A DNA stretch of 52,252 nucleotides from positions 1 to 52,252 of IMG/VR virus record IMGVR_UViG_3300045918_000152; one strand, written 5' to 3'. This DNA comes from a virus (Duplodnaviria > Caudoviricetes). Shown here one piece after another: positions 1 through 52,252 of this stretch. Positions within the stretch are counted from its first letter, which is position 1, and the number at the start of each line of letters is the position of its first letter. The notes beneath the pieces were generated by a model. That model ran no database searches. It was not told the DNA's origin and saw only the letters and a list, made by a program, of their open reading frames with translations. The position numbers and the translations under genes are program-made.

Positions 1-922
1 CCTTGGCAGCCCATAACTTACCACCTACAGCAACGTTACTCTGCACAGTTCGATTGCATACCTGAGTAGCATTATAAAAGCTCTCGAGGTCTAGCTTAGA
101 GGTATCAAGTCCTCTACCATATATTGTATTTGTAAGATAGTTAGCAAGGCATTCTGCAGGGCAATTACTATATCGAGCTGTGCCAAATGCATAGGTATAT
201 GCACCAGGACTTCCACTGCGTACGATAGGGCTTACCCACGCACCCTCCATATAGAATTGAGCATCGGGTACTCCAGCACCATACTGTGGATCATCCCGAT
301 TTAATCTGTATACAAGACTCGCATAAGCTGTGTAGGGGAAGGTGGCCTGATCACGTCCTGCGCTGGGGAATGTCCCAACTAGCATAGGATCAGCCTGGCT
401 ACCTGCAACGCTTATGTTCGCTCTAAAGCCATACTGAAAGTCTTTGTCTGTGTAGGGACGGCTATCAATATCGATATGCCATGCCTTCTCAATTCTTCCA
501 AAACTAAGAACTTGTTGCACATAAAGAAATTCGTTCTTTGATCCATTAATGTTGGACGACATTGGATCGCTAGCAGCAACAGTCGTAGTTACCTCAGAGA
601 TATTTCCATCACCCCAGGACTCGTAATCAGTCTTAGTATATCCTGGTTTTGTTACTTGCATTACATATCGGCCATTACTAGTGTCCCATGCACCGACTAC
701 ATAATTAGGTGATACATTGTGGTAAGCTCTTACACCACCAACTAAATTGCGCCCATACACAATAGGCACAGGAGACGATTCTCCGGTAACAGAAAATTCA
801 AATCCTTTTGCATTCTCCGCAGCAGTTCTCGCCTGACTGCGTGCTTTTCTAGATTGTTCGTAATTGTATGCAGTAGATGCAACGAATAACGTCCAAGCAA
901 CTATTTCTAAACCTGTTCCCAT
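1..922 (-). CDS. Tail tip/central tail (gpJ-like host specificity) protein, N-terminal part; runs off the left edge
   Basis: Absent from the ORF track. ATG at 922 overlaps the upstream TAA (TAATG). Manual translation gives MGTGLEIVAWTLFVAS...ESSPVPIVYGRNLVGG, a PIVYG motif typical of siphovirus tail-tip proteins; lies after the tape measure and distal tail genes. Confidence 0.7.
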   Translation of the reverse strand, partial: MGTGLEIVAWTLFVASTAYNYEQSRKARSQARTAAENAKGFEFSVTGESSPVPIVYGRNLVGGVRAYHNVSPNYVVGAWDTSNGRYVMQVTKPGYTKTDYESWGDGNISEVTTTVAASDPMSSNINGSKNEFLYVQQVLSFGRIEKAWHIDIDSRPYTDKDFQYGFRANISVAGSQADPMLVGTFPSAGRDQATFPYTAYASLVYRLNRDDPQYGAGVPDAQFYMEGAWVSPIVRSGSPGAYTYAFGTARYSNCPAECLANYLTNTIYGRGLDTSKLDLESFYNATQVCNRTVQSNVAVGGKLWAAK

Positions 923-1530
923 TATTCTTTACCCCACTTGTACACTATACCTTGGGCACCCTGATAAATCTGATCATATGAGGTATCCCCTGACCTAAAC
1001 TGATTTATACATTCCTTGGATGTTTGGAAAGTCTTAACTAGATCCAAATCGGCCATTGGGCTAGACCCTTCGATAGTTGCTCTTACGTTACCCTCGCCAA
1101 AGTCGAGTGTATAGCCATGATTATCAACTACACCACCATACGACATTATAGTATCTCGAAGGTCTCTAAATGGCATCCCTGGCGCTACAGAAACGCCATC
1201 AGATCCAGTCATCAGACCTGTAGTAGGATTAAGGAATCCAATCCTGACTACAATTGAATCCCCTACAGCACCCGCCTCAAAATAGGACCTCATAAGGAAT
1301 TGCGGATCTGCAAAAGTAATCTTGTACGATTCCCGGTCGACAGTTGTGGAAAGTCTAGGAGGCTCTACAGCTACAAGACCGTTATCATGATTGTAGGTGA
1401 TACCATCACTCATAACAATACTATACGGTAAGCTGGTAGAGTAGTCCGTGCCGCCAATCCCAACAAGAAAGAAATATTCCGCATTTCGCATGCGAATCAG
1501 ACTAGAAACTACACTTCCTAGATTTCTCAT
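922..1530 (-). CDS. Minor tail/tail tip assembly protein
   Basis: 202 aa; second gene after the tape measure; C-terminal GDTSYD...KWGK resembles siphovirus minor tail proteins. Confidence 0.6.
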   Translation of the reverse strand: MRNLGSVVSSLIRMRNAEYFFLVGIGGTDYSTSLPYSIVMSDGITYNHDNGLVAVEPPRLSTTVDRESYKITFADPQFLMRSYFEAGAVGDSIVVRIGFLNPTTGLMTGSDGVSVAPGMPFRDLRDTIMSYGGVVDNHGYTLDFGEGNVRATIEGSSPMADLDLVKTFQTSKECINQFRSGDTSYDQIYQGAQGIVYKWGKE

Positions 1531-1538
1531 TTTATCTC

Positions 1539-2153
1539 CTAAAGATCTTCGATCAGTGTTACCTGACCTACATCCATTAAAACTCCATCTTTATAGATCA
1601 TCCCTTTTACCACGGATGTATCATATCTAGCCTTCATAATTACATTGCTGGTTCCTGTCGCAACAGTGGTGCTAATTGGACAATTCGCAATCAGCGGGGG
1701 AAAAATCTGAAGATCCCCATTACCATTCAATGTTGCACCCTTAACCATATAAATCTTTTTGTGATTCGCAAACTTAATAAATTCGCCCGACGATACCCTT
1801 TTCCCTACGTTGTTGCCTACAGTTATAAGTGTGTCACCTATGGATCCAGCCACAGTGAGAGATAAAGAAGAGTCGGCAGTTGTGCCACCGACCCCACTAG
1901 CACGATATATTTGTGGCATCTCTACGTCAATCACAGTATCACTATCGTTAGTAATCATGTGGATGTAGAGAGATGGATCCCCGACTAATGGCTCGAGTTG
2001 GGTTTGTATCTCCCATCTCTGGATATTAGCCTGAGACCCTGTTTTACGCTTAAGGGACAGGGTATCAGTAGCGAATACAGGACGATTGCTAATAACGCTC
2101 ATCGGCGCTACAAATCTAGCAATCAATACTGATCCATTCCTGATACCTGCCAT
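1539..2153 (-). CDS. Distal tail-like minor tail protein
   Basis: 204 aa, beta-rich; TAATG-coupled directly after the tape measure; GEFIKFANHKKIYMV...IFPPL segment. Confidence 0.6.
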   Translation of the reverse strand: MAGIRNGSVLIARFVAPMSVISNRPVFATDTLSLKRKTGSQANIQRWEIQTQLEPLVGDPSLYIHMITNDSDTVIDVEMPQIYRASGVGGTTADSSLSLTVAGSIGDTLITVGNNVGKRVSSGEFIKFANHKKIYMVKGATLNGNGDLQIFPPLIANCPISTTVATGTSNVIMKARYDTSVVKGMIYKDGVLMDVGQVTLIEDL

Positions 2154-5100
2154 TACTTATTCCCCTTTTCCCTGTTATGGGCGTTAACCCCTAGAGCGAT
2201 CTGGGGGAGCATTTCAAAGATTGCCGACTTGGTTTGTCTCGACACATCGCCAACTATCTGAAGATTAATCACTGTGCTACCAAATGCATTTGCATTCTTC
2301 TTATGTGTAGGTAGAATAGTTTCACCACCGTGGGCCAGTACAACCATGGGCTTGCCAATACCACCCGGTACAATACCACCTGTATCAAATCCAGGCATCG
2401 GAGGGAATGGTGTATCAAAGCCACTCATATTACCAACACCACCGCGATTTGTAACCCCACCCGCACCATTATCAGTACCACCGCCACTACCAAGTAGCAT
2501 CTGACCAGCTTGCAGTATAGTACCAACCCAATTGAAGCCAGGACCCACGACGTTACCCATTATGGTGGAGAACATCTTTGTGATATTCTTCCCTAGTACA
2601 TCGAGAGTACCTCCGAGACTATCGCCTGCAGTTTGGAAAGAATTACTCAGTTCATTTGCAGCGCCTGTAATTCCAGATGTATCAGTGGCTGGCGTCAGCA
2701 ATCCTTCAAGATTACCAACCCCTTGCCTTGCAAACTGAACCCACATAGCATTTCGTTCGCTACTACCATCGAATGTTGGAGTACCACCAAATATACTTGA
2801 GAACAAATCCCCGACACTACTAAGCGCACCGCCACTACTGAACAAATCTCCGACACTGCTAAGCATACCGCCACTTGAGAACATTCCCTTTATACCATTA
2901 AATAACTGACCGCCCATACCGCCATCAGGGGTAAGAATCTTGGCCATATTTGTGCTGAGACCCGTGAATAGTTTATCACTAAATCCCTTGATCACAGTAC
3001 CTTGGATTGTTGTCGCTAGTGCGCTGAGTAATCCCCCAGTACCTTCACCCTTGAATAGTGACATAATGCCATCACTAAATTCTTGTTTGAATGTATCTTG
3101 AAGTTGCTTTCTCTCAGCAATCTGTGCAGTAACTTGTTCCTCAAATCTAAGACGTTCTTGGATACGCTGGCTAAGAATAGCCGCACGACCAACCTCATCT
3201 ACACCAAGAGTCTGAAGCTCATTAAAGAGTTTCGTTATATTCTCTCGATTAGTCTTAAGGTCAAGCAATACCCTAGGCGCAATATTTGTAAGATCAGTAA
3301 GATCAATTTTAAGTGCCTCAGCAAGATCCTTCATATTGGTAATTGGCGTCATCGAATCAGCTCTCGACGCAATAATCCCAAGTTTCTCTCGAAGCTTAAC
3401 CATCGCCTTTAGCTGTTCAAGTTCACCCTCAGAAGCAGTACCATCATTAGCCTTACGCTGAAGCTCCTGGAACTCTTTGAATTGCCCTGTGGCATCCTTG
3501 AGTACATCAGTAAACTCTCTACGAAGAGCGATATCCATCATTACCTTAGAAGAATCAACACCGCTAACCTGAATTGCTTCAAGTCTGGCCGCGATATCTG
3601 TCTTGGTAACTGCTGCGGCTTCTAATTGAGCAGCAATACGTGCCTTAAGCAGTTTCACCCAATCATCTTGCGTCTGCCCTGAAAGTGCAAACTCACGCTC
3701 GGATCCAGCAAGGTTATTCCCAATTGTAACGAGGCGCTGCATTTGATCTGCGGTAATCCGGATAAGATCTTTGTCAGTAAGACTTAGTCCGAGTTTATCA
3801 GCGAATCCAGTCATTTGCCTATACGCAGGAAGACTCAAATCTGCAAGTGCCTTCTTCTCTTCCCGCTTGACGAGTTCCTGACGATTTAGATCTCGGAATG
3901 TTGCAAGGTCGGCAGGACCGAGGTCACCCTTAGCCTTAAGCAATTTCTTCTTGTTGACAATGTCTTCAAGTTCAGTATTTATCTTCGAGAGTTGCATCAC
4001 AGTAGTGTTATCAAGAAGGAAGAAATCTTCCATCTTAATAGCTGTGCCATCAATAGCTCCAGTGATAGACTCCATAACACCAACAGGAATCTTAGCCAAC
4101 TCGAGTGCAATACCATCACGTGCAGCCTGAACAGCATCCGCAAGTTTCTTCGCAAATGCACTCTTCGGGAAATTGCCGCCCTGACCCGCAAGCTTCGTCA
4201 TAGAGGACGCCGCAGATGTCATGAAGTCGTGAACCTTGACCTTAGCCTCGTCGCTAAGCTGAATCCATTTCTCAAGTGTAATGTCAACACCACCCTGCTG
4301 AGCAATCTCAGCAAATCTGTCAAAGATAGAATCCTTAGGATCTTCAAATAGCTTAGAAGTACGGAACTGCTTATAGATATCATCAAGCTTCAACTGAACA
4401 GCTCTCGCCGCAGTTTCGCTAAGCCCTGTGTCGGGTGCCTTGAGCACATTCTGGAGGGCCTCAATAGCAGGTGCCATATTCTTAAGCTGCTCTTGCTTTG
4501 ATACAGGCAAACGACGAATCTTATCTGCTGCACCGCCGGCAGGACCAAAGATTTCTCCGAGGCGTTCGCTGGTAGACTTAGCAATATCATTAAGATTCTT
4601 GTTAGCATCCGCAAGCTGTTGATTAACAATACGCCATCCCGCAATAAATGCATCAGGAGTCTTTGGAGGATTCCTGTCGAAGTCTTCCTTGGCGTGTACA
4701 GCGTCACGAAGCTTAACAACAGCAATATCGATACCCGAATTGAAGTATTTGAATTGATCAGCAGTAATCGACGAGCCACCACTCTTAGAAAGCAGATCGT
4801 TGAGCTGATTAAACAGACCACCCTTCCCAACACCCTTATCCTCAAGCATCCTATTTGCTTTAGTCTTCAGGTCCTGGATATTCTTCATAGCTGCCGTAAT
4901 AACTTCAGGATTAGTGAAATCTGTAGACATTGCCATATATTCACGAGTACGTGAAGCAATCTCGGAAGTAATACCGGACCATTCCTGGAATCCTTCCTGG
5001 TTCGTTTGATAGAACTTGAGGATCTCTTCCTTGGATACATCAGTACCACTAACCTTAATTTTCAGCTCAATACCAGCATCGAATAGAGCGTTACCATGTA

Positions 5101-8100
5101 CCCAATCAACCATGTCGTTCATCTGCTGACGAAGGCCCATTTGCTCTATCTTGATAGGAATAGCAACTTCGTCTTTGTTTGCAGAGTCGCGGAGTACCTT
5201 AATATTTTCTTCGAACTTAGTGTTGAGCCCAACCAATTGTGCATTGAAGTCAGGTCCGAAGATCATTTCATCAACAGGAATACCCTTGCCGAGACCCACA
5301 GCAAGTATTTTGGAAAGTTTCTCCATGTAGTCCTTGTATCCTGCAACAGAAGCTCTGAATTCGCCCTCAGCAATTTTCTGAGGAACTATTTCTTCAAAGG
5401 CAGCCTTGGCACGATCTTTAATACGCTTAAGCTTACGGAGTTCTTCGTTATCGTTAATGAACATCATCGGGGCCTTAGTACGACCAACATCATCAAGAGC
5501 TTTCGCGTATGCAGCGCTAAGCTCAAGGATATTCTTCTTCTCGTCGTCAGTAAGGAAGGAGGATACTCCTGCCATCTTGTAGGCTTGCTGCTTTATGGTA
5601 TTCGACTCGCCCGAGTTAGGATTAAATCCAGTATTACCAGTAGCTTCCTTAAACCAATTACTAAACAGATTGATGTTGTCTGACATCCGAGCATCCGCCT
5701 CAGCAGCCTGACGTCTCTGATCAGCCTGGATCTGAGCACCTTGGCGATGTAATTCATCAAAGTAATCTGAGATTGGCTTAAATGCCGTTGTAATCTTATC
5801 GCCAATTCTCTTGAAGATGCCATCTGTCTGATCTGGAAGTTTGGTCTGAGAGCTAGTAAATCTAGCCACAAAATCATTCCACACAGAACCAATAATGTCT
5901 ACCTTAGCACCAATAGCTGCGGAAAGATCTCTTGCTCTTTGAATAGCCTTTGCAGGCGCATCACCCCAGATTGTATCAAAGAAGTTGTAGAATTGATTGG
6001 ACCACGACACAGTATTGTCATCCAGCAATTTGGTTATTTGCGTGAACGACTTCTCTACACTAGTAGCAACGTCAAGCTTGGCTGCACGATTAGCAAGTCT
6101 ATCGAACTCATTGAAGGCAGCGTCAACTTGATGACGAGTTTCTTTGTCTACACTACCAGCACTATCAAGAACTTCATTGTATCTCTTTACAGAATCCTGA
6201 ACTGCAGTGGCAACCTTGAGGAGATTGTTGTATTCAGTATCAGACATCTTACTGTAGTCAATACTATTTATCTTGGAGCGAACCTCATAACGCTTACCAT
6301 CAAGTGTAGTGTTATCCACAAGATCAGACAGAGCTTGAGCGCGAGGATGATTAACAGCGTCGCCAGTGAACAGAGAGACTATGGCATTTTTAGCGTAGTC
6401 AAGCTTTTCAAAGAAAGTATTACCCTTGCCGAACAATGCAACTGCAAGCAGGCCAACCCCTAATGTTACAACAGCAATAACTGCAGCGCCAAGAGTTGCC
6501 ATGGCGCTAGCAGCAGCTAGAAGTATACGACCAATATTAAGTAATCCTGCAACAAATGTAGTTACAAACCACCACACTCCTCTTATCAGTGCACCAATTA
6601 AAGTACTAATACTGGTCATCGTTAGCCAAAGACCACTCATTGCCGTAGCAAGACCGCTACCTATTGCCACAACAAGACCCCAAATTGCAGCTCCAAACTT
6701 TTCTACTGCTAGTACAAGACCAATCCAGAATCCCTTTGTAAATATTGGAGCAATACCAATACTATAGAGAGCGGTAGATAGCCTCCATACTAATCCAGTG
6801 GTATTAACAATGGCGCCACCCACAAGGGTCATACCACTATACAGCAGCTTAGAGTCTCTCAACGCCGCGGCCATACCAGCTTGCCAGCCACTTGTGAACG
6901 CCGTAAATGCAAAGCTAAGAATCGGAATAGACACAAGCACACCAACAATACCCATAAGAGAATACTTGATAATGCTAAGGACTTGATTCATTGTAGACAA
7001 ATTGTCTACTGTTTTCCCGGCGCTTGTGCTAGCAGCATTGGCTGTAGTTGCAAATAAAGTAAGGATACCAGCCAGCAGCGCAATGATAGCTATTTTACCG
7101 CCGGCGCCTGTGAGAAGCATTCCGATCACTCCACTAGAACCAGCGAGGTTAGCTGCAAAGGCCTTGATCGAATTCCCGAATCCTACTGCAGCAGACTTTA
7201 TGTCGCCAAATCCTGATTTAAACTTGGAAAGAATTGCGGGACTGAACCTTGCAACCTCTGCGAGCAGCGGAGCAAATGTAGCTGAGATACCTGACTTGAC
7301 TGAATTCTTCCAGCCAGATATCGATTGAGACACACCACTAATGTAGTTACGAACATTGCTAAGGGCAGAGCCAGGGAGTAATAGCGAGGACTGGATAGTA
7401 GCCCACCCGCTCTTAACGTCAGTAGCACCCTTCTTAATCGAATCAAATACATTCTGATACTTCTTAGGGATATCAACAAAGTTAGCTGAGCCTCTTCTCC
7501 CAAAGAACAACTCACCAAGAGTCATACCATTAACAGCATAGGCCATCTTGTTCTTGCTGATATTGCTGAATACCTTCGAGCCAAGGTCGGCTACTTCCGT
7601 TATTGCGGACTTTATAGGGGAGTAAATACCCTTGGCAATTTTAGCACCGGCGGCAGCGTATACACTACGCCCACCAGATATTAGTGGATCAATAAGATCC
7701 CTTACCAATCCAATACCTGCAAAGGTATCCTTTACAGCCCCAAATACTGCTGTCGCAACTTTCCAACCGCCCTTGCGCATCGTGGCAATCAATTTACTAC
7801 CACCATCCTTACCGAGAAATGCCCATGAGAGAAGCGGCACTGCAGCAATAAGACTCTCTACCATTGATACAGACTCAAATACGCTAGTAGTTAGCGCAGC
7901 AATACCTGCAATAAGGAGTGTGGGATTGGCTTCAGCACCAAATAACTTAGTTCCAAAGAAGTTGTCCTTCTTATCATCCTTGCCGTTCTTCTTATTCTTC
8001 CTCGCGGCTGCTCTAATCACGGAAGCCTTCGGGGCAACAGCTTTCCCTAGAAAGTCCGGAAGTAGGGCTGTGCCGAGACTTGCAGCGTAAGAGCCAATAG

Positions 8101-10972
8101 TCTTCACGAGACCGAACACATCACCAAGTTTACCTGTAACAAGCTTAAAACCTACAAACCCAAACAGCATTGTATACAAGAGGCCTGTATTGTTAAATGT
8201 CACAAACTTAACCAGGGCCTTGAGACCCTTACCGATAAGGCCAAACTCATCAAGGAGTGCCTCAACGAATGCAGGGACTGACTGCACGAGTACACCCACA
8301 TAGAACACAATATTCTGAATCAGACCCTTTATAAAGATACCGACTCCGGTACCGAGTGCCTTCGCGAGTTCTGCGGGAATAAACACGCCAATGCTATCTT
8401 TGAGCATATTCATTAATGGAAATACAATACTATTTTCAAGTATGTCGGCTACTGAAGAAACCGCGAGGACCTTACCCCAAATCCCGCCGAATGCATATAG
8501 CACAGCTGCTGTGAATGCGGCCGCAACCACACGGTAGATGTTGTTTCCAAATGCATCGAAATCTATTGCAAGCTTAAACTTCTCAACACCACCGCCCTGG
8601 AAGAAATCAAACACCTTGACTTTGATGCCTGCAAACTTTTGCTTTACAGCATCTGCGAAGCTTTCTACTTTCTTGAGTGCAGTCTTGAGACGGCTGGAAT
8701 CATTGATAACACCATCAATAAGATCAGGCCAGTATGAATGCCCAACAACCCTATCGTATGTGTCAAAGAAAGCCCTTGAAACCATCCGTGTGAATTTAGT
8801 AACAATTCCACCTGCAATGTTGTATAGCCTACCCGCTTCCTCGATCACCTTATCAGCCATGTCGCGCATAGCTCTAGGGAGAGAATCACGAACTTCTCGG
8901 CCAATCTCAAGAAGGAAAACTTTGATGAATGTATAGATTTGAGCGAGCGCCTTCATGAACTTGTCAGGCGCATCCCCAAGGCTGAATATCTTGTCAAAAA
9001 CACTTTCCTTGAATGTAATACCTCTGAGAGCTACGGCTAAAGATTTAAATGTAGTCATAATACTGCTAATCATAACCTTACCGAGCTTTTCTGCGCGGCC
9101 GGTTGTAAGGTTATCGATGATAGCATCAAGAATAGCATCAGTAACAGCCCCTGCGGATTGTGCCACACTAGCCACAAGCTTAGAGATAGGGTACCTAAAG
9201 TTATCTTGATAAACTCTCGCGATAGTACTTCCAAGAATTGAGAAAGCGTTTATGATACGATCGAAACGGATATTGTTAATGAACAACACTCGGTTATCGA
9301 TCAGATTAAGGTAGATGCCAATAGTCTTAAGATTCTCCATCCAGTAGTTGGAAGCCTGAATTGCATCATTACTGAAGATATCAAGATTACCACCGCGGAT
9401 ACTATTTAACGCATCACCAAGGTCATTGAAGTTCGAGGTAAGTTCTACAATCGAGTTACTGCGAAATAACCTTGAAGTAGCTCTCTCGATAGCGTTATCT
9501 GCACCGACCTTTAGGATATTCCCGCTGATGTATTGATACACACCCTCAACTTGCCTTGAAAATAGTGTAGCCTGCTGCATATACCAGGAAGAAATTATTG
9601 TTGTGTAGTAGGTAAATCCGCGCTTTAACTGACTGGTAATTTCCTGAACAGGCAGCAATATGTTAGGCACAACAGTCTTGAATTTGCTAAACAAGCTAAC
9701 AAATGCGTACCCTACGGACACAACAAGGCTAAAGGACTCCTTGAGGATATCAACATATGATCTCGGAGGCTCAGGCCATTCCAACTTGGGGAATGAGAAC
9801 GCAGGGAGATTACTCGTGATAGAGCTAGAGAGTTTGCTAAATGTGCTCTCTTCACGTTTCACAAGACCAATCTTTTGCAGAAGCTCTGTGACAGTTTCAA
9901 GAGCTTTCTTGGAATTTTCGTAGCTAGAATAGATATTAAATATCTGAGCAAAGCTAAGAGTAGAAAGGACTTTCTTAGCAGTAAGAGCTACAGTGCTAAA
10001 AGAATTCAATTCATAGATGTACTGCGAAATGGAATGCTTAAAGAGGAAGATCTCCGACTTAATCCTAGGGGTAAATTCACTGAGGTAGCTCGCAGCCTTA
10101 CCCAGATATGTGCCCATCCGAGTGCTCGCATGATCAAGGCTATCAATCTCTCCTACGAGATTCCTGACCTGTAGTGTGAGTGCATTCAAACCCATCGCGG
10201 CAGTACGGGTAGCACCACCAAATTCTTTCTCGATAGCACCTGATTGTTTAGTGATTGCCTGGAGAACTAGCTCAGTTGTTACCTGACCCTGCGCCGCAAG
10301 ATCACGCAGCTTACCAGCGCTGACACCCAACTCTTTTGTGAGAGCTTCTCCAAGACGAGGGAGCTGCTCCATGACAGAGTTAAGTTCATCACCACGAAGA
10401 GTACCACTACTAAGTGCCTGCGCTAACTGAACAATGGCGCCCCTGGCGGATTCCGCGCCTGCACCGCTAAGTAAGATTGTCTGTTGAATTGTCTTTGTGA
10501 TACCAAGTATGGCATCGTTATTCCTGCCAGTATCCTTTACAGCTCTGGATATTTTATAGAATAAATCAGCTGTATCTTCAAGCTGAGTATTTGTATAGGT
10601 GGAAATGTCAAGAAGCTTACGCTGAACTTGAAGCATGTCCCCTGAAGACTTTGTAACCAGTTTAAGTTTATTGTTGACCAGTGTAAGACTGTCAGCGATT
10701 TGGTAGTAGCCTGTGAGGGATGTGCCAAGTGCAATAGCACCAACAAATCCAATGGCTAACTTTGTAACCTTCTGAAGACCATCGCTAGTCTCCTTTAATG
10801 GAGCAGACATCTCTCTCAGAGACGCCGCACCTTCCTTGCCAATCCTCGCAGATGAATTCGCTGCTTTATCCGCTGATGTTGCTATCTTATCTACTGATTG
10901 AGATAAACGTGTTATGTCACTTCTAGCCGCAGTCGAGTCAGATGATACAACGATCTTAATGTCGTCGCTCAT
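2153..10972 (-). CDS. Tail tape measure protein (2939 aa)
   Basis: N-terminal tape-measure signature QLAQALSSGTLRGDELNSVMEQLP; long Ala/Gly helical body with hydrophobic stretches; C-terminal FDTGGIVPG...LAHGGE; AAGGAGG RBS; lies after the tail chaperones. Confidence 0.93.
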   Translation of the reverse strand: MSDDIKIVVSSDSTAARSDITRLSQSVDKIATSADKAANSSARIGKEGAASLREMSAPLKETSDGLQKVTKLAIGFVGAIALGTSLTGYYQIADSLTLVNNKLKLVTKSSGDMLQVQRKLLDISTYTNTQLEDTADLFYKISRAVKDTGRNNDAILGITKTIQQTILLSGAGAESARGAIVQLAQALSSGTLRGDELNSVMEQLPRLGEALTKELGVSAGKLRDLAAQGQVTTELVLQAITKQSGAIEKEFGGATRTAAMGLNALTLQVRNLVGEIDSLDHASTRMGTYLGKAASYLSEFTPRIKSEIFLFKHSISQYIYELNSFSTVALTAKKVLSTLSFAQIFNIYSSYENSKKALETVTELLQKIGLVKREESTFSKLSSSITSNLPAFSFPKLEWPEPPRSYVDILKESFSLVVSVGYAFVSLFSKFKTVVPNILLPVQEITSQLKRGFTYYTTIISSWYMQQATLFSRQVEGVYQYISGNILKVGADNAIERATSRLFRSNSIVELTSNFNDLGDALNSIRGGNLDIFSNDAIQASNYWMENLKTIGIYLNLIDNRVLFINNIRFDRIINAFSILGSTIARVYQDNFRYPISKLVASVAQSAGAVTDAILDAIIDNLTTGRAEKLGKVMISSIMTTFKSLAVALRGITFKESVFDKIFSLGDAPDKFMKALAQIYTFIKVFLLEIGREVRDSLPRAMRDMADKVIEEAGRLYNIAGGIVTKFTRMVSRAFFDTYDRVVGHSYWPDLIDGVINDSSRLKTALKKVESFADAVKQKFAGIKVKVFDFFQGGGVEKFKLAIDFDAFGNNIYRVVAAAFTAAVLYAFGGIWGKVLAVSSVADILENSIVFPLMNMLKDSIGVFIPAELAKALGTGVGIFIKGLIQNIVFYVGVLVQSVPAFVEALLDEFGLIGKGLKALVKFVTFNNTGLLYTMLFGFVGFKLVTGKLGDVFGLVKTIGSYAASLGTALLPDFLGKAVAPKASVIRAAARKNKKNGKDDKKDNFFGTKLFGAEANPTLLIAGIAALTTSVFESVSMVESLIAAVPLLSWAFLGKDGGSKLIATMRKGGWKVATAVFGAVKDTFAGIGLVRDLIDPLISGGRSVYAAAGAKIAKGIYSPIKSAITEVADLGSKVFSNISKNKMAYAVNGMTLGELFFGRRGSANFVDIPKKYQNVFDSIKKGATDVKSGWATIQSSLLLPGSALSNVRNYISGVSQSISGWKNSVKSGISATFAPLLAEVARFSPAILSKFKSGFGDIKSAAVGFGNSIKAFAANLAGSSGVIGMLLTGAGGKIAIIALLAGILTLFATTANAASTSAGKTVDNLSTMNQVLSIIKYSLMGIVGVLVSIPILSFAFTAFTSGWQAGMAAALRDSKLLYSGMTLVGGAIVNTTGLVWRLSTALYSIGIAPIFTKGFWIGLVLAVEKFGAAIWGLVVAIGSGLATAMSGLWLTMTSISTLIGALIRGVWWFVTTFVAGLLNIGRILLAAASAMATLGAAVIAVVTLGVGLLAVALFGKGNTFFEKLDYAKNAIVSLFTGDAVNHPRAQALSDLVDNTTLDGKRYEVRSKINSIDYSKMSDTEYNNLLKVATAVQDSVKRYNEVLDSAGSVDKETRHQVDAAFNEFDRLANRAAKLDVATSVEKSFTQITKLLDDNTVSWSNQFYNFFDTIWGDAPAKAIQRARDLSAAIGAKVDIIGSVWNDFVARFTSSQTKLPDQTDGIFKRIGDKITTAFKPISDYFDELHRQGAQIQADQRRQAAEADARMSDNINLFSNWFKEATGNTGFNPNSGESNTIKQQAYKMAGVSSFLTDDEKKNILELSAAYAKALDDVGRTKAPMMFINDNEELRKLKRIKDRAKAAFEEIVPQKIAEGEFRASVAGYKDYMEKLSKILAVGLGKGIPVDEMIFGPDFNAQLVGLNTKFEENIKVLRDSANKDEVAIPIKIEQMGLRQQMNDMVDWVHGNALFDAGIELKIKVSGTDVSKEEILKFYQTNQEGFQEWSGITSEIASRTREYMAMSTDFTNPEVITAAMKNIQDLKTKANRMLEDKGVGKGGLFNQLNDLLSKSGGSSITADQFKYFNSGIDIAVVKLRDAVHAKEDFDRNPPKTPDAFIAGWRIVNQQLADANKNLNDIAKSTSERLGEIFGPAGGAADKIRRLPVSKQEQLKNMAPAIEALQNVLKAPDTGLSETAARAVQLKLDDIYKQFRTSKLFEDPKDSIFDRFAEIAQQGGVDITLEKWIQLSDEAKVKVHDFMTSAASSMTKLAGQGGNFPKSAFAKKLADAVQAARDGIALELAKIPVGVMESITGAIDGTAIKMEDFFLLDNTTVMQLSKINTELEDIVNKKKLLKAKGDLGPADLATFRDLNRQELVKREEKKALADLSLPAYRQMTGFADKLGLSLTDKDLIRITADQMQRLVTIGNNLAGSEREFALSGQTQDDWVKLLKARIAAQLEAAAVTKTDIAARLEAIQVSGVDSSKVMMDIALRREFTDVLKDATGQFKEFQELQRKANDGTASEGELEQLKAMVKLREKLGIIASRADSMTPITNMKDLAEALKIDLTDLTNIAPRVLLDLKTNRENITKLFNELQTLGVDEVGRAAILSQRIQERLRFEEQVTAQIAERKQLQDTFKQEFSDGIMSLFKGEGTGGLLSALATTIQGTVIKGFSDKLFTGLSTNMAKILTPDGGMGGQLFNGIKGMFSSGGMLSSVGDLFSSGGALSSVGDLFSSIFGGTPTFDGSSERNAMWVQFARQGVGNLEGLLTPATDTSGITGAANELSNSFQTAGDSLGGTLDVLGKNITKMFSTIMGNVVGPGFNWVGTILQAGQMLLGSGGGTDNGAGGVTNRGGVGNMSGFDTPFPPMPGFDTGGIVPGGIGKPMVVLAHGGETILPTHKKNANAFGSTVINLQIVGDVSRQTKSAIFEMLPQIALGVNAHNREKGNK
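2797..2885 (-). repeat. 39-bp-period tandem repeat within the tape measure gene
   Basis: Encodes FSSGGMLSSVGDL / FSSGGALSSVGDL / FSS; also visible at DNA level. Confidence 0.6.
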
Positions 10973-10984
10973 TGTAACCTCCTT

Positions 10985-11023
10985 AAAAAATTGCCCCTTG
11001 GATTGTTAGTCCTTGGGGCTGCC
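10985..11023 (-). terminator. Imperfect terminator-like hairpin upstream of the tape measure gene
   Basis: Minus strand GCCCCAAGGA-CTAACAA-TCCAAGGGGC (two A-A mismatches) followed by AATTTTTT. Confidence 0.4.
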
Positions 11024-11036
11024 AGTATTGGCGTGG

Positions 11037-11405
11037 CTATCTAGATGTGACAGCGTTATTTATCTTGAAACCTTGGGACAGAATAGTTGCTTCTATGAAA
11101 AATGCAGGTGCCTGCCGAGAGCTACCCCGATTGAGGTAGATTATGTATGGTGCATCATTACTGATAGTATATTTAAATTCACTAAACAATAGACTTGGAT
11201 TACTAACATCATACTTAACTGTGTACGACTTGCGGTAGTCTATCGTCCATCTACTTCTAGCGTATCCTGTGCGAATGGGTGTATTCAACACAATAGCGCT
11301 AAGAAGTCTAGACGCAGCAAGCCTACCTGTCACATCAACAGCATTCTCAAGTGTCTTGCGGATTCTTGTGAATAGGCCGGTACCATCAACTTTAAGTTTG
11401 ATCAT
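11037..11405 (-). CDS. HK97 gp10-like neck/tail completion protein
   Basis: Motifs NTPIRTGYARSRW and NDAPYIIYLNRGSSRQAPAFF. Confidence 0.75.
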   Translation of the reverse strand: MIKLKVDGTGLFTRIRKTLENAVDVTGRLAASRLLSAIVLNTPIRTGYARSRWTIDYRKSYTVKYDVSNPSLLFSEFKYTISNDAPYIIYLNRGSSRQAPAFFIEATILSQGFKINNAVTSR

Positions 11406-11775
11406 CCAACCTCCATTCAGAATTGTTTACCGCAGCAGCAGCCTGAAGTCTCGCAAGGAATCCTGAAGATTTGAGCCTTGCAGCCTGAACCATAGGATCG
11501 CTACCATCAACTTCTTCCACATGGGACTGTATCGCTTTGATTGAGGGAAACAATTCCGCAGCAGACTTTGTAACACCCTGCGCGCTAAGCATCATGTGGG
11601 TTCGGCTATCCTCCCGCCAGCCCAATGGGCGACGCTTGAAATAGTAGAACCATCCCTGTATCTCTGTGTATGGGAGAGAAAGGACTTCAGTATAACTCTT
11701 ACCGAGCTGAAGAGCTAATTCGTATAGCTCCAGCTCCTCATCAGTTAACTTGAAGCTTTCTCCGGTGCCTTTCCC
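11392..11775 (-). CDS. Tail assembly chaperone gpT part, translated as gpGT by -1 frameshift from 11745..12056
   Basis: The -1 frame after GGGAAAG is open: GKGTGESFKLTDEELELYELALQLGKSYTEVLSLPYTEIQGWFYYFKRRPLGWRED..., continuous with the 11392..11625 ORF. Confidence 0.8.
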   Translation of the reverse strand, partial: GKGTGESFKLTDEELELYELALQLGKSYTEVLSLPYTEIQGWFYYFKRRPLGWREDSRTHMMLSAQGVTKSAAELFPSIKAIQSHVEEVDGSDPMVQAARLKSSGFLARLQAAAAVNNSEWRLDDQT

Positions 11776-12056
11776 AGGCCCGAATACTTAAGGATATCCT
11801 CCGAGAGTTTGTTAAGATCCTCGATCGGGAATTTCCGGAATTCATCCTCGGTCATTTCCTCAGCACCTTCGACGGACAACACAATAACGCTCATCAACAT
11901 CTTGAGGGCGTTACCTTCGTTCTCACCAATGTTCTTTGCTTGTTCCTGAATTTCTTGCGTTTGTTCAAGAGACAACTTGCGGATAACAATTTCGCTATCC
12001 AAAAACTTGATCTTCTTAGAGATCACCTTACCAATCAGATCCTTAAAACCAGCCAT
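11745..12056 (-). CDS. Tail assembly chaperone (gpG-like)
   Basis: 103-aa acidic helical protein between the major tail and tape measure genes; contains the slippery site; AAGGAG RBS. Confidence 0.8.
   Translation of the reverse strand: MAGFKDLIGKVISKKIKFLDSEIVIRKLSLEQTQEIQEQAKNIGENEGNALKMLMSVIVLSVEGAEEMTEDEFRKFPIEDLNKLSEDILKYSGLGKAPEKASS
11769..11775 (-). other. Programmed -1 ribosomal frameshift slippery site G GGA AAG
   Basis: Same heptamer as the lambda G-T slippery site, in the correct phase near the end of the chaperone ORF. Confidence 0.8.
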
Positions 12057-12073
12057 ACTAATACTCCTTGTTA

Positions 12074-12316
12074 TTAACTCTTTTCAGTGAAGATTTCACG
12101 ATTGGCTTCTTGGAAGTCATCGAGCATCTTACGCTGACGATGTAGTACGTCGAGTGTCTTCATGATTTCCATGACAATCACTTGATCATCTTTGAATTCA
12201 GGAAGTCGATCATACGTCTTTCTAATGCTAATGTCAATGCTACGACGCATGTGACGCGCTGTAGTCTTAAGAACAAACGCCATACTAAAAGGCGGATTAC
12301 CTACTTGATCACTCAT
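12074..12316 (-). CDS. Hypothetical protein in the tail module
   Basis: 80-aa helical ORF; first gene after the 12421-12436 motif and its AT-rich leader. Confidence 0.65.
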   Translation of the reverse strand: MSDQVGNPPFSMAFVLKTTARHMRRSIDISIRKTYDRLPEFKDDQVIVMEIMKTLDVLHRQRKMLDDFQEANREIFTEKS

Positions 12317-12420
12317 TATAAATTACTTTCTATGAATGTATATCAATAAAGATTAATATAAATAAAAGGATTTATAAATACTCTTATTAATATACCTAGG
12401 AAGGCCACCGGGGGAGGGTG

Positions 12421-12436
12421 CTTTAGCGTCCCCTGG
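12421..12436 (-). promoter_or_regulatory. Putative phage-RNAP promoter, copy 1 (CCAGGGGACGCTAAAG)
   Basis: Exact 16-mer also at 39247-39262 and 39748-39763; intergenic, about 20 nt after a terminator; the CTAAAG end resembles the T3 promoter CACTAAAG. Confidence 0.6.
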
Positions 12437-12455
12437 AGGCTCCCTTCTACTCTTC

Positions 12456-12484
12456 AATAAAAGAGGGTATCTCTACCCCCTTTA
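12456..12484 (-). terminator. Intrinsic terminator after the major tail gene
   Basis: Minus strand AAAGGGGGTA-GAGA-TACCCTCTTT-TATT (GNRA loop, U-rich tail). Confidence 0.7.
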
Positions 12485-12487
12485 TGA

Positions 12488-13024
12488 TTACGCGTAGGTA
12501 ACCGGGCCGAACAGTTGGGTGGCCATCGAAAGGGTCATCTTGGCTGTAATAGAATCGGTCAGCGAAGGCATAACAGACAGCGACTCAAACTTACCGGCGA
12601 AATTGAACACAGTATTCAGGGTAGTACCCGTAGAAATACCAGTGGTGGCAATTTGCTTGAAGTTCGCGGGCTTCTTGCTGCACAGAGCGATCTGGAAAGG
12701 ATACAGCAGACCGTCACCGACGCGAGCGTGTGTGATAGATGTTTCAAAGGAATCCGGAACATAGTTGAGCGTAAACTCAAGCGTGTTCAAGTCCGACTGA
12801 CCACCAATCTGCGTGGACGAGGGTGAACCGTAAGTCGGGATATTCACAATGTTCGACGGATTGCCGAACTCAGGGAAGTCGCGAATGCCGGTAATTTCGA
12901 CACCACCAGAAGCGAACAACGTGACCAGCTCAGCAGCCGTGTCCATTGTCGTGATGGCGCCCGCCGAGGCAACGAAGCACAGCGAGGTGTAAATACCGTT
13001 TTGAAGTGTGTTAACGTGTGACAT
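12488..13024 (-). CDS. Major tail tube protein
   Basis: 178 aa; IRDFPEFGNPSNIVNIPTYG...QIGGQSDLNTLEFTLNYVP resembles siphovirus tail-tube proteins; followed by a terminator. Confidence 0.85.
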   Translation of the reverse strand: MSHVNTLQNGIYTSLCFVASAGAITTMDTAAELVTLFASGGVEITGIRDFPEFGNPSNIVNIPTYGSPSSTQIGGQSDLNTLEFTLNYVPDSFETSITHARVGDGLLYPFQIALCSKKPANFKQIATTGISTGTTLNTVFNFAGKFESLSVMPSLTDSITAKMTLSMATQLFGPVTYA

Positions 13025-13027
13025 TAT

Positions 13028-13426
13028 TTATTCTCCGTAAAGATTGAAACTGATGTAGTAATCGCCAGTGTATAGCGCACTATTATCCTTGTCTATTCCG
13101 ATTGGTTTCAGCGATCCAAGATCCATCATTGTACCCTGTGTGAGTACCTTCCTCTGGAATATACCGTCGAGAGTATTTGCAACATTAAATAACTCCACAT
13201 CTCCTTTTGTTGTAGGCACATAAATGCTTACAATAAGAAGACCTGAAATACATTTCTGATGTTGAGTGCTCGAAGGCTTAGTTTTACCTGGAATGATTGA
13301 AATTAGAACGTACTTATTCTCTGTTAGTGTTCCCTGGAAACTCCTGGGGACTGCCTTGATACCTGTATTTACCCATACTGAGCTAGCGAATACTTCGTAT
13401 ATATCCTGAACTATCTTCTCAAACAT
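13028..13426 (-). CDS. Tail terminator-like protein
   Basis: 132 aa directly upstream of the major tail gene; GLLIVSIYVP...G pattern. Confidence 0.6.
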   Translation of the reverse strand: MFEKIVQDIYEVFASSVWVNTGIKAVPRSFQGTLTENKYVLISIIPGKTKPSSTQHQKCISGLLIVSIYVPTTKGDVELFNVANTLDGIFQRKVLTQGTMMDLGSLKPIGIDKDNSALYTGDYYISFNLYGE

Positions 13427-13770
13427 TATGCTACTCCAGTAAGTTCTATTGTAGTAACATACTGGTCGCTCTCAAGTGTACAACAGCTATAAAGTGTACC
13501 ATTTACATCAACAGTAGTATATCCATTAAACACAATCCCCGCCGTTTTCATGATGAGGATTGTCTTAACAACTGAGCTGCCGTCAATATAAGACTTCTTG
13601 GTTGTCTGAAATGCTCTCGTGGAGTATACAGAATCTGTAGTGGTAACAACCCCTGCAGAAAAGTCAAATGAGTTTGATGCTTTATTTGAAAAGATAACAG
13701 GCACGAGAACGTCATCAATAGCAGCGAATGCCTTATCTACTGACTTCTGAATCTTAGTACCTAAGCCCAT
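13426..13770 (-). CDS. Head closure/neck protein
   Basis: 114-aa beta-rich ORF, coupled to both neighbours within the neck module. Confidence 0.55.
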   Translation of the reverse strand: MGLGTKIQKSVDKAFAAIDDVLVPVIFSNKASNSFDFSAGVVTTTDSVYSTRAFQTTKKSYIDGSSVVKTILIMKTAGIVFNGYTTVDVNGTLYSCCTLESDQYVTTIELTGVA

Positions 13771-14273
13771 TAGTTAGCCCTCCACACAGTACGATCGGTT
13801 CCCCCGGACACCAGTAAAGGTCCGAGAATCTTCCTAAGCGTAGGAGGAAAGCGAGGTATATCTTTGAAATCGCTAAGACTGTCCTGTAGTTCAATAGGAC
13901 CAATCTTAATCTTCTCAAATGTCTGCTCGCCTTCACTCAGGAGAGTTGGATTCCGAAGCAGGTGCTCGGCCAGGGTCTGCACCGCGAGCACAACCCGAGG
14001 GGGTGCTACGGCGTCATTAGCGTCCGTTAGGCGGCCGGTTTTGGGGTCGGTATACTGTGCCCCGTCCCTGGGCCACGCCAGCGGCTGCGGATCACTAACA
14101 GTGACGCCTATGAACTGATATTCTTCATCAATCATACTTGTCGCTGTAATTAGCGCAGCCTCTTTTGTGACGTCATCAGCCGAGGTCCATGCAGTATTTT
14201 GCAGTCTTGTAGCAAAGAAAGTATCTGTATTCCCAACCGAAACGTATGAGTTGGTACCTACGGTAAGAGTCAT
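13770..14273 (-). CDS. Head-tail adaptor protein
   Basis: GTNSYVSV...ALITAT..ID...QPLAWPR motifs of the DnaT-like-annotated adaptor family; directly after the capsid gene. Confidence 0.75.
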   Translation of the reverse strand: MTLTVGTNSYVSVGNTDTFFATRLQNTAWTSADDVTKEAALITATSMIDEEYQFIGVTVSDPQPLAWPRDGAQYTDPKTGRLTDANDAVAPPRVVLAVQTLAEHLLRNPTLLSEGEQTFEKIKIGPIELQDSLSDFKDIPRFPPTLRKILGPLLVSGGTDRTVWRAN

Positions 14274-14289
14274 AAGTACCCCCTATAGT

Positions 14290-15375
14290 TTAGGCGTGGA
14301 AGATCGGCAGAATGCCAAGGGCCAGATAGTCCAGCTTACGGCCCCACGAAGCGGCAGTACCGAACAGGGTATCTGTGGCGAACGCATTGGTAGCGCCAGC
14401 CCAGTCATAACCCCACGGATGCACCACGAAGCCCCAGCGATTCCAGACGTTGGTCGAGCCACCGCCGGTATACAAGTCAGCCAAGCGCTGAACTTCAACA
14501 GGCACATCAAGAGGAATCGGCGTGAAGGAAATGGCACCCGGCTTGCAGATGAATGTCGTCTTGACAGAGCGGTCATTCACGTTAGCAGTAGCGCTAAGGT
14601 CACCCTGAGCAGCACGCGTCAGGATCAGACGGAACTTACCACCAAAGATGGTTTGGAATGTCAGGTTACCATCGGTCACAACAACGGTATCCACCAGGTT
14701 AGCCGCGCGGAGTTCCGCAAGGTTTTCCGGCGAAGTAACCATGTACATGTAATCCGGCTCGTAGTCCTTGAAAGCAGCGCCAATGGACTTGAACAGACGC
14801 TCGCCACGAGCGGCACCAACGGCGGTGCTATCAATCAACTTACGCTCATCGCCAGCGCCAGTCGCAGCGGCACCAAACAAGCCCAGAGCGTTGATGTCAA
14901 CGTAGAAGCCAGTAGAGGTGGCATCAGTCGTGTAGGCAGTAATACCAACACCACGAGCAACTTCGGCAGCGGCAACACCCTTGAGCACAGCCAGGATGGC
15001 GTTATGCTCGTCCTGAGCGCGAACTTCACTGAAGTCACGAGCGATCTTCTGCAGACCGTCTTCCTGAGTCACAACCTTTTGCAGGTTAACTTGCTGAGCA
15101 CCGAAAGTACGAACAGTCTTAACGTAGTTCGCGATATCGGTCGAGATATCAGTATAGGTACCGGCGGTAGAAACCGACAGCGACGCAATATTGATATTCG
15201 GGCTCAGCGGCTTGTACCAACGCATTTGGCCAACATAAGATTCGCCACTAACATCAATACGGGCATCCGTACCGACAATAGCTGTCGAATTCAGCTTCTT
15301 GGCCGAAGTGTACATTGCATCGCTGTACTGCGAGATAGCCAGGGCAACCGCCTGGAAAAGTGTGTTTGAAATCAT
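14290..15375 (-). CDS. Major capsid protein
   Basis: 361 aa between scaffold and adaptor; C-terminal RWGFVVHPWGYDW...SWGRK like phage coat proteins; strong codon bias; AGGAG RBS. Confidence 0.85.
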   Translation of the reverse strand: MISNTLFQAVALAISQYSDAMYTSAKKLNSTAIVGTDARIDVSGESYVGQMRWYKPLSPNINIASLSVSTAGTYTDISTDIANYVKTVRTFGAQQVNLQKVVTQEDGLQKIARDFSEVRAQDEHNAILAVLKGVAAAEVARGVGITAYTTDATSTGFYVDINALGLFGAAATGAGDERKLIDSTAVGAARGERLFKSIGAAFKDYEPDYMYMVTSPENLAELRAANLVDTVVVTDGNLTFQTIFGGKFRLILTRAAQGDLSATANVNDRSVKTTFICKPGAISFTPIPLDVPVEVQRLADLYTGGGSTNVWNRWGFVVHPWGYDWAGATNAFATDTLFGTAASWGRKLDYLALGILPIFHA

Positions 15376-15386
15376 TTAAGTTTCTC

Positions 15387-16022
15387 CTAGATATTGAATT
15401 GTCCAAACTCCCCAGCCATTGCAGCAGCGAGAGCTTCTTGAGTAGTCATTTCAGTAATTTTCTTCTTTTGATCCTTGGGGCCACCACTACCAGTACCACC
15501 GTTAGTACCCGCACCACCACTAGACTTAGGCTTGAAGAGGAAAGAATTATCCTCATCCTTCGCGAAAGTGGTCACGTAGTCCTTAATGGTAACGCCAGTC
15601 TTGTGAACCCATTGTCCATCTTTATCCTGCACCAATTGATCCACAACATCCCGGTAGGCCATTTCACGGCTACGGTCATTACGGAATTCCAAGCCACCAA
15701 TAGCTTCCTTGACAACGCTATCACGCTCATACGTGACAATGCGAGCCTTGGCAATCTTCAGTTCTTCTTCAAGAGCAGTCATCTTCAGCGCAGTAACTTC
15801 AGTATGCTTACCTGCGGCGGTAAGGTCATCGAGTTCCTTTTGCTTCCGATCTGCTTCCAATTGGGTAGCCTTACGAATAGCTTCATCACGAGCGGCGAAC
15901 GCTCCATCCAACTTAGTCTTGATTTCCTTAAGCTTGTCTTCCACTTGCGCAGCGACTTGAGCTTCGATTTCTTCCTTAGTCAGGGGCTTCACATTGTTGT
16001 CATCGTTATTTTCAGCGGGCAT
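15387..16022 (-). CDS. Capsid scaffolding protein
   Basis: Charged coiled coil, FLFKPKSSGGAG low-complexity linker and short C-terminal helix; directly upstream of the capsid gene. ATG at 16022 preferred over the ORF-track start at 16049. Confidence 0.75.
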   Translation of the reverse strand: MPAENNDDNNVKPLTKEEIEAQVAAQVEDKLKEIKTKLDGAFAARDEAIRKATQLEADRKQKELDDLTAAGKHTEVTALKMTALEEELKIAKARIVTYERDSVVKEAIGGLEFRNDRSREMAYRDVVDQLVQDKDGQWVHKTGVTIKDYVTTFAKDEDNSFLFKPKSSGGAGTNGGTGSGGPKDQKKKITEMTTQEALAAAMAGEFGQFNI

Positions 16023-16087
16023 TTTATAGTTCTTTCTTGACACAGTCAATTTTTAATGATTCAAATCTAGGCACAGCCTTAAATTCG

Positions 16088-19000
16088 TTACGGTCCGATT
16101 CCATACCAATCCCATCCAGGCGGTATCTTCTTCAGAATATCTTCTCTAGTGATAGCGTTAGGTGGATCAATAAGTCCATCATTCCTTGCTTGCTCTACAA
16201 GAGCCCTATAGGATTCGTCGCTAAGTCCTAACTCTCTCATCTTCTTCAACGTATTGAGAATAGTTTCACTCTCTACGGCATCAGCGTAAATCTCGCGTAA
16301 TGCATCCTTGGCCTTACTAACATCACCAATATTGGTAAAGAAAGCATCATGAATAGTGGCAGTCGGAATATTATTCTTTCTACCCCACAATAAGAATTGT
16401 CTAACAATAGACGCATCGTTCATGTGGTTACCATTAACACCCATACCAATTCTAGCGCGGCTAATAGAAGCCTTACCCAACAATGTTGCATCTTTTGCAG
16501 CATCTTCGTAAATATTACGGACCATCCTCTTCGACTCAGGGTCAAAGAATTCAATCGAAGTTTGGATTTTAGGTCTATATCTCTGGAACAGTGTCTTACC
16601 ATCAAAGGTAACCCAGGGAATATCCACTGCCTGAGTTTCTTCAACGTAAGCCTTCGCGGCTGCATTCCAGAACTTAACGAATTTCTGCGTAACAGGTGCA
16701 CGCTCAGCAAGGTGCCTTGACATGATTTCAGAAACTTTCTTGAAATCTTCAGGGCCAACAATACCTACTCGTACATTGCTTAGTCTTTCGACAAAAGTGT
16801 CTACATCGGGGTGGAGACCTGCAGCGTCTCTCAATAGCTCACGCCCCACAGGGACTTCACCATTGATAACATCTGCAATCTCACTTTTTAAATTCTTCAA
16901 TCCAGTGACAACGTTATCAGCACCAATATAGTTTGCATCCTTGATGGACCTATCAATTATATTGTATATACCTCTCGCGTCTTCTCTAGTTACAACTGTA
17001 TAACCCTTCTTTTCAAGTACACTAGCAAACTTAGACTCAATGTTTGCAGCCTGAGTTGCCTTACCGGCACCATAGAAGGAGACCATGTTCTGAGCCTTCG
17101 CAGCTTTCTGAAGGTCAGTCCATGAGATGTTTGCATCTCTTAATGCCTGAATAGCCTGAAATTCAGGGTCAGCCACAGTGTCCATCGCAACCAAGTCGTA
17201 AAGACGATTCTTGCGGGTTGTTGCAAGGACATTACTGTTTACTGCGATACTGCGATCGCGAGTACTAAGGCCGATAATTTGAGCACCAGAACTACTAGCA
17301 TCATTCTCAATCATCAATTTTGATTCAAACCCATCAAAAGCGCCGGCAATATTAAATCTACCACGGGTATATTTATGTGCACGGGCATACTCAAGGGCTA
17401 GCCTTGTGATTTTAGGAACTTCCTCTGCTTCCATCGCTCTCACAAGGGGATGCTCAAGGAAATCTCGAATCTTCTGATCTTTTTGTGTCTTAGCCATCAA
17501 CAATTCGCCGAGAGAACGAATCTTGGATTCATTATCAGCGAAGATCTGAAGACGCCCTGCCTGGGTAAGTGCCTCAGTAGCGGGTCCTATGAGCGATCCT
17601 GTCTGTACCATGAGTTCACGTAATTCGGCAGGGCCAAATTGTCGTGATACGGCACTATTCAGAAAAGGTCTTACAACTTCACCGCCTGTAGGCGAAAGGT
17701 AACCCTGATAGTAGACACGGCCACGACCGTCAATTTGCGCTAAATTAGTAAATGGTACACCACGTTGTCGGTGCCACTTGATTGTTTGCATAAGGCCGTA
17801 GCCCTGATCTCCGCGCTGAATAATCAGTTTGCGGAAATCATTAAGCTCATCCCACTTCTTTGTGTTACCGCGAGGATCTCTGAAGCGAACAACCTCATCC
17901 ATAAATCCTGCAAACTCATCATCAATTTCATACTTCACAGACATTGCATGGTTAAGCATATCAGCAAAGTCGTTATCAACAAGGATCTTGTCGTAATTTT
18001 CTGAGGCGCGCCTAGTAATGATGGCTATCTTGGTGTCATTACCACGAGCATCAAAGTATGTCTTCTTTCCAGGGATCACATAAAGTTTATCCCGATCGCT
18101 GACTACACCGATACGCTGTGCAATAAGAACTTGTCTATTTCTTGACTGGAGCTCGAGCATATCAGGATCAAGAATGGTAACCTCACGACTAACAGTGTCC
18201 CTCCACTCTCCGGAAGGCCTGCCAGTCTCGAGATCGATCGCGGCTCGTCGTGTCTTACCACGGCTAAGTACTCTAATCTTTCCTTGTTTACGAAGGCCCT
18301 CAAGTATTCTCGATCCGTCCGCATGGAAGTCCTGTAGTGTTGGCTTGTGCCATGGAAATGTAGGCTGCCAATTATCACGAAGGCTCTTGCCAATATCAAT
18401 AGCAATACTGTCGTAATCAGTAGCAAAACCACTTGCAACAACCTTCATGGCTCTTGCAATAACACCCACAGCCTTTTCGTTATCTAATGCGCTAGTAAGA
18501 AGCTTGTCCTTGTACGATCGCTTAGAGCTAAGAAAGTTAATCTCCATATCAATGATGCTACGGAAACCTTCTCTTTGCCCTCGCATGAACTCATCAATAA
18601 GGCTTTCGTTAGGAACACCCTTAATGAAGTTCAGAAGGCGGCTACCCCCAGGGACCTTCTTGGCTTCTCCACTAACAAACTTGTCAACTCGTTTAAGAAT
18701 CTCTTTCTTTGTAATCGGAAGTTTAGTCTTGTCAGGATCGGTGAAATAGGCTTTTAAAGGAGCCCTGCCACTAAGATACGAATCCTGAGCGGTACTACGA
18801 CCGTATTTCTCAGCCCATGCAGCGGAATATCTTTGGTTATCAAGCAAATTATCTGCGATGTCCTGGAAGCGGAAGTACTTACCTAAAATTGAAACCTTGG
18901 CGTCTTCTCCAGAGCCATAGGACCCGAATAGCTCAGCACGCTCTCGTGATCGCCTATCCAGAATCCTGGAGACGTTCACAACAGAGAATTGTGCTTCTTT

Positions 19001-20509
19001 ACGTGCGACAGCGCTAAAGTTCTCCCATTGTTCTTTGTTCGTAGCATAACGCTCAAACAGTAGTCGGAGATTTTCAACAACAACGCTTTGGTTATTTACA
19101 CCAATCTTGTCTTCAAGAGATTCGGCGAAAGATTCAATAAACTTCTTTTGGTCTTGTGAAAGGACCTTTGAGTTCTTCATGAAGTCGATACGTTCCTGAT
19201 ACACAGAAAAATCGGGATCATAAAGAAGGGTTGATTTTTGTTCACCAGTAAAAGGATCAAATTGTTGGTTACGCTCATCAAATACGTTATTAGCGCGTAG
19301 ACGAACTGAACGCTTACCAGGGAGACTTGTACCACGGAAGTCTGTAAGAGACATTGCCTGGTTCATCGATTCAGCATCACTGATATACATATCTCGTAGC
19401 TGGTTTTGTATACTCGTAGAGCGCATGATGTCGTAGGGCCTAGATGCCTCCACAATCAGCTCTGCTGCGTTGGCCTTACTGAATGCCCCCTGGAGTGTGG
19501 GGAAGATGCTTGTGCGGGCGTTGTCAAGACGTCTAAGGCGTTCAATACCAATGGCGTCACCGATACTAGTAAAGAATTCCTTGATATCAAGAAGACCCTG
19601 CTCAAACAATCCAACCTTCTCTTCAGTTCCGAGATGGGATACTTTAACATCCATCGGCTGTCTACGAAGCCATCCTGTGTAATTCTCCGCAGCGGGTGCT
19701 GTACCATCAAGAACCTTAGGATCAAGTGATGTGAATCCTAGTTTGAACCTAGAATTCTTCTGCATCTGGGATTTGCTCTTCAGCACAGGAACCATACACG
19801 AACGGCAATTCCAATGGAGAGGGGGGCGATACCTAGTATCACCTAACTCATACACTTCACCATCATGCCTTGAGCAAACCTCACTAGTGCGAGAGTCAAG
19901 TACAGCAGTAAAGCGATACCCGAAGACAATATCCTTGTTGGCATTCATCACCTTATCAAGGGACGATGAGCTAACATTCGTGAGGGAAGTTCTTACAAGA
20001 GCCTTGATCTGATGTTGCGTAACCGAGACAGATTGCGCTACATCAGCAATGATATCCTTCTGGGATTTCTTTGCAGCAGCACCTCTTGCGAGAACACCAC
20101 GAATTCGGATGAGTTCTCCAGTACCAATCCGATTGAATTGTTCTCGTAATGGCCTTCCGAGTCCAATATTAGGACCCACAAGATCAGACGCAATGTCTGC
20201 ACCACGAGGTGGCATATTTACTTTGAAGAAACTTCCTGCAGCCTTCTCGAGGTTATTCGCATGAAAGGTAATAGAGGCATCACTAAAATCATTAATAGCA
20301 CCACGACTATTGCTATGAAGTTCAGTCATCGCCCTCTTAATCTCTTCAGAGGTATCCGCCCTAAGATTCCTATTGAGGATATCCCTAAGTCTCTTTTGAT
20401 GTCTACGCACACTACGATCATTGTTGATGTGCGTTTCCATCTCATAGAGGCGTACGTCAGCAAGATGCTGCACGACTCGATCGTACAAGTCTTGATTTAT
20501 ACCTGACAT
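16088..20509 (-). CDS. MuF (SPP1 gp7-like) head morphogenesis domain fused to a T7-type single-subunit DNA-directed RNA polymerase
   Basis: N-terminal MuF motifs YRFTAVLDSRTSEVC and PPLHWNCRS (about aa 197-237). C-terminal RNAP motifs: DGRGRVY (about aa 927), motif A ENDASSSGAQ (D1070), motif B K1138-x7-Y1146-G, NGNHMNDAS, motif C IHDAF (D1388). One uninterrupted ORF with an AGGAG RBS. Confidence 0.9.
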   Translation of the reverse strand: MSGINQDLYDRVVQHLADVRLYEMETHINNDRSVRRHQKRLRDILNRNLRADTSEEIKRAMTELHSNSRGAINDFSDASITFHANNLEKAAGSFFKVNMPPRGADIASDLVGPNIGLGRPLREQFNRIGTGELIRIRGVLARGAAAKKSQKDIIADVAQSVSVTQHQIKALVRTSLTNVSSSSLDKVMNANKDIVFGYRFTAVLDSRTSEVCSRHDGEVYELGDTRYRPPLHWNCRSCMVPVLKSKSQMQKNSRFKLGFTSLDPKVLDGTAPAAENYTGWLRRQPMDVKVSHLGTEEKVGLFEQGLLDIKEFFTSIGDAIGIERLRRLDNARTSIFPTLQGAFSKANAAELIVEASRPYDIMRSTSIQNQLRDMYISDAESMNQAMSLTDFRGTSLPGKRSVRLRANNVFDERNQQFDPFTGEQKSTLLYDPDFSVYQERIDFMKNSKVLSQDQKKFIESFAESLEDKIGVNNQSVVVENLRLLFERYATNKEQWENFSAVARKEAQFSVVNVSRILDRRSRERAELFGSYGSGEDAKVSILGKYFRFQDIADNLLDNQRYSAAWAEKYGRSTAQDSYLSGRAPLKAYFTDPDKTKLPITKKEILKRVDKFVSGEAKKVPGGSRLLNFIKGVPNESLIDEFMRGQREGFRSIIDMEINFLSSKRSYKDKLLTSALDNEKAVGVIARAMKVVASGFATDYDSIAIDIGKSLRDNWQPTFPWHKPTLQDFHADGSRILEGLRKQGKIRVLSRGKTRRAAIDLETGRPSGEWRDTVSREVTILDPDMLELQSRNRQVLIAQRIGVVSDRDKLYVIPGKKTYFDARGNDTKIAIITRRASENYDKILVDNDFADMLNHAMSVKYEIDDEFAGFMDEVVRFRDPRGNTKKWDELNDFRKLIIQRGDQGYGLMQTIKWHRQRGVPFTNLAQIDGRGRVYYQGYLSPTGGEVVRPFLNSAVSRQFGPAELRELMVQTGSLIGPATEALTQAGRLQIFADNESKIRSLGELLMAKTQKDQKIRDFLEHPLVRAMEAEEVPKITRLALEYARAHKYTRGRFNIAGAFDGFESKLMIENDASSSGAQIIGLSTRDRSIAVNSNVLATTRKNRLYDLVAMDTVADPEFQAIQALRDANISWTDLQKAAKAQNMVSFYGAGKATQAANIESKFASVLEKKGYTVVTREDARGIYNIIDRSIKDANYIGADNVVTGLKNLKSEIADVINGEVPVGRELLRDAAGLHPDVDTFVERLSNVRVGIVGPEDFKKVSEIMSRHLAERAPVTQKFVKFWNAAAKAYVEETQAVDIPWVTFDGKTLFQRYRPKIQTSIEFFDPESKRMVRNIYEDAAKDATLLGKASISRARIGMGVNGNHMNDASIVRQFLLWGRKNNIPTATIHDAFFTNIGDVSKAKDALREIYADAVESETILNTLKKMRELGLSDESYRALVEQARNDGLIDPPNAITREDILKKIPPGWDWYGIGP

Positions 20510-20529
20510 ACACTCTCCTAATTATCTAT

Positions 20530-20772
20530 TTAACCAACTTTCCAGGCGGTCCCGTCAGAGAATACTGGCATGGTGACTGCGCCAGTACCGGCAACAGTAG
20601 CACCGAAGGTAGGTGTGAGGGCATCACTAACCATCATTCTCCAGCCCTTGTTTGCGGCTGAAGCGGCAGGGAGTAATGCAACTGTGGTACATACGGTCAA
20701 TTCAGCGAAATTCGCGTTCATGATACGCATTGTTTCTTTCTCGTTAGTACGAGCGAGTGCGCTGAGGTCCAT
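20530..20772 (-). CDS. Small virion (head decoration/fibre-like) protein
   Basis: N-terminal EKETMRIMNANF shared with 27845..28939 and 31063..32514; C-terminal PVFSDGTAW. Confidence 0.6.
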   Translation of the reverse strand: MDLSALARTNEKETMRIMNANFAELTVCTTVALLPAASAANKGWRMMVSDALTPTFGATVAGTGAVTMPVFSDGTAWKVG

Positions 20773-20782
20773 TTTTTAATCC

Positions 20783-22237
20783 TTAATCAAAGTGTGAGTT
20801 AAAACCAACTACAAAAGCTAATACCTGAGAGACTGTAGCTGTTCCAATAAGAGGCTTGGCCAATAAAGCAATGAATTCGCCAGGAGCTACAATAATAGGA
20901 GCCTCAAAATCAAATGATATTGGGACAGATGTCGCTCCAATAGCTGTTCCTACAGGCAAGGAGATAATACCAACAGGTAACCTTCTAGGTGCTTTAGTTG
21001 TAGCTGTAGCAAATGAGGCTGATTCTGCTGTAGCCAGAGAAACGGCAGTGTGACCAAAAGCAATTGCAATTGCAAGAGTGGTTCCCGTAACTGCAACTGC
21101 TGCTCCAAGGTTGGCGCAGTGAACTACAATTCCGCGAATAATCAAATTGCGTTGTGTGATATTAACAGTACCTACTGGATTCTGATAGCTGCTAATAATC
21201 AGATCAGTAGTTCCTGTTGCAGGAGCATTAAGCTGAAAAATACCACCAAGACCAGTTCCTAGGGCGGCTGTTGTGTTGGTTCCTGCAGCAGCAGTAGGAA
21301 GTGTCGCATTTGCCCACTGAGCCGTTTGGCCCATAGTACTTCCGTTTTGGGCTTGAGCGCCTATTAGCCCCATTCCTGCCATTTGGCTAGCGTAAGGCCT
21401 GTTAAAAGCAAGGTCATTAGTTAACACGTTTACACTTGTTAGCTTTGCTTGCATAACAGGAGCGCCCGAAACAGTACCCGAATTTCTGAATTGAATACTG
21501 TACGGTAATGCTATAGACATAAAGGGCTGGCCATTACCGGCTGCTCTATTTAAGCTACCAAGGTAATTTCCATCAAACCAAAATTCAATTGTGGCTTCTG
21601 AGACATAGAAAGAAAACTTGTATACAACTCCCGCCGAAATTTGTACTGCAGTTCTCAATGCAGCAGTAGAATTTTCAACTCCGTTAAACGTTGAAATACC
21701 AAACAAACCTGCGCTGGAAAATCTGAAGAAGACGCCATCAAGGGGTGCCACAATTCCGGTATTATGCTGAAAGCTACCAAATTCAATCACTTGATTAGCT
21801 AATGGCTGCGCTGTAATTGCAAGTGTAGTTTCAAAATAAATTGTTGCTGAACTAGACACTCTAAATGATCTTACTGTAGATAGCTGACAGCCAGTACTAG
21901 TAGTAAGGGTGGATGTGCTATTAAGGAGAATACTTCCACTACCCATTGTACTTGTCAGGGTAGCAAAAACATATTTCCAGAGGGAAGTGTTTTGAGCGGT
22001 ACCGTTAAAAGCATCAGAAAATAGCAAGCTATCTATACCCGTCTTAAGTCTGCTATCAACCGAAGTGTCGGGGCTTTTTAGGTAAGGAACTCCTGTAATA
22101 ACTCCCGCATCATTCTCAGACATCATCCTCACTGCGCCAACACTAGCGGGGATATTTGATAATGCTACATTTAAGTTGTAATTCGAGTCTACGTTTGCCA
22201 AACCAGCGGTACTACCGCCTGTATTAATTGATGCCAT
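20783..22237 (-). CDS. Putative virion structural/fibre protein
   Basis: 484 aa, T/A/S/G-rich and beta-rich; lies between the portal and head genes. Confidence 0.55.
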   Translation of the reverse strand: MASINTGGSTAGLANVDSNYNLNVALSNIPASVGAVRMMSENDAGVITGVPYLKSPDTSVDSRLKTGIDSLLFSDAFNGTAQNTSLWKYVFATLTSTMGSGSILLNSTSTLTTSTGCQLSTVRSFRVSSSATIYFETTLAITAQPLANQVIEFGSFQHNTGIVAPLDGVFFRFSSAGLFGISTFNGVENSTAALRTAVQISAGVVYKFSFYVSEATIEFWFDGNYLGSLNRAAGNGQPFMSIALPYSIQFRNSGTVSGAPVMQAKLTSVNVLTNDLAFNRPYASQMAGMGLIGAQAQNGSTMGQTAQWANATLPTAAAGTNTTAALGTGLGGIFQLNAPATGTTDLIISSYQNPVGTVNITQRNLIIRGIVVHCANLGAAVAVTGTTLAIAIAFGHTAVSLATAESASFATATTKAPRRLPVGIISLPVGTAIGATSVPISFDFEAPIIVAPGEFIALLAKPLIGTATVSQVLAFVVGFNSHFD

Positions 22238-22672
22238 TTATACCACCTGATAAAGAATATTTCGAGTACCCTCAACAGGGCTATTTGAACTAGCGTACAC
22301 AGTAAAATTGCCTGTGCCAGCTTTTGCAGCAAAGTTAATTAGATCCCACTCCCAATCGTCAGAGAATCTTCCCGATGGAGGATTTCCTGAAGGTGCCACT
22401 ATAATCTTTTGGCTAGAATTAACACTTGCATCAGTAATGACAAATGATTTGCTTGTAGTTGGTTTTGTGCCAAAATTAACTGTTACTTCCGTCCATGTGC
22501 TACTTCCTCCGCCACCGCCAGTAGTGTCAACAGCATTCCAGGTAGTACCATTCCACCTAACAAGCTTTGACAATACAGTGCTGTAAGCAAGGCATCTGTA
22601 GCCAGGATTAGGCGATGTGTCACCTTCAGCAACTGCTAAATCTGGTACTCCAAGAAATGATAATGATTTCAT
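22238..22672 (-). CDS. Putative fibre-associated protein
   Basis: 144 aa; WNGTTW motif, poly-Gly linker and beta-rich C-terminus. Confidence 0.55.
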   Translation of the reverse strand: MKSLSFLGVPDLAVAEGDTSPNPGYRCLAYSTVLSKLVRWNGTTWNAVDTTGGGGGSSTWTEVTVNFGTKPTTSKSFVITDASVNSSQKIIVAPSGNPPSGRFSDDWEWDLINFAAKAGTGNFTVYASSNSPVEGTRNILYQVV

Positions 22673-23658
22673 TATCCAAGCACCACAACTCTAAGACTAT
22701 TGGTTGCCGGAGCTGCAGCAAAAGTAAATGTTGTTTGAGTAGTACTAGTATTAACTACATCACACCCAACTTCTGCATTAGTAGACGCATCTCTAATAGC
22801 AGAAATTACATCTTGTGTTCCCAAGTTATGAGTAACAGTAATGCTTGTCGATGAGCTATCACCAATAGTTACTGCATACTTTCTAGTTACAACTGCAGGA
22901 TCAATTGCGATACTATTACCGGTAATTGTAATACCAGAGCCCTGTACATAAGCACTTCCCGCGCCAAATTGCGTGAATACAATGTTCGTAGAGCCAATTG
23001 TAATAGTGCCGGTAGTGCTAAGACGCCACTGCGTACCAGCATTAGTCGAGCCTTCTTCTACCATAACAGCAGTATTAGTGGTCAGCTCGATATTAGCATC
23101 TGCATCAATTGTTCTAGACCAAGCGCCCGCGGATGCTAAGTACAGACCATTTTGAGTTTGTGTAGTTTGATTTTTAACTAAAACTCTGTCATTAGCAACA
23201 GGAGTGACACCATCAATCGCAGCTAATCCAGTAAGGGTAGCAATATTTGCTGTTGTTGCGATTCTAACAGAATTCTTCCAATCCGTACCATTTGCAATAC
23301 CTAACAGCTGGCCATAAGTGGCGGCATCTTGATTACCAGTGCCATCAAGCAAGTTAGTAATCTTTTGGCTATTCAGCGATACGCTAGCGGTAGGAGCAGC
23401 TAACTGATCAAGTCGGCTAACTCTGACTTGCGTATCAAAATCGCTAATCGTACTTGCTGTTTGAGTTCCTGTATGATTGGCTCTTGCTGTAGGGTCGATA
23501 TTGCTGGCCGAGCCCCTGAATTCTATTCTGTTAGTTGATGTGTTAAACCACATTTGGCCAACTACTGGCGATCCAGGAACTCCAGCAATATTTTGAATTC
23601 TAGCGTTTAGTAATTCATTCTGATTTAAATCAACTGAATTTAAATATTTCTTTGACAT
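22672..23658 (-). CDS. Fibre/decoration protein
   Basis: QDAAT, WKNSVRIATTANI...IDGV...DRVLVKNQT..QNGLY...WSR..DAD and THNLGT motifs common in phage fibre proteins. Confidence 0.7.
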   Translation of the reverse strand: MSKKYLNSVDLNQNELLNARIQNIAGVPGSPVVGQMWFNTSTNRIEFRGSASNIDPTARANHTGTQTASTISDFDTQVRVSRLDQLAAPTASVSLNSQKITNLLDGTGNQDAATYGQLLGIANGTDWKNSVRIATTANIATLTGLAAIDGVTPVANDRVLVKNQTTQTQNGLYLASAGAWSRTIDADANIELTTNTAVMVEEGSTNAGTQWRLSTTGTITIGSTNIVFTQFGAGSAYVQGSGITITGNSIAIDPAVVTRKYAVTIGDSSSTSITVTHNLGTQDVISAIRDASTNAEVGCDVVNTSTTQTTFTFAAAPATNSLRVVVLG

Positions 23659-23670
23659 TTACAATGCTCC

Positions 23671-24024
23671 TTAGTTAAGGTAGGCTACTCCTGAAAAAGC
23701 AGCACTAAAAATTAGTGTTAGTTGATTTACAGTATTATACACCAAATCACCTTCAACAGAATCATTTGCACTGTCTTGAATAGTTACACTAGGGTATTTA
23801 CTTAGGTTATGATTAATAACCCAATTACTAGAAGGCACGGCTTGTATATGCCTATACGAAAGATCGCCACTTCCACCAGCACTACCTATTGCGGTAGCAC
23901 TTGTAGTAATTATTTCAGAAAGAGAGTTAGTTGAAACAGCAGTAACAGGGCCAGAATTAAAAGAGATATTGGTAGTTGGTACCGCAGCATTAATCTTTAC
24001 TTCTGTGACAATTGTATTAGGCAT
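23671..24024 (-). CDS. Putative fibre-associated protein
   Basis: WVINHNLSKYPSV...FSGVAYLN module typical of phage fibre accessory proteins. Confidence 0.6.
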   Translation of the reverse strand: MPNTIVTEVKINAAVPTTNISFNSGPVTAVSTNSLSEIITTSATAIGSAGGSGDLSYRHIQAVPSSNWVINHNLSKYPSVTIQDSANDSVEGDLVYNTVNQLTLIFSAAFSGVAYLN

Positions 24025-24025
24025 C

Positions 24026-24337
24026 TCACACTATGCCCTTCTTGCAGTCTATAGTCATGGTCTCAGTACTAAACTTAACACCAGTATCCGTAGTGTAGCG
24101 AATATCCCAGCTAAGCTGACCTGTTGGCCAATCTGCTTCTGCGTAACCTGTTGCAGGTTTAAGCTGATAAGTTCCTAAAGAATCTGATCTATTAAACACT
24201 TCAAGCACTGCAACAACAACACCCTGGCTATTACGAATTTTGCTTTCAATTCCCCAGCCAGTAATTACTTGTGGTGTTAAGTTAATAACTACAGCAAGCG
24301 CAGGCTGAAAGGAATCACCCTTTTTAAACTCTATCAT
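24026..24337 (-). CDS. Small structural protein (BppU N-terminal-like adaptor)
   Basis: 103 aa; KKGDSF...WDIRYT pattern; ATGA-coupled to the portal. Confidence 0.5.
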   Translation of the reverse strand: MIEFKKGDSFQPALAVVINLTPQVITGWGIESKIRNSQGVVVAVLEVFNRSDSLGTYQLKPATGYAEADWPTGQLSWDIRYTTDTGVKFSTETMTIDCKKGIV

Positions 24338-25929
24338 GCGCCTACTCCATTAATAGCAATTTTTGTGGGTGTAAGATCGATCAATGGATCTGTCTGAATT
24401 TCAGAGATACCTTCCTTGTCATCATAATCAGTAGGAAGAATATCATTTTGCTGAGCAATACTGATAAAAACACTCCGAGGGATCTTACCTGATTCGTACC
24501 ATTCAGTAACGAGGCGCATCCAATCAGCACCAATAGGGACAGGGTTGAAGTCCTGGCTTAGCATGAAGTCGATATCGCCTGTGTTTACCTCGATATCATA
24601 CTTCCAAAAGATCATCACTTGGAGCACCTTCTCAAGTACTTTGCTGATCTTAACGTTAAGAAGACCAAGTTGAGCTGTTTGTGCAGCATTCCGAATTTCA
24701 AGGCTAACCCCAGATTCTGCACCACTACCCTCAGGACTAAGCATTCGAATACCCATCCTGGACATTTCTTCAATGGCAGAGGCGATAGCTTTCTCCATAT
24801 CCTGAAGAGCTGCTGTAGGAGTTTCTAGAGCAGTTACCGTCTCGCCCTTCTGCACGTGAATCCAGCTGCCAAGACCACTCTCAACAATAGATTCGAAATT
24901 AGCATCAGTCATGTCGCTAGAAACCACAGGGGTATACGTAGCAGCGCCATAAAGAAGGTGATTCCGACGGGAAATCTTGTTGTAGAGAGCACACTCGCGA
25001 TCCACAAGAGCCTGCAGAATTGGCTCCTTGACATCAACATCGCCATTCATTGGATACGCAGGGATAAAGTCAAGACGCTTCCCGTGAGCCATTGGGAATA
25101 TTGGAGCGCCGTCTTCCCTCCACCCCTGTGTATTAGAATCCGTGTTTGGATTCATCACACCAACGTTTACACTGATTGTCTCGTTAGTATCCCGAATATG
25201 CTTCTGAATTACAAGAAATCCAGTTTCATCTAGAAAGTAATCGTACACTGTATCAACATAAGAAGGATGATGTGCATTAGCTTCATACGTTTCAGTATAC
25301 ATCCGAACAGTAAACTTTGTAAGTTGCTGCTTTCCAGTGTTTCCTGATTTACCCTTGCGCCAATTGATTACTTGTTCACCACGATAAAGGACACAGTAAG
25401 GACTGAGATCTTTACGTTCTTCCGCAGTAAGTGCTTCAAATTCTGCATCAGTAAGTGACGGGTGGTCTACTACAATCCAAGCGCGACTAATACTAAGCTC
25501 ATCCCAGAGAGCCTGGTCAAGAAAACTAACCATTGATTGGCTTTCAGCACCAAACTCAGTCTCAAGCCATTCCTTTGCATCCGTAGGGACACTTGGAGGA
25601 ATTGTAAATTGGGGGTGCTTTCGTAGAAGTCCGCCTACAAGAATCTTAGCGTATTGTGCAACAAGGCCAGGGAGTTCTGCCTCTGACTTATAGAATTCAT
25701 ATTGCTCAGGTTTCATGAATGGCGAGAATGGAATAAGAATATTCTTTCTGCAATTCACAGTAGAATCGTATGCCTTGGCTGTTTTCTCGCCACCAAGAAT
25801 AGCTCTCGCACGAGCCCAGGTGTCTTTCATACTGAGGTACGCTGCGCAGGGATCACCCACTGTTTTTGGGGTGGCCTTGCTTTCTGTCGCGGTATTGGCC
25901 GTACTACCAATAACAATAGGTGATGTCAT
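24334..25929 (-). CDS. Portal protein (DUF4055-like)
   Basis: 531 aa; AELPG...VGGLLRK, LYNKISRRNHLLYGAATYTP, ESGVSLEIRNAAQTA; size and position fit a siphovirus portal. Confidence 0.85.
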   Translation of the reverse strand: MTSPIVIGSTANTATESKATPKTVGDPCAAYLSMKDTWARARAILGGEKTAKAYDSTVNCRKNILIPFSPFMKPEQYEFYKSEAELPGLVAQYAKILVGGLLRKHPQFTIPPSVPTDAKEWLETEFGAESQSMVSFLDQALWDELSISRAWIVVDHPSLTDAEFEALTAEERKDLSPYCVLYRGEQVINWRKGKSGNTGKQQLTKFTVRMYTETYEANAHHPSYVDTVYDYFLDETGFLVIQKHIRDTNETISVNVGVMNPNTDSNTQGWREDGAPIFPMAHGKRLDFIPAYPMNGDVDVKEPILQALVDRECALYNKISRRNHLLYGAATYTPVVSSDMTDANFESIVESGLGSWIHVQKGETVTALETPTAALQDMEKAIASAIEEMSRMGIRMLSPEGSGAESGVSLEIRNAAQTAQLGLLNVKISKVLEKVLQVMIFWKYDIEVNTGDIDFMLSQDFNPVPIGADWMRLVTEWYESGKIPRSVFISIAQQNDILPTDYDDKEGISEIQTDPLIDLTPTKIAINGVGA

Positions 25930-25935
25930 ATCTTG

Positions 25936-26520
25936 TTACTTTCTAGGAATTTGAATTGCAGGAGGAATTGCAGGATCTGCTTGCATCTTTCCCCTAAAGT
26001 AGCTAGCAATACCAAGGATAGGTAGCGTGGTGGTATTCAAAGCTGCCAGCGCCCCAAGAATTGTAGGGAGATTCGCCGTAGCAGTAGCAGATACAGCAAC
26101 ACCAAACATCGTAGGAACAAACACCATAAGGACAAGCAAGCTACTCGCTAGGATATTCACTCCGACACTAAATCCAATGAAGGGCCTCCACGAGTATGTC
26201 TGCCAATGCTCACTAGAAGCCTCAGCCTGCATAGTCTTGTTGACTTCTACAGCAGATTCTTTTGTTGCATTAATCTCAGCAATAGCAAGAGAAGTAGCAA
26301 TTTCTTCAAGCTTAGCCTTGTTGTTAAGTTCTAATTCCTTGAGCTTAAGGTAAGCGTCAGGGTTATTCGCAATGGCTGCGCTAACACCCTCAGGAGTGTT
26401 CTCACTGCCAAGGGCGCTTGCAATCATTCCGCCAATCAGTGCACCAGGAGGGCCTCCAATAAGAGTGCCTAGGAGTGGTGCTCCCTTGCCTACAATAGAG
26501 GCGATGTCTTTCCAATCCAT
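25936..26520 (-). CDS. Holin-like membrane protein (GTA 3TM holin type)
   Basis: APLLGTLIGGPPGALIG N-terminus, SWRPFIG motif and two hydrophobic segments. Confidence 0.7.
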   Translation of the reverse strand: MDWKDIASIVGKGAPLLGTLIGGPPGALIGGMIASALGSENTPEGVSAAIANNPDAYLKLKELELNNKAKLEEIATSLAIAEINATKESAVEVNKTMQAEASSEHWQTYSWRPFIGFSVGVNILASSLLVLMVFVPTMFGVAVSATATANLPTILGALAALNTTTLPILGIASYFRGKMQADPAIPPAIQIPRK

Positions 26521-26532
26521 AGCTAATCCTAT

Positions 26533-27843
26533 CTATGCTAAAATGATAAATGATCGGAGGTCTACCTCACGAATACCATAGTTATTTGTGTCTGCCTTAT
26601 CCTTGACAGAATTCATCAGAGAATTCAAATGAATAGCCTGACCAGATACCAATCCGCCAATACCAGAGTAACCAAACTGTGTAATCAACACCGTATCATT
26701 GTTAACCCTACAGAACGTCGGAGCACCCGAATTTCCACCATCAGTGTTCATCCAACCGCCACCTGCAGTAAACACAGTATCACCTACAGTAAGTGTATCA
26801 ATAAATTTGTAGGTGTAGGTAGCTAACTGACACAGGCCCTGCACAAGCGGTCCTGAAGCGGACATAGCAACTTCCCCAAAGCATACGCCTTGGATTTGTA
26901 TGTTAGGCCCTGCAACAGGAGACAAGTAGAATAATCTCAATGGAGGAGTTCTGGTATTTCCGGCTGAGAATCCAAACGAGCCAGCCAGATGTGGCATGTA
27001 CTTAGTATAATTATCAGGGAAAATTGATGCGGGGGTCACAGCAGCAGGCATGGCTGCGTCAAGGTAGCTAATCATAGTATCCATTAATACACTGGATACA
27101 ACAGTCTTAGTTACGGTAGCTGTATACACAAGACCATCTGCGCCTACAAATGCATATTTGCTACCTACACCAGCACCTACGTGGTTTGCCGATATAAGGT
27201 GGCGAGGGCTGATTAGTGTAGCCTGATAGAGACCATCCGCCCGGCCTAATTTAGCAGCACTAAAGCAAGTAAGATTAGTATTGCCTGCGAGCACGCAAGT
27301 AGGACTGCGAGTTGCAACAAGAGCATTAACGTTGAAGTTATTTGCACTCCAGATATTGCCAAGGCCAGTTGTCTTCACAGCTCCATCGAATGCCGCTGCA
27401 GCATTTGCGGAAATGTGTGCTGCGAGAGTTCCAGGTTTAAATGTTAATGGTTCAACAAACCATCTCCCATCACAGGAAAATACTGCTGGCCATGAGAATA
27501 CTTCACCTGTAGACATCGTTGCGGTTATGTTAGCGGTACCCATAAATACCCCTCGTGGGAGGATATCCGTTCCTGATACATAAAGGTTTGCCTCAGGGAG
27601 TCCTGTTGAGGTATTTCTTACAGATATAGTGTAATCACTACGACCTGTCGATGTAAGACGCCACGCAATAGCCACCGGGGGAGTGCATACTGTATTATAG
27701 CCAGTAGCAATTTCTGAATTGTTATAGCTAGTGTTAGTAATACCAGATGTAAGGGGTAGTCTCGTAAGAGTAAACGAAGGATATTGGCTTGACTGCGGCC
27801 CCTTTATGTAGGTACCATTTGCAGAATATGATCCTACAATCAT
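26533..27843 (-). CDS. Putative virion protein with a trypsin-like serine protease domain
   Basis: ATLISPRHLISANH (His), MDTMISYL (Asp) and GGNSGAP (Ser) in trypsin-fold order, after a T/S-rich N-terminus. Confidence 0.6.
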   Translation of the reverse strand: MIVGSYSANGTYIKGPQSSQYPSFTLTRLPLTSGITNTSYNNSEIATGYNTVCTPPVAIAWRLTSTGRSDYTISVRNTSTGLPEANLYVSGTDILPRGVFMGTANITATMSTGEVFSWPAVFSCDGRWFVEPLTFKPGTLAAHISANAAAAFDGAVKTTGLGNIWSANNFNVNALVATRSPTCVLAGNTNLTCFSAAKLGRADGLYQATLISPRHLISANHVGAGVGSKYAFVGADGLVYTATVTKTVVSSVLMDTMISYLDAAMPAAVTPASIFPDNYTKYMPHLAGSFGFSAGNTRTPPLRLFYLSPVAGPNIQIQGVCFGEVAMSASGPLVQGLCQLATYTYKFIDTLTVGDTVFTAGGGWMNTDGGNSGAPTFCRVNNDTVLITQFGYSGIGGLVSGQAIHLNSLMNSVKDKADTNNYGIREVDLRSFIILA

Positions 27844-27844
27844 G

Positions 27845-28939
27845 TTAGAACCCCTTGAGAGTTACATACGCAGTCCAGGTAGTAGTCTTGGCGGCAGTTC
27901 CTGTAACTGTAATGTCAGTAAAGCCAGAGGCAGGACTACTAATTGTAATCGTTGCGGCAGTCATGCCAGCAGCCGTTACGTCAGTACCAACTGTACTTGT
28001 TGAAGCAGACGAGAGTGCGCCAGTAGGAAGCAAAACAAATTGTCTACGATAGAGTTGAATTTCTCCAAGAGGACCCTTACCAACAAGGTCGAGCTCAGCA
28101 ATGGCGCCATTGGTAAACATACTAACGGCCATCTTATTTGCATTACCTGTAGCGGCAACCCCTGTCGAAGTAAGCGAAACTGCTGTTGCGCTGGTTGTTG
28201 TAGCATTAAGCAGAACCACTGAAAAAGTCTTATCACCAATGCCAACAGTAAAATTTCTAGCCTGGACAGGGCTACTACCTGTGTTAATTATAACAGAGCC
28301 ATCAACCAGTTGAGCACTATTTCCAATAGCAATACCTGTGTTGACATAGTAAGTGCAGTAAATCCCATCACCAATAATAATGCTTCCATTGGCAGCAAGT
28401 CCTGTAGCAGGACCATAGAAACCTTGCGCTCCACATAGGATAAGGTTGCTAGCTGCTGTGCCACCGCTGCTAAGGTCAATTCTTGTAGTAGGATCACCGA
28501 CACCAAACACTATATTGCCACCTGCATCAATTTGGCCACCTGGAAGATAGGTACCAGTACCTGCAGTTCCTGACAATTGGATAAGTCTAAGATAATCGGT
28601 AGAAACGGCAATTTCGCCTGCATATCCTGCAGTACCTGCGAGTGTGGTGGCAGTTGCAGCGCGAGGTACAATAGCACCGAGCACTACTGTATTACTCTGC
28701 GCATCTACAGTAGTTGTGATTATACGCTCAAGAGCAGTACCATTACTCCGATATCTAGAGTAGGGTGACACATTAAGTGCATATGTTGCGTTCGTATCAG
28801 CAAGCTGAGGGGCTGTAGGAGATGCAATCTGAGCGGCACTAAGAGGAGTAATCCCTGTAGCTACCTGCGCAAAATTAGCATTAACTTTCCGAAGTTCTTC
28901 TTTCTTACTGTCTTTACTGAGAATTGTTTCCATAGCCAT
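27845..28939 (-). CDS. Fibre-like virion protein
   Basis: 364 aa, A/T/G-rich; N-terminal KKEELRKVNANF anchor; AGGAGG RBS. Confidence 0.6.
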   Translation of the reverse strand: MAMETILSKDSKKEELRKVNANFAQVATGITPLSAAQIASPTAPQLADTNATYALNVSPYSRYRSNGTALERIITTTVDAQSNTVVLGAIVPRAATATTLAGTAGYAGEIAVSTDYLRLIQLSGTAGTGTYLPGGQIDAGGNIVFGVGDPTTRIDLSSGGTAASNLILCGAQGFYGPATGLAANGSIIIGDGIYCTYYVNTGIAIGNSAQLVDGSVIINTGSSPVQARNFTVGIGDKTFSVVLLNATTTSATAVSLTSTGVAATGNANKMAVSMFTNGAIAELDLVGKGPLGEIQLYRRQFVLLPTGALSSASTSTVGTDVTAAGMTAATITISSPASGFTDITVTGTAAKTTTWTAYVTLKGF

Positions 28940-28977
28940 AGTAGGCCTCCTGTTTAAAAGTTAGGCCATCCACTGGC

Positions 28978-29319
28978 TTATTTCATTCCATTGTGCTCAA
29001 GACTGTAATGATTGCCGTCATGGAATCTTCCACCCCAGCAGCCACCCTGCGATTCCCACCATTCCCCAAGAGGACGATGCGATTCTGTATCGGCAAGATA
29101 TTTCCCATCCTTGAACAGGTTTAAATCAAAAGCGAGCTTGTTCTTATGATTGCTATTGCTCTCACCATAGCCCATCCGTACACCCAACTCGCCGAATACA
29201 CGAGGGTCCCTATAGGCATCGCCCTCAGTACATTCGAAGCCCATCTCATGAGCCTTGTCGATGAGTCTGGGGAGCATCCTCATGAATCTACGCTGCTTAT
29301 CACCTAATGTTTCAGTCAT
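28978..29319 (-). CDS. Endolysin, peptidase M15 family
   Basis: YRD...SNHKNKLAFD (SxHxxxxAxD) and WGGRF.DGNHYS. Start 29319 chosen from the ATGA overlap; ORF track gives 29337. Confidence 0.85.
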   Translation of the reverse strand: MTETLGDKQRRFMRMLPRLIDKAHEMGFECTEGDAYRDPRVFGELGVRMGYGESNSNHKNKLAFDLNLFKDGKYLADTESHRPLGEWWESQGGCWGGRFHDGNHYSLEHNGMK

Positions 29320-30248
29320 TTCAACATCTCCGGACACACAGTAGTTTTGAATACTTGTCCATATCTACTGGAATATGTAATTGAAGTCATTTCTCGGTCA
29401 GACACATAACCACTTCTTGTAGAGTGTGAATCACTCGCAGCAATAGTTGGGTGCTGAACCATTGTAACACCCGGAAATTCTTTCTCATGCTTATGGTGGA
29501 GGTGTCCTGTATGCACATATCTCTTGGTGGTCCTACCCCACAGCCTTGAAAACTTAGCAGCGAATGTCAGTGGTAGCTCAAGGAATTTCTGGAGGTGTCC
29601 GTGATGCCATCCAAGGAAAGTCTTTCCGTGCTGATACACATAGTATGCCGATTCATTCTCAATGACAGTAACTCTAGGCTCATTCTTATAGAGAACCCTG
29701 ATTAGCGTCCTTAGCCAAACAGAGCCTGCGGGATCATGATTACCCTCGGCAATTAGCACAAGAACTCTTTCATGTTTAGCAAGGGCTAGCTCAATGGACG
29801 CCGTGATGATCTCAACAGCAGCCTCAACAATTTGAGGATATCGCCCATCGCTATCAAGAGGGTGCTTAGATCGTGTCGTAACAGAATCAAGACCATCCTG
29901 ATGCATGAAATCCCCAAGATTAGCAAGAACACAAGTAGATGCTGTAGGGGATTTATCAATAAGATAAGCCACTGCATTTACGAGCATCTCGCGTGCAATC
30001 TTAAGGTCCCACTTATTTCCTGTCTCCTCGAGCCATGCACGCATACCGATGTGTGTATCAGTAAGTGTGATTAGATTAAGGAGTTCCTTGTCAGAAGGAC
30101 CCGAGAAAGTCTTATGTGCTATAGGGAGAACTCTCTCAGAGACGTCCCTATAGATAGCTTCCTTGTCGACTACCCTCGATCGTTTAGTTTTAATCCACTC
30201 TCGATTAATTACACCCTTTACAACAAGGGTAGTTCGGCCTTCTTCCAT
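29316..30248 (-). CDS. Calcineurin-like metallophosphoesterase
   Basis: Motifs DTH, GDFMH, GNHD, HHGH and GHLH in order. Confidence 0.85.
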   Translation of the reverse strand: MEEGRTTLVVKGVINREWIKTKRSRVVDKEAIYRDVSERVLPIAHKTFSGPSDKELLNLITLTDTHIGMRAWLEETGNKWDLKIAREMLVNAVAYLIDKSPTASTCVLANLGDFMHQDGLDSVTTRSKHPLDSDGRYPQIVEAAVEIITASIELALAKHERVLVLIAEGNHDPAGSVWLRTLIRVLYKNEPRVTVIENESAYYVYQHGKTFLGWHHGHLQKFLELPLTFAAKFSRLWGRTTKRYVHTGHLHHKHEKEFPGVTMVQHPTIAASDSHSTRSGYVSDREMTSITYSSRYGQVFKTTVCPEMLK

Positions 30249-31039
30249 CAGGTCACCTCTAGTTTAGGTTGGGCAGTGCGCCTAGACACATCAACTTCAG
30301 TGAACATTCTCACAAGCTGACCGACAATGTCACTGCGAACAATGTCTTCAATACCAAAAGCAACAACAGGAACTTCGATCTGATGCTTTCTGCAGAGATC
30401 GGTGAATCGGATTAGTGCAAGACCATTATCAATATCGCTCTGATTGGGATCGCCCATAAGGATCATCTTGGATCCCTCCCCCATGCGAGTAGTAATGGCC
30501 TTGATCTCTTCCATATTGAGGTTCTGAGATTCGTCCACAAGAACAAGGCTGTTCTCATAGGACATTCCCCGAATAGTTTCGAGGGGCTGAATCTCAATCT
30601 GACCTTTGTTGACAAGATACTCAAACTTCTGTGTAGTGAACGCCTTCTTGAGCACACTAGTCATAGGTGCTAGCCATGGGGCCATCTTCTCTTGGATAGA
30701 CCCTGGGAATGCGCCTAAGGATTTACCCGTAGGAACGTTAGCACGACACAAAACAATCTTCTCATACTTACCCGTATTGAACAGTTGAGCTGCTTTCATA
30801 CAGCCAATATAAGTCTTACCTGTACCAGCAGGACCAATAGCAACTACAATGCTAAACAGTTCGATGGCATCAAGAAGCATGCTCTGATGCTCTGACTTTG
30901 GCTGTATATGGAACTTCTTAGGGGCATCAGAATACTCCTTTTCTGCAATAGCATTAAGTAGTTCCTTCTGGTCATTCTTGAAATTCTGAGCACGTTCACG
31001 ACGAGTCACTGCAGGGCGATGAGAAGCGTTTCGGGTCAT
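30248..31039 (-). CDS. phoH: PhoH-like ATPase
   Basis: GPAGTGKT, LGAFPGS..EKMAPW, IRGMSY, LVDESQN, TRMGEGSK and GDPNQSD. Confidence 0.93.
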   Translation of the reverse strand: MTRNASHRPAVTRRERAQNFKNDQKELLNAIAEKEYSDAPKKFHIQPKSEHQSMLLDAIELFSIVVAIGPAGTGKTYIGCMKAAQLFNTGKYEKIVLCRANVPTGKSLGAFPGSIQEKMAPWLAPMTSVLKKAFTTQKFEYLVNKGQIEIQPLETIRGMSYENSLVLVDESQNLNMEEIKAITTRMGEGSKMILMGDPNQSDIDNGLALIRFTDLCRKHQIEVPVVAFGIEDIVRSDIVGQLVRMFTEVDVSRRTAQPKLEVT

Positions 31040-31062
31040 TGTGGTCCTTAGGTTGGTATTCG

Positions 31063-32514
31063 TTAACGCTTACGAACTTCTGCGCATCCAATATCAATTA
31101 CAGCACCACTCTGGGCTATAACGATAATTCGAGCATTGAAGAAACCAGTCGTAGCAGGAACTACGAAAGGTAAAGTGCAAAGTGTTACAGGTACATTTTG
31201 TGCAGCAGACGAGGGCAATGTATAGGTAGCATCTGCGTAGTGTCCCTTGGCAGTGGAAATCAATACGCTAGCAATGGTATAGAAAGCGAGTTCTAACCGT
31301 ATAGTACCAACTAAATTGTTAAAGTTTTGAGCTGCAATCTCAACAACAAATTCTACTGTATCACCGACATCAATAGATTCAACGCAGAGCAGAGTCTGGG
31401 TGCCATCTATGACGACAGCGCCCACAGTAGTAGACCACCCATTGGTGGGGTCGGCTCCATTCGCAGAAGTTCCAGTAGTAGTGACAATATAATGACGTCC
31501 ATTAGCTATTGTAGGACGAATACGGATATTCACTGCACGAGCAACGTTAGCAGCCCAATCTTGAACATATCCACGGCCCACCTCAAGACCAACAAAGTCT
31601 GTTGCGGCAGTACCAGCAGAAAATGTAAGACGTGTATACTCACCAGTCTTGAAATCAGTCCTTGCGACCTTGCTAATTGCAGCAGCGGCTGCACCATTGG
31701 GCGTAGCTGTCCACGATGTAGGAGGAGTACCCGTCACAAGACCAGAGACAGTTCCGGTAGAACCTACACCAGTAGGATTAACAACGATTTGGCTATAGTT
31801 GTTGGGCTGGCTCGTATAGCGGGGATACTTCGGGATAATTGGATCAAGGACTGCGAATGCAACTCTTGCCACATCCCATCCACCCTGATAATTAGGGTGC
31901 ACACTGTCGTAAGTCTTTGCAGCAAGAAATTGTCCTGTAGCAGGATCTACTACAGCAGAATGACCATCGAAATAGAAGACACCTCGCTGAGTCCCATTCT
32001 GCTCAAGTAAGAATCTATTGTATGTGGCTAAATGCTTTAGTGCTGTAGCTGTAACAATAAGATTACTAGGCAGACTTGTAGAGCCAATAAGAGCAACACC
32101 ACCTGCAGCAAGAGCATCACGAACTGCTTGCCAGCTAGCAATTGTTGCAGCAGCCGTCTTATTACTAAGCGAGGGAGCAATGTCATTGTGACCACACTCC
32201 ATAAATGCAAAGGCAGGACGCGGGTTTAATGCAAGCACCTGAGGAACTTGCTCAAGAAGAACTTGGTCTAGTGTCTTACCACCTACTGCAAACCTACCCA
32301 CCACATTAAGCCTACCACCAAGCAGGGCGTTTAAGTTGGTAAAATAGCCTTGCTGCTGAGTTTGTGTGGCACTGTATCCGTTGGAAATTCTACTATCACC
32401 AATAAGAGCTACCCTATTTGCGGGTGTAGTAAATAGGCCCATACTAAAATTAGCATTGACCTTTCTGATCTCTTCTTGCTTATTATCTCTGTTGTAAATT
32501 GTCTCAAAAGCCAT
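31063..32514 (-). CDS. SGNH/GDSL hydrolase-domain virion (fibre-like) protein
   Basis: SGNH blocks IGDS, VGG, GHND and DSVHP; N-terminal KQEEIRKVNANF anchor; beta-rich C-terminus. Confidence 0.8.
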   Translation of the reverse strand: MAFETIYNRDNKQEEIRKVNANFSMGLFTTPANRVALIGDSRISNGYSATQTQQQGYFTNLNALLGGRLNVVGRFAVGGKTLDQVLLEQVPQVLALNPRPAFAFMECGHNDIAPSLSNKTAAATIASWQAVRDALAAGGVALIGSTSLPSNLIVTATALKHLATYNRFLLEQNGTQRGVFYFDGHSAVVDPATGQFLAAKTYDSVHPNYQGGWDVARVAFAVLDPIIPKYPRYTSQPNNYSQIVVNPTGVGSTGTVSGLVTGTPPTSWTATPNGAAAAAISKVARTDFKTGEYTRLTFSAGTAATDFVGLEVGRGYVQDWAANVARAVNIRIRPTIANGRHYIVTTTGTSANGADPTNGWSTTVGAVVIDGTQTLLCVESIDVGDTVEFVVEIAAQNFNNLVGTIRLELAFYTIASVLISTAKGHYADATYTLPSSAAQNVPVTLCTLPFVVPATTGFFNARIIVIAQSGAVIDIGCAEVRKR

Positions 32515-32529
32515 AGCGTACCCCTTAAA

Positions 32530-32910
32530 TTAGTTATAACTGCCAATGCTAGGCTTATTTGTTTGTTTGAGACTGATCAGTAGCTTCTCAAGCATATTCA
32601 CAATCTCATGCTCGTTAGCTTCACTCTGATCCATCTTGAATTTACGGAGAACTACATGCAGAAGCTCGTGAAGGGCTGTGCGCTCCAACACATCAGGAGT
32701 AATTACCATAGCACCAAAATTAACACCAACTCTGTATGTAGCAAGCATAGCACCATCATCAAATATGACATCTGCCATACCACTCTTAAGTCTTGCCGCG
32801 CTACGCTCAATACGCCAATTATCTAGGTTAAGTAGATCTTGCCACTCCTCAACATACTGGTCAAATACCTTACAATCTTCCTCAGTAACTTTAGCAGTAG
32901 CAACCTTCAT
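32530..32910 (-). CDS. HExxH metallopeptidase-like protein
   Basis: LHELLH plus downstream EHE. Confidence 0.55.
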   Translation of the reverse strand: MKVATAKVTEEDCKVFDQYVEEWQDLLNLDNWRIERSAARLKSGMADVIFDDGAMLATYRVGVNFGAMVITPDVLERTALHELLHVVLRKFKMDQSEANEHEIVNMLEKLLISLKQTNKPSIGSYN

Positions 32911-32918
32911 AAGATCTC

Positions 32919-34238
32919 CTAGAATCCAAAACCCTTGTGAACACTCTTTTGACTGCTCCTGACAGGGAATCTATAGTCGGTTATGTATCGAACACCATCG
33001 CTGAAATGTTCGACACCTGTACGTTTATCAATGACAGCCACATTGGGATTAGTCTCAAGCCATACTGTACGCTCAACACTGGAAATAGTCCTAGGGGCGC
33101 GCTTGGGACAGAAGAACATTTCTACTGCGCCATGAGCATTCTTAAGCTTACGATTCACAGCATTAACGCTGTCCACAATAGGAGGATGGGCATCATGTGC
33201 TAAAGTGATAATCTTGTGTGCTTGGAGTATGCTGAAGTCAGTAATACCCACGAGCGACGAGGTTTTCCTTGCACGTCCAGCAGGATCAGGGTACGCGAAT
33301 ATTCGTCTTCCAGGGAAATCTGCGACGAGTCGTTTTGCGAGGGAGTCAGTGTCAGGGTGTCCTGAAAACTCTCCAATGGCATGCATTTGACTTCCTCTAA
33401 TGGCCCAGACGGTACACGCCATAACGCCAACGTTAAAGTCGATTGAGCAATGCACATCCTCACCTTCCTGGAGAGGTAGTAGATTGGGATCAAGATGTAA
33501 TTCGCGATCGAAGCAATAGAATACATTAGCACCGGACTCCTGAAATGAGGCTTCATATTCTCTCGCGAAACGCAGAGGATCAATGTTGCCCTTGATTTTG
33601 TTAATCTCATCTTCACTAAGATAAGGGGAATCCCTATAAGTGTAATGAAAGCTTTTCCAGCGATCAGGCTCGACGTCCTGTCGCAGATACATCTCATGGA
33701 AGTAATCCTTACCACGTGGTGTACTAATGGCGAGGAATCTATGATTACCAGGCCATCGAGTTATCATCGTGGGCTGTATAATACTTTCGAAAGAATCTTG
33801 AAGACCAGGTCGACCTTCCCATGTAGTGACCTCATCGCCTACAACCAGGAATTGGCCGCTACCGCGCATTCTTTCGGAAGCTTCATAAGACCAGAGATTA
33901 AGGGATACATTACCTGGAAACAGGAAGAATCCATCGCGCTCTGAGTGCTTAATTGCGTAAGCCTTGAGATTGAACATTGTTGTAAGTAGGGGCCAATAGA
34001 TATCAGTCACTTGACCGTATGTAGGGGCAACAATACTTACGTTCTTATTTGGAATCCTTGGGGAGAGCCGCATTAAGTAGTCTACGGCCTTTACCGCTAC
34101 AGCACTACCAAGGACTGACTTACCATATCCCCGCGATGCTACTACGCATGCATACCTAGCCACTTCAGGCTGGTCTTTAGGAAACAGGTAACGCATCACC
34201 TGGGACTGGCCCCTGTGAAGAGTTACCATGTTTGCCAT
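32919..34238 (-). CDS. terL: Terminase large subunit
   Basis: Walker A ASRGYGKS, Walker B VVGDE, ISTPRG, REYEASF; nuclease motifs IDFNV and HFSDGVRY. Confidence 0.93.
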   Translation of the reverse strand: MANMVTLHRGQSQVMRYLFPKDQPEVARYACVVASRGYGKSVLGSAVAVKAVDYLMRLSPRIPNKNVSIVAPTYGQVTDIYWPLLTTMFNLKAYAIKHSERDGFFLFPGNVSLNLWSYEASERMRGSGQFLVVGDEVTTWEGRPGLQDSFESIIQPTMITRWPGNHRFLAISTPRGKDYFHEMYLRQDVEPDRWKSFHYTYRDSPYLSEDEINKIKGNIDPLRFAREYEASFQESGANVFYCFDRELHLDPNLLPLQEGEDVHCSIDFNVGVMACTVWAIRGSQMHAIGEFSGHPDTDSLAKRLVADFPGRRIFAYPDPAGRARKTSSLVGITDFSILQAHKIITLAHDAHPPIVDSVNAVNRKLKNAHGAVEMFFCPKRAPRTISSVERTVWLETNPNVAVIDKRTGVEHFSDGVRYITDYRFPVRSSQKSVHKGFGF

Positions 34239-34732
34239 TACTTACTCCGCTGCGTTAGGTTACTAATGAAAAGCTTACGGGACTTATCCCTAATTAGTTG
34301 ATTACCTGACATTGTGCCATAGCAGGTAGAGGATCCACAATAACATTTGTGTGTAGTGAACTCAGTACCTGAGGTTACCTGCAGGGAGTAGTCGTATGTG
34401 ATCTCATCACCCTTGCTAATATTCCTAAGGGCGCAGATAAGAATGCCTGTGGTACTCGTGGCATCCCTCACAAGAATGCACGTGGCGTTAGGGCTACAGC
34501 TATGGTTGATCCTATAGCTACCATTATTAGAAGGTGAAGCGCCATCTACCATGAAGCCATTCTGGAGATCAAACATAGAGACACCCGCCGAGGGGTCTAG
34601 CTGTGTTCTTGTCCAGGCATCTTCGTATGATAGCTCATCGCCATTGTATTGACAGATTGGTGTGCCTGCGGGAATATTTCTTGTGGCAAACACCCCAAGG
34701 CCGTGTATTAAAGAGTTCTTTATTTCAAACAT
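34238..34732 (-). CDS. SET-domain lysine methyltransferase-like protein with post-SET motif
   Basis: HGLGVFA, INHSCSPN, GDEITYDY and post-SET CYCGSSTC; TAATG overlap with terL. Confidence 0.9.
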   Translation of the reverse strand: MFEIKNSLIHGLGVFATRNIPAGTPICQYNGDELSYEDAWTRTQLDPSAGVSMFDLQNGFMVDGASPSNNGSYRINHSCSPNATCILVRDATSTTGILICALRNISKGDEITYDYSLQVTSGTEFTTHKCYCGSSTCYGTMSGNQLIRDKSRKLFISNLTQRSK

Positions 34733-34744
34733 TTATGCCTTCTG

Positions 34745-34798
34745 ATTTGATAAAATAAAGGTGCATGACCCACCACATCCAATAAGGGCATGATGGGC
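34745..34798 (-). ncRNA. Putative structured RNA element, copy 1 (hairpin plus conserved tail)
   Basis: GCCCATCATGCCC-TTATT-GGATGTGGTGGGT hairpin followed by CATGCACCTTTATTTTATCAAAT; the 24-nt tail is 23/24 identical to copy 2. Confidence 0.45.
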
Positions 34799-34818
34799 GT
34801 CGCGAATGCGACAAGACA

Positions 34819-34894
34819 TGGTGCTACTTCACGGTTTCGAACTGTGGACCTTCCGCTTACAAGGCGGGTGCTCTACCTACTGAGCTAAAGTAGC
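34819..34894 (-). tRNA. tRNA-Thr(TGT)
   Basis: 76-nt cloverleaf GCTACTT...AAGTAGC-A-CCA; anticodon loop CT-TGT-AA; TTCGAA T-loop. Confidence 0.93.
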
Positions 34895-34898
34895 AAAT

Positions 34899-34973
34899 TG
34901 GAGCCCTGTACGAGATTCGAACTCGTATCCGCGGAGTGAAGTTCCGCTGATCTGACCATTGATCTAACAGGAC
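34899..34973 (-). tRNA. tRNA-Glu(TTC) with atypical anticodon loop
   Basis: 75-nt cloverleaf GTCCTGT...ACAGGGC-T-CCA; anticodon stem GCGGA/TCCGC; loop AC-TTC-AC; 4-nt variable loop. Confidence 0.8.
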
Positions 34974-35011
34974 AATACTTTATTAGATTACACCACAAAA
35001 TGTGTAGTGGA

Positions 35012-35065
35012 ATTTGATAAAATAAAGGTGTATGAGCCCCACTACACCCGAAGGTATAGCGGAGC
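35012..35065 (-). ncRNA. Putative structured RNA element, copy 2 (UUCG hairpin plus conserved tail)
   Basis: GCTCCGCTATACC-TTCG-GGTGTAGTGGGGC 13-bp hairpin followed by TCATACACCTTTATTTTATCAAAT. Confidence 0.5.
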
Positions 35066-35070
35066 GAGCA

Positions 35071-35283
35071 TTATTGACGAGTAAAAGGACGTGACTTTCC
35101 TGCGGCCTTGTAGAGACCTTCCTCAAATTCATCCATCAGTTCCCTGAGAGTTTCATAACTTAGTTCAGTGATGGGAATCCCAGGATTTTGGCGAGGACCA
35201 TCTCCCTTATTTCCAGGAGGTTGCCTCACAAAGACAAGCTCAGGGATATTCCAAGGAATCAATTTTACTTTGTGTTCAGCCAT
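35071..35283 (-). CDS. Hypothetical protein
   Basis: ORF in the coupled minus-strand run; start MAEHKV preferred (ORF track 35334). Confidence 0.55.
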   Translation of the reverse strand: MAEHKVKLIPWNIPELVFVRQPPGNKGDGPRQNPGIPITELSYETLRELMDEFEEGLYKAAGKSRPFTRQ

Positions 35284-35506
35284 ATTTGTTCTTGACGTAG
35301 TTGTGCATACCAAGATAATCTTCGTAGCTAACAAGCTCGAATAGAATTCCCTGGTGAGTTTTGGTCATCGGCTCATTACGAATGTCCACCGTATAAAACT
35401 TAACACGATAGTGGACACCATTAGAATCATTAGCCGACTTGTAATGAGCGTACCCACTATAGTCAGGCTTCCTTGGGTAATCCCAATTAGTATGACAGCA
35501 GGTCAT
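35276..35506 (-). CDS. Hypothetical protein
   Basis: 76 aa; TGATG-coupled to the upstream gene. Confidence 0.55.
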   Translation of the reverse strand: MTCCHTNWDYPRKPDYSGYAHYKSANDSNGVHYRVKFYTVDIRNEPMTKTHQGILFELVSYEDYLGMHNYVKNKYG

Positions 35507-35931
35507 CAGCTTAGCATATTCTGAATTGTTGCATGATTAAGTTCCACATTAAAATTACGAGGACGAAATGTAAAGACACGCTTCTCGCGAGCCTTCATCC
35601 ATTCCATCATGTGGAGGGTACCTCGCGATTGCCCATCCCAGACTGCAAGGAGGATGTCAGCGTATTCGCCCATTTCAACGTTTCGCTTAAATCCAGCGGA
35701 GTAGTCAAACTTTCCGCTTTCGTTATACCATCGAGCTGGAAATCTTCTAACTCCAACGCCCAGAATTCTTGCAGCTTCTTCTCCGAGGGAGTCAACACCC
35801 TTGGCTCCTCCGCTAACGATCTCGGAAATGTATGATGATTCAGCATTAAGTACTCCCTGCACTCGCTCGATAGCGTCAACGACGATATCAAGAGAGGTAA
35901 TTGATCTTGAACCTGCAACAATTAGTTTCAT
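35506..35931 (-). CDS. SLOG-superfamily (YspA/DUF2493-like) protein
   Basis: MKLIVAGSR, IVSGGAKGVD, GFKRNVEM and WDGQSRGT motifs. Confidence 0.85.
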   Translation of the reverse strand: MKLIVAGSRSITSLDIVVDAIERVQGVLNAESSYISEIVSGGAKGVDSLGEEAARILGVGVRRFPARWYNESGKFDYSAGFKRNVEMGEYADILLAVWDGQSRGTLHMMEWMKAREKRVFTFRPRNFNVELNHATIQNMLS

Positions 35932-35932
35932 A

Positions 35933-36091
35933 CTAATAAAGCTTCACAGGATAATGGTTTACAGGGTCTATTGTAGTAGCAGAAAGCCTATTAAAGGCAT
36001 TATCAGCATCTACAATATTCTTGTAACTAAGTACAGTTGTACACATACAGTCTCGGAATAGCGTAACTGTAGTCACGAGGATCTTATACAT
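35933..36091 (-). CDS. Small hypothetical protein (52 aa), below the ORF-track cutoff
   Basis: AGGAG RBS, then MYKILVTTVTLFRD...HYPVKLY*; stop lies 1 nt before the next ATG. Confidence 0.55.
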   Translation of the reverse strand: MYKILVTTVTLFRDCMCTTVLSYKNIVDADNAFNRLSATTIDPVNHYPVKLY

Positions 36092-36156
36092 GCGCGCGTA
36101 ATCTCCTAGCTAGAGAGCTTGTGTAGGGTTTGACTCAAATTAATAAATAACTTCGT

Positions 36157-36486
36157 TCATTGATTTTGATTGTGGAGCACACTCGGTTTCTTCGTAAGCA
36201 GCACCTTCGCGGCAGCTATTTCAGCATCCGCAATGCCACCCCAATTATAGCCCTCGCACTTAACCCCAAGCGTGTGTACTGTGGAGGTCTCTTGCAAGTA
36301 CAATTCCCAATTATCTTCAGCACCCACAAGAAGTCGTCCCAATATTTTTCCATTGGCACTAATATAGAACCTGTAATCAATCTCGAGCAATTCTTTCTGA
36401 GTAGCTAGATCAATAACAGAACGGCTGTCATCCTCATTGTTATGCCGAAGCCTATAGTAACCACTCTCAAAATGAAAGTTTTTCAT
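36157..36486 (-). CDS. Hypothetical protein
   Basis: 109-aa ORF tiling the minus strand. Confidence 0.6.
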   Translation of the reverse strand: MKNFHFESGYYRLRHNNEDDSRSVIDLATQKELLEIDYRFYISANGKILGRLLVGAEDNWELYLQETSTVHTLGVKCEGYNWGGIADAEIAAAKVLLTKKPSVLHNQNQ

Positions 36487-36492
36487 GCAAGA

Positions 36493-36834
36493 CTACCATT
36501 TATAGCCAAGAATTTTGAAATCAGCCTTGGTTGCATACTGATCGTGCTCACTCATGATATCCCTGAATGTCAGGAACGGCATTTCCTCAGTCCTTTCAAA
36601 GAGAGCCATCACTTCATACTTGTGTTCAAACACAGGTGCTGTGTCTAGATCAGTGCAGTCGCTAACCTTGGACCAGAAACCCAATCCAAGGAAGCTACCC
36701 ATGAATATCCCAAGATCCTTATGGAACACAAATTTCCTGTGGTATCTGCAAAGCTCCCACTCAGCAAACGAGAGCAGGAACTTCTTTGATTGCCTCTCCA
36801 CAGGATCCCAGTCATCACCTAGGGTATACATCAC
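36493..36834 (-). CDS. Hypothetical protein
   Basis: 113 aa; overlaps the upstream stop. Confidence 0.6.
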   Translation of the reverse strand: MMYTLGDDWDPVERQSKKFLLSFAEWELCRYHRKFVFHKDLGIFMGSFLGLGFWSKVSDCTDLDTAPVFEHKYEVMALFERTEEMPFLTFRDIMSEHDQYATKADFKILGYKW

Positions 36835-37052
36835 AGTTCGTGATGCATGTGCGAGAGGAACAAACAGGCCAGTACTGCAGGAGCTCCCTTGCGAGAACCT
36901 TCAGATGGCATTGTTGCCTTGTCGAAGATATCCCACGCGGCATTGCCAATATCGCTGTATGGAAATGTATCCCACGCAGGAAGTGTATGATCACTGTCGA
37001 GACTCATAGCTACTTCAAGAAACGTATTGTTGATTTCTTTACGAGTTGGCAT
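36831..37052 (-). CDS. Hypothetical protein
   Basis: 73-aa ORF tiling the minus strand. Confidence 0.5.
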   Translation of the reverse strand: MPTRKEINNTFLEVAMSLDSDHTLPAWDTFPYSDIGNAAWDIFDKATMPSEGSRKGAPAVLACLFLSHMHHEL

Positions 37053-37488
37053 AGCAAATCTTTCTTGCTTTGATGTTAAAGAACATTTCCTTACCCTTAC
37101 GAAGTATCCCTACTCGGATTACATCGCCTATTTTGTGCACACTGTCAGGAGTCATTGACATGAACACATCGTTGATTCTTATGCCAGCAGTATACGCAGG
37201 GTATCCTATAGGCGCCTCGCTGATTATTCCTGTTAGGGGACTGTGTACAAATCCTGCACCAATATACTCCCTGTCCTTTCCGCATAGCACACCTAGTGCT
37301 CCTGGAGGACCCTCAGCGTTACCTACAGTGGTATCACCTTGAGGAGGTACGAGGGTCACGCCAACAACATCATACTTTGGAGTGAGAACAACATTTGCGG
37401 TAGGAGTGCAGCTTACAATTATTGAAAGTAGTATTGCAATGTGCACCGCGGGGCTTATCAAGCCAATGAGTTTAGAGTTGTGAGCCAC
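37039..37488 (-). CDS. Membrane-anchored/exported PDZ-like domain protein
   Basis: Hydrophobic N-terminus ending IVSC; YIGAG...PAYTAGIRINDVF...GDVIRVGILRKG matches the PDZ consensus PA..AG...GD.I / G..V...I.R.G. Confidence 0.6.
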   Translation of the reverse strand: MAHNSKLIGLISPAVHIAILLSIIVSCTPTANVVLTPKYDVVGVTLVPPQGDTTVGNAEGPPGALGVLCGKDREYIGAGFVHSPLTGIISEAPIGYPAYTAGIRINDVFMSMTPDSVHKIGDVIRVGILRKGKEMFFNIKARKICYANS

Positions 37489-37690
37489 CGCTGATACTCT
37501 TGCAAGCTACGGCAGTGTTGTCGATCACAACAGGACTAGGATTATTGAGACAATACCTGTGGTAAAGTCGGAGACCAGCCTCTTCACCTCTGCTATAGGA
37601 CTGACTTGCAGTAACACAAACAAAGGCGATTGTGGCAAGCACACCGGTAGTCCAGCGGAGCCACCTAGGAACAGATACATTAATCATCAT
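37472..37690 (-). CDS. Small membrane protein
   Basis: 72 aa with an N-terminal hydrophobic segment. Confidence 0.55.
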   Translation of the reverse strand: MMINVSVPRWLRWTTGVLATIAFVCVTASQSYSRGEEAGLRLYHRYCLNNPSPVVIDNTAVACKSISGGSQL

Positions 37691-37980
37691 GATTGGATTA
37701 TCTCGATTAGATCAACAATTTCAGGGCTATACATTCTCAATTTGTCGGTTTCCCCTGCGAGGTGATATATTGCCTCACGGGGTTTACCCTCCTGGAAAGC
37801 TACTCTTGCCAGACGTACACAAGTGTACACAGCAAGCTCATGGTTGTGAATTAGCAACTCTACACGCTTAAGAGCAAACTCCTTGAGTTCATTCTGGATG
37901 GCAATAGCCTTACCCTCAAGCTCATTAAGGCGAGAATTTTTGAGGTCCTCAATTTTCCAGTACACATCAGCTATTTTCAT
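37687..37980 (-). CDS. Hypothetical protein
   Basis: ATGA-coupled at both ends; start MKIADV (ORF track 37998). Confidence 0.6.
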   Translation of the reverse strand: MKIADVYWKIEDLKNSRLNELEGKAIAIQNELKEFALKRVELLIHNHELAVYTCVRLARVAFQEGKPREAIYHLAGETDKLRMYSPEIVDLIEIIQS

Positions 37981-38201
37981 GGTCGATACCACCCACAATG
38001 ACCAAGATTATCACAATCGAATCGTGTACCCTGTGGAAATCTCGGAGTTGCAGGACGATTCTCAATCTCATCAATCCTTGTGATTCCCGCACTATCTCCA
38101 AGGAGAGCAGCGGCGCGATCCCATCCTGATTCGACTACACAACGGTATCGATACTTATTCCAGGATGGCATCACAAGGTAGAACACATATAACCTACTCA
38201 T
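37977..38201 (-). CDS. Hypothetical protein
   Basis: 74-aa coupled ORF. Confidence 0.55.
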   Translation of the reverse strand: MSRLYVFYLVMPSWNKYRYRCVVESGWDRAAALLGDSAGITRIDEIENRPATPRFPQGTRFDCDNLGHCGWYRP

Positions 38202-38421
38202 TAGGGATGCACTCCTTGCCGATGCACTCGCGGCAGAATGCGAACATCACACCAGTGTAATTCCCGTCGTACTCCATGTGGGCTCGACTGAACGAATGCC
38301 CAAACTGAACAAAGAAAGTCCCTGTCGCACCATCCTCAGAATCCACAACATAGTGGTCACATCGATTGCACCAAAATTGGGCTTTCTTTGTGGGTGTGTA
38401 GGGCTCAAGATCAATTTTCAT
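38194..38421 (-). CDS. Small Cys-containing (CxxC...CxxC) protein
   Basis: CNRC and CREC motifs; possible zinc ribbon. Confidence 0.55.
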   Translation of the reverse strand: MKIDLEPYTPTKKAQFWCNRCDHYVVDSEDGATGTFFVQFGHSFSRAHMEYDGNYTGVMFAFCRECIGKECIPNE

Positions 38422-38461
38422 GCTGCGCTCATTTGGTTAAGCGTTGCGGACGCGAACAAGA

Positions 38462-38893
38462 CTAGTCCGTAAGAAGGATACCCATGGGTTCAATCTCAGG
38501 AGGTGTCTCACTACGATCAGGAACTTGATTATAGCCGTATTTCAATAGATCATTACTAATTTTCTGTTGAAGAGTAAGGAGCTGTGCAATGGCAATCATT
38601 GAAGGTTTGCTAGACATCATCACTTGATCGATAATTGTCTGGACCTCATCAAACTTCTTTACCATCGTCTCAATAGGATCAAAGCCAAGTGCTGAAAGCT
38701 TAGCCGCTGATTCCCTTGCGTTAATAAGTGTGGACTTTGTAGAGCGTGCCCATGTAGAGCGTGCCTTCACATACTCCACATCAAACAATCCCTTCTTGTC
38801 TTCCTCAACATGCTTATGTTCAGCAAGAGGAATGTCAGGGATAGTCTTACGAGGGTTCTGGCTGTCTAGCGCAGCGGAGCAAGCATCAGTCAT
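38462..38893 (-). CDS. Putative terminase small subunit
   Basis: 143 aa, helical; KLSALGFDPIETMV...LLKYGY pattern; near the start of the late block upstream of terL. Partly positional inference. Confidence 0.55.
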   Translation of the reverse strand: MTDACSAALDSQNPRKTIPDIPLAEHKHVEEDKKGLFDVEYVKARSTWARSTKSTLINARESAAKLSALGFDPIETMVKKFDEVQTIIDQVMMSSKPSMIAIAQLLTLQQKISNDLLKYGYNQVPDRSETPPEIEPMGILLTD

Positions 38894-39216
38894 TTGAGCC
38901 TCTCAATAATTCCCTTGAGAGTGTTTATCTCAGCGGTAGCCTCAGCTAGCTTAGCACGAACCTCGTACAGCTCAGCCATAAGCTCACCGCGAGTCTCATA
39001 AAGCTCCTCAATCTTATGCATTAGTGAGGATATCTGCTCAGACAATTCCCCACGATACTTACTCTCGGCCTCATCCCCATGGGATTTAAGCTCAGCCTTC
39101 TTTGTCCAATAAGCCCAGAATCCAGCTCCGCTGAATATTCCTATAACAGCAAGAATAAGGGGACCTGCTGCTGTTGCTAACGTACTAACTAAACTGTTTA
39201 TTTCTTCTGGCAGCAT
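38890..39216 (-). CDS. Membrane-anchored coiled-coil protein
   Basis: N-terminal TM ending AGFWAYW, then a coiled coil; AAGGAGG RBS; first gene after promoter motif copy 2. Confidence 0.7.
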   Translation of the reverse strand: MLPEEINSLVSTLATAAGPLILAVIGIFSGAGFWAYWTKKAELKSHGDEAESKYRGELSEQISSLMHKIEELYETRGELMAELYEVRAKLAEATAEINTLKGIIERLK

Positions 39217-39246
39217 GGCATCCTCCTTTTATTGTTTGCTGTGACT

Positions 39247-39262
39247 CTTTAGCGTCCCCTGG
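39247..39262 (-). promoter_or_regulatory. Putative phage-RNAP promoter, copy 2 (CCAGGGGACGCTAAAG)
   Basis: Exact 16-mer, 30 nt upstream of the ATG of 38890..39216. Confidence 0.6.
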
Positions 39263-39308
39263 TGACCCAGGGCAAGCGACCTGGTGCACCTGGCACGAAA
39301 TCAAGGAG

Positions 39309-39626
39309 TTATAGATCCCCAAAGACTTCCTCAGGTTTCTCTTCCTTGATAATTTTCCGACAGTTATCAGGCAACTCAAACTTGAACTTACTTCTGTGGT
39401 CAGGGTAGTAGATTGTATTCATTGTCTCGACTTCACCACTGAACATATCAACACCAAGGACTGCTGTTGTATCGTTTGCAGTGCCATTGTACAGCGAGCC
39501 TAGGACGTTACCAGGATGATCAATGGGATGGATGCTACAATAAACGCAGGTCTTACCCCTACTATTAGAGTTTCTTCGATAGAACTCTACAGGATACTCA
39601 GAAAGGTATTTTACTCTTTTCTTCAT
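39309..39626 (-). CDS. Hypothetical protein
   Basis: 105 aa; AAGGA RBS; lies between two promoter-motif copies. Confidence 0.65.
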   Translation of the reverse strand: MKKRVKYLSEYPVEFYRRNSNSRGKTCVYCSIHPIDHPGNVLGSLYNGTANDTTAVLGVDMFSGEVETMNTIYYPDHRSKFKFELPDNCRKIIKEEKPEEVFGDL

Positions 39627-39747
39627 TGATCTTCCTTTATTATAAATATACTTTAATAAATAATTTACAATAAATATGTATTTAACAATATCTCTTATTA
39701 AAGATATTATTAATACTTACGTTAATAGGCTCACACGGGGAGGGGTG

Positions 39748-39763
39748 CTTTAGCGTCCCCTGG
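39748..39763 (-). promoter_or_regulatory. Putative phage-RNAP promoter, copy 3 (CCAGGGGACGCTAAAG)
   Basis: Exact 16-mer; similarity to copy 1 extends to CCTCCAGGGGACGCTAAAGCACCC(C)TCCCC; followed by about 100 bp of AT-rich sequence. Confidence 0.6.
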
Positions 39764-39774
39764 AGGTCCCTGTG

Positions 39775-40212
39775 CTATGCCATAAGGTCTAGGAAGCGTA
39801 ACTCAGCATCATGGAAGTATTGAGGGTGAGACAGCTTAAGCTCCTTCATGGTTGGAATAAGGAATTCTTCTTCCTGATTTACCAATGATAGCCATTGAAC
39901 AAACTCACGGCGCTTACGTTGGTCCATCTGAAAAATTTGCCCCGGACTCTCCCCATTGTACATATAACCTGTGATGCACCCAATACCTCCTAAACCAGTT
40001 TCAGGGCTATCACCCTTATCCAGCATTCGTGGTACATAAAGAGGCTGCCATTCAAGGAGCAGTCTTGCGAGGAGAGTTGACAACTTTCGGGCACTAACAC
40101 GGCAGTCCTCAAATCGATCAATCTCATTGCAGAGGAATCCATATTCTTGCTCCTGGAATTCCTCGATGAGTTGGTCCAGATAGTCTACAAGTTTAGCTTT
40201 TATGATAATCAT
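39775..40212 (-). CDS. Hypothetical protein, paralog of 40209..40679
   Basis: Shares GFLC, LL.E..P and RREFVQWL..VNQE.EF with its neighbour; ATGA-coupled start (ORF track 40224). Confidence 0.7.
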   Translation of the reverse strand: MIIIKAKLVDYLDQLIEEFQEQEYGFLCNEIDRFEDCRVSARKLSTLLARLLLEWQPLYVPRMLDKGDSPETGLGGIGCITGYMYNGESPGQIFQMDQRKRREFVQWLSLVNQEEEFLIPTMKELKLSHPQYFHDAELRFLDLMA

Positions 40213-40679
40213 TCGAGTCCCCAAAGATGAGGGTTAGCTTCCTTGAAATCATGCTCGTCGAGAAGGATGAATTCCTTTTCCTGATTCACATTCCTTAACC
40301 ATTCAACAAATTGCCTCCGGTATGGCTGAGACGAATTAAATGTGTAATCCCTAGGATCTCCATCCCCATCAAGACCATTTACTATTGTGTGAATGCAATG
40401 AAGCCCATCAGATGGATTATACCTGTCATTGGCTAGCACCTCGAGATGCTCAGGCCAGCACTCAAAGAGCAACTTTGTGATAAGCAGGTACAGATTGAAG
40501 TGATAGCAGTCCCTAAACACAAAGCAGAAGTAGCCATGCAAATTCTTGTCGAACTCATCAAGAGCCCACTCCAGCACCAACAACAGCTGTGTCTTGCTTA
40601 TCACCTTTGGGCAGTAGCTCTGCCTAAACTCGATGAGTGGGTAGGGTACGCCGATTGATATACCGTTATTGTTATTCAT
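40209..40679 (-). CDS. Hypothetical protein, paralog of 39775..40212
   Basis: GYFC, LLFECWP and RRQFVEWLRNVNQEKEF. Confidence 0.7.
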   Translation of the reverse strand: MNNNNGISIGVPYPLIEFRQSYCPKVISKTQLLLVLEWALDEFDKNLHGYFCFVFRDCYHFNLYLLITKLLFECWPEHLEVLANDRYNPSDGLHCIHTIVNGLDGDGDPRDYTFNSSQPYRRQFVEWLRNVNQEKEFILLDEHDFKEANPHLWGLE

Positions 40680-40993
40680 TATGGCTCTAACCTTTGTGTC
40701 CAGGAGTTATCAAGGATGGCATTAATCGCATCAACCTCAGTGGGGTAGTACTCCTGACTTTCCCTTGAGATTGGACTGCCATTTCCTGATGCAGTACCTA
40801 TGTAGTATCCTGCATTACTTCGAAGAACTCTTACTGCGTGAAGCTCTCCAAGGATAGTCCTTGCGAGATATCCGAAGCTATTATCGAATTTTCTTCCTGT
40901 GCCTTTCGTAGCAATCTCGAATGCCCCTATGAGCCGATCTCCAAGTGGGCGCCGCGTGCCCTGTGGCGCAAGTGGGAATGTACTGTTAGTCAT
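40679..40993 (-). CDS. Hypothetical phage protein
   Basis: 104 aa; VLRSNAGYYIGT...PISRESQEYY; TAATG-coupled to the next gene. Confidence 0.65.
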   Translation of the reverse strand: MTNSTFPLAPQGTRRPLGDRLIGAFEIATKGTGRKFDNSFGYLARTILGELHAVRVLRSNAGYYIGTASGNGSPISRESQEYYPTEVDAINAILDNSWTQRLEP

Positions 40994-41083
40994 TGTTAGT
41001 GTGCCAGGTGCGTGGTTGTTCGTGTGGGGGATGGCCAGGGTAATCTCTCCCTAGGGCCACCCGCCAGGGACGCCTAATGTGGA

Positions 41084-41299
41084 CTAGTGTGTGCTAAGCT
41101 CCACAATCTTGAGATCATAAACGCTAGGATAGTATTCCAGCTCCTTATCATCAATAAGCACAGTAATACGACCTGTCGAGGGAGGACTTAGGACACGGAA
41201 TGAGACCAATTGGGCGTGCATACCGCGATGGCTGGTAAGCATATCACCTGGCTTTACGGTAAGGCCGGTGGATTCGTTAATGAGTTGATGTGTTGCCAT
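41084..41299 (-). CDS. Hypothetical protein
   Basis: 71 aa, SH3-like size; EYYPSVY motif. Confidence 0.6.
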   Translation of the reverse strand: MATHQLINESTGLTVKPGDMLTSHRGMHAQLVSFRVLSPPSTGRITVLIDDKELEYYPSVYDLKIVELSTH

Positions 41300-41720
41300 C
41301 GATATCGCCTAGGCGTTTGGGGAAGCCATCATACAGGACTACTGTTTGTGGATAGAGTGCCCACCCGTGGGTATCCTTCATTGTTGCAGCTTGAATCCTT
41401 AGAGATTTGTAGAAGATCTCTCCTCCACATTGCTGCTCCACATGAAACAAGAAACCCAACAGTGCAGCGTCACTTCTACTGCTATGCTCAAGTAGATAGT
41501 CTAGCCACCCAGCAGCACCTACGTCTGAATCAATTTCGTAGTCAACAAATGTGATATCACCAATGATGAATACGTACCTGTCATTCTTGCTTTTGTGGAA
41601 GCCCTCAAATGGCCTATCCTTTGAAAGGAACCACCAAGCCTTTCGCAAGACCAGCGCGAAACTTGTCCACATAGTTTTCGCTGTAGAGGCTGAGTACAGT
41701 GTCATAGTTTTCCCATGCAA
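41277..41720 (-). CDS. Hypothetical protein (start uncertain)
   Basis: Fills the gap between neighbours; the true start is probably downstream of 41720. Confidence 0.45.
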   Translation of the reverse strand: MHGKTMTLYSASTAKTMWTSFALVLRKAWWFLSKDRPFEGFHKSKNDRYVFIIGDITFVDYEIDSDVGAAGWLDYLLEHSSRSDAALLGFLFHVEQQCGGEIFYKSLRIQAATMKDTHGWALYPQTVVLYDGFPKRLGDIDGNTSTH

Positions 41721-42531
41721 ATTCCCGGAACCAGCCGGAGGTAATACTAGTACAGACCTTTTCGAGGGCCATCAGGAATGACTCTCTTGGAGTTAGCACG
41801 CCAGGGTGAGGGATTTGAGAACGCTCAAGTGCAAGCACATAGGCCTCCTCAAGAACAGCGTTTAGCTTTACGGTAGCGCTGCACTGTTCAAACTTAGCCT
41901 TGCTGCTGAGCACCTCATGGTTATCCACCATAAAGAACTTGTATGCAGGTGAGGGGCTTTGCGCGACAGTAAGGTGAAGGCTATCATGATCGTACAGATA
42001 GTTTATCTCCTCAGAATTAAAGAAGGTACTCTTCCCTTGATTGAGATTAGGCCTGCTGTATGTGTAGGTATCCCTCATGCGCCATTCATACGTTTCCACA
42101 AACAGCTCAAGTACCCTCTGTGGATCTATGATGAGCTTGCGGAGCATACGAATATCCCGCATTGTCTTCATGAAATGAGGATTATTCTTGAGGTACCTAT
42201 GTGACATCTTCAGCATATAGCATAGCTGAATACTTGCATAGGTTACACCGCCAACACCTGCAGTGTGAATCTGAAGAATCCTCTCGGCGCAAGTACCGGG
42301 CCATGCAATCTCAGCCTCAAGAACGTGGCCACTCAAGAACTTGACAATTACTTTCTTACCACCCTCAGTGGGGTAATTTGAACGAATACTCCCGTGAATA
42401 GGTTTCAAAAGATTGGCATACTCAATGGCGTCATCATAGCTTGAGATGATATCGGTATCAATCCCGGCCTTGCGCCATGTGAGTAGCCTGTGATGTTGAA
42501 GTGCACGACTTCCGATCACAAGCACTCGCAT
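41614..42531 (-). CDS. Nucleotidyltransferase-like protein
   Basis: N-terminal IGSRAL...DTDII (GS-x(n)-DxD) followed by a helical domain with KMSHRY, YDHDSLH and EEAYVLALER. Confidence 0.6.
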   Translation of the reverse strand: MRVLVIGSRALQHHRLLTWRKAGIDTDIISSYDDAIEYANLLKPIHGSIRSNYPTEGGKKVIVKFLSGHVLEAEIAWPGTCAERILQIHTAGVGGVTYASIQLCYMLKMSHRYLKNNPHFMKTMRDIRMLRKLIIDPQRVLELFVETYEWRMRDTYTYSRPNLNQGKSTFFNSEEINYLYDHDSLHLTVAQSPSPAYKFFMVDNHEVLSSKAKFEQCSATVKLNAVLEEAYVLALERSQIPHPGVLTPRESFLMALEKVCTSITSGWFREFAWENYDTVLSLYSENYVDKFRAGLAKGLVVPFKG

Positions 42532-42532
42532 A

Positions 42533-42901
42533 TTATTTGTTGTACCAGGTTACACAAGTTGCCCATTCAGGTTTTGGGCTGAATGCACTGATTGTGGATT
42601 CGAGCAGTTGCCCGTCCATGCCGAGCTTGGCCCAATATCCAATCCCATCATCATCAGTGAACATTTGCCGTGATCCCTCAGACTGCCAATCTTCAATGGT
42701 GAATACATCACCGCTCCCATCCTTGTACAAACGAAAGCCATCAACCTTCTGTGGGCCAACAGCAGTACGTGCACGGCCAAGAAAGCTCTTGTGGGTTCGG
42801 CGATGATGCGCATTGATGATCTTGATGGCCTCACGAAGGAGACTCTCAACGGTGTCCGTAGCAGGGAACGTTGCAGTAGGAATGAATTCAGTGGTATTCA
42901 T
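42533..42901 (-). CDS. Hypothetical protein
   Basis: 122 aa ending VTWYNK; 1 nt before the nucleotidyltransferase start. Confidence 0.6.
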   Translation of the reverse strand: MNTTEFIPTATFPATDTVESLLREAIKIINAHHRRTHKSFLGRARTAVGPQKVDGFRLYKDGSGDVFTIEDWQSEGSRQMFTDDDGIGYWAKLGMDGQLLESTISAFSPKPEWATCVTWYNK

Positions 42902-42938
42902 GATAACCTTGTTTAGTTAAATCACAGCGGAGCGAGCA

Positions 42939-43406
42939 TCAGCAAGAAGAATCACTACGATCCCAGCCAGCACCGCCACTACCATCACCATAGTAGGTGT
43001 GGCCATACTGAAGACTAATGTGGAAAGTGAGGCCACAATCGTCCGCAATCGACTTGGCAGTCTGTACAAGCCCAACCATCCTGGTGACATCCTCAGAAAT
43101 CTTCTCAAGACCTTCCTTTTGCTTCACGGGATTACTCTTGATCCCATCATAGCTCCATTCGTAGGGGTTGTACTTAATATCGTCATCGTAGCCCCCGCTA
43201 TCGATCTTGAAGGTAACACGGCATTCATCAGCCACAACCTTGCACTTTTCAATAAGCCGGTTAATCTCAGAGGTGATCCCCTCAAGTTCTCCAGAGCGAT
43301 CCTTCTTGTAACGCACACGGCAACGTTCAAGAAGTCCACGATCAACAACGGCAGCAATGATATCGTTATCGCTGGCGAGGGTAGTACCGTCAGTGTACAA
43401 ACTCAT
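42939..43406 (-). CDS. Hypothetical protein with internal duplication and C-terminal GWDRSDSSC
   Basis: Two similar helix-plus-strand units (ADECRVTFKI / ADDCGLTFHI); related to 43472..43732. Confidence 0.65.
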   Translation of the reverse strand: MSLYTDGTTLASDNDIIAAVVDRGLLERCRVRYKKDRSGELEGITSEINRLIEKCKVVADECRVTFKIDSGGYDDDIKYNPYEWSYDGIKSNPVKQKEGLEKISEDVTRMVGLVQTAKSIADDCGLTFHISLQYGHTYYGDGSGGAGWDRSDSSC

Positions 43407-43471
43407 TATAATGTCCTAGTTACGTCACATCCGTGCCGTTAATAAATAAGTGCGAGCGGATGTGAGCAAGA

Positions 43472-43732
43472 TTAGCAATTAGCCGAAGAACTGTTCCAGC
43501 CCGGAGTACGATCAAAATTGATGTACAACTCAAGATCATGATCGCTGACGCTGAATTGGAGTTCAAACAATTCAGCCAGCTCCGTAGCTTCCTTGTACAG
43601 CTTCTTGATCCCCTCCACATTGTCGGAAATCCTGGAGATTGCATCACGGCGCTCCTGGCTATTACTACCACGACGGCGCTCAAGGGCAGCCACGAGTTCG
43701 CTGAGGGGGATGCTATTCAGATCGGTATTCAT
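43472..43732 (-). CDS. Hypothetical protein with C-terminal GWNSSSANC
   Basis: 86 aa; AELFELQFSV unit and tail similar to 42939..43406. Confidence 0.65.
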   Translation of the reverse strand: MNTDLNSIPLSELVAALERRRGSNSQERRDAISRISDNVEGIKKLYKEATELAELFELQFSVSDHDLELYINFDRTPGWNSSSANC

Positions 43733-44097
43733 TACAGGCTCACTTTGTCGAATTGGGAAAGGGCAACGGTGAAGCGGGAGTAGCTCCCGTCATTGTCATC
43801 AACAGATCGAACAAATCGATCACGTTCATTTTCGGAATCGAAATCCTTACTGTGGTCAGGGAGAATACCCTTAGAGTCCACGATAGTAGCCCTGTACATT
43901 GTAACAGTCTCAGGCTCGTAGACTTCAACGCTGTACGAGTTCACATACACTTCAATGTATGAGCCACCCTCAACAAAAATACGAATGCGCTTAATGGCAC
44001 TCTCAGTACATTCAAATTCAAGACGGTCAAGCTTCAGATTTTCAAACTTGCCGACAGACTTCACGGGAACCAGCTTTTGCTTCTTCATTATTCGCAC
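43732..44097 (-). CDS. Hypothetical protein
   Basis: 121 aa; TAATG-coupled to the next gene. Confidence 0.6.
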   Translation of the reverse strand: MRIMKKQKLVPVKSVGKFENLKLDRLEFECTESAIKRIRIFVEGGSYIEVYVNSYSVEVYEPETVTMYRATIVDSKGILPDHSKDFDSENERDRFVRSVDDNDGSYSRFTVALSQFDKVSL

Positions 44098-44369
44098 TTT
44101 TCAGGTTGAAGAACACCACCAACTCGTGTATGAGCGGCGCATGTCTTTATGATATTCGTTGCTACTTCTCTAACGTCAACATAGTCTCCACGACGGCTAA
44201 TTAATTCATATCTATGGCCGTTCTTAAGAGACCTAGGGCCAAGGCGGTATATACCACCATCGATGAAGCCGGCCCTTGCAATAAACACATCATGTAATTC
44301 AAGATCCCCAACGCGCATTCCTGCAGGATCCCTACGCTTTCCAAGAATCCAGGTCAGTAGTCGGGACAT
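44088..44369 (-). CDS. Hypothetical protein
   Basis: 93 aa; TGATG-coupled to the macrodomain gene. Confidence 0.55.
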   Translation of the reverse strand: MSRLLTWILGKRRDPAGMRVGDLELHDVFIARAGFIDGGIYRLGPRSLKNGHRYELISRRGDYVDVREVATNIIKTCAAHTRVGGVLQPEKCE

Positions 44370-44923
44370 CAGGTGCGCTCCTGGAACACAGGGAAGTGAA
44401 GCACAACAGGAATAGCCTCCGGGACTACACTTAGAATGATTTCGAGAATAGCACGTAGATCACCTCCTGCTAGCCCTGCACCAATCCTGGGAATGTGCAG
44501 AGTAGGAGTAAATCCTCGCTTCTGAGTGACCTCATAAATGAGTCGCACAACTTCCCTGAATGCAATCTCGATAGCATCATAGCTAACATACCGCTTGTTG
44601 TCCTTCCCGAAAGCGAATTGGGTAGTTGCATTCACAATCCACTTGTTGATGCTTACCTCGACGCTAGATATGCTACCCATAGGCAGAGTACCAGTGCGAG
44701 GCCTCCCAACAGCAGAATCAGTGCGTACAGGAGGAAGAGCAGGCATGTGTCTACGATATTCCTCATAGACCTCAGGATACTTCTCCCGTACTTGTGCTGC
44801 GAGACCACTCTTCATTACTCCCTGGGCGTTGCATCCATGAACAATAACACCGTACTCAACAGCAAGAATGTCACTCGCTACGATTGTTAGCCTTGGCAGT
44901 CGCGATAGCAACGGATGTGGCAT
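44369..44923 (-). CDS. Macrodomain (ADP-ribose binding/processing) protein
   Basis: IVHGCNAQGVMKSGLA, IVNATTQ and IPRIGAGLAGGD macrodomain motifs. Confidence 0.88.
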   Translation of the reverse strand: MPHPLLSRLPRLTIVASDILAVEYGVIVHGCNAQGVMKSGLAAQVREKYPEVYEEYRRHMPALPPVRTDSAVGRPRTGTLPMGSISSVEVSINKWIVNATTQFAFGKDNKRYVSYDAIEIAFREVVRLIYEVTQKRGFTPTLHIPRIGAGLAGGDLRAILEIILSVVPEAIPVVLHFPVFQERT

Positions 44924-45410
44924 AATTCTTTCTTACCTCAGGTCTGAGAAGGCCCTGCCACGGAAATTCATGGCTGCCTTCAGTAATCAATCGGATGGCC
45001 ACACATGCAACTTGAACGAGTTCCTTGTAGATGCTCTGACGAGTATCCTTGCGGAATGCATGGTCAATCATGGCCTGGGCTGACTCACCAACCTCTTCTG
45101 TGAGAGCGCCGACCATGAACTTATTCGCAGGAAATTTCTTACGAGCCGCCTCGATCTCTTCCTTGATGTCCTTGAAGACTTCATCAATAATCGAATTGGG
45201 ATTCAGTACAGTAAAGTACTTTTTCTTGACATCAAATCCCATAGGAGTACGGAAGTAACCCCGATGTCCAAGATCAACAAGTTCTACAATACGACCCATA
45301 TTCTTATTCAGGAATCGTGTTGCAGTAAATCCCTCAAGCCCATCATACTCGCCGATCTTTACTCGGCAGAGGATGTCCTTAGGCGCTTGCGATTTTGTTA
45401 TCTTCGGCAT
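44871..45410 (-). CDS. MazG-like nucleotide pyrophosphohydrolase domain protein
   Basis: C-terminal ALTEEVGESAQA...KELVQVACVA (EExxE...E); start MPKITK preferred (ORF track 45473). Confidence 0.7.
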   Translation of the reverse strand: MPKITKSQAPKDILCRVKIGEYDGLEGFTATRFLNKNMGRIVELVDLGHRGYFRTPMGFDVKKKYFTVLNPNSIIDEVFKDIKEEIEAARKKFPANKFMVGALTEEVGESAQAMIDHAFRKDTRQSIYKELVQVACVAIRLITEGSHEFPWQGLLRPEVRKNYATSVAIATAKANNRSE

Positions 45411-45696
45411 AGATCTTTTGTGCGAGTTGTTGAACACCACGACCGTCGCCTTTGTCAGCGAGCTCTCGCGCAAGCTTCAGCTCAGGACTCTGCATTTCCT
45501 TTCCTTCCATGAAGAAAGTAGGACGACGCTTCTTGATGAATTTCATAGGGGACAGAATGTAGATGCCCCGCTTGACAATGTTGTTCAGTTGGATGGATCG
45601 TGCATGAGCGCGTTCCTGCTCATCTCGCATGGCCTTGATTTGTGAAGGCGTCATGGGAGTATTGTCGTAATGCACTTCTTCAGCTTGATTCATCAT
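45379..45696 (-). CDS. Hypothetical protein
   Basis: 105 aa; ATGA-coupled. Confidence 0.55.
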   Translation of the reverse strand: MMNQAEEVHYDNTPMTPSQIKAMRDEQERAHARSIQLNNIVKRGIYILSPMKFIKKRRPTFFMEGKEMQSPELKLARELADKGDGRGVQQLAQKIYAEDNKIASA

Positions 45697-46091
45697 GTCG
45701 TTTCTTTTTCAGTTTCCTTGGTAACTTCAGGGAGGGGATCATCCTCAATAGGCTCAAGAATGTATTCAGAGAAATGGGCAACTTGAATTATAGATCCCCA
45801 ATAGAGCACAATACAGGGTGTACCTGCGTCACATTCCCACACATTGCCAAGGTTAGGGGACTCATCCTTAAACTTGACAATAGTAACTATACGACCCACA
45901 TTAGGGCCAACTCCAGGGACAGCACGATAGTTGTTCTCATCGATCTGTTCATGGCTTCCAATTATGCGGCATCGCACGCCAGGTTTAATCCCCTTGGCCA
46001 TCTCGAAATACCACTTGTGTGACGATATTAGGATTACCACATTGGTAAATGAAGGCGTAAATATCCGCAACGATCCTCCATCGATGCTCAA
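45693..46091 (-). CDS. Hypothetical protein (start possibly 46001)
   Basis: KPGVRCRII...NVGRIVTI...LEPI, an SH3-like phage protein pattern. Confidence 0.55.
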   Translation of the reverse strand: MSIDGGSLRIFTPSFTNVVILISSHKWYFEMAKGIKPGVRCRIIGSHEQIDENNYRAVPGVGPNVGRIVTIVKFKDESPNLGNVWECDAGTPCIVLYWGSIIQVAHFSEYILEPIEDDPLPEVTKETEKETT

Positions 46092-46126
46092 ACACAGTCA
46101 TCGGTTGTTGATACAGTGAGAATACC

Positions 46127-46582
46127 TTAACCCTGTACATATATCACCCTCGAGTAAAGATTGGTGTGCTTGATTGTTGCGAGTCCACAGAAAGCTGCCT
46201 GAGCCCACCCAAGTAGTGCCTCATCAAACTTCTTTTCTTGCTTATCCCGCTTCAGGTCGTCACTAAATACCATCGAGCCTGATCGAGTGTGACCCTTCTC
46301 ACCAAGAATCCAAAGGCGATCCGTCTGAATGTCCATCTGTGATTGACTAATGATCTCGACACCGTTATCATGGCGGTACACCATCCTTGTTTCTTCAGTG
46401 CCATCCCAGGAGTTGTCCTGGTAATGGATGTCAAACGTAAGCCTTCGACAAGTGGGTATAAGCTGATAAATCAGGATGATCTTAAGGCGAGCATCAAGAT
46501 CAGCTTGCGTCATGAAAACCTCGTCATTGGAGCATGTCCGATTCGTCTCGAATACCCTTAAAGATGGGGTGTCGAGGGGCAT
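46127..46582 (-). CDS. Hypothetical protein
   Basis: Start MPLDTPS preferred to reduce overlap with the ligase (ORF track 46681). Confidence 0.55.
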   Translation of the reverse strand: MPLDTPSLRVFETNRTCSNDEVFMTQADLDARLKIILIYQLIPTCRRLTFDIHYQDNSWDGTEETRMVYRHDNGVEIISQSQMDIQTDRLWILGEKGHTRSGSMVFSDDLKRDKQEKKFDEALLGWAQAAFCGLATIKHTNLYSRVIYVQG

Positions 46583-47462
46583 CTTTGGATCCTGGAGCAA
46601 AATACTTGTATGTAACAAGCTTCCCATAGTATTTCTCACGGTCATTCCAGTAGAGAATCCGGTCAGCAGCATCAAAGCCACTACCTATATTGAAAGTAAC
46701 ACCATAGAACTTATGACTGGCGTCGTTCTCCTGAACATCCTGCACAATGAATGATCCCAGGGTGCCCTTCGGAATCATGTTCTCCTGAAGGGTCTGACGC
46801 TTAGTCCTCCCGAGTTCATTCACAAGGGCTTCATTGGCATTGTGCAATTCCTCAACAAAGCCAATAATACGAGCCTCTGAATCAATAAACCGCTTTAGCT
46901 TAAAGGCATTCTGCTCTCGTTCAGTTGTCCTGTTGAACTTGTAAGGGCCATTGGGGCATCGAATGATTACCCCCTCGTAGCCAAGAAGGAGAATCCGCTC
47001 TTCTTCCTCAAGAAGCTCCTGCTCAGAATTCACCCAACTGTGCGCAAGGAGGTGTACTCTAACGCCTTCCAGGTTCTGGTCAAGGGATCGTATACGGTCA
47101 GAAAGCTTCCGATATCGATCGTAGTACTTCCAATCAGGGCGAGAGAAATCATCGAAAGCGTAGTAGTTGAAAGGCGTGACCATATCATGACGCTTCCAGA
47201 ACGTGTCTGTTCGATTGAATACGTCATGAGCGTTAGGCTCCCCCACAATGATTTCCCCGTCCATCCCACTCAACAATTCGTGAGTGAGGCTCTTCCGAAG
47301 AAACCGGTTTGGAGGCTCCTTAAGAGTGCGCGACACAGGACGACCACGATAAATAGGGCAGCGAATACCATCGAGCTTGGGGCTGATCAGCACCGGGTAC
47401 GGCAGCCTCGAGGTATCAGGATTGCTACGATACAACAACTGTGGTTTAAAACCTTCAGGCAT
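46524..47462 (-). CDS. lig: ATP-dependent DNA ligase
   Basis: Motif I KLDGIR, DGEI, AFD, EGVIIR, KLKRF; OB-domain IGSGF and PRHPIF. Confidence 0.93.
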   Translation of the reverse strand: MPEGFKPQLLYRSNPDTSRLPYPVLISPKLDGIRCPIYRGRPVSRTLKEPPNRFLRKSLTHELLSGMDGEIIVGEPNAHDVFNRTDTFWKRHDMVTPFNYYAFDDFSRPDWKYYDRYRKLSDRIRSLDQNLEGVRVHLLAHSWVNSEQELLEEEERILLLGYEGVIIRCPNGPYKFNRTTEREQNAFKLKRFIDSEARIIGFVEELHNANEALVNELGRTKRQTLQENMIPKGTLGSFIVQDVQENDASHKFYGVTFNIGSGFDAADRILYWNDREKYYGKLVTYKYFAPGSKDAPRHPIFKGIRDESDMLQ

Positions 47463-47691
47463 TGCGAAGAATCTCCATTATTTCATGCTCAATCTCTCGA
47501 TACTTCACAATCAGCTCAAGAAGTGTCGAATCGCCCTCCCGGAGCATCTTCTCGGAGTCCAGCTCGGCATCGCCAAGAGCCTCGTCAAGAGGAATATTGT
47601 AATCAACGGCACACTCTTTGAGTTTAGCCTTCTCGGAAGGCCCATCAGGAATAGTATTAGCCTCACGGATAGCCGACACTTCAGGGTGCAT
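47455..47691 (-). CDS. Hypothetical protein
   Basis: Acidic helical ORF; start MHPEV lies 1 nt after the upstream stop (ORF track 47724). Confidence 0.55.
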   Translation of the reverse strand: MHPEVSAIREANTIPDGPSEKAKLKECAVDYNIPLDEALGDAELDSEKMLREGDSTLLELIVKYREIEHEIMEILRNA

Positions 47692-47692
47692 A

Positions 47693-48094
47693 TCAGCCCT
47701 TCTTGGTTGGCGCCGTAATCGCACGACGAATCGTGGTACCCTTCTTGATGGGCTTCATGGCAAACTCGGCAGCAGCCTGGAGAGCTTGCGCACGAGCGTG
47801 AGCATTCTTGATCACATTGCCGATGGCATACTTGTTGCGCGTCTCGCTGTAACGCTTACCGAACTCAACACGACGCTTCGTCTTGGGATCGGTGTGCAGC
47901 ATGTCGAAGATGGTATTCGCACGCCGCAAGGCGCTAAGCGGAAACTTGCAGCCGTAGGGGCCATGCGCGCGGGCTTCAAGAATGGCGTCTTCAATCGAGG
48001 GATGCTGGCCATCCGGCTTGGTATTCTCGAGGATGTATTGAGCGGCCAGCTGAAGAAGACGGGTGGTGGTGTAGAGAGGAGCAGACTTAGTCAT
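47693..48094 (-). CDS. Hypothetical basic protein
   Basis: 133 aa with biased, GC3-rich codon usage. Confidence 0.6.
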   Translation of the reverse strand: MTKSAPLYTTTRLLQLAAQYILENTKPDGQHPSIEDAILEARAHGPYGCKFPLSALRRANTIFDMLHTDPKTKRRVEFGKRYSETRNKYAIGNVIKNAHARAQALQAAAEFAMKPIKKGTTIRRAITAPTKKG

Positions 48095-48096
48095 GA

Positions 48097-48522
48097 TTAA
48101 ACTTTGTAGAATTTATGGCGGCCAATAGTAATGATGTGCCGTCGTGACCATCGCGGTGATACGCTGGTCGAGTGAAAGAATAAAGCGCCCTGGGTGGGAT
48201 CCTCATGGAATCCTCCGATGTAGGTCGCTGCAAGAGAATACGCAATGGCCATCGCCAAAAGATCCTTAGGGGGACCTACATTTTGGCATGTCCAGGAAAA
48301 TTGGCAAGTTTTGTGGTTCTTCTGGTAGACTACCTCACAAATTGTCTTTGGAAACCTTGGATCCCTTACCCTGTTTAGTGTAACAGCCGCAACAGCGATT
48401 TGTCCTGTACGAGACTCCACACGGGCCTCATAGTATATATTCAGAGCAAGGCATTGTATATCACCCATCACATAGTAAGGCTTTCTTTGCCAACGATCCA
48501 CGAGTATCGTAATCGTAGTCAT
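48097..48522 (-). CDS. SleB-like cell wall hydrolase (Hydrolase_2)
   Basis: CLALNIYYEAR, VTLNRV, PKTICEVVYQ, CQFSW and IGRHKFY. Confidence 0.9.
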   Translation of the reverse strand: MTTITILVDRWQRKPYYVMGDIQCLALNIYYEARVESRTGQIAVAAVTLNRVRDPRFPKTICEVVYQKNHKTCQFSWTCQNVGPPKDLLAMAIAYSLAATYIGGFHEDPTQGALFFHSTSVSPRWSRRHIITIGRHKFYKV

Positions 48523-48664
48523 ACTTAGGCTTTAGCAGCGCGGCCATCTGAGGCGGCTTGCCAAATAGCGAAACAACAAGACCTTGCAATTCCTTTACCT
48601 CATCATAGCTAAGAAAGTTTAACACAGACAGCTCTTGAAGTCGCAATTGCTCGGAGTGTGTCAT
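48461..48664 (-). CDS. Hypothetical protein
   Basis: 67 aa; TGATG-coupled. Confidence 0.45.
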   Translation of the reverse strand: MTHSEQLRLQELSVLNFLSYDEVKELQGLVVSLFGKPPQMAALLKPKYDYDYDTRGSLAKKALLCDG

Positions 48665-49104
48665 CAGATCTTATTCCAATAGTCTGACGTTGCCTGAATA
48701 GGAGTGGGATACGCCTCAACAGTATTGTTCTTTTCTTCGAGGGGCTTGTACTTGTAATCGAAATAAACCTTTGAATACACGATAGGCTCTACAGGCCCCT
48801 TGTGTACAATAAAGTCACCGCTCTTCACAATACGCACACCCTTCTTGGTGGCAAAGTATCCCATAGGGGCTACATCACTGGGAACACCCTCAAACTCGCG
48901 AACCAGGGGATGGTCCCCATGATTGAACCACTGCACGGCTTCAATAGAGCGCGGCTTCTTTTCTACGTATGTTTGCATTTTCTTGAAATACTTTAGTGTT
49001 TGTTCAGCAGCCATATTCTCGGATTCAAACCGATTAAATTGGCCGTCATACTCAATTATACCTGCGCGTTCTTCAAAGAATTCGCGCTCATTTTCTGTAA
49101 TCAT
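48664..49104 (-). CDS. Hypothetical phage protein
   Basis: EREFFEERAGIIEYDG N-terminal helix and KKPRSIEAVQW...GDFIV C-terminal part. Confidence 0.65.
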   Translation of the reverse strand: MITENEREFFEERAGIIEYDGQFNRFESENMAAEQTLKYFKKMQTYVEKKPRSIEAVQWFNHGDHPLVREFEGVPSDVAPMGYFATKKGVRIVKSGDFIVHKGPVEPIVYSKVYFDYKYKPLEEKNNTVEAYPTPIQATSDYWNKI

Positions 49105-49122
49105 CCTAGCCAGTAAATCAGA

Positions 49123-49341
49123 CTACCAAGCGGAGGAAAGAACACGCCAATAATCATGAGTAGCGTCTTGACGCCGAACACAAGAGTATCCGCGTTCTGC
49201 ACAAGGGCTACAATATTCATCAGCCATCCAAATAGGATTGCGAGAAATAGTGAGAAGAATCCCACGAAGGTAGTAACTGCGAGCAGACCTTGAATTATAA
49301 AAATACTCCTCGTTCCATATCACGCTGATAATGCGTTGCAA
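49123..49341 (-). CDS. Hypothetical protein
   Basis: Fills a gap on the minus strand; start uncertain. Confidence 0.4.
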   Translation of the reverse strand: MQRIISVIWNEEYFYNSRSARSYYLRGILLTISRNPIWMADEYCSPCAERGYSCVRRQDATHDYWRVLSSAW

Positions 49342-49513
49342 GCTGCTCCATTGAGGGCTTCTTCAGCATTTTCAGATAGTACACACTGCCAATCTCCATG
49401 AGACCAGCGCTGAGAGTCCTAAATCCAGACATTGCAAAAGAAGCTAGGTCATCAGGATACTCCTCATTTATTCGACGGATAAACTCGGATCTAGAAAGGG
49501 ATGTCGTCTTCAT
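49295..49513 (-). CDS. Hypothetical protein
   Basis: Start MKTTSLS preferred (ORF track 49588). Confidence 0.45.
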   Translation of the reverse strand: MKTTSLSRSEFIRRINEEYPDDLASFAMSGFRTLSAGLMEIGSVYYLKMLKKPSMEQLATHYQRDMERGVFL

Positions 49514-49784
49514 CACCCTCCCACTCGCTATCAAACTCATCACTATCGGTACCCTCACAGAGTGTACACAGCTCATAGAAAGGAACACGGTGAATTGAGG
49601 GACTATCAGGAAGTGCTGCCCAGAAGTCGTTCAAGAATCCACAGATTACCGAGTCCTCAAGCTTCAAGAGCTCATCAACTACGTAATTCTTGCTGCTTAG
49701 CAGGGCATCAAATCGACCGACATAGTAATCCTCGCTGCGAATGCGATTGAAGAGTACTTGGGCTTGTTCAGCGTATGGTGTCAT
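49491..49784 (-). CDS. Hypothetical protein with acidic C-terminus (…DEDDIPF)
   Basis: 97 aa; the tail resembles the SSB C-terminal DDDIPF peptide. Confidence 0.6.
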   Translation of the reverse strand: MTPYAEQAQVLFNRIRSEDYYVGRFDALLSSKNYVVDELLKLEDSVICGFLNDFWAALPDSPSIHRVPFYELCTLCEGTDSDEFDSEWEGDEDDIPF

Positions 49785-49796
49785 TTTTAATAAGGT

Positions 49797-49816
49797 GGCC
49801 CTCCCGAAGGAAGGCC
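49797..49816 (-). terminator. UUCG hairpin, terminator-like, after clpP
   Basis: GGCCTTCC-TTCG-GGAGGGCC followed by ACCTTATT (weak U tract). Confidence 0.55.
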
Positions 49817-49822
49817 GTTTAA

Positions 49823-50458
49823 TTAGTTTGTTTTGATGACCTGATCAATAAGGCCATGCTCAAGAGCTTGCTCTGCAGTAAGGTACACATCATTTGCAGG
49901 TAGGAGATTCTTCCTGATATAGGACTCCGATTTCCCTGTGAACTTCTTGTATCGCTTCATGATAATCGCATCGATCATCTTATGCTCAATATTTGCAGCA
50001 ATCAATTCATGATGCTTTCCATCAGAACCCGAACTGTATTGGTGTGACATCAGGATTGTCCCATCAGTAGCACACCTAGTACCCTTATTACCCGCCATGA
50101 GAATCATCAACCCTGCGCTAGCAACCATACCGGTGCCGTATGTAATTACAGGAATTGGAATTTCTCGAATCAAATCAATTAACTGACAGGCGGCATCCAT
50201 ACGACCACCAACACTATTGATAAACAGAATCGTATTTTCAGGCTGAGCATGCGGAGGCATCATGGCAATCTCCGTAAGCTGCTCAATAACAGGGCCTACG
50301 CTATTATGGTCAATCACTCCAGTAAGATATAAGAATCCCTCCTCAGAGATATCAATACGTGAATAGTCACCCCTACCAGATCTAACCCTAGCCAATCGAC
50401 TCTGGCTTGCAATAAACTTATTGCGAAGGCTTACGGGGACTGATTGTGTGTTTAGCAT
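49823..50458 (-). CDS. clpP: ClpP-like serine protease
   Basis: FINSVGG, GMVASAG (Ser), LMSHQ (His) and NDVYLTAEQALEHGLIDQV (Asp); start MLNTQ preferred (ORF track 50479). Confidence 0.88.
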   Translation of the reverse strand: MLNTQSVPVSLRNKFIASQSRLARVRSGRGDYSRIDISEEGFLYLTGVIDHNSVGPVIEQLTEIAMMPPHAQPENTILFINSVGGRMDAACQLIDLIREIPIPVITYGTGMVASAGLMILMAGNKGTRCATDGTILMSHQYSSGSDGKHHELIAANIEHKMIDAIIMKRYKKFTGKSESYIRKNLLPANDVYLTAEQALEHGLIDQVIKTN

Positions 50459-50750
50459 TGATGATCCCTGTAGGTTCATTGAGTTTCACAAATACCTCCG
50501 CTTGTTCCAAATGAATGGCGCCAAAGGATACATGCTTGTATCGGTGCATACTACCCGCAAGTTCATGAATGACTTTATTTAAAATCGAAATATTTTCAAG
50601 AACAGGATCGGATGCGTAAACTGTAGCCCCTAGATGGAATAGGTTGGTGACTAGTGTCCTGGCGGGTGCAGTACACCCATTGACACAAATCCTAACACCC
50701 TTAAATCCATCAGGATACAGCTTCTTTATTTCTTCAATTATGTAGCTCAT
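50418..50750 (-). CDS. Hypothetical protein
   Basis: 110 aa; ATGA-coupled. Confidence 0.5.
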   Translation of the reverse strand: MSYIIEEIKKLYPDGFKGVRICVNGCTAPARTLVTNLFHLGATVYASDPVLENISILNKVIHELAGSMHRYKHVSFGAIHLEQAEVFVKLNEPTGIINAKHTISPRKPSQ

Positions 50751-50926
50751 TCTCGTTTGTGAATTGAAGTTTCAAGCTTCTTCAGATCTGCCCGAATACC
50801 TTCAATACGCTTCTCGTAAGAATTGCACTGAGCTTCGAGTGGACCGGTACCTGAAGAAAGTTCCCTGATACGACTGTCAATCTTCTGAAATGTCGCTAAA
50901 ATCATCGACTTCTGTAAACTCATCAT
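50747..50926 (-). CDS. Small coiled-coil protein (59 aa), below the ORF-track cutoff
   Basis: MMSLQKSMILATFQKIDSRIRELSS...LKKLETSIHKRE*; fills the gap, and its TGA overlaps the next ATG. Confidence 0.5.
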   Translation of the reverse strand: MMSLQKSMILATFQKIDSRIRELSSGTGPLEAQCNSYEKRIEGIRADLKKLETSIHKRE

Positions 50927-51059
50927 ACGCTACCTTCTTTCGATCTCTTTTGTAGGGTGTCGCCCTGGTATGCTTATCGCGACCAGGAACATCCTTGTAT
51001 TTGCGATCATCGTCAAGAAGATTATTCATTTCTTCTTTCTGACGATTAATCTTGATCAT
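50877..51059 (-). CDS. Small hypothetical protein
   Basis: Charged ORF after nrdB; start uncertain (ORF track 51083). Confidence 0.45.
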   Translation of the reverse strand: MIKINRQKEEMNNLLDDDRKYKDVPGRDKHTRATPYKRDRKKVAYDEFTEVDDFSDISED

Positions 51060-51999
51060 AGCCCCACTCCCCGACCATACCATTCACGGAGTATTCACTA
51101 ACACGCTTCTCAAAGAAATTGTCATGGCTTACACCATTAATAATCCAATCGAGCCAATCGAACGGACTCTTGGTATGGTACTTCTCTTTAAGGCCAAGCT
51201 GAATTAGCCTGCGATCTGCAATACAGCGGATATACTGCTTTGTTTCCTCAGCGGTGATCCCTGCAATAGGAAATCCTGCGAAAGCAAGATCGATGAATTT
51301 ATCTTCAAGAGAGACAATCGTGTCGATCATCTTGTACAGCTTACTCTTGAATTCATCATTAACAATCTGCGGATGTTCGGCACAGAACTGCCGGAATACC
51401 ATCGCGTTACCCTGTACGTGAAGTGTCTCATCCCGAATAGACCACTCCACAATGGTATTCATTCCCTTCATCTTCCCTGATCGTTGGAAATTGAGTAGCA
51501 TTGCAAAAGAAGCAAAGAGAGAAATACCCTCAAGGCCCACAGTCTTCGCAAATGCAAACGCTTTTCCGGTAGTCGTCTCGATTGAGTTTTCTTGCATGAA
51601 CCCAATTTTATCCGACATTTCTTTATATTCAAGGAAGGCATGGTATTCCTCATCAGGCAGTCCAAGGGTATCATTCAGCAGTGCATAGGCGCGTTGGTGT
51701 GTACCTTCACGACCTGCAAAGCTAGAGAGCATCACACGAACTTCGTTATTCCGAACAATTGGAATTAGGAAGTCATGATAGTTCTGCCCCACCTGAGCAT
51801 CTGATTGAGTAAACAATCGAAGAATATTCGTAACGAAGGCTTTTTCTTGAAGACTAAGCTTAATAGCCCAATCAGTAACATCTTCAGAAAGCTCCGCTTC
51901 GTCTTCAGTCCAATGAACCTCTTCGTGGGTTCTCGTAAGCTCAACAGCCCAAGGGTAGTAGAAGGGCTTGTATGTCTTACTTTCTTGTTGTAGTCCCAT
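51046..51999 (-). CDS. nrdB: Ribonucleotide reductase class Ia beta subunit
   Basis: FTQSD, REGTHQRAY (radical Tyr), EGISLFASF, IRDETLH and NFFE. Confidence 0.95.
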   Translation of the reverse strand: MGLQQESKTYKPFYYPWAVELTRTHEEVHWTEDEAELSEDVTDWAIKLSLQEKAFVTNILRLFTQSDAQVGQNYHDFLIPIVRNNEVRVMLSSFAGREGTHQRAYALLNDTLGLPDEEYHAFLEYKEMSDKIGFMQENSIETTTGKAFAFAKTVGLEGISLFASFAMLLNFQRSGKMKGMNTIVEWSIRDETLHVQGNAMVFRQFCAEHPQIVNDEFKSKLYKMIDTIVSLEDKFIDLAFAGFPIAGITAEETKQYIRCIADRRLIQLGLKEKYHTKSPFDWLDWIINGVSHDNFFEKRVSEYSVNGMVGEWGYDQD

Positions 52000-52034
52000 T
52001 ATCTTCTTATTTTAGTTATTCAAAAGTTAATTTA

Positions 52035-52220
52035 TCACTGAGATTCGTTCTTAAGCCAGTTTTCAAGATCTTCAAGGAGCCACTTAAATCTATTAGGGAT
52101 ATCAAACGGGAGTTCCCTTTTGAATTTATTAAGGGAGATTACTGCTTTTTTGGCATTTTTCTTGCGATGCGCCCTGGCCTCATCTGCCTGATGCTCATAG
52201 TCGTCGTCGTAGTGACCCAT
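52035..52220 (-). CDS. Hypothetical protein
   Basis: 61 aa with an AGGA RBS. Confidence 0.55.
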   Translation of the reverse strand: MGHYDDDYEHQADEARAHRKKNAKKAVISLNKFKRELPFDIPNRFKWLLEDLENWLKNESQ

Positions 52221-52252
52221 TTTCTTCCTATTTATTCAATCGTCAATTACCC

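Follow-up and report, generated by a model that had tools for sequence, protein, structure and literature searches.

Motif copies in the window and their surroundings

The window, i.e. the whole stretch of 52,252 nucleotides of viral DNA that was analysed, contains three exact copies of a 16-mer, CCAGGGGACGCTAAAG, all on the minus strand, and the first-pass annotation had quoted it in its minus-strand reading. Since the long ORFs all lie on this strand, the copies (A, B and C, Table 1) are co-oriented with the genes. Three of three are intergenic and were found exactly where the annotation had placed them. In the 12-mer listing of the window, the longest repeat is a 24-nt stretch common to 12416-12439 and 39743-39766. 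One additional match with 3 mismatches was found on the opposite strand (17443-17458, within coding sequence). At up to 3 mismatches, 0.23 matches are expected by chance, and a number of 4 was reached in 0 of 100 dinucleotide-preserving shuffles. The gene strand was also scanned for weaker copies, including upstream of the capsid genes, and none was found; the earlier observation that no copy stands directly before the capsid genes thus holds even for degenerate forms.

Table 1. Features around the three motif copies of the window; promoter assignments are predictions.
Feature	Position	Strand	Details
Candidate promoter copy A (-17 to +6)	12416..12438	-	16-mer 12421-12436, predicted +1 G 12421
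Candidate promoter copy B (-17 to +6)	39242..39264	-	16-mer 39247-39262, predicted +1 G 39247
Candidate promoter copy C (-17 to +6)	39743..39765	-	16-mer 39748-39763, predicted +1 G 39748
Terminator-like hairpin GGGTA/TACCC + TCTTTTATT	12456..12478	-	3' of major-tail stop
Major tail protein gene	12488..13024	-	PHROG 158, E 2.5e-06; last gene upstream of copy A
AT-rich leader after copy A, 79 nt	12317..12395	-	13.9% G+C; palindrome TATTAATA
First gene downstream of copy A, 80 aa	12074..12316	-	no family match
AT-rich leader after copy C, 99 nt	39627..39725	-	14.1% G+C; TATTAATA
105-aa ORF between copies C and B	39309..39626	-	no family match
First gene downstream of copy B, 108 aa	38890..39216	-	weak PHROG 2658 match, E 1.2e-05
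MuF-RNAP fusion gene, 1473 aa	16088..20509	-	Pfam Phage_Mu_F 137-237, RNA_pol 1013-1435 (40.4 bits), PHROGs

Copy A lies 49 nt past the major-tail stop, and the next ATG follows 105 nt on. It stands about 19 nt after a 5-bp hairpin with TCTTTTATT, in agreement with the earlier statement that the motif sits about 20 nt past a major-tail terminator. The hairpin stem (12465-12478) was reported on the plus strand by the scan, and the minus-strand T-run was read from the sequence; together they likely form the end of the upstream transcription unit. Major tail homologues occupy the same place in four related records (G001-G004), and the 80-aa gene is kept behind the same candidate promoter in relatives (45-59% identity to G001-G004 ORFs).

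Copy C opens a tandem pair that precedes the terminase/late block. It lies 9 nt past the stop of a 149-aa ORF, with the next ATG 122 nt on, whereas copy B lies 44 nt past the stop of the 105-aa ORF and is followed by a 31-nt leader with AAGGAGG and then by the ATG at 39216. The earlier description of these two sites as the entrance to the terS/late block is imprecise: both are upstream of the terminase block, but the putative terS is separated from copy B by about 14 small ORFs and two tRNA genes. The leaders of copies A and C are very poor in G+C compared with the whole window (45.3%). PHROG scans of the promoter-adjacent genes yielded little, and megablast of positions 12000-20600 of the window against phage records gave no match.

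Conservation and synteny among related phages

The exact 16-mer was detected in 89 stretches of viral contigs, on the gene strand only. In the case of the large related records (68-80 kb), all five contain 3-7 copies each at up to 3 mismatches, again on the gene strand only, and a reversed-pattern control in these records gave 0 matches. The three window sites correspond to three sites in the matching span of G003, and the tandem pair recurs about 500-640 nt apart (G003 18547/19167, G002 51876/52498, G004 37340/37947). The position of copy A is syntenic in G002, G003, G004 and the cultured phage DSS3_VP1, which keeps the post-major-tail site as ATAGGTTACGTTAAAG. In G001 the post-major-tail copy is missing, and 2 exact copies and one 2-mismatch copy are present in 79 kb. 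Many relatives have T-runs directly 5' of the motif. The scan of the genome and its relatives that the first-pass annotation had proposed as a check returns a motif that is recurrent, strand-biased and, in relatives, located at syntenic block starts.

Conservation was counted over 49 non-redundant motif contexts, taking the final G of CCAGGGGACGCTAAAG as +1. It spans -17 to +6, past the searched letters, with unconstrained flanks beyond. A pyrimidine (C or T) occupies -17 in 46 of the 49 contexts; 45 have A at -16, 41 have A at +6, and A or C stands at +2 in all 49. Copy B carries the A at -16 that is typical for the family, and copies A and C carry a T, a rare state (3/49). All copies show TAAA followed by G, i.e. 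a T/A-rich segment at -4 to -1 before the candidate initiating G. The C at -7 is invariant in every copy examined; invariance of the 16 core letters is partly ascertainment, because those letters were the search pattern.

Resemblance to T7/SP6-type promoters

Judged by sequence comparison, the motif is very probably a T7/SP6-type promoter of a widespread and little-studied family of long-tailed phages. Anatomy, copy pattern, strand bias, synteny and conservation all fit the earlier proposal of a promoter for a single-subunit RNA polymerase (RNAP). Each copy would be a 23-bp promoter from -17 to +6 with the consensus Y-A-CCAGGGGACGCTAAAG-M-R-N-R-A, and transcription would start at the final G of CCAGGGGACGCTAAAG. 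The class II/III promoters of T7 and T3 likewise span 23 bp from -17 to +6, with a different specificity region at -12 to -8, and the motif ending CTAAAG resembles the T3 promoter ending quoted in the first-pass annotation.

The closest resemblance is to SP6: aligned in register, the motif shares 12 of 18 positions with the SP6 promoter located around 8.4 kb of NC_004831. Shared are A at -13, GG at -12/-11, GAC at -9 to -7, C at -5, the T/A-rich -4 to -1 and G at +1. The motif differs by CC instead of TT at -15/-14, by G at -6 and by A at -2 (TAAA vs TATA); with CC at -15/-14, it consequently does not have the AT-rich -17 to -13 of the SP6 type. The specificity region had been described as G-rich and different: the G-richness is real, but the region is close to that of SP6 (GGGGAC vs GGTGAC).

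According to this interpretation, the three copies would head middle/late transcription units. The tandem pair C/B would drive the block through the terminase, portal, MuF-RNAP, capsid and major-tail genes, and copy A would restart transcription past the hairpin for the tail-assembly, tape-measure and distal tail genes. Two other promoter types were considered and rejected. Scans for sigma-70 promoters (-35/-10 hexamers, 16-18 nt spacing) place no site within the motif and gave one site per region, in the AT-rich leaders and not above shuffles. An N4-type hairpin promoter is disfavored since copy B has no partner arm and the folds, calculated as RNA, are not clearly above shuffles.

Co-variation of promoter bases and the polymerase specificity loop

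A standalone T7-like RNAP of 722-733 aa (Pfam RNA_pol, 270 bits; match to T7 RNAP with E 4.6e-62) was found in every sufficiently complete relative, alongside the MuF-RNAP fusion. In T7 RNAP, N748 contacts -11, T760 contacts -6 and R746 contacts -7, and T3 carries D748 (PMC8874028). The positions that co-vary in the standalone enzymes match the prediction from the T7 structure, which places N748 at -11 and T760 at -6. All 10 records with G at -11 have K or R at the N748-equivalent, a basic residue as in SP6; with C at -11, all 8 records have E, reminiscent of the switch from T7 N748 to T3 D748. Regarding -6, a G goes with Q at the T760-equivalent in 12 of 13 records (the exception being G022 with I), a C with R (3/3) and an A with S in a single record (G055, 1/1), the residue also found in SP6, while T7 has T. 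As the E/C and R/C lineages each constitute a single clade, these counts amount to approximately three evolutionary events.

Assignment of the polymerase and alternative explanations

In six relatives (G002, G003, G004, G022, G042, G055) a motif copy lies at most about 30 nt past the stop of the standalone RNAP gene, comparable to T7 phi1.1A, which lies 26 nt after gene 1. The window record is 75% complete and its sole RNAP gene (the sole PF00940 match) is the MuF fusion. Because of this incompleteness, and given the synteny with relatives, the missing part should include the standalone RNAP region, and from its relatives we infer that this phage also has such an enzyme. The motif is thus most likely read by a compact (about 720 aa) standalone T7-like RNAP encoded in the unrecovered part of the genome. 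The stretch matching the AT-rich recognition loop of T7 aligns poorly in this presumed reader. The joint interpretation, T7/SP6-type promoter copies that head middle/late units and are most likely read by the standalone RNAP, is given a probability of roughly 0.7.

The first-pass annotation had assigned the motif to the MuF-RNAP fusion, which would be delivered with the capsid and use the motif as its promoter. The fusion is indeed the sole RNAP in the record, it keeps T7-like motifs near the specificity loop (WVTxDG, IQT, HDAF), and absence of the motif from other phages with the fusion, named beforehand as grounds for refutation, was not observed, as fusion and motif occur together in five of five large relatives. 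Since all sufficiently complete relatives encode the two RNAPs together, presence or absence cannot decide between them, whichever is favored. The fusion, however, is very divergent from T7 RNAP (weak match to the PDB sequence, E 1.6e-4), whereas the motif is SP6-like. In alignments, the R746-equivalent is Ser in 5 window-type fusions, yet C at -7 is invariant, and at the N748-equivalent 7 of 8 fusions have an acidic residue, with G at -11 as well as with C. Early genes would also be the expected targets of a virion enzyme, but the motif copies precede middle and late blocks, and a different conserved motif stands at the head of the early region. With the motif following its gene and its loop co-varying with the promoter, the standalone RNAP is the better supported candidate, in line with one of the refuting conditions named beforehand (a second RNAP encoded outside the window); the fusion is probably not the reader, and we consider the earlier assignment unlikely.

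A role other than that of a promoter is very unlikely, be it in RNA, as a processing site, terminator or antiterminator, or in DNA, as the binding site of another protein such as a repressor or terminase. Part of the motif can pair with a downstream C-rich stretch in copies A and C, an imperfect inverted repeat of CCAGGGGA lies downstream in many relatives, and two copies are upstream of the terminase block. Nevertheless, the three sites do not fold clearly better than their shuffles (z of -2.25, -1.49 and -1.26), the motif is conserved as sequence with no compensatory changes found in the 49 contexts, and Rfam at gathering score detected only the two tRNAs in the window and no family at the motif sites. 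Furthermore, the sites stand at block starts across the genome and are not confined to the vicinity of the terminase, and the motif co-varies with an RNAP specificity loop. The least probable explanation is that one promoter serves both polymerases, with initial firing by the injected enzyme and amplification by the standalone one. The constant co-occurrence of the two enzymes would suit it, but temporal order would be lost, one enzyme would be redundant, the second conserved early motif would be unaccounted for, and the loops of the fused and standalone enzymes differ.

Some partial or distant records do not bear on this question. Contigs G037 and G038 carry the early motif and the standalone RNAP, and MuF-RNAP was not found in them; they are no counter-examples, as both contigs stop short of the structural module. 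In Pelagibacter phage Kolga, MuF is plain and the standalone RNAP is 28% identical; neither motif was found in this phage, which is too distant to discriminate. EBPR siphovirus 1 has a protein 28% identical to the MuF-RNAP of the window, split by an HNH gene; it is not usable, as the early and replication part is missing from this partial record.

An early motif and a possible relay of polymerases

The second conserved motif, aAAAAAGTGAGAAAA-N7-ATCTATAATGa, occurs in 116 stretches of viral contigs and is thus more widespread than CCAGGGGACGCTAAAG. It heads the early region of relatives, upstream of the standalone RNAP gene, and was searched for in the window, where it is absent. G031, with a single early-motif match with an 8-nt spacer and neither RNAP, was taken as unrelated. 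The early motif may serve the fused enzyme. This leads to a tentative relay, for which we would put the odds a little short of even: the injected MuF-RNAP would fire the early motif, and the standalone RNAP would then read the CCAGGGGACGCTAAAG-type promoters and with them nearly all other genes. If this were true, the host polymerase may be dispensable, and the lineages would provide a ‘specificity code’ (748-equivalent K/R or E; 760-equivalent Q, R or S) for orthogonal pairs.

Altogether, the motif would provide a defined promoter for freshwater and marine phages of a large family that is mostly uncultured. The combination of a compact T7-like polymerase (about 720 aa) and a 23-bp promoter, whose natural variants track two loop residues, would be of direct use in designing orthogonal expression pairs. 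Correcting the attractive but probably wrong assignment to MuF-RNAP also sharpens the question of which promoter the fused enzyme uses.

Comparison with known systems

The closest cultured relatives are the roseophages DSS3_VP1 and DSS3_PM1 (Naomviridae), which have the same gene order and infect marine alphaproteobacteria. Cultured members of this family carry dU in place of dT in their DNA. Their MuF-RNAP is 47% identical over the full length, and their standalone RNAP is 49% identical to that of G003. They carry the same promoter family, ATAGG(G/T)(T/G)(A/G)CGTTAAAG, with AT instead of CC at -15/-14 and T instead of C at -5; there are about 15 copies, one of them at the post-major-tail site. 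In the main texts of three papers on the family, including the description of these two phages, the term ‘RNA polymerase’ never occurs. A literature search for the motif strings gave no relevant match, and one on MuF-RNA polymerase fusions in phages returned nothing describing such a design.

Despite the similar promoters, SP6 is a 40-kb podovirus (Zindervirus, Autographiviridae), whereas the phages with the motif are of siphovirus type with roughly 70-80 kb, and the presumed reader is about 150 aa shorter than SP6 RNAP (722 vs 874 aa). Unlike in T7 and T3, transcription of the early genes, the RNAP gene among them, here probably does not depend solely on the host polymerase. Passages of Iyer et al. 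(2017, PMC5512222) describe virion RNAP modules for N4-like phages and for no others.

Coliphage N4 offers a parallel to the proposed relay. Its virion RNAP is a giant podovirus protein that uses DNA hairpin promoters. The order in N4 is gp50, then RNAPII, then host RNAP, and the pairing of a divergent single-subunit virion RNAP (gp50) with a T7-like RNAPII for later genes would be mirrored by the fused and standalone enzymes. The differences are that the enzyme is here fused to MuF in a long-tailed phage, and that the motif is of the linear T7 type and not a hairpin.

The 16-mer in the window and in related phages

The 16-mer CCAGGGGACGCTAAAG occurs in three exact copies, A, B and C, all of them intergenic and on the minus strand, which carries every long ORF of the window. 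With up to three mismatches, four matches were found against 0.23 expected, a number that was reached in 0/100 dinucleotide-preserving shuffles. The three identical, gene-co-oriented sites reported in the first-pass annotation were thus confirmed. Copy A lies about 19 nt 3' of a 5-bp hairpin followed by TCTTTTATT, downstream of the major-tail gene, in agreement with the annotated distance of about 20 nt from the major-tail terminator. Copies C and B are spaced by 501 nt with a 105-aa ORF between them, and the block leading to the terminase lies downstream. In a listing of repeated 12-mers, the 24 nt common to copies A and C form the window's longest repeat. No weaker copy was found on the gene strand of the window (a linear record of 52,252 bp with an estimated completeness of 75%), and the absence of a copy before the capsid genes, noted earlier, therefore holds.

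Regarding the leaders that follow copies A and C, these are AT-rich (14% G+C against 45% for the genome) and each contains the palindrome TATTAATA. Exact copies of this palindrome were detected within 90 nt downstream in 9/58 promoter contexts of the phage family, mostly at +24 to +43, the background being about 0.1 per kb.

In an exact-match scan of viral contigs, 89 stretches contained the 16-mer, and two or three copies were found in many of these contigs. Matches at the loci L018, L030/L076 and L071 look unrelated by context, and the record of L018 contains neither of the polymerases discussed below. In 5/5 of the related records G001-G005 (68-80 kb), the 1473-aa MuF-RNAP fusion of the window has a full-length homologue (60-68% identity). 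The five records contain 3, 6, 6, 7 and 7 motif copies (at most three mismatches), on the gene strand without exception, as was anticipated for other phages carrying the fusion; the reversed pattern gave 0 matches in the same five records. In the matching span of G003 there are only three sites, equivalent to those of the window: a tandem pair ahead of the terminase block and one past the major-tail gene.

After leaving out four suspect loci and merging contexts with fewer than 8/71 differing positions, 49 non-redundant contexts were obtained. Taking the final G of the 16-mer as the predicted +1, position -17 is C or T in 46/49, -16 is A in 45/49, +2 is A or C in 49/49 and +6 is A in 41/49, and the flanks beyond -17..+6 are unconstrained. 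Because conservation extends past the searched letters and the flanks are free, the element comprises -17 to +6, the size of a T7 promoter.

A single exact, intergenic 16-mer was also observed in G017, a 27.8 kb fragment of a very different, GC-rich phage (66% G+C). The next RNAP gene, some 100 nt downstream, encodes an 816-aa T7-like enzyme that is only 33-38% identical to those of the phage family; no second copy at up to three mismatches and no MuF-RNAP were found in this fragment. This site may reflect chance, transfer of a promoter-gene module or shared specificity.

Features of the window and of related records
Feature	Location	Strand	Record
16-mer, copy A	12421-12436	-	window
16-mer, copy B	39247-39262	-	window
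16-mer, copy C	39748-39763	-	window
Leader after copy A (79 nt)	12317-12395	-	window
Leader after copy C (99 nt)	39627-39725	-	window
tRNA-Thr(TGT), tRNA-Glu(TTC)	34819-34973	-	window
19-nt direct repeat	34745-34763, 35012-35030	-	window
G+C-rich region	14001-15000		window
400-aa antisense open frame	14167-15369	+	window
17-nt exact repeat	38644-38660, 46219-46235		window
Early motif	L142:988-1013, 1194-1219	+	G002
Early motif	L155:41-66, 488-513	+	DSS3_VP1
Exact 16-mer	L121:1028-1043	-	G017
Structured-looking inserts	L112:8024-8201, L112:17670-17862, L113:7723-7923, L114:12631-12834		G001
AT-rich non-coding stretch	L105:12371-12727		G002
DSS3_VP1 homologue (example)	966-1292 (oriented coordinates)		G003

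The polymerase probably reading the motif

The sole RNAP in the window is the MuF fusion, with its polymerase part at about residues 560-1473, which is very far from T7 RNAP (Pfam RNA_pol, 40 bits; T7 RNAP chains, E 1.6e-4). A standalone RNAP of 722-733 aa is encoded by relatives, with 270 bits for RNA_pol and a T7 RNAP match at E 4.6e-62; in the cultured roseophage DSS3_VP1 this is gp080, annotated as 'RNA polymerase'. Among 25 records (24 motif-bearing ones and G005), the standalone enzyme was present in 16 and the fusion in 10, the remainder being fragments. In G002, G003, G004, G022, G042 and G055 a motif copy is located no more than about 30 nt past the stop codon of the standalone gene. 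By synteny, the genome part encoding the standalone RNAP and the DNA polymerase, together with the early region, falls outside the window, which begins just after it and stops before it. Judging from these sequence comparisons, the most likely reader of the motif would be a second polymerase with its gene outside the window, and we infer that this phage encodes a standalone RNAP.

Other lineages of the phage family, found via a second (early) motif, carry the promoter variants A(G/C)CTGACGTTAAAG, A(G/C)CTGACCTTAAAG, AGGTGACGTTAAAG and A(G/A)GGGACATTAAAG, with GATCACTCTATAG in one lineage. The specificity loops of T7 and SP6 were aligned with those of 31 family RNAP rows (a total of 35 rows, four of them printed twice). 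The comparison with promoter bases leaves out G043 and G058, which have a loop and no promoter match, and G036, which has promoters and no RNAP.

Promoter bases and specificity-loop residues (T7 RNAP numbering)
Promoter base	Loop residue	Occurrence
G at -11	N748-equivalent K or R	10/10 records, plus SP6
C at -11	N748-equivalent E	8/8 records
G at -6	T760-equivalent Q	12/13 records; I in G022
C at -6	T760-equivalent R	3/3 records, near-identical
A at -6	T760-equivalent S	G055; S also in SP6, T in T7
Mixed at -6	T760-equivalent N	G045

According to the excerpted text of PMC8874028, T7 RNAP contacts -11 with N748, -6 with T760, -7 with R746, -9 with R756 and -8 with Q758, and T3 RNAP has D748. 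The Arg equivalent to R746 is retained in all 22 typed family rows, T7 and SP6, and the C at -7 is invariant in every motif copy examined. In the tree, the E/C state forms one clade and so does the R/C state, so that the co-variation test rests on about three events.

In the case of the fusion, the R746-equivalent is Ser in five window-type proteins (HMMER alignment to T7 and an alignment of eight fusions), and the N748-equivalent is acidic in 7/8 fusions irrespective of the base at -11. As far as these alignments indicate, the loop of the MuF fusion does not follow the promoter bases, whereas that of the standalone RNAP does. The proposal that the motif is a promoter of the fusion is probably incorrect.

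A second motif at the early region

The early motif, aAAAAAGTGAGAAAA-N7-ATCTATAATGa (AAGTGAGAAAA-N7-ATCTATAAT), heads the early region of G001-G004 and DSS3_VP1, where 1-3 copies precede the standalone RNAP gene. Among viral contigs it was found in 116 stretches, giving 109 non-redundant contexts, and its spacer measures 7 nt in 165/166. Overall, 1-4 copies occur at the early-region head. Of 30 records with this motif, 24 contain the standalone RNAP and 12 the fusion; the others are fragmentary or stop short of the structural genes. No copy was found in the window, which would be expected from a missing early region. Palindromes of the type TGATAC..GTATCA often lie downstream.

Readings of the two motifs

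An RNA element is a weak alternative for the 16-mer: fold z values are -2.25, -1.49 and -1.26, the partner arm is missing at copy B, and there is no Rfam match. Scans for host-type promoters found nothing within the motif. Altogether, by sequence the window motif is a genuine promoter-type element of the T7/SP6 kind.

The early motif is constant over lineages with differing T7-type promoters. It includes a perfect TATAAT; a -35-like hexamer at 17 nt is absent. This motif may be a promoter of the injected fusion enzyme, or just as well a promoter of the host polymerase that carries an extra site.

Additional observations

Both tRNAs of the window lie in a 338-nt gap ahead of the putative terS, with a 19-nt exact direct repeat, CACCTTTATTTTATCAAAT on the minus strand, on either side. 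A cassette insertion may account for this arrangement, or the repeats may be paired sites of processing or termination. The region of the major capsid gene has 54.8% G+C against 45% for the window, and the antisense frame over it is probably a by-product of composition. The two small minus-strand ORFs sharing a 17-nt repeat may be paralogous genes.

G001 has four similar inserts, each about 180-200 nt long and lying within or behind a gene, namely those for the standalone RNAP, the DNA polymerase and the MuF-RNAP and one further gene; judged by eye only, they resemble group I introns. The MuF-RNAP match of this record is split and shows an in-frame stop. Past the second pre-terminase promoter, G002 has a long AT-rich stretch with tandem GAGTACTTTAAA repeats and flanking hairpins (same region in G003 and G004), and G001 has GTACCT-type repeats in the same place. 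This stretch may serve as a site of packaging or replication.

Homologues of the DSS3_VP1 deoxycytidylate deaminase, DNA polymerase, primase/helicase and exonuclease were found in G001-G004, G022, G032, G037 and G038, in a region missing from the window. The dT-to-dU DNA of Naomviridae may therefore be common to the phage family; if so, the polymerase would meet dU instead of dT in the promoter.

Comparison with known promoters

The motif strings are absent from the papers searched, and a term search for 'RNA polymerase' gave 0 occurrences in the main text of each of three papers dealing with the phage family, PMC8323127 (Rihtman et al. 2021), PMC12669031 and PMC12697855. Passages of Iyer et al. 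2017 mention virion RNAP modules solely for N4-like phages. The cultured relatives DSS3_VP1 and DSS3_PM1 (roseophages, Naomviridae) have a MuF-RNAP that is 47% identical over its full length. DSS3_VP1 contains about 15 copies of ATAGG(G/T)(T/G)(A/G)CGTTAAAG, with transcription predicted to start at the G of ATAGGKKRCGTTAAAG, and one of these copies lies directly behind the gene in the position of the major-tail gene.

Promoters for comparison were taken from public sequence records. One SP6 promoter, AATTAGGTGACACTATAG, is identical to copy B with its flank, CACCAGGGGACGCTAAAG, at 12/18 positions in the same register, and matches the natural variant of G003-G005, CCAGGTGACGCTAAAG, at 13 positions. 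The T7 promoter, taatacgactcactataG, spans the same -17..+6 as the motif element, and in T7 phi1.1A lies 26 nt after gene 1, like the motif copy behind the standalone RNAP gene of the relatives.
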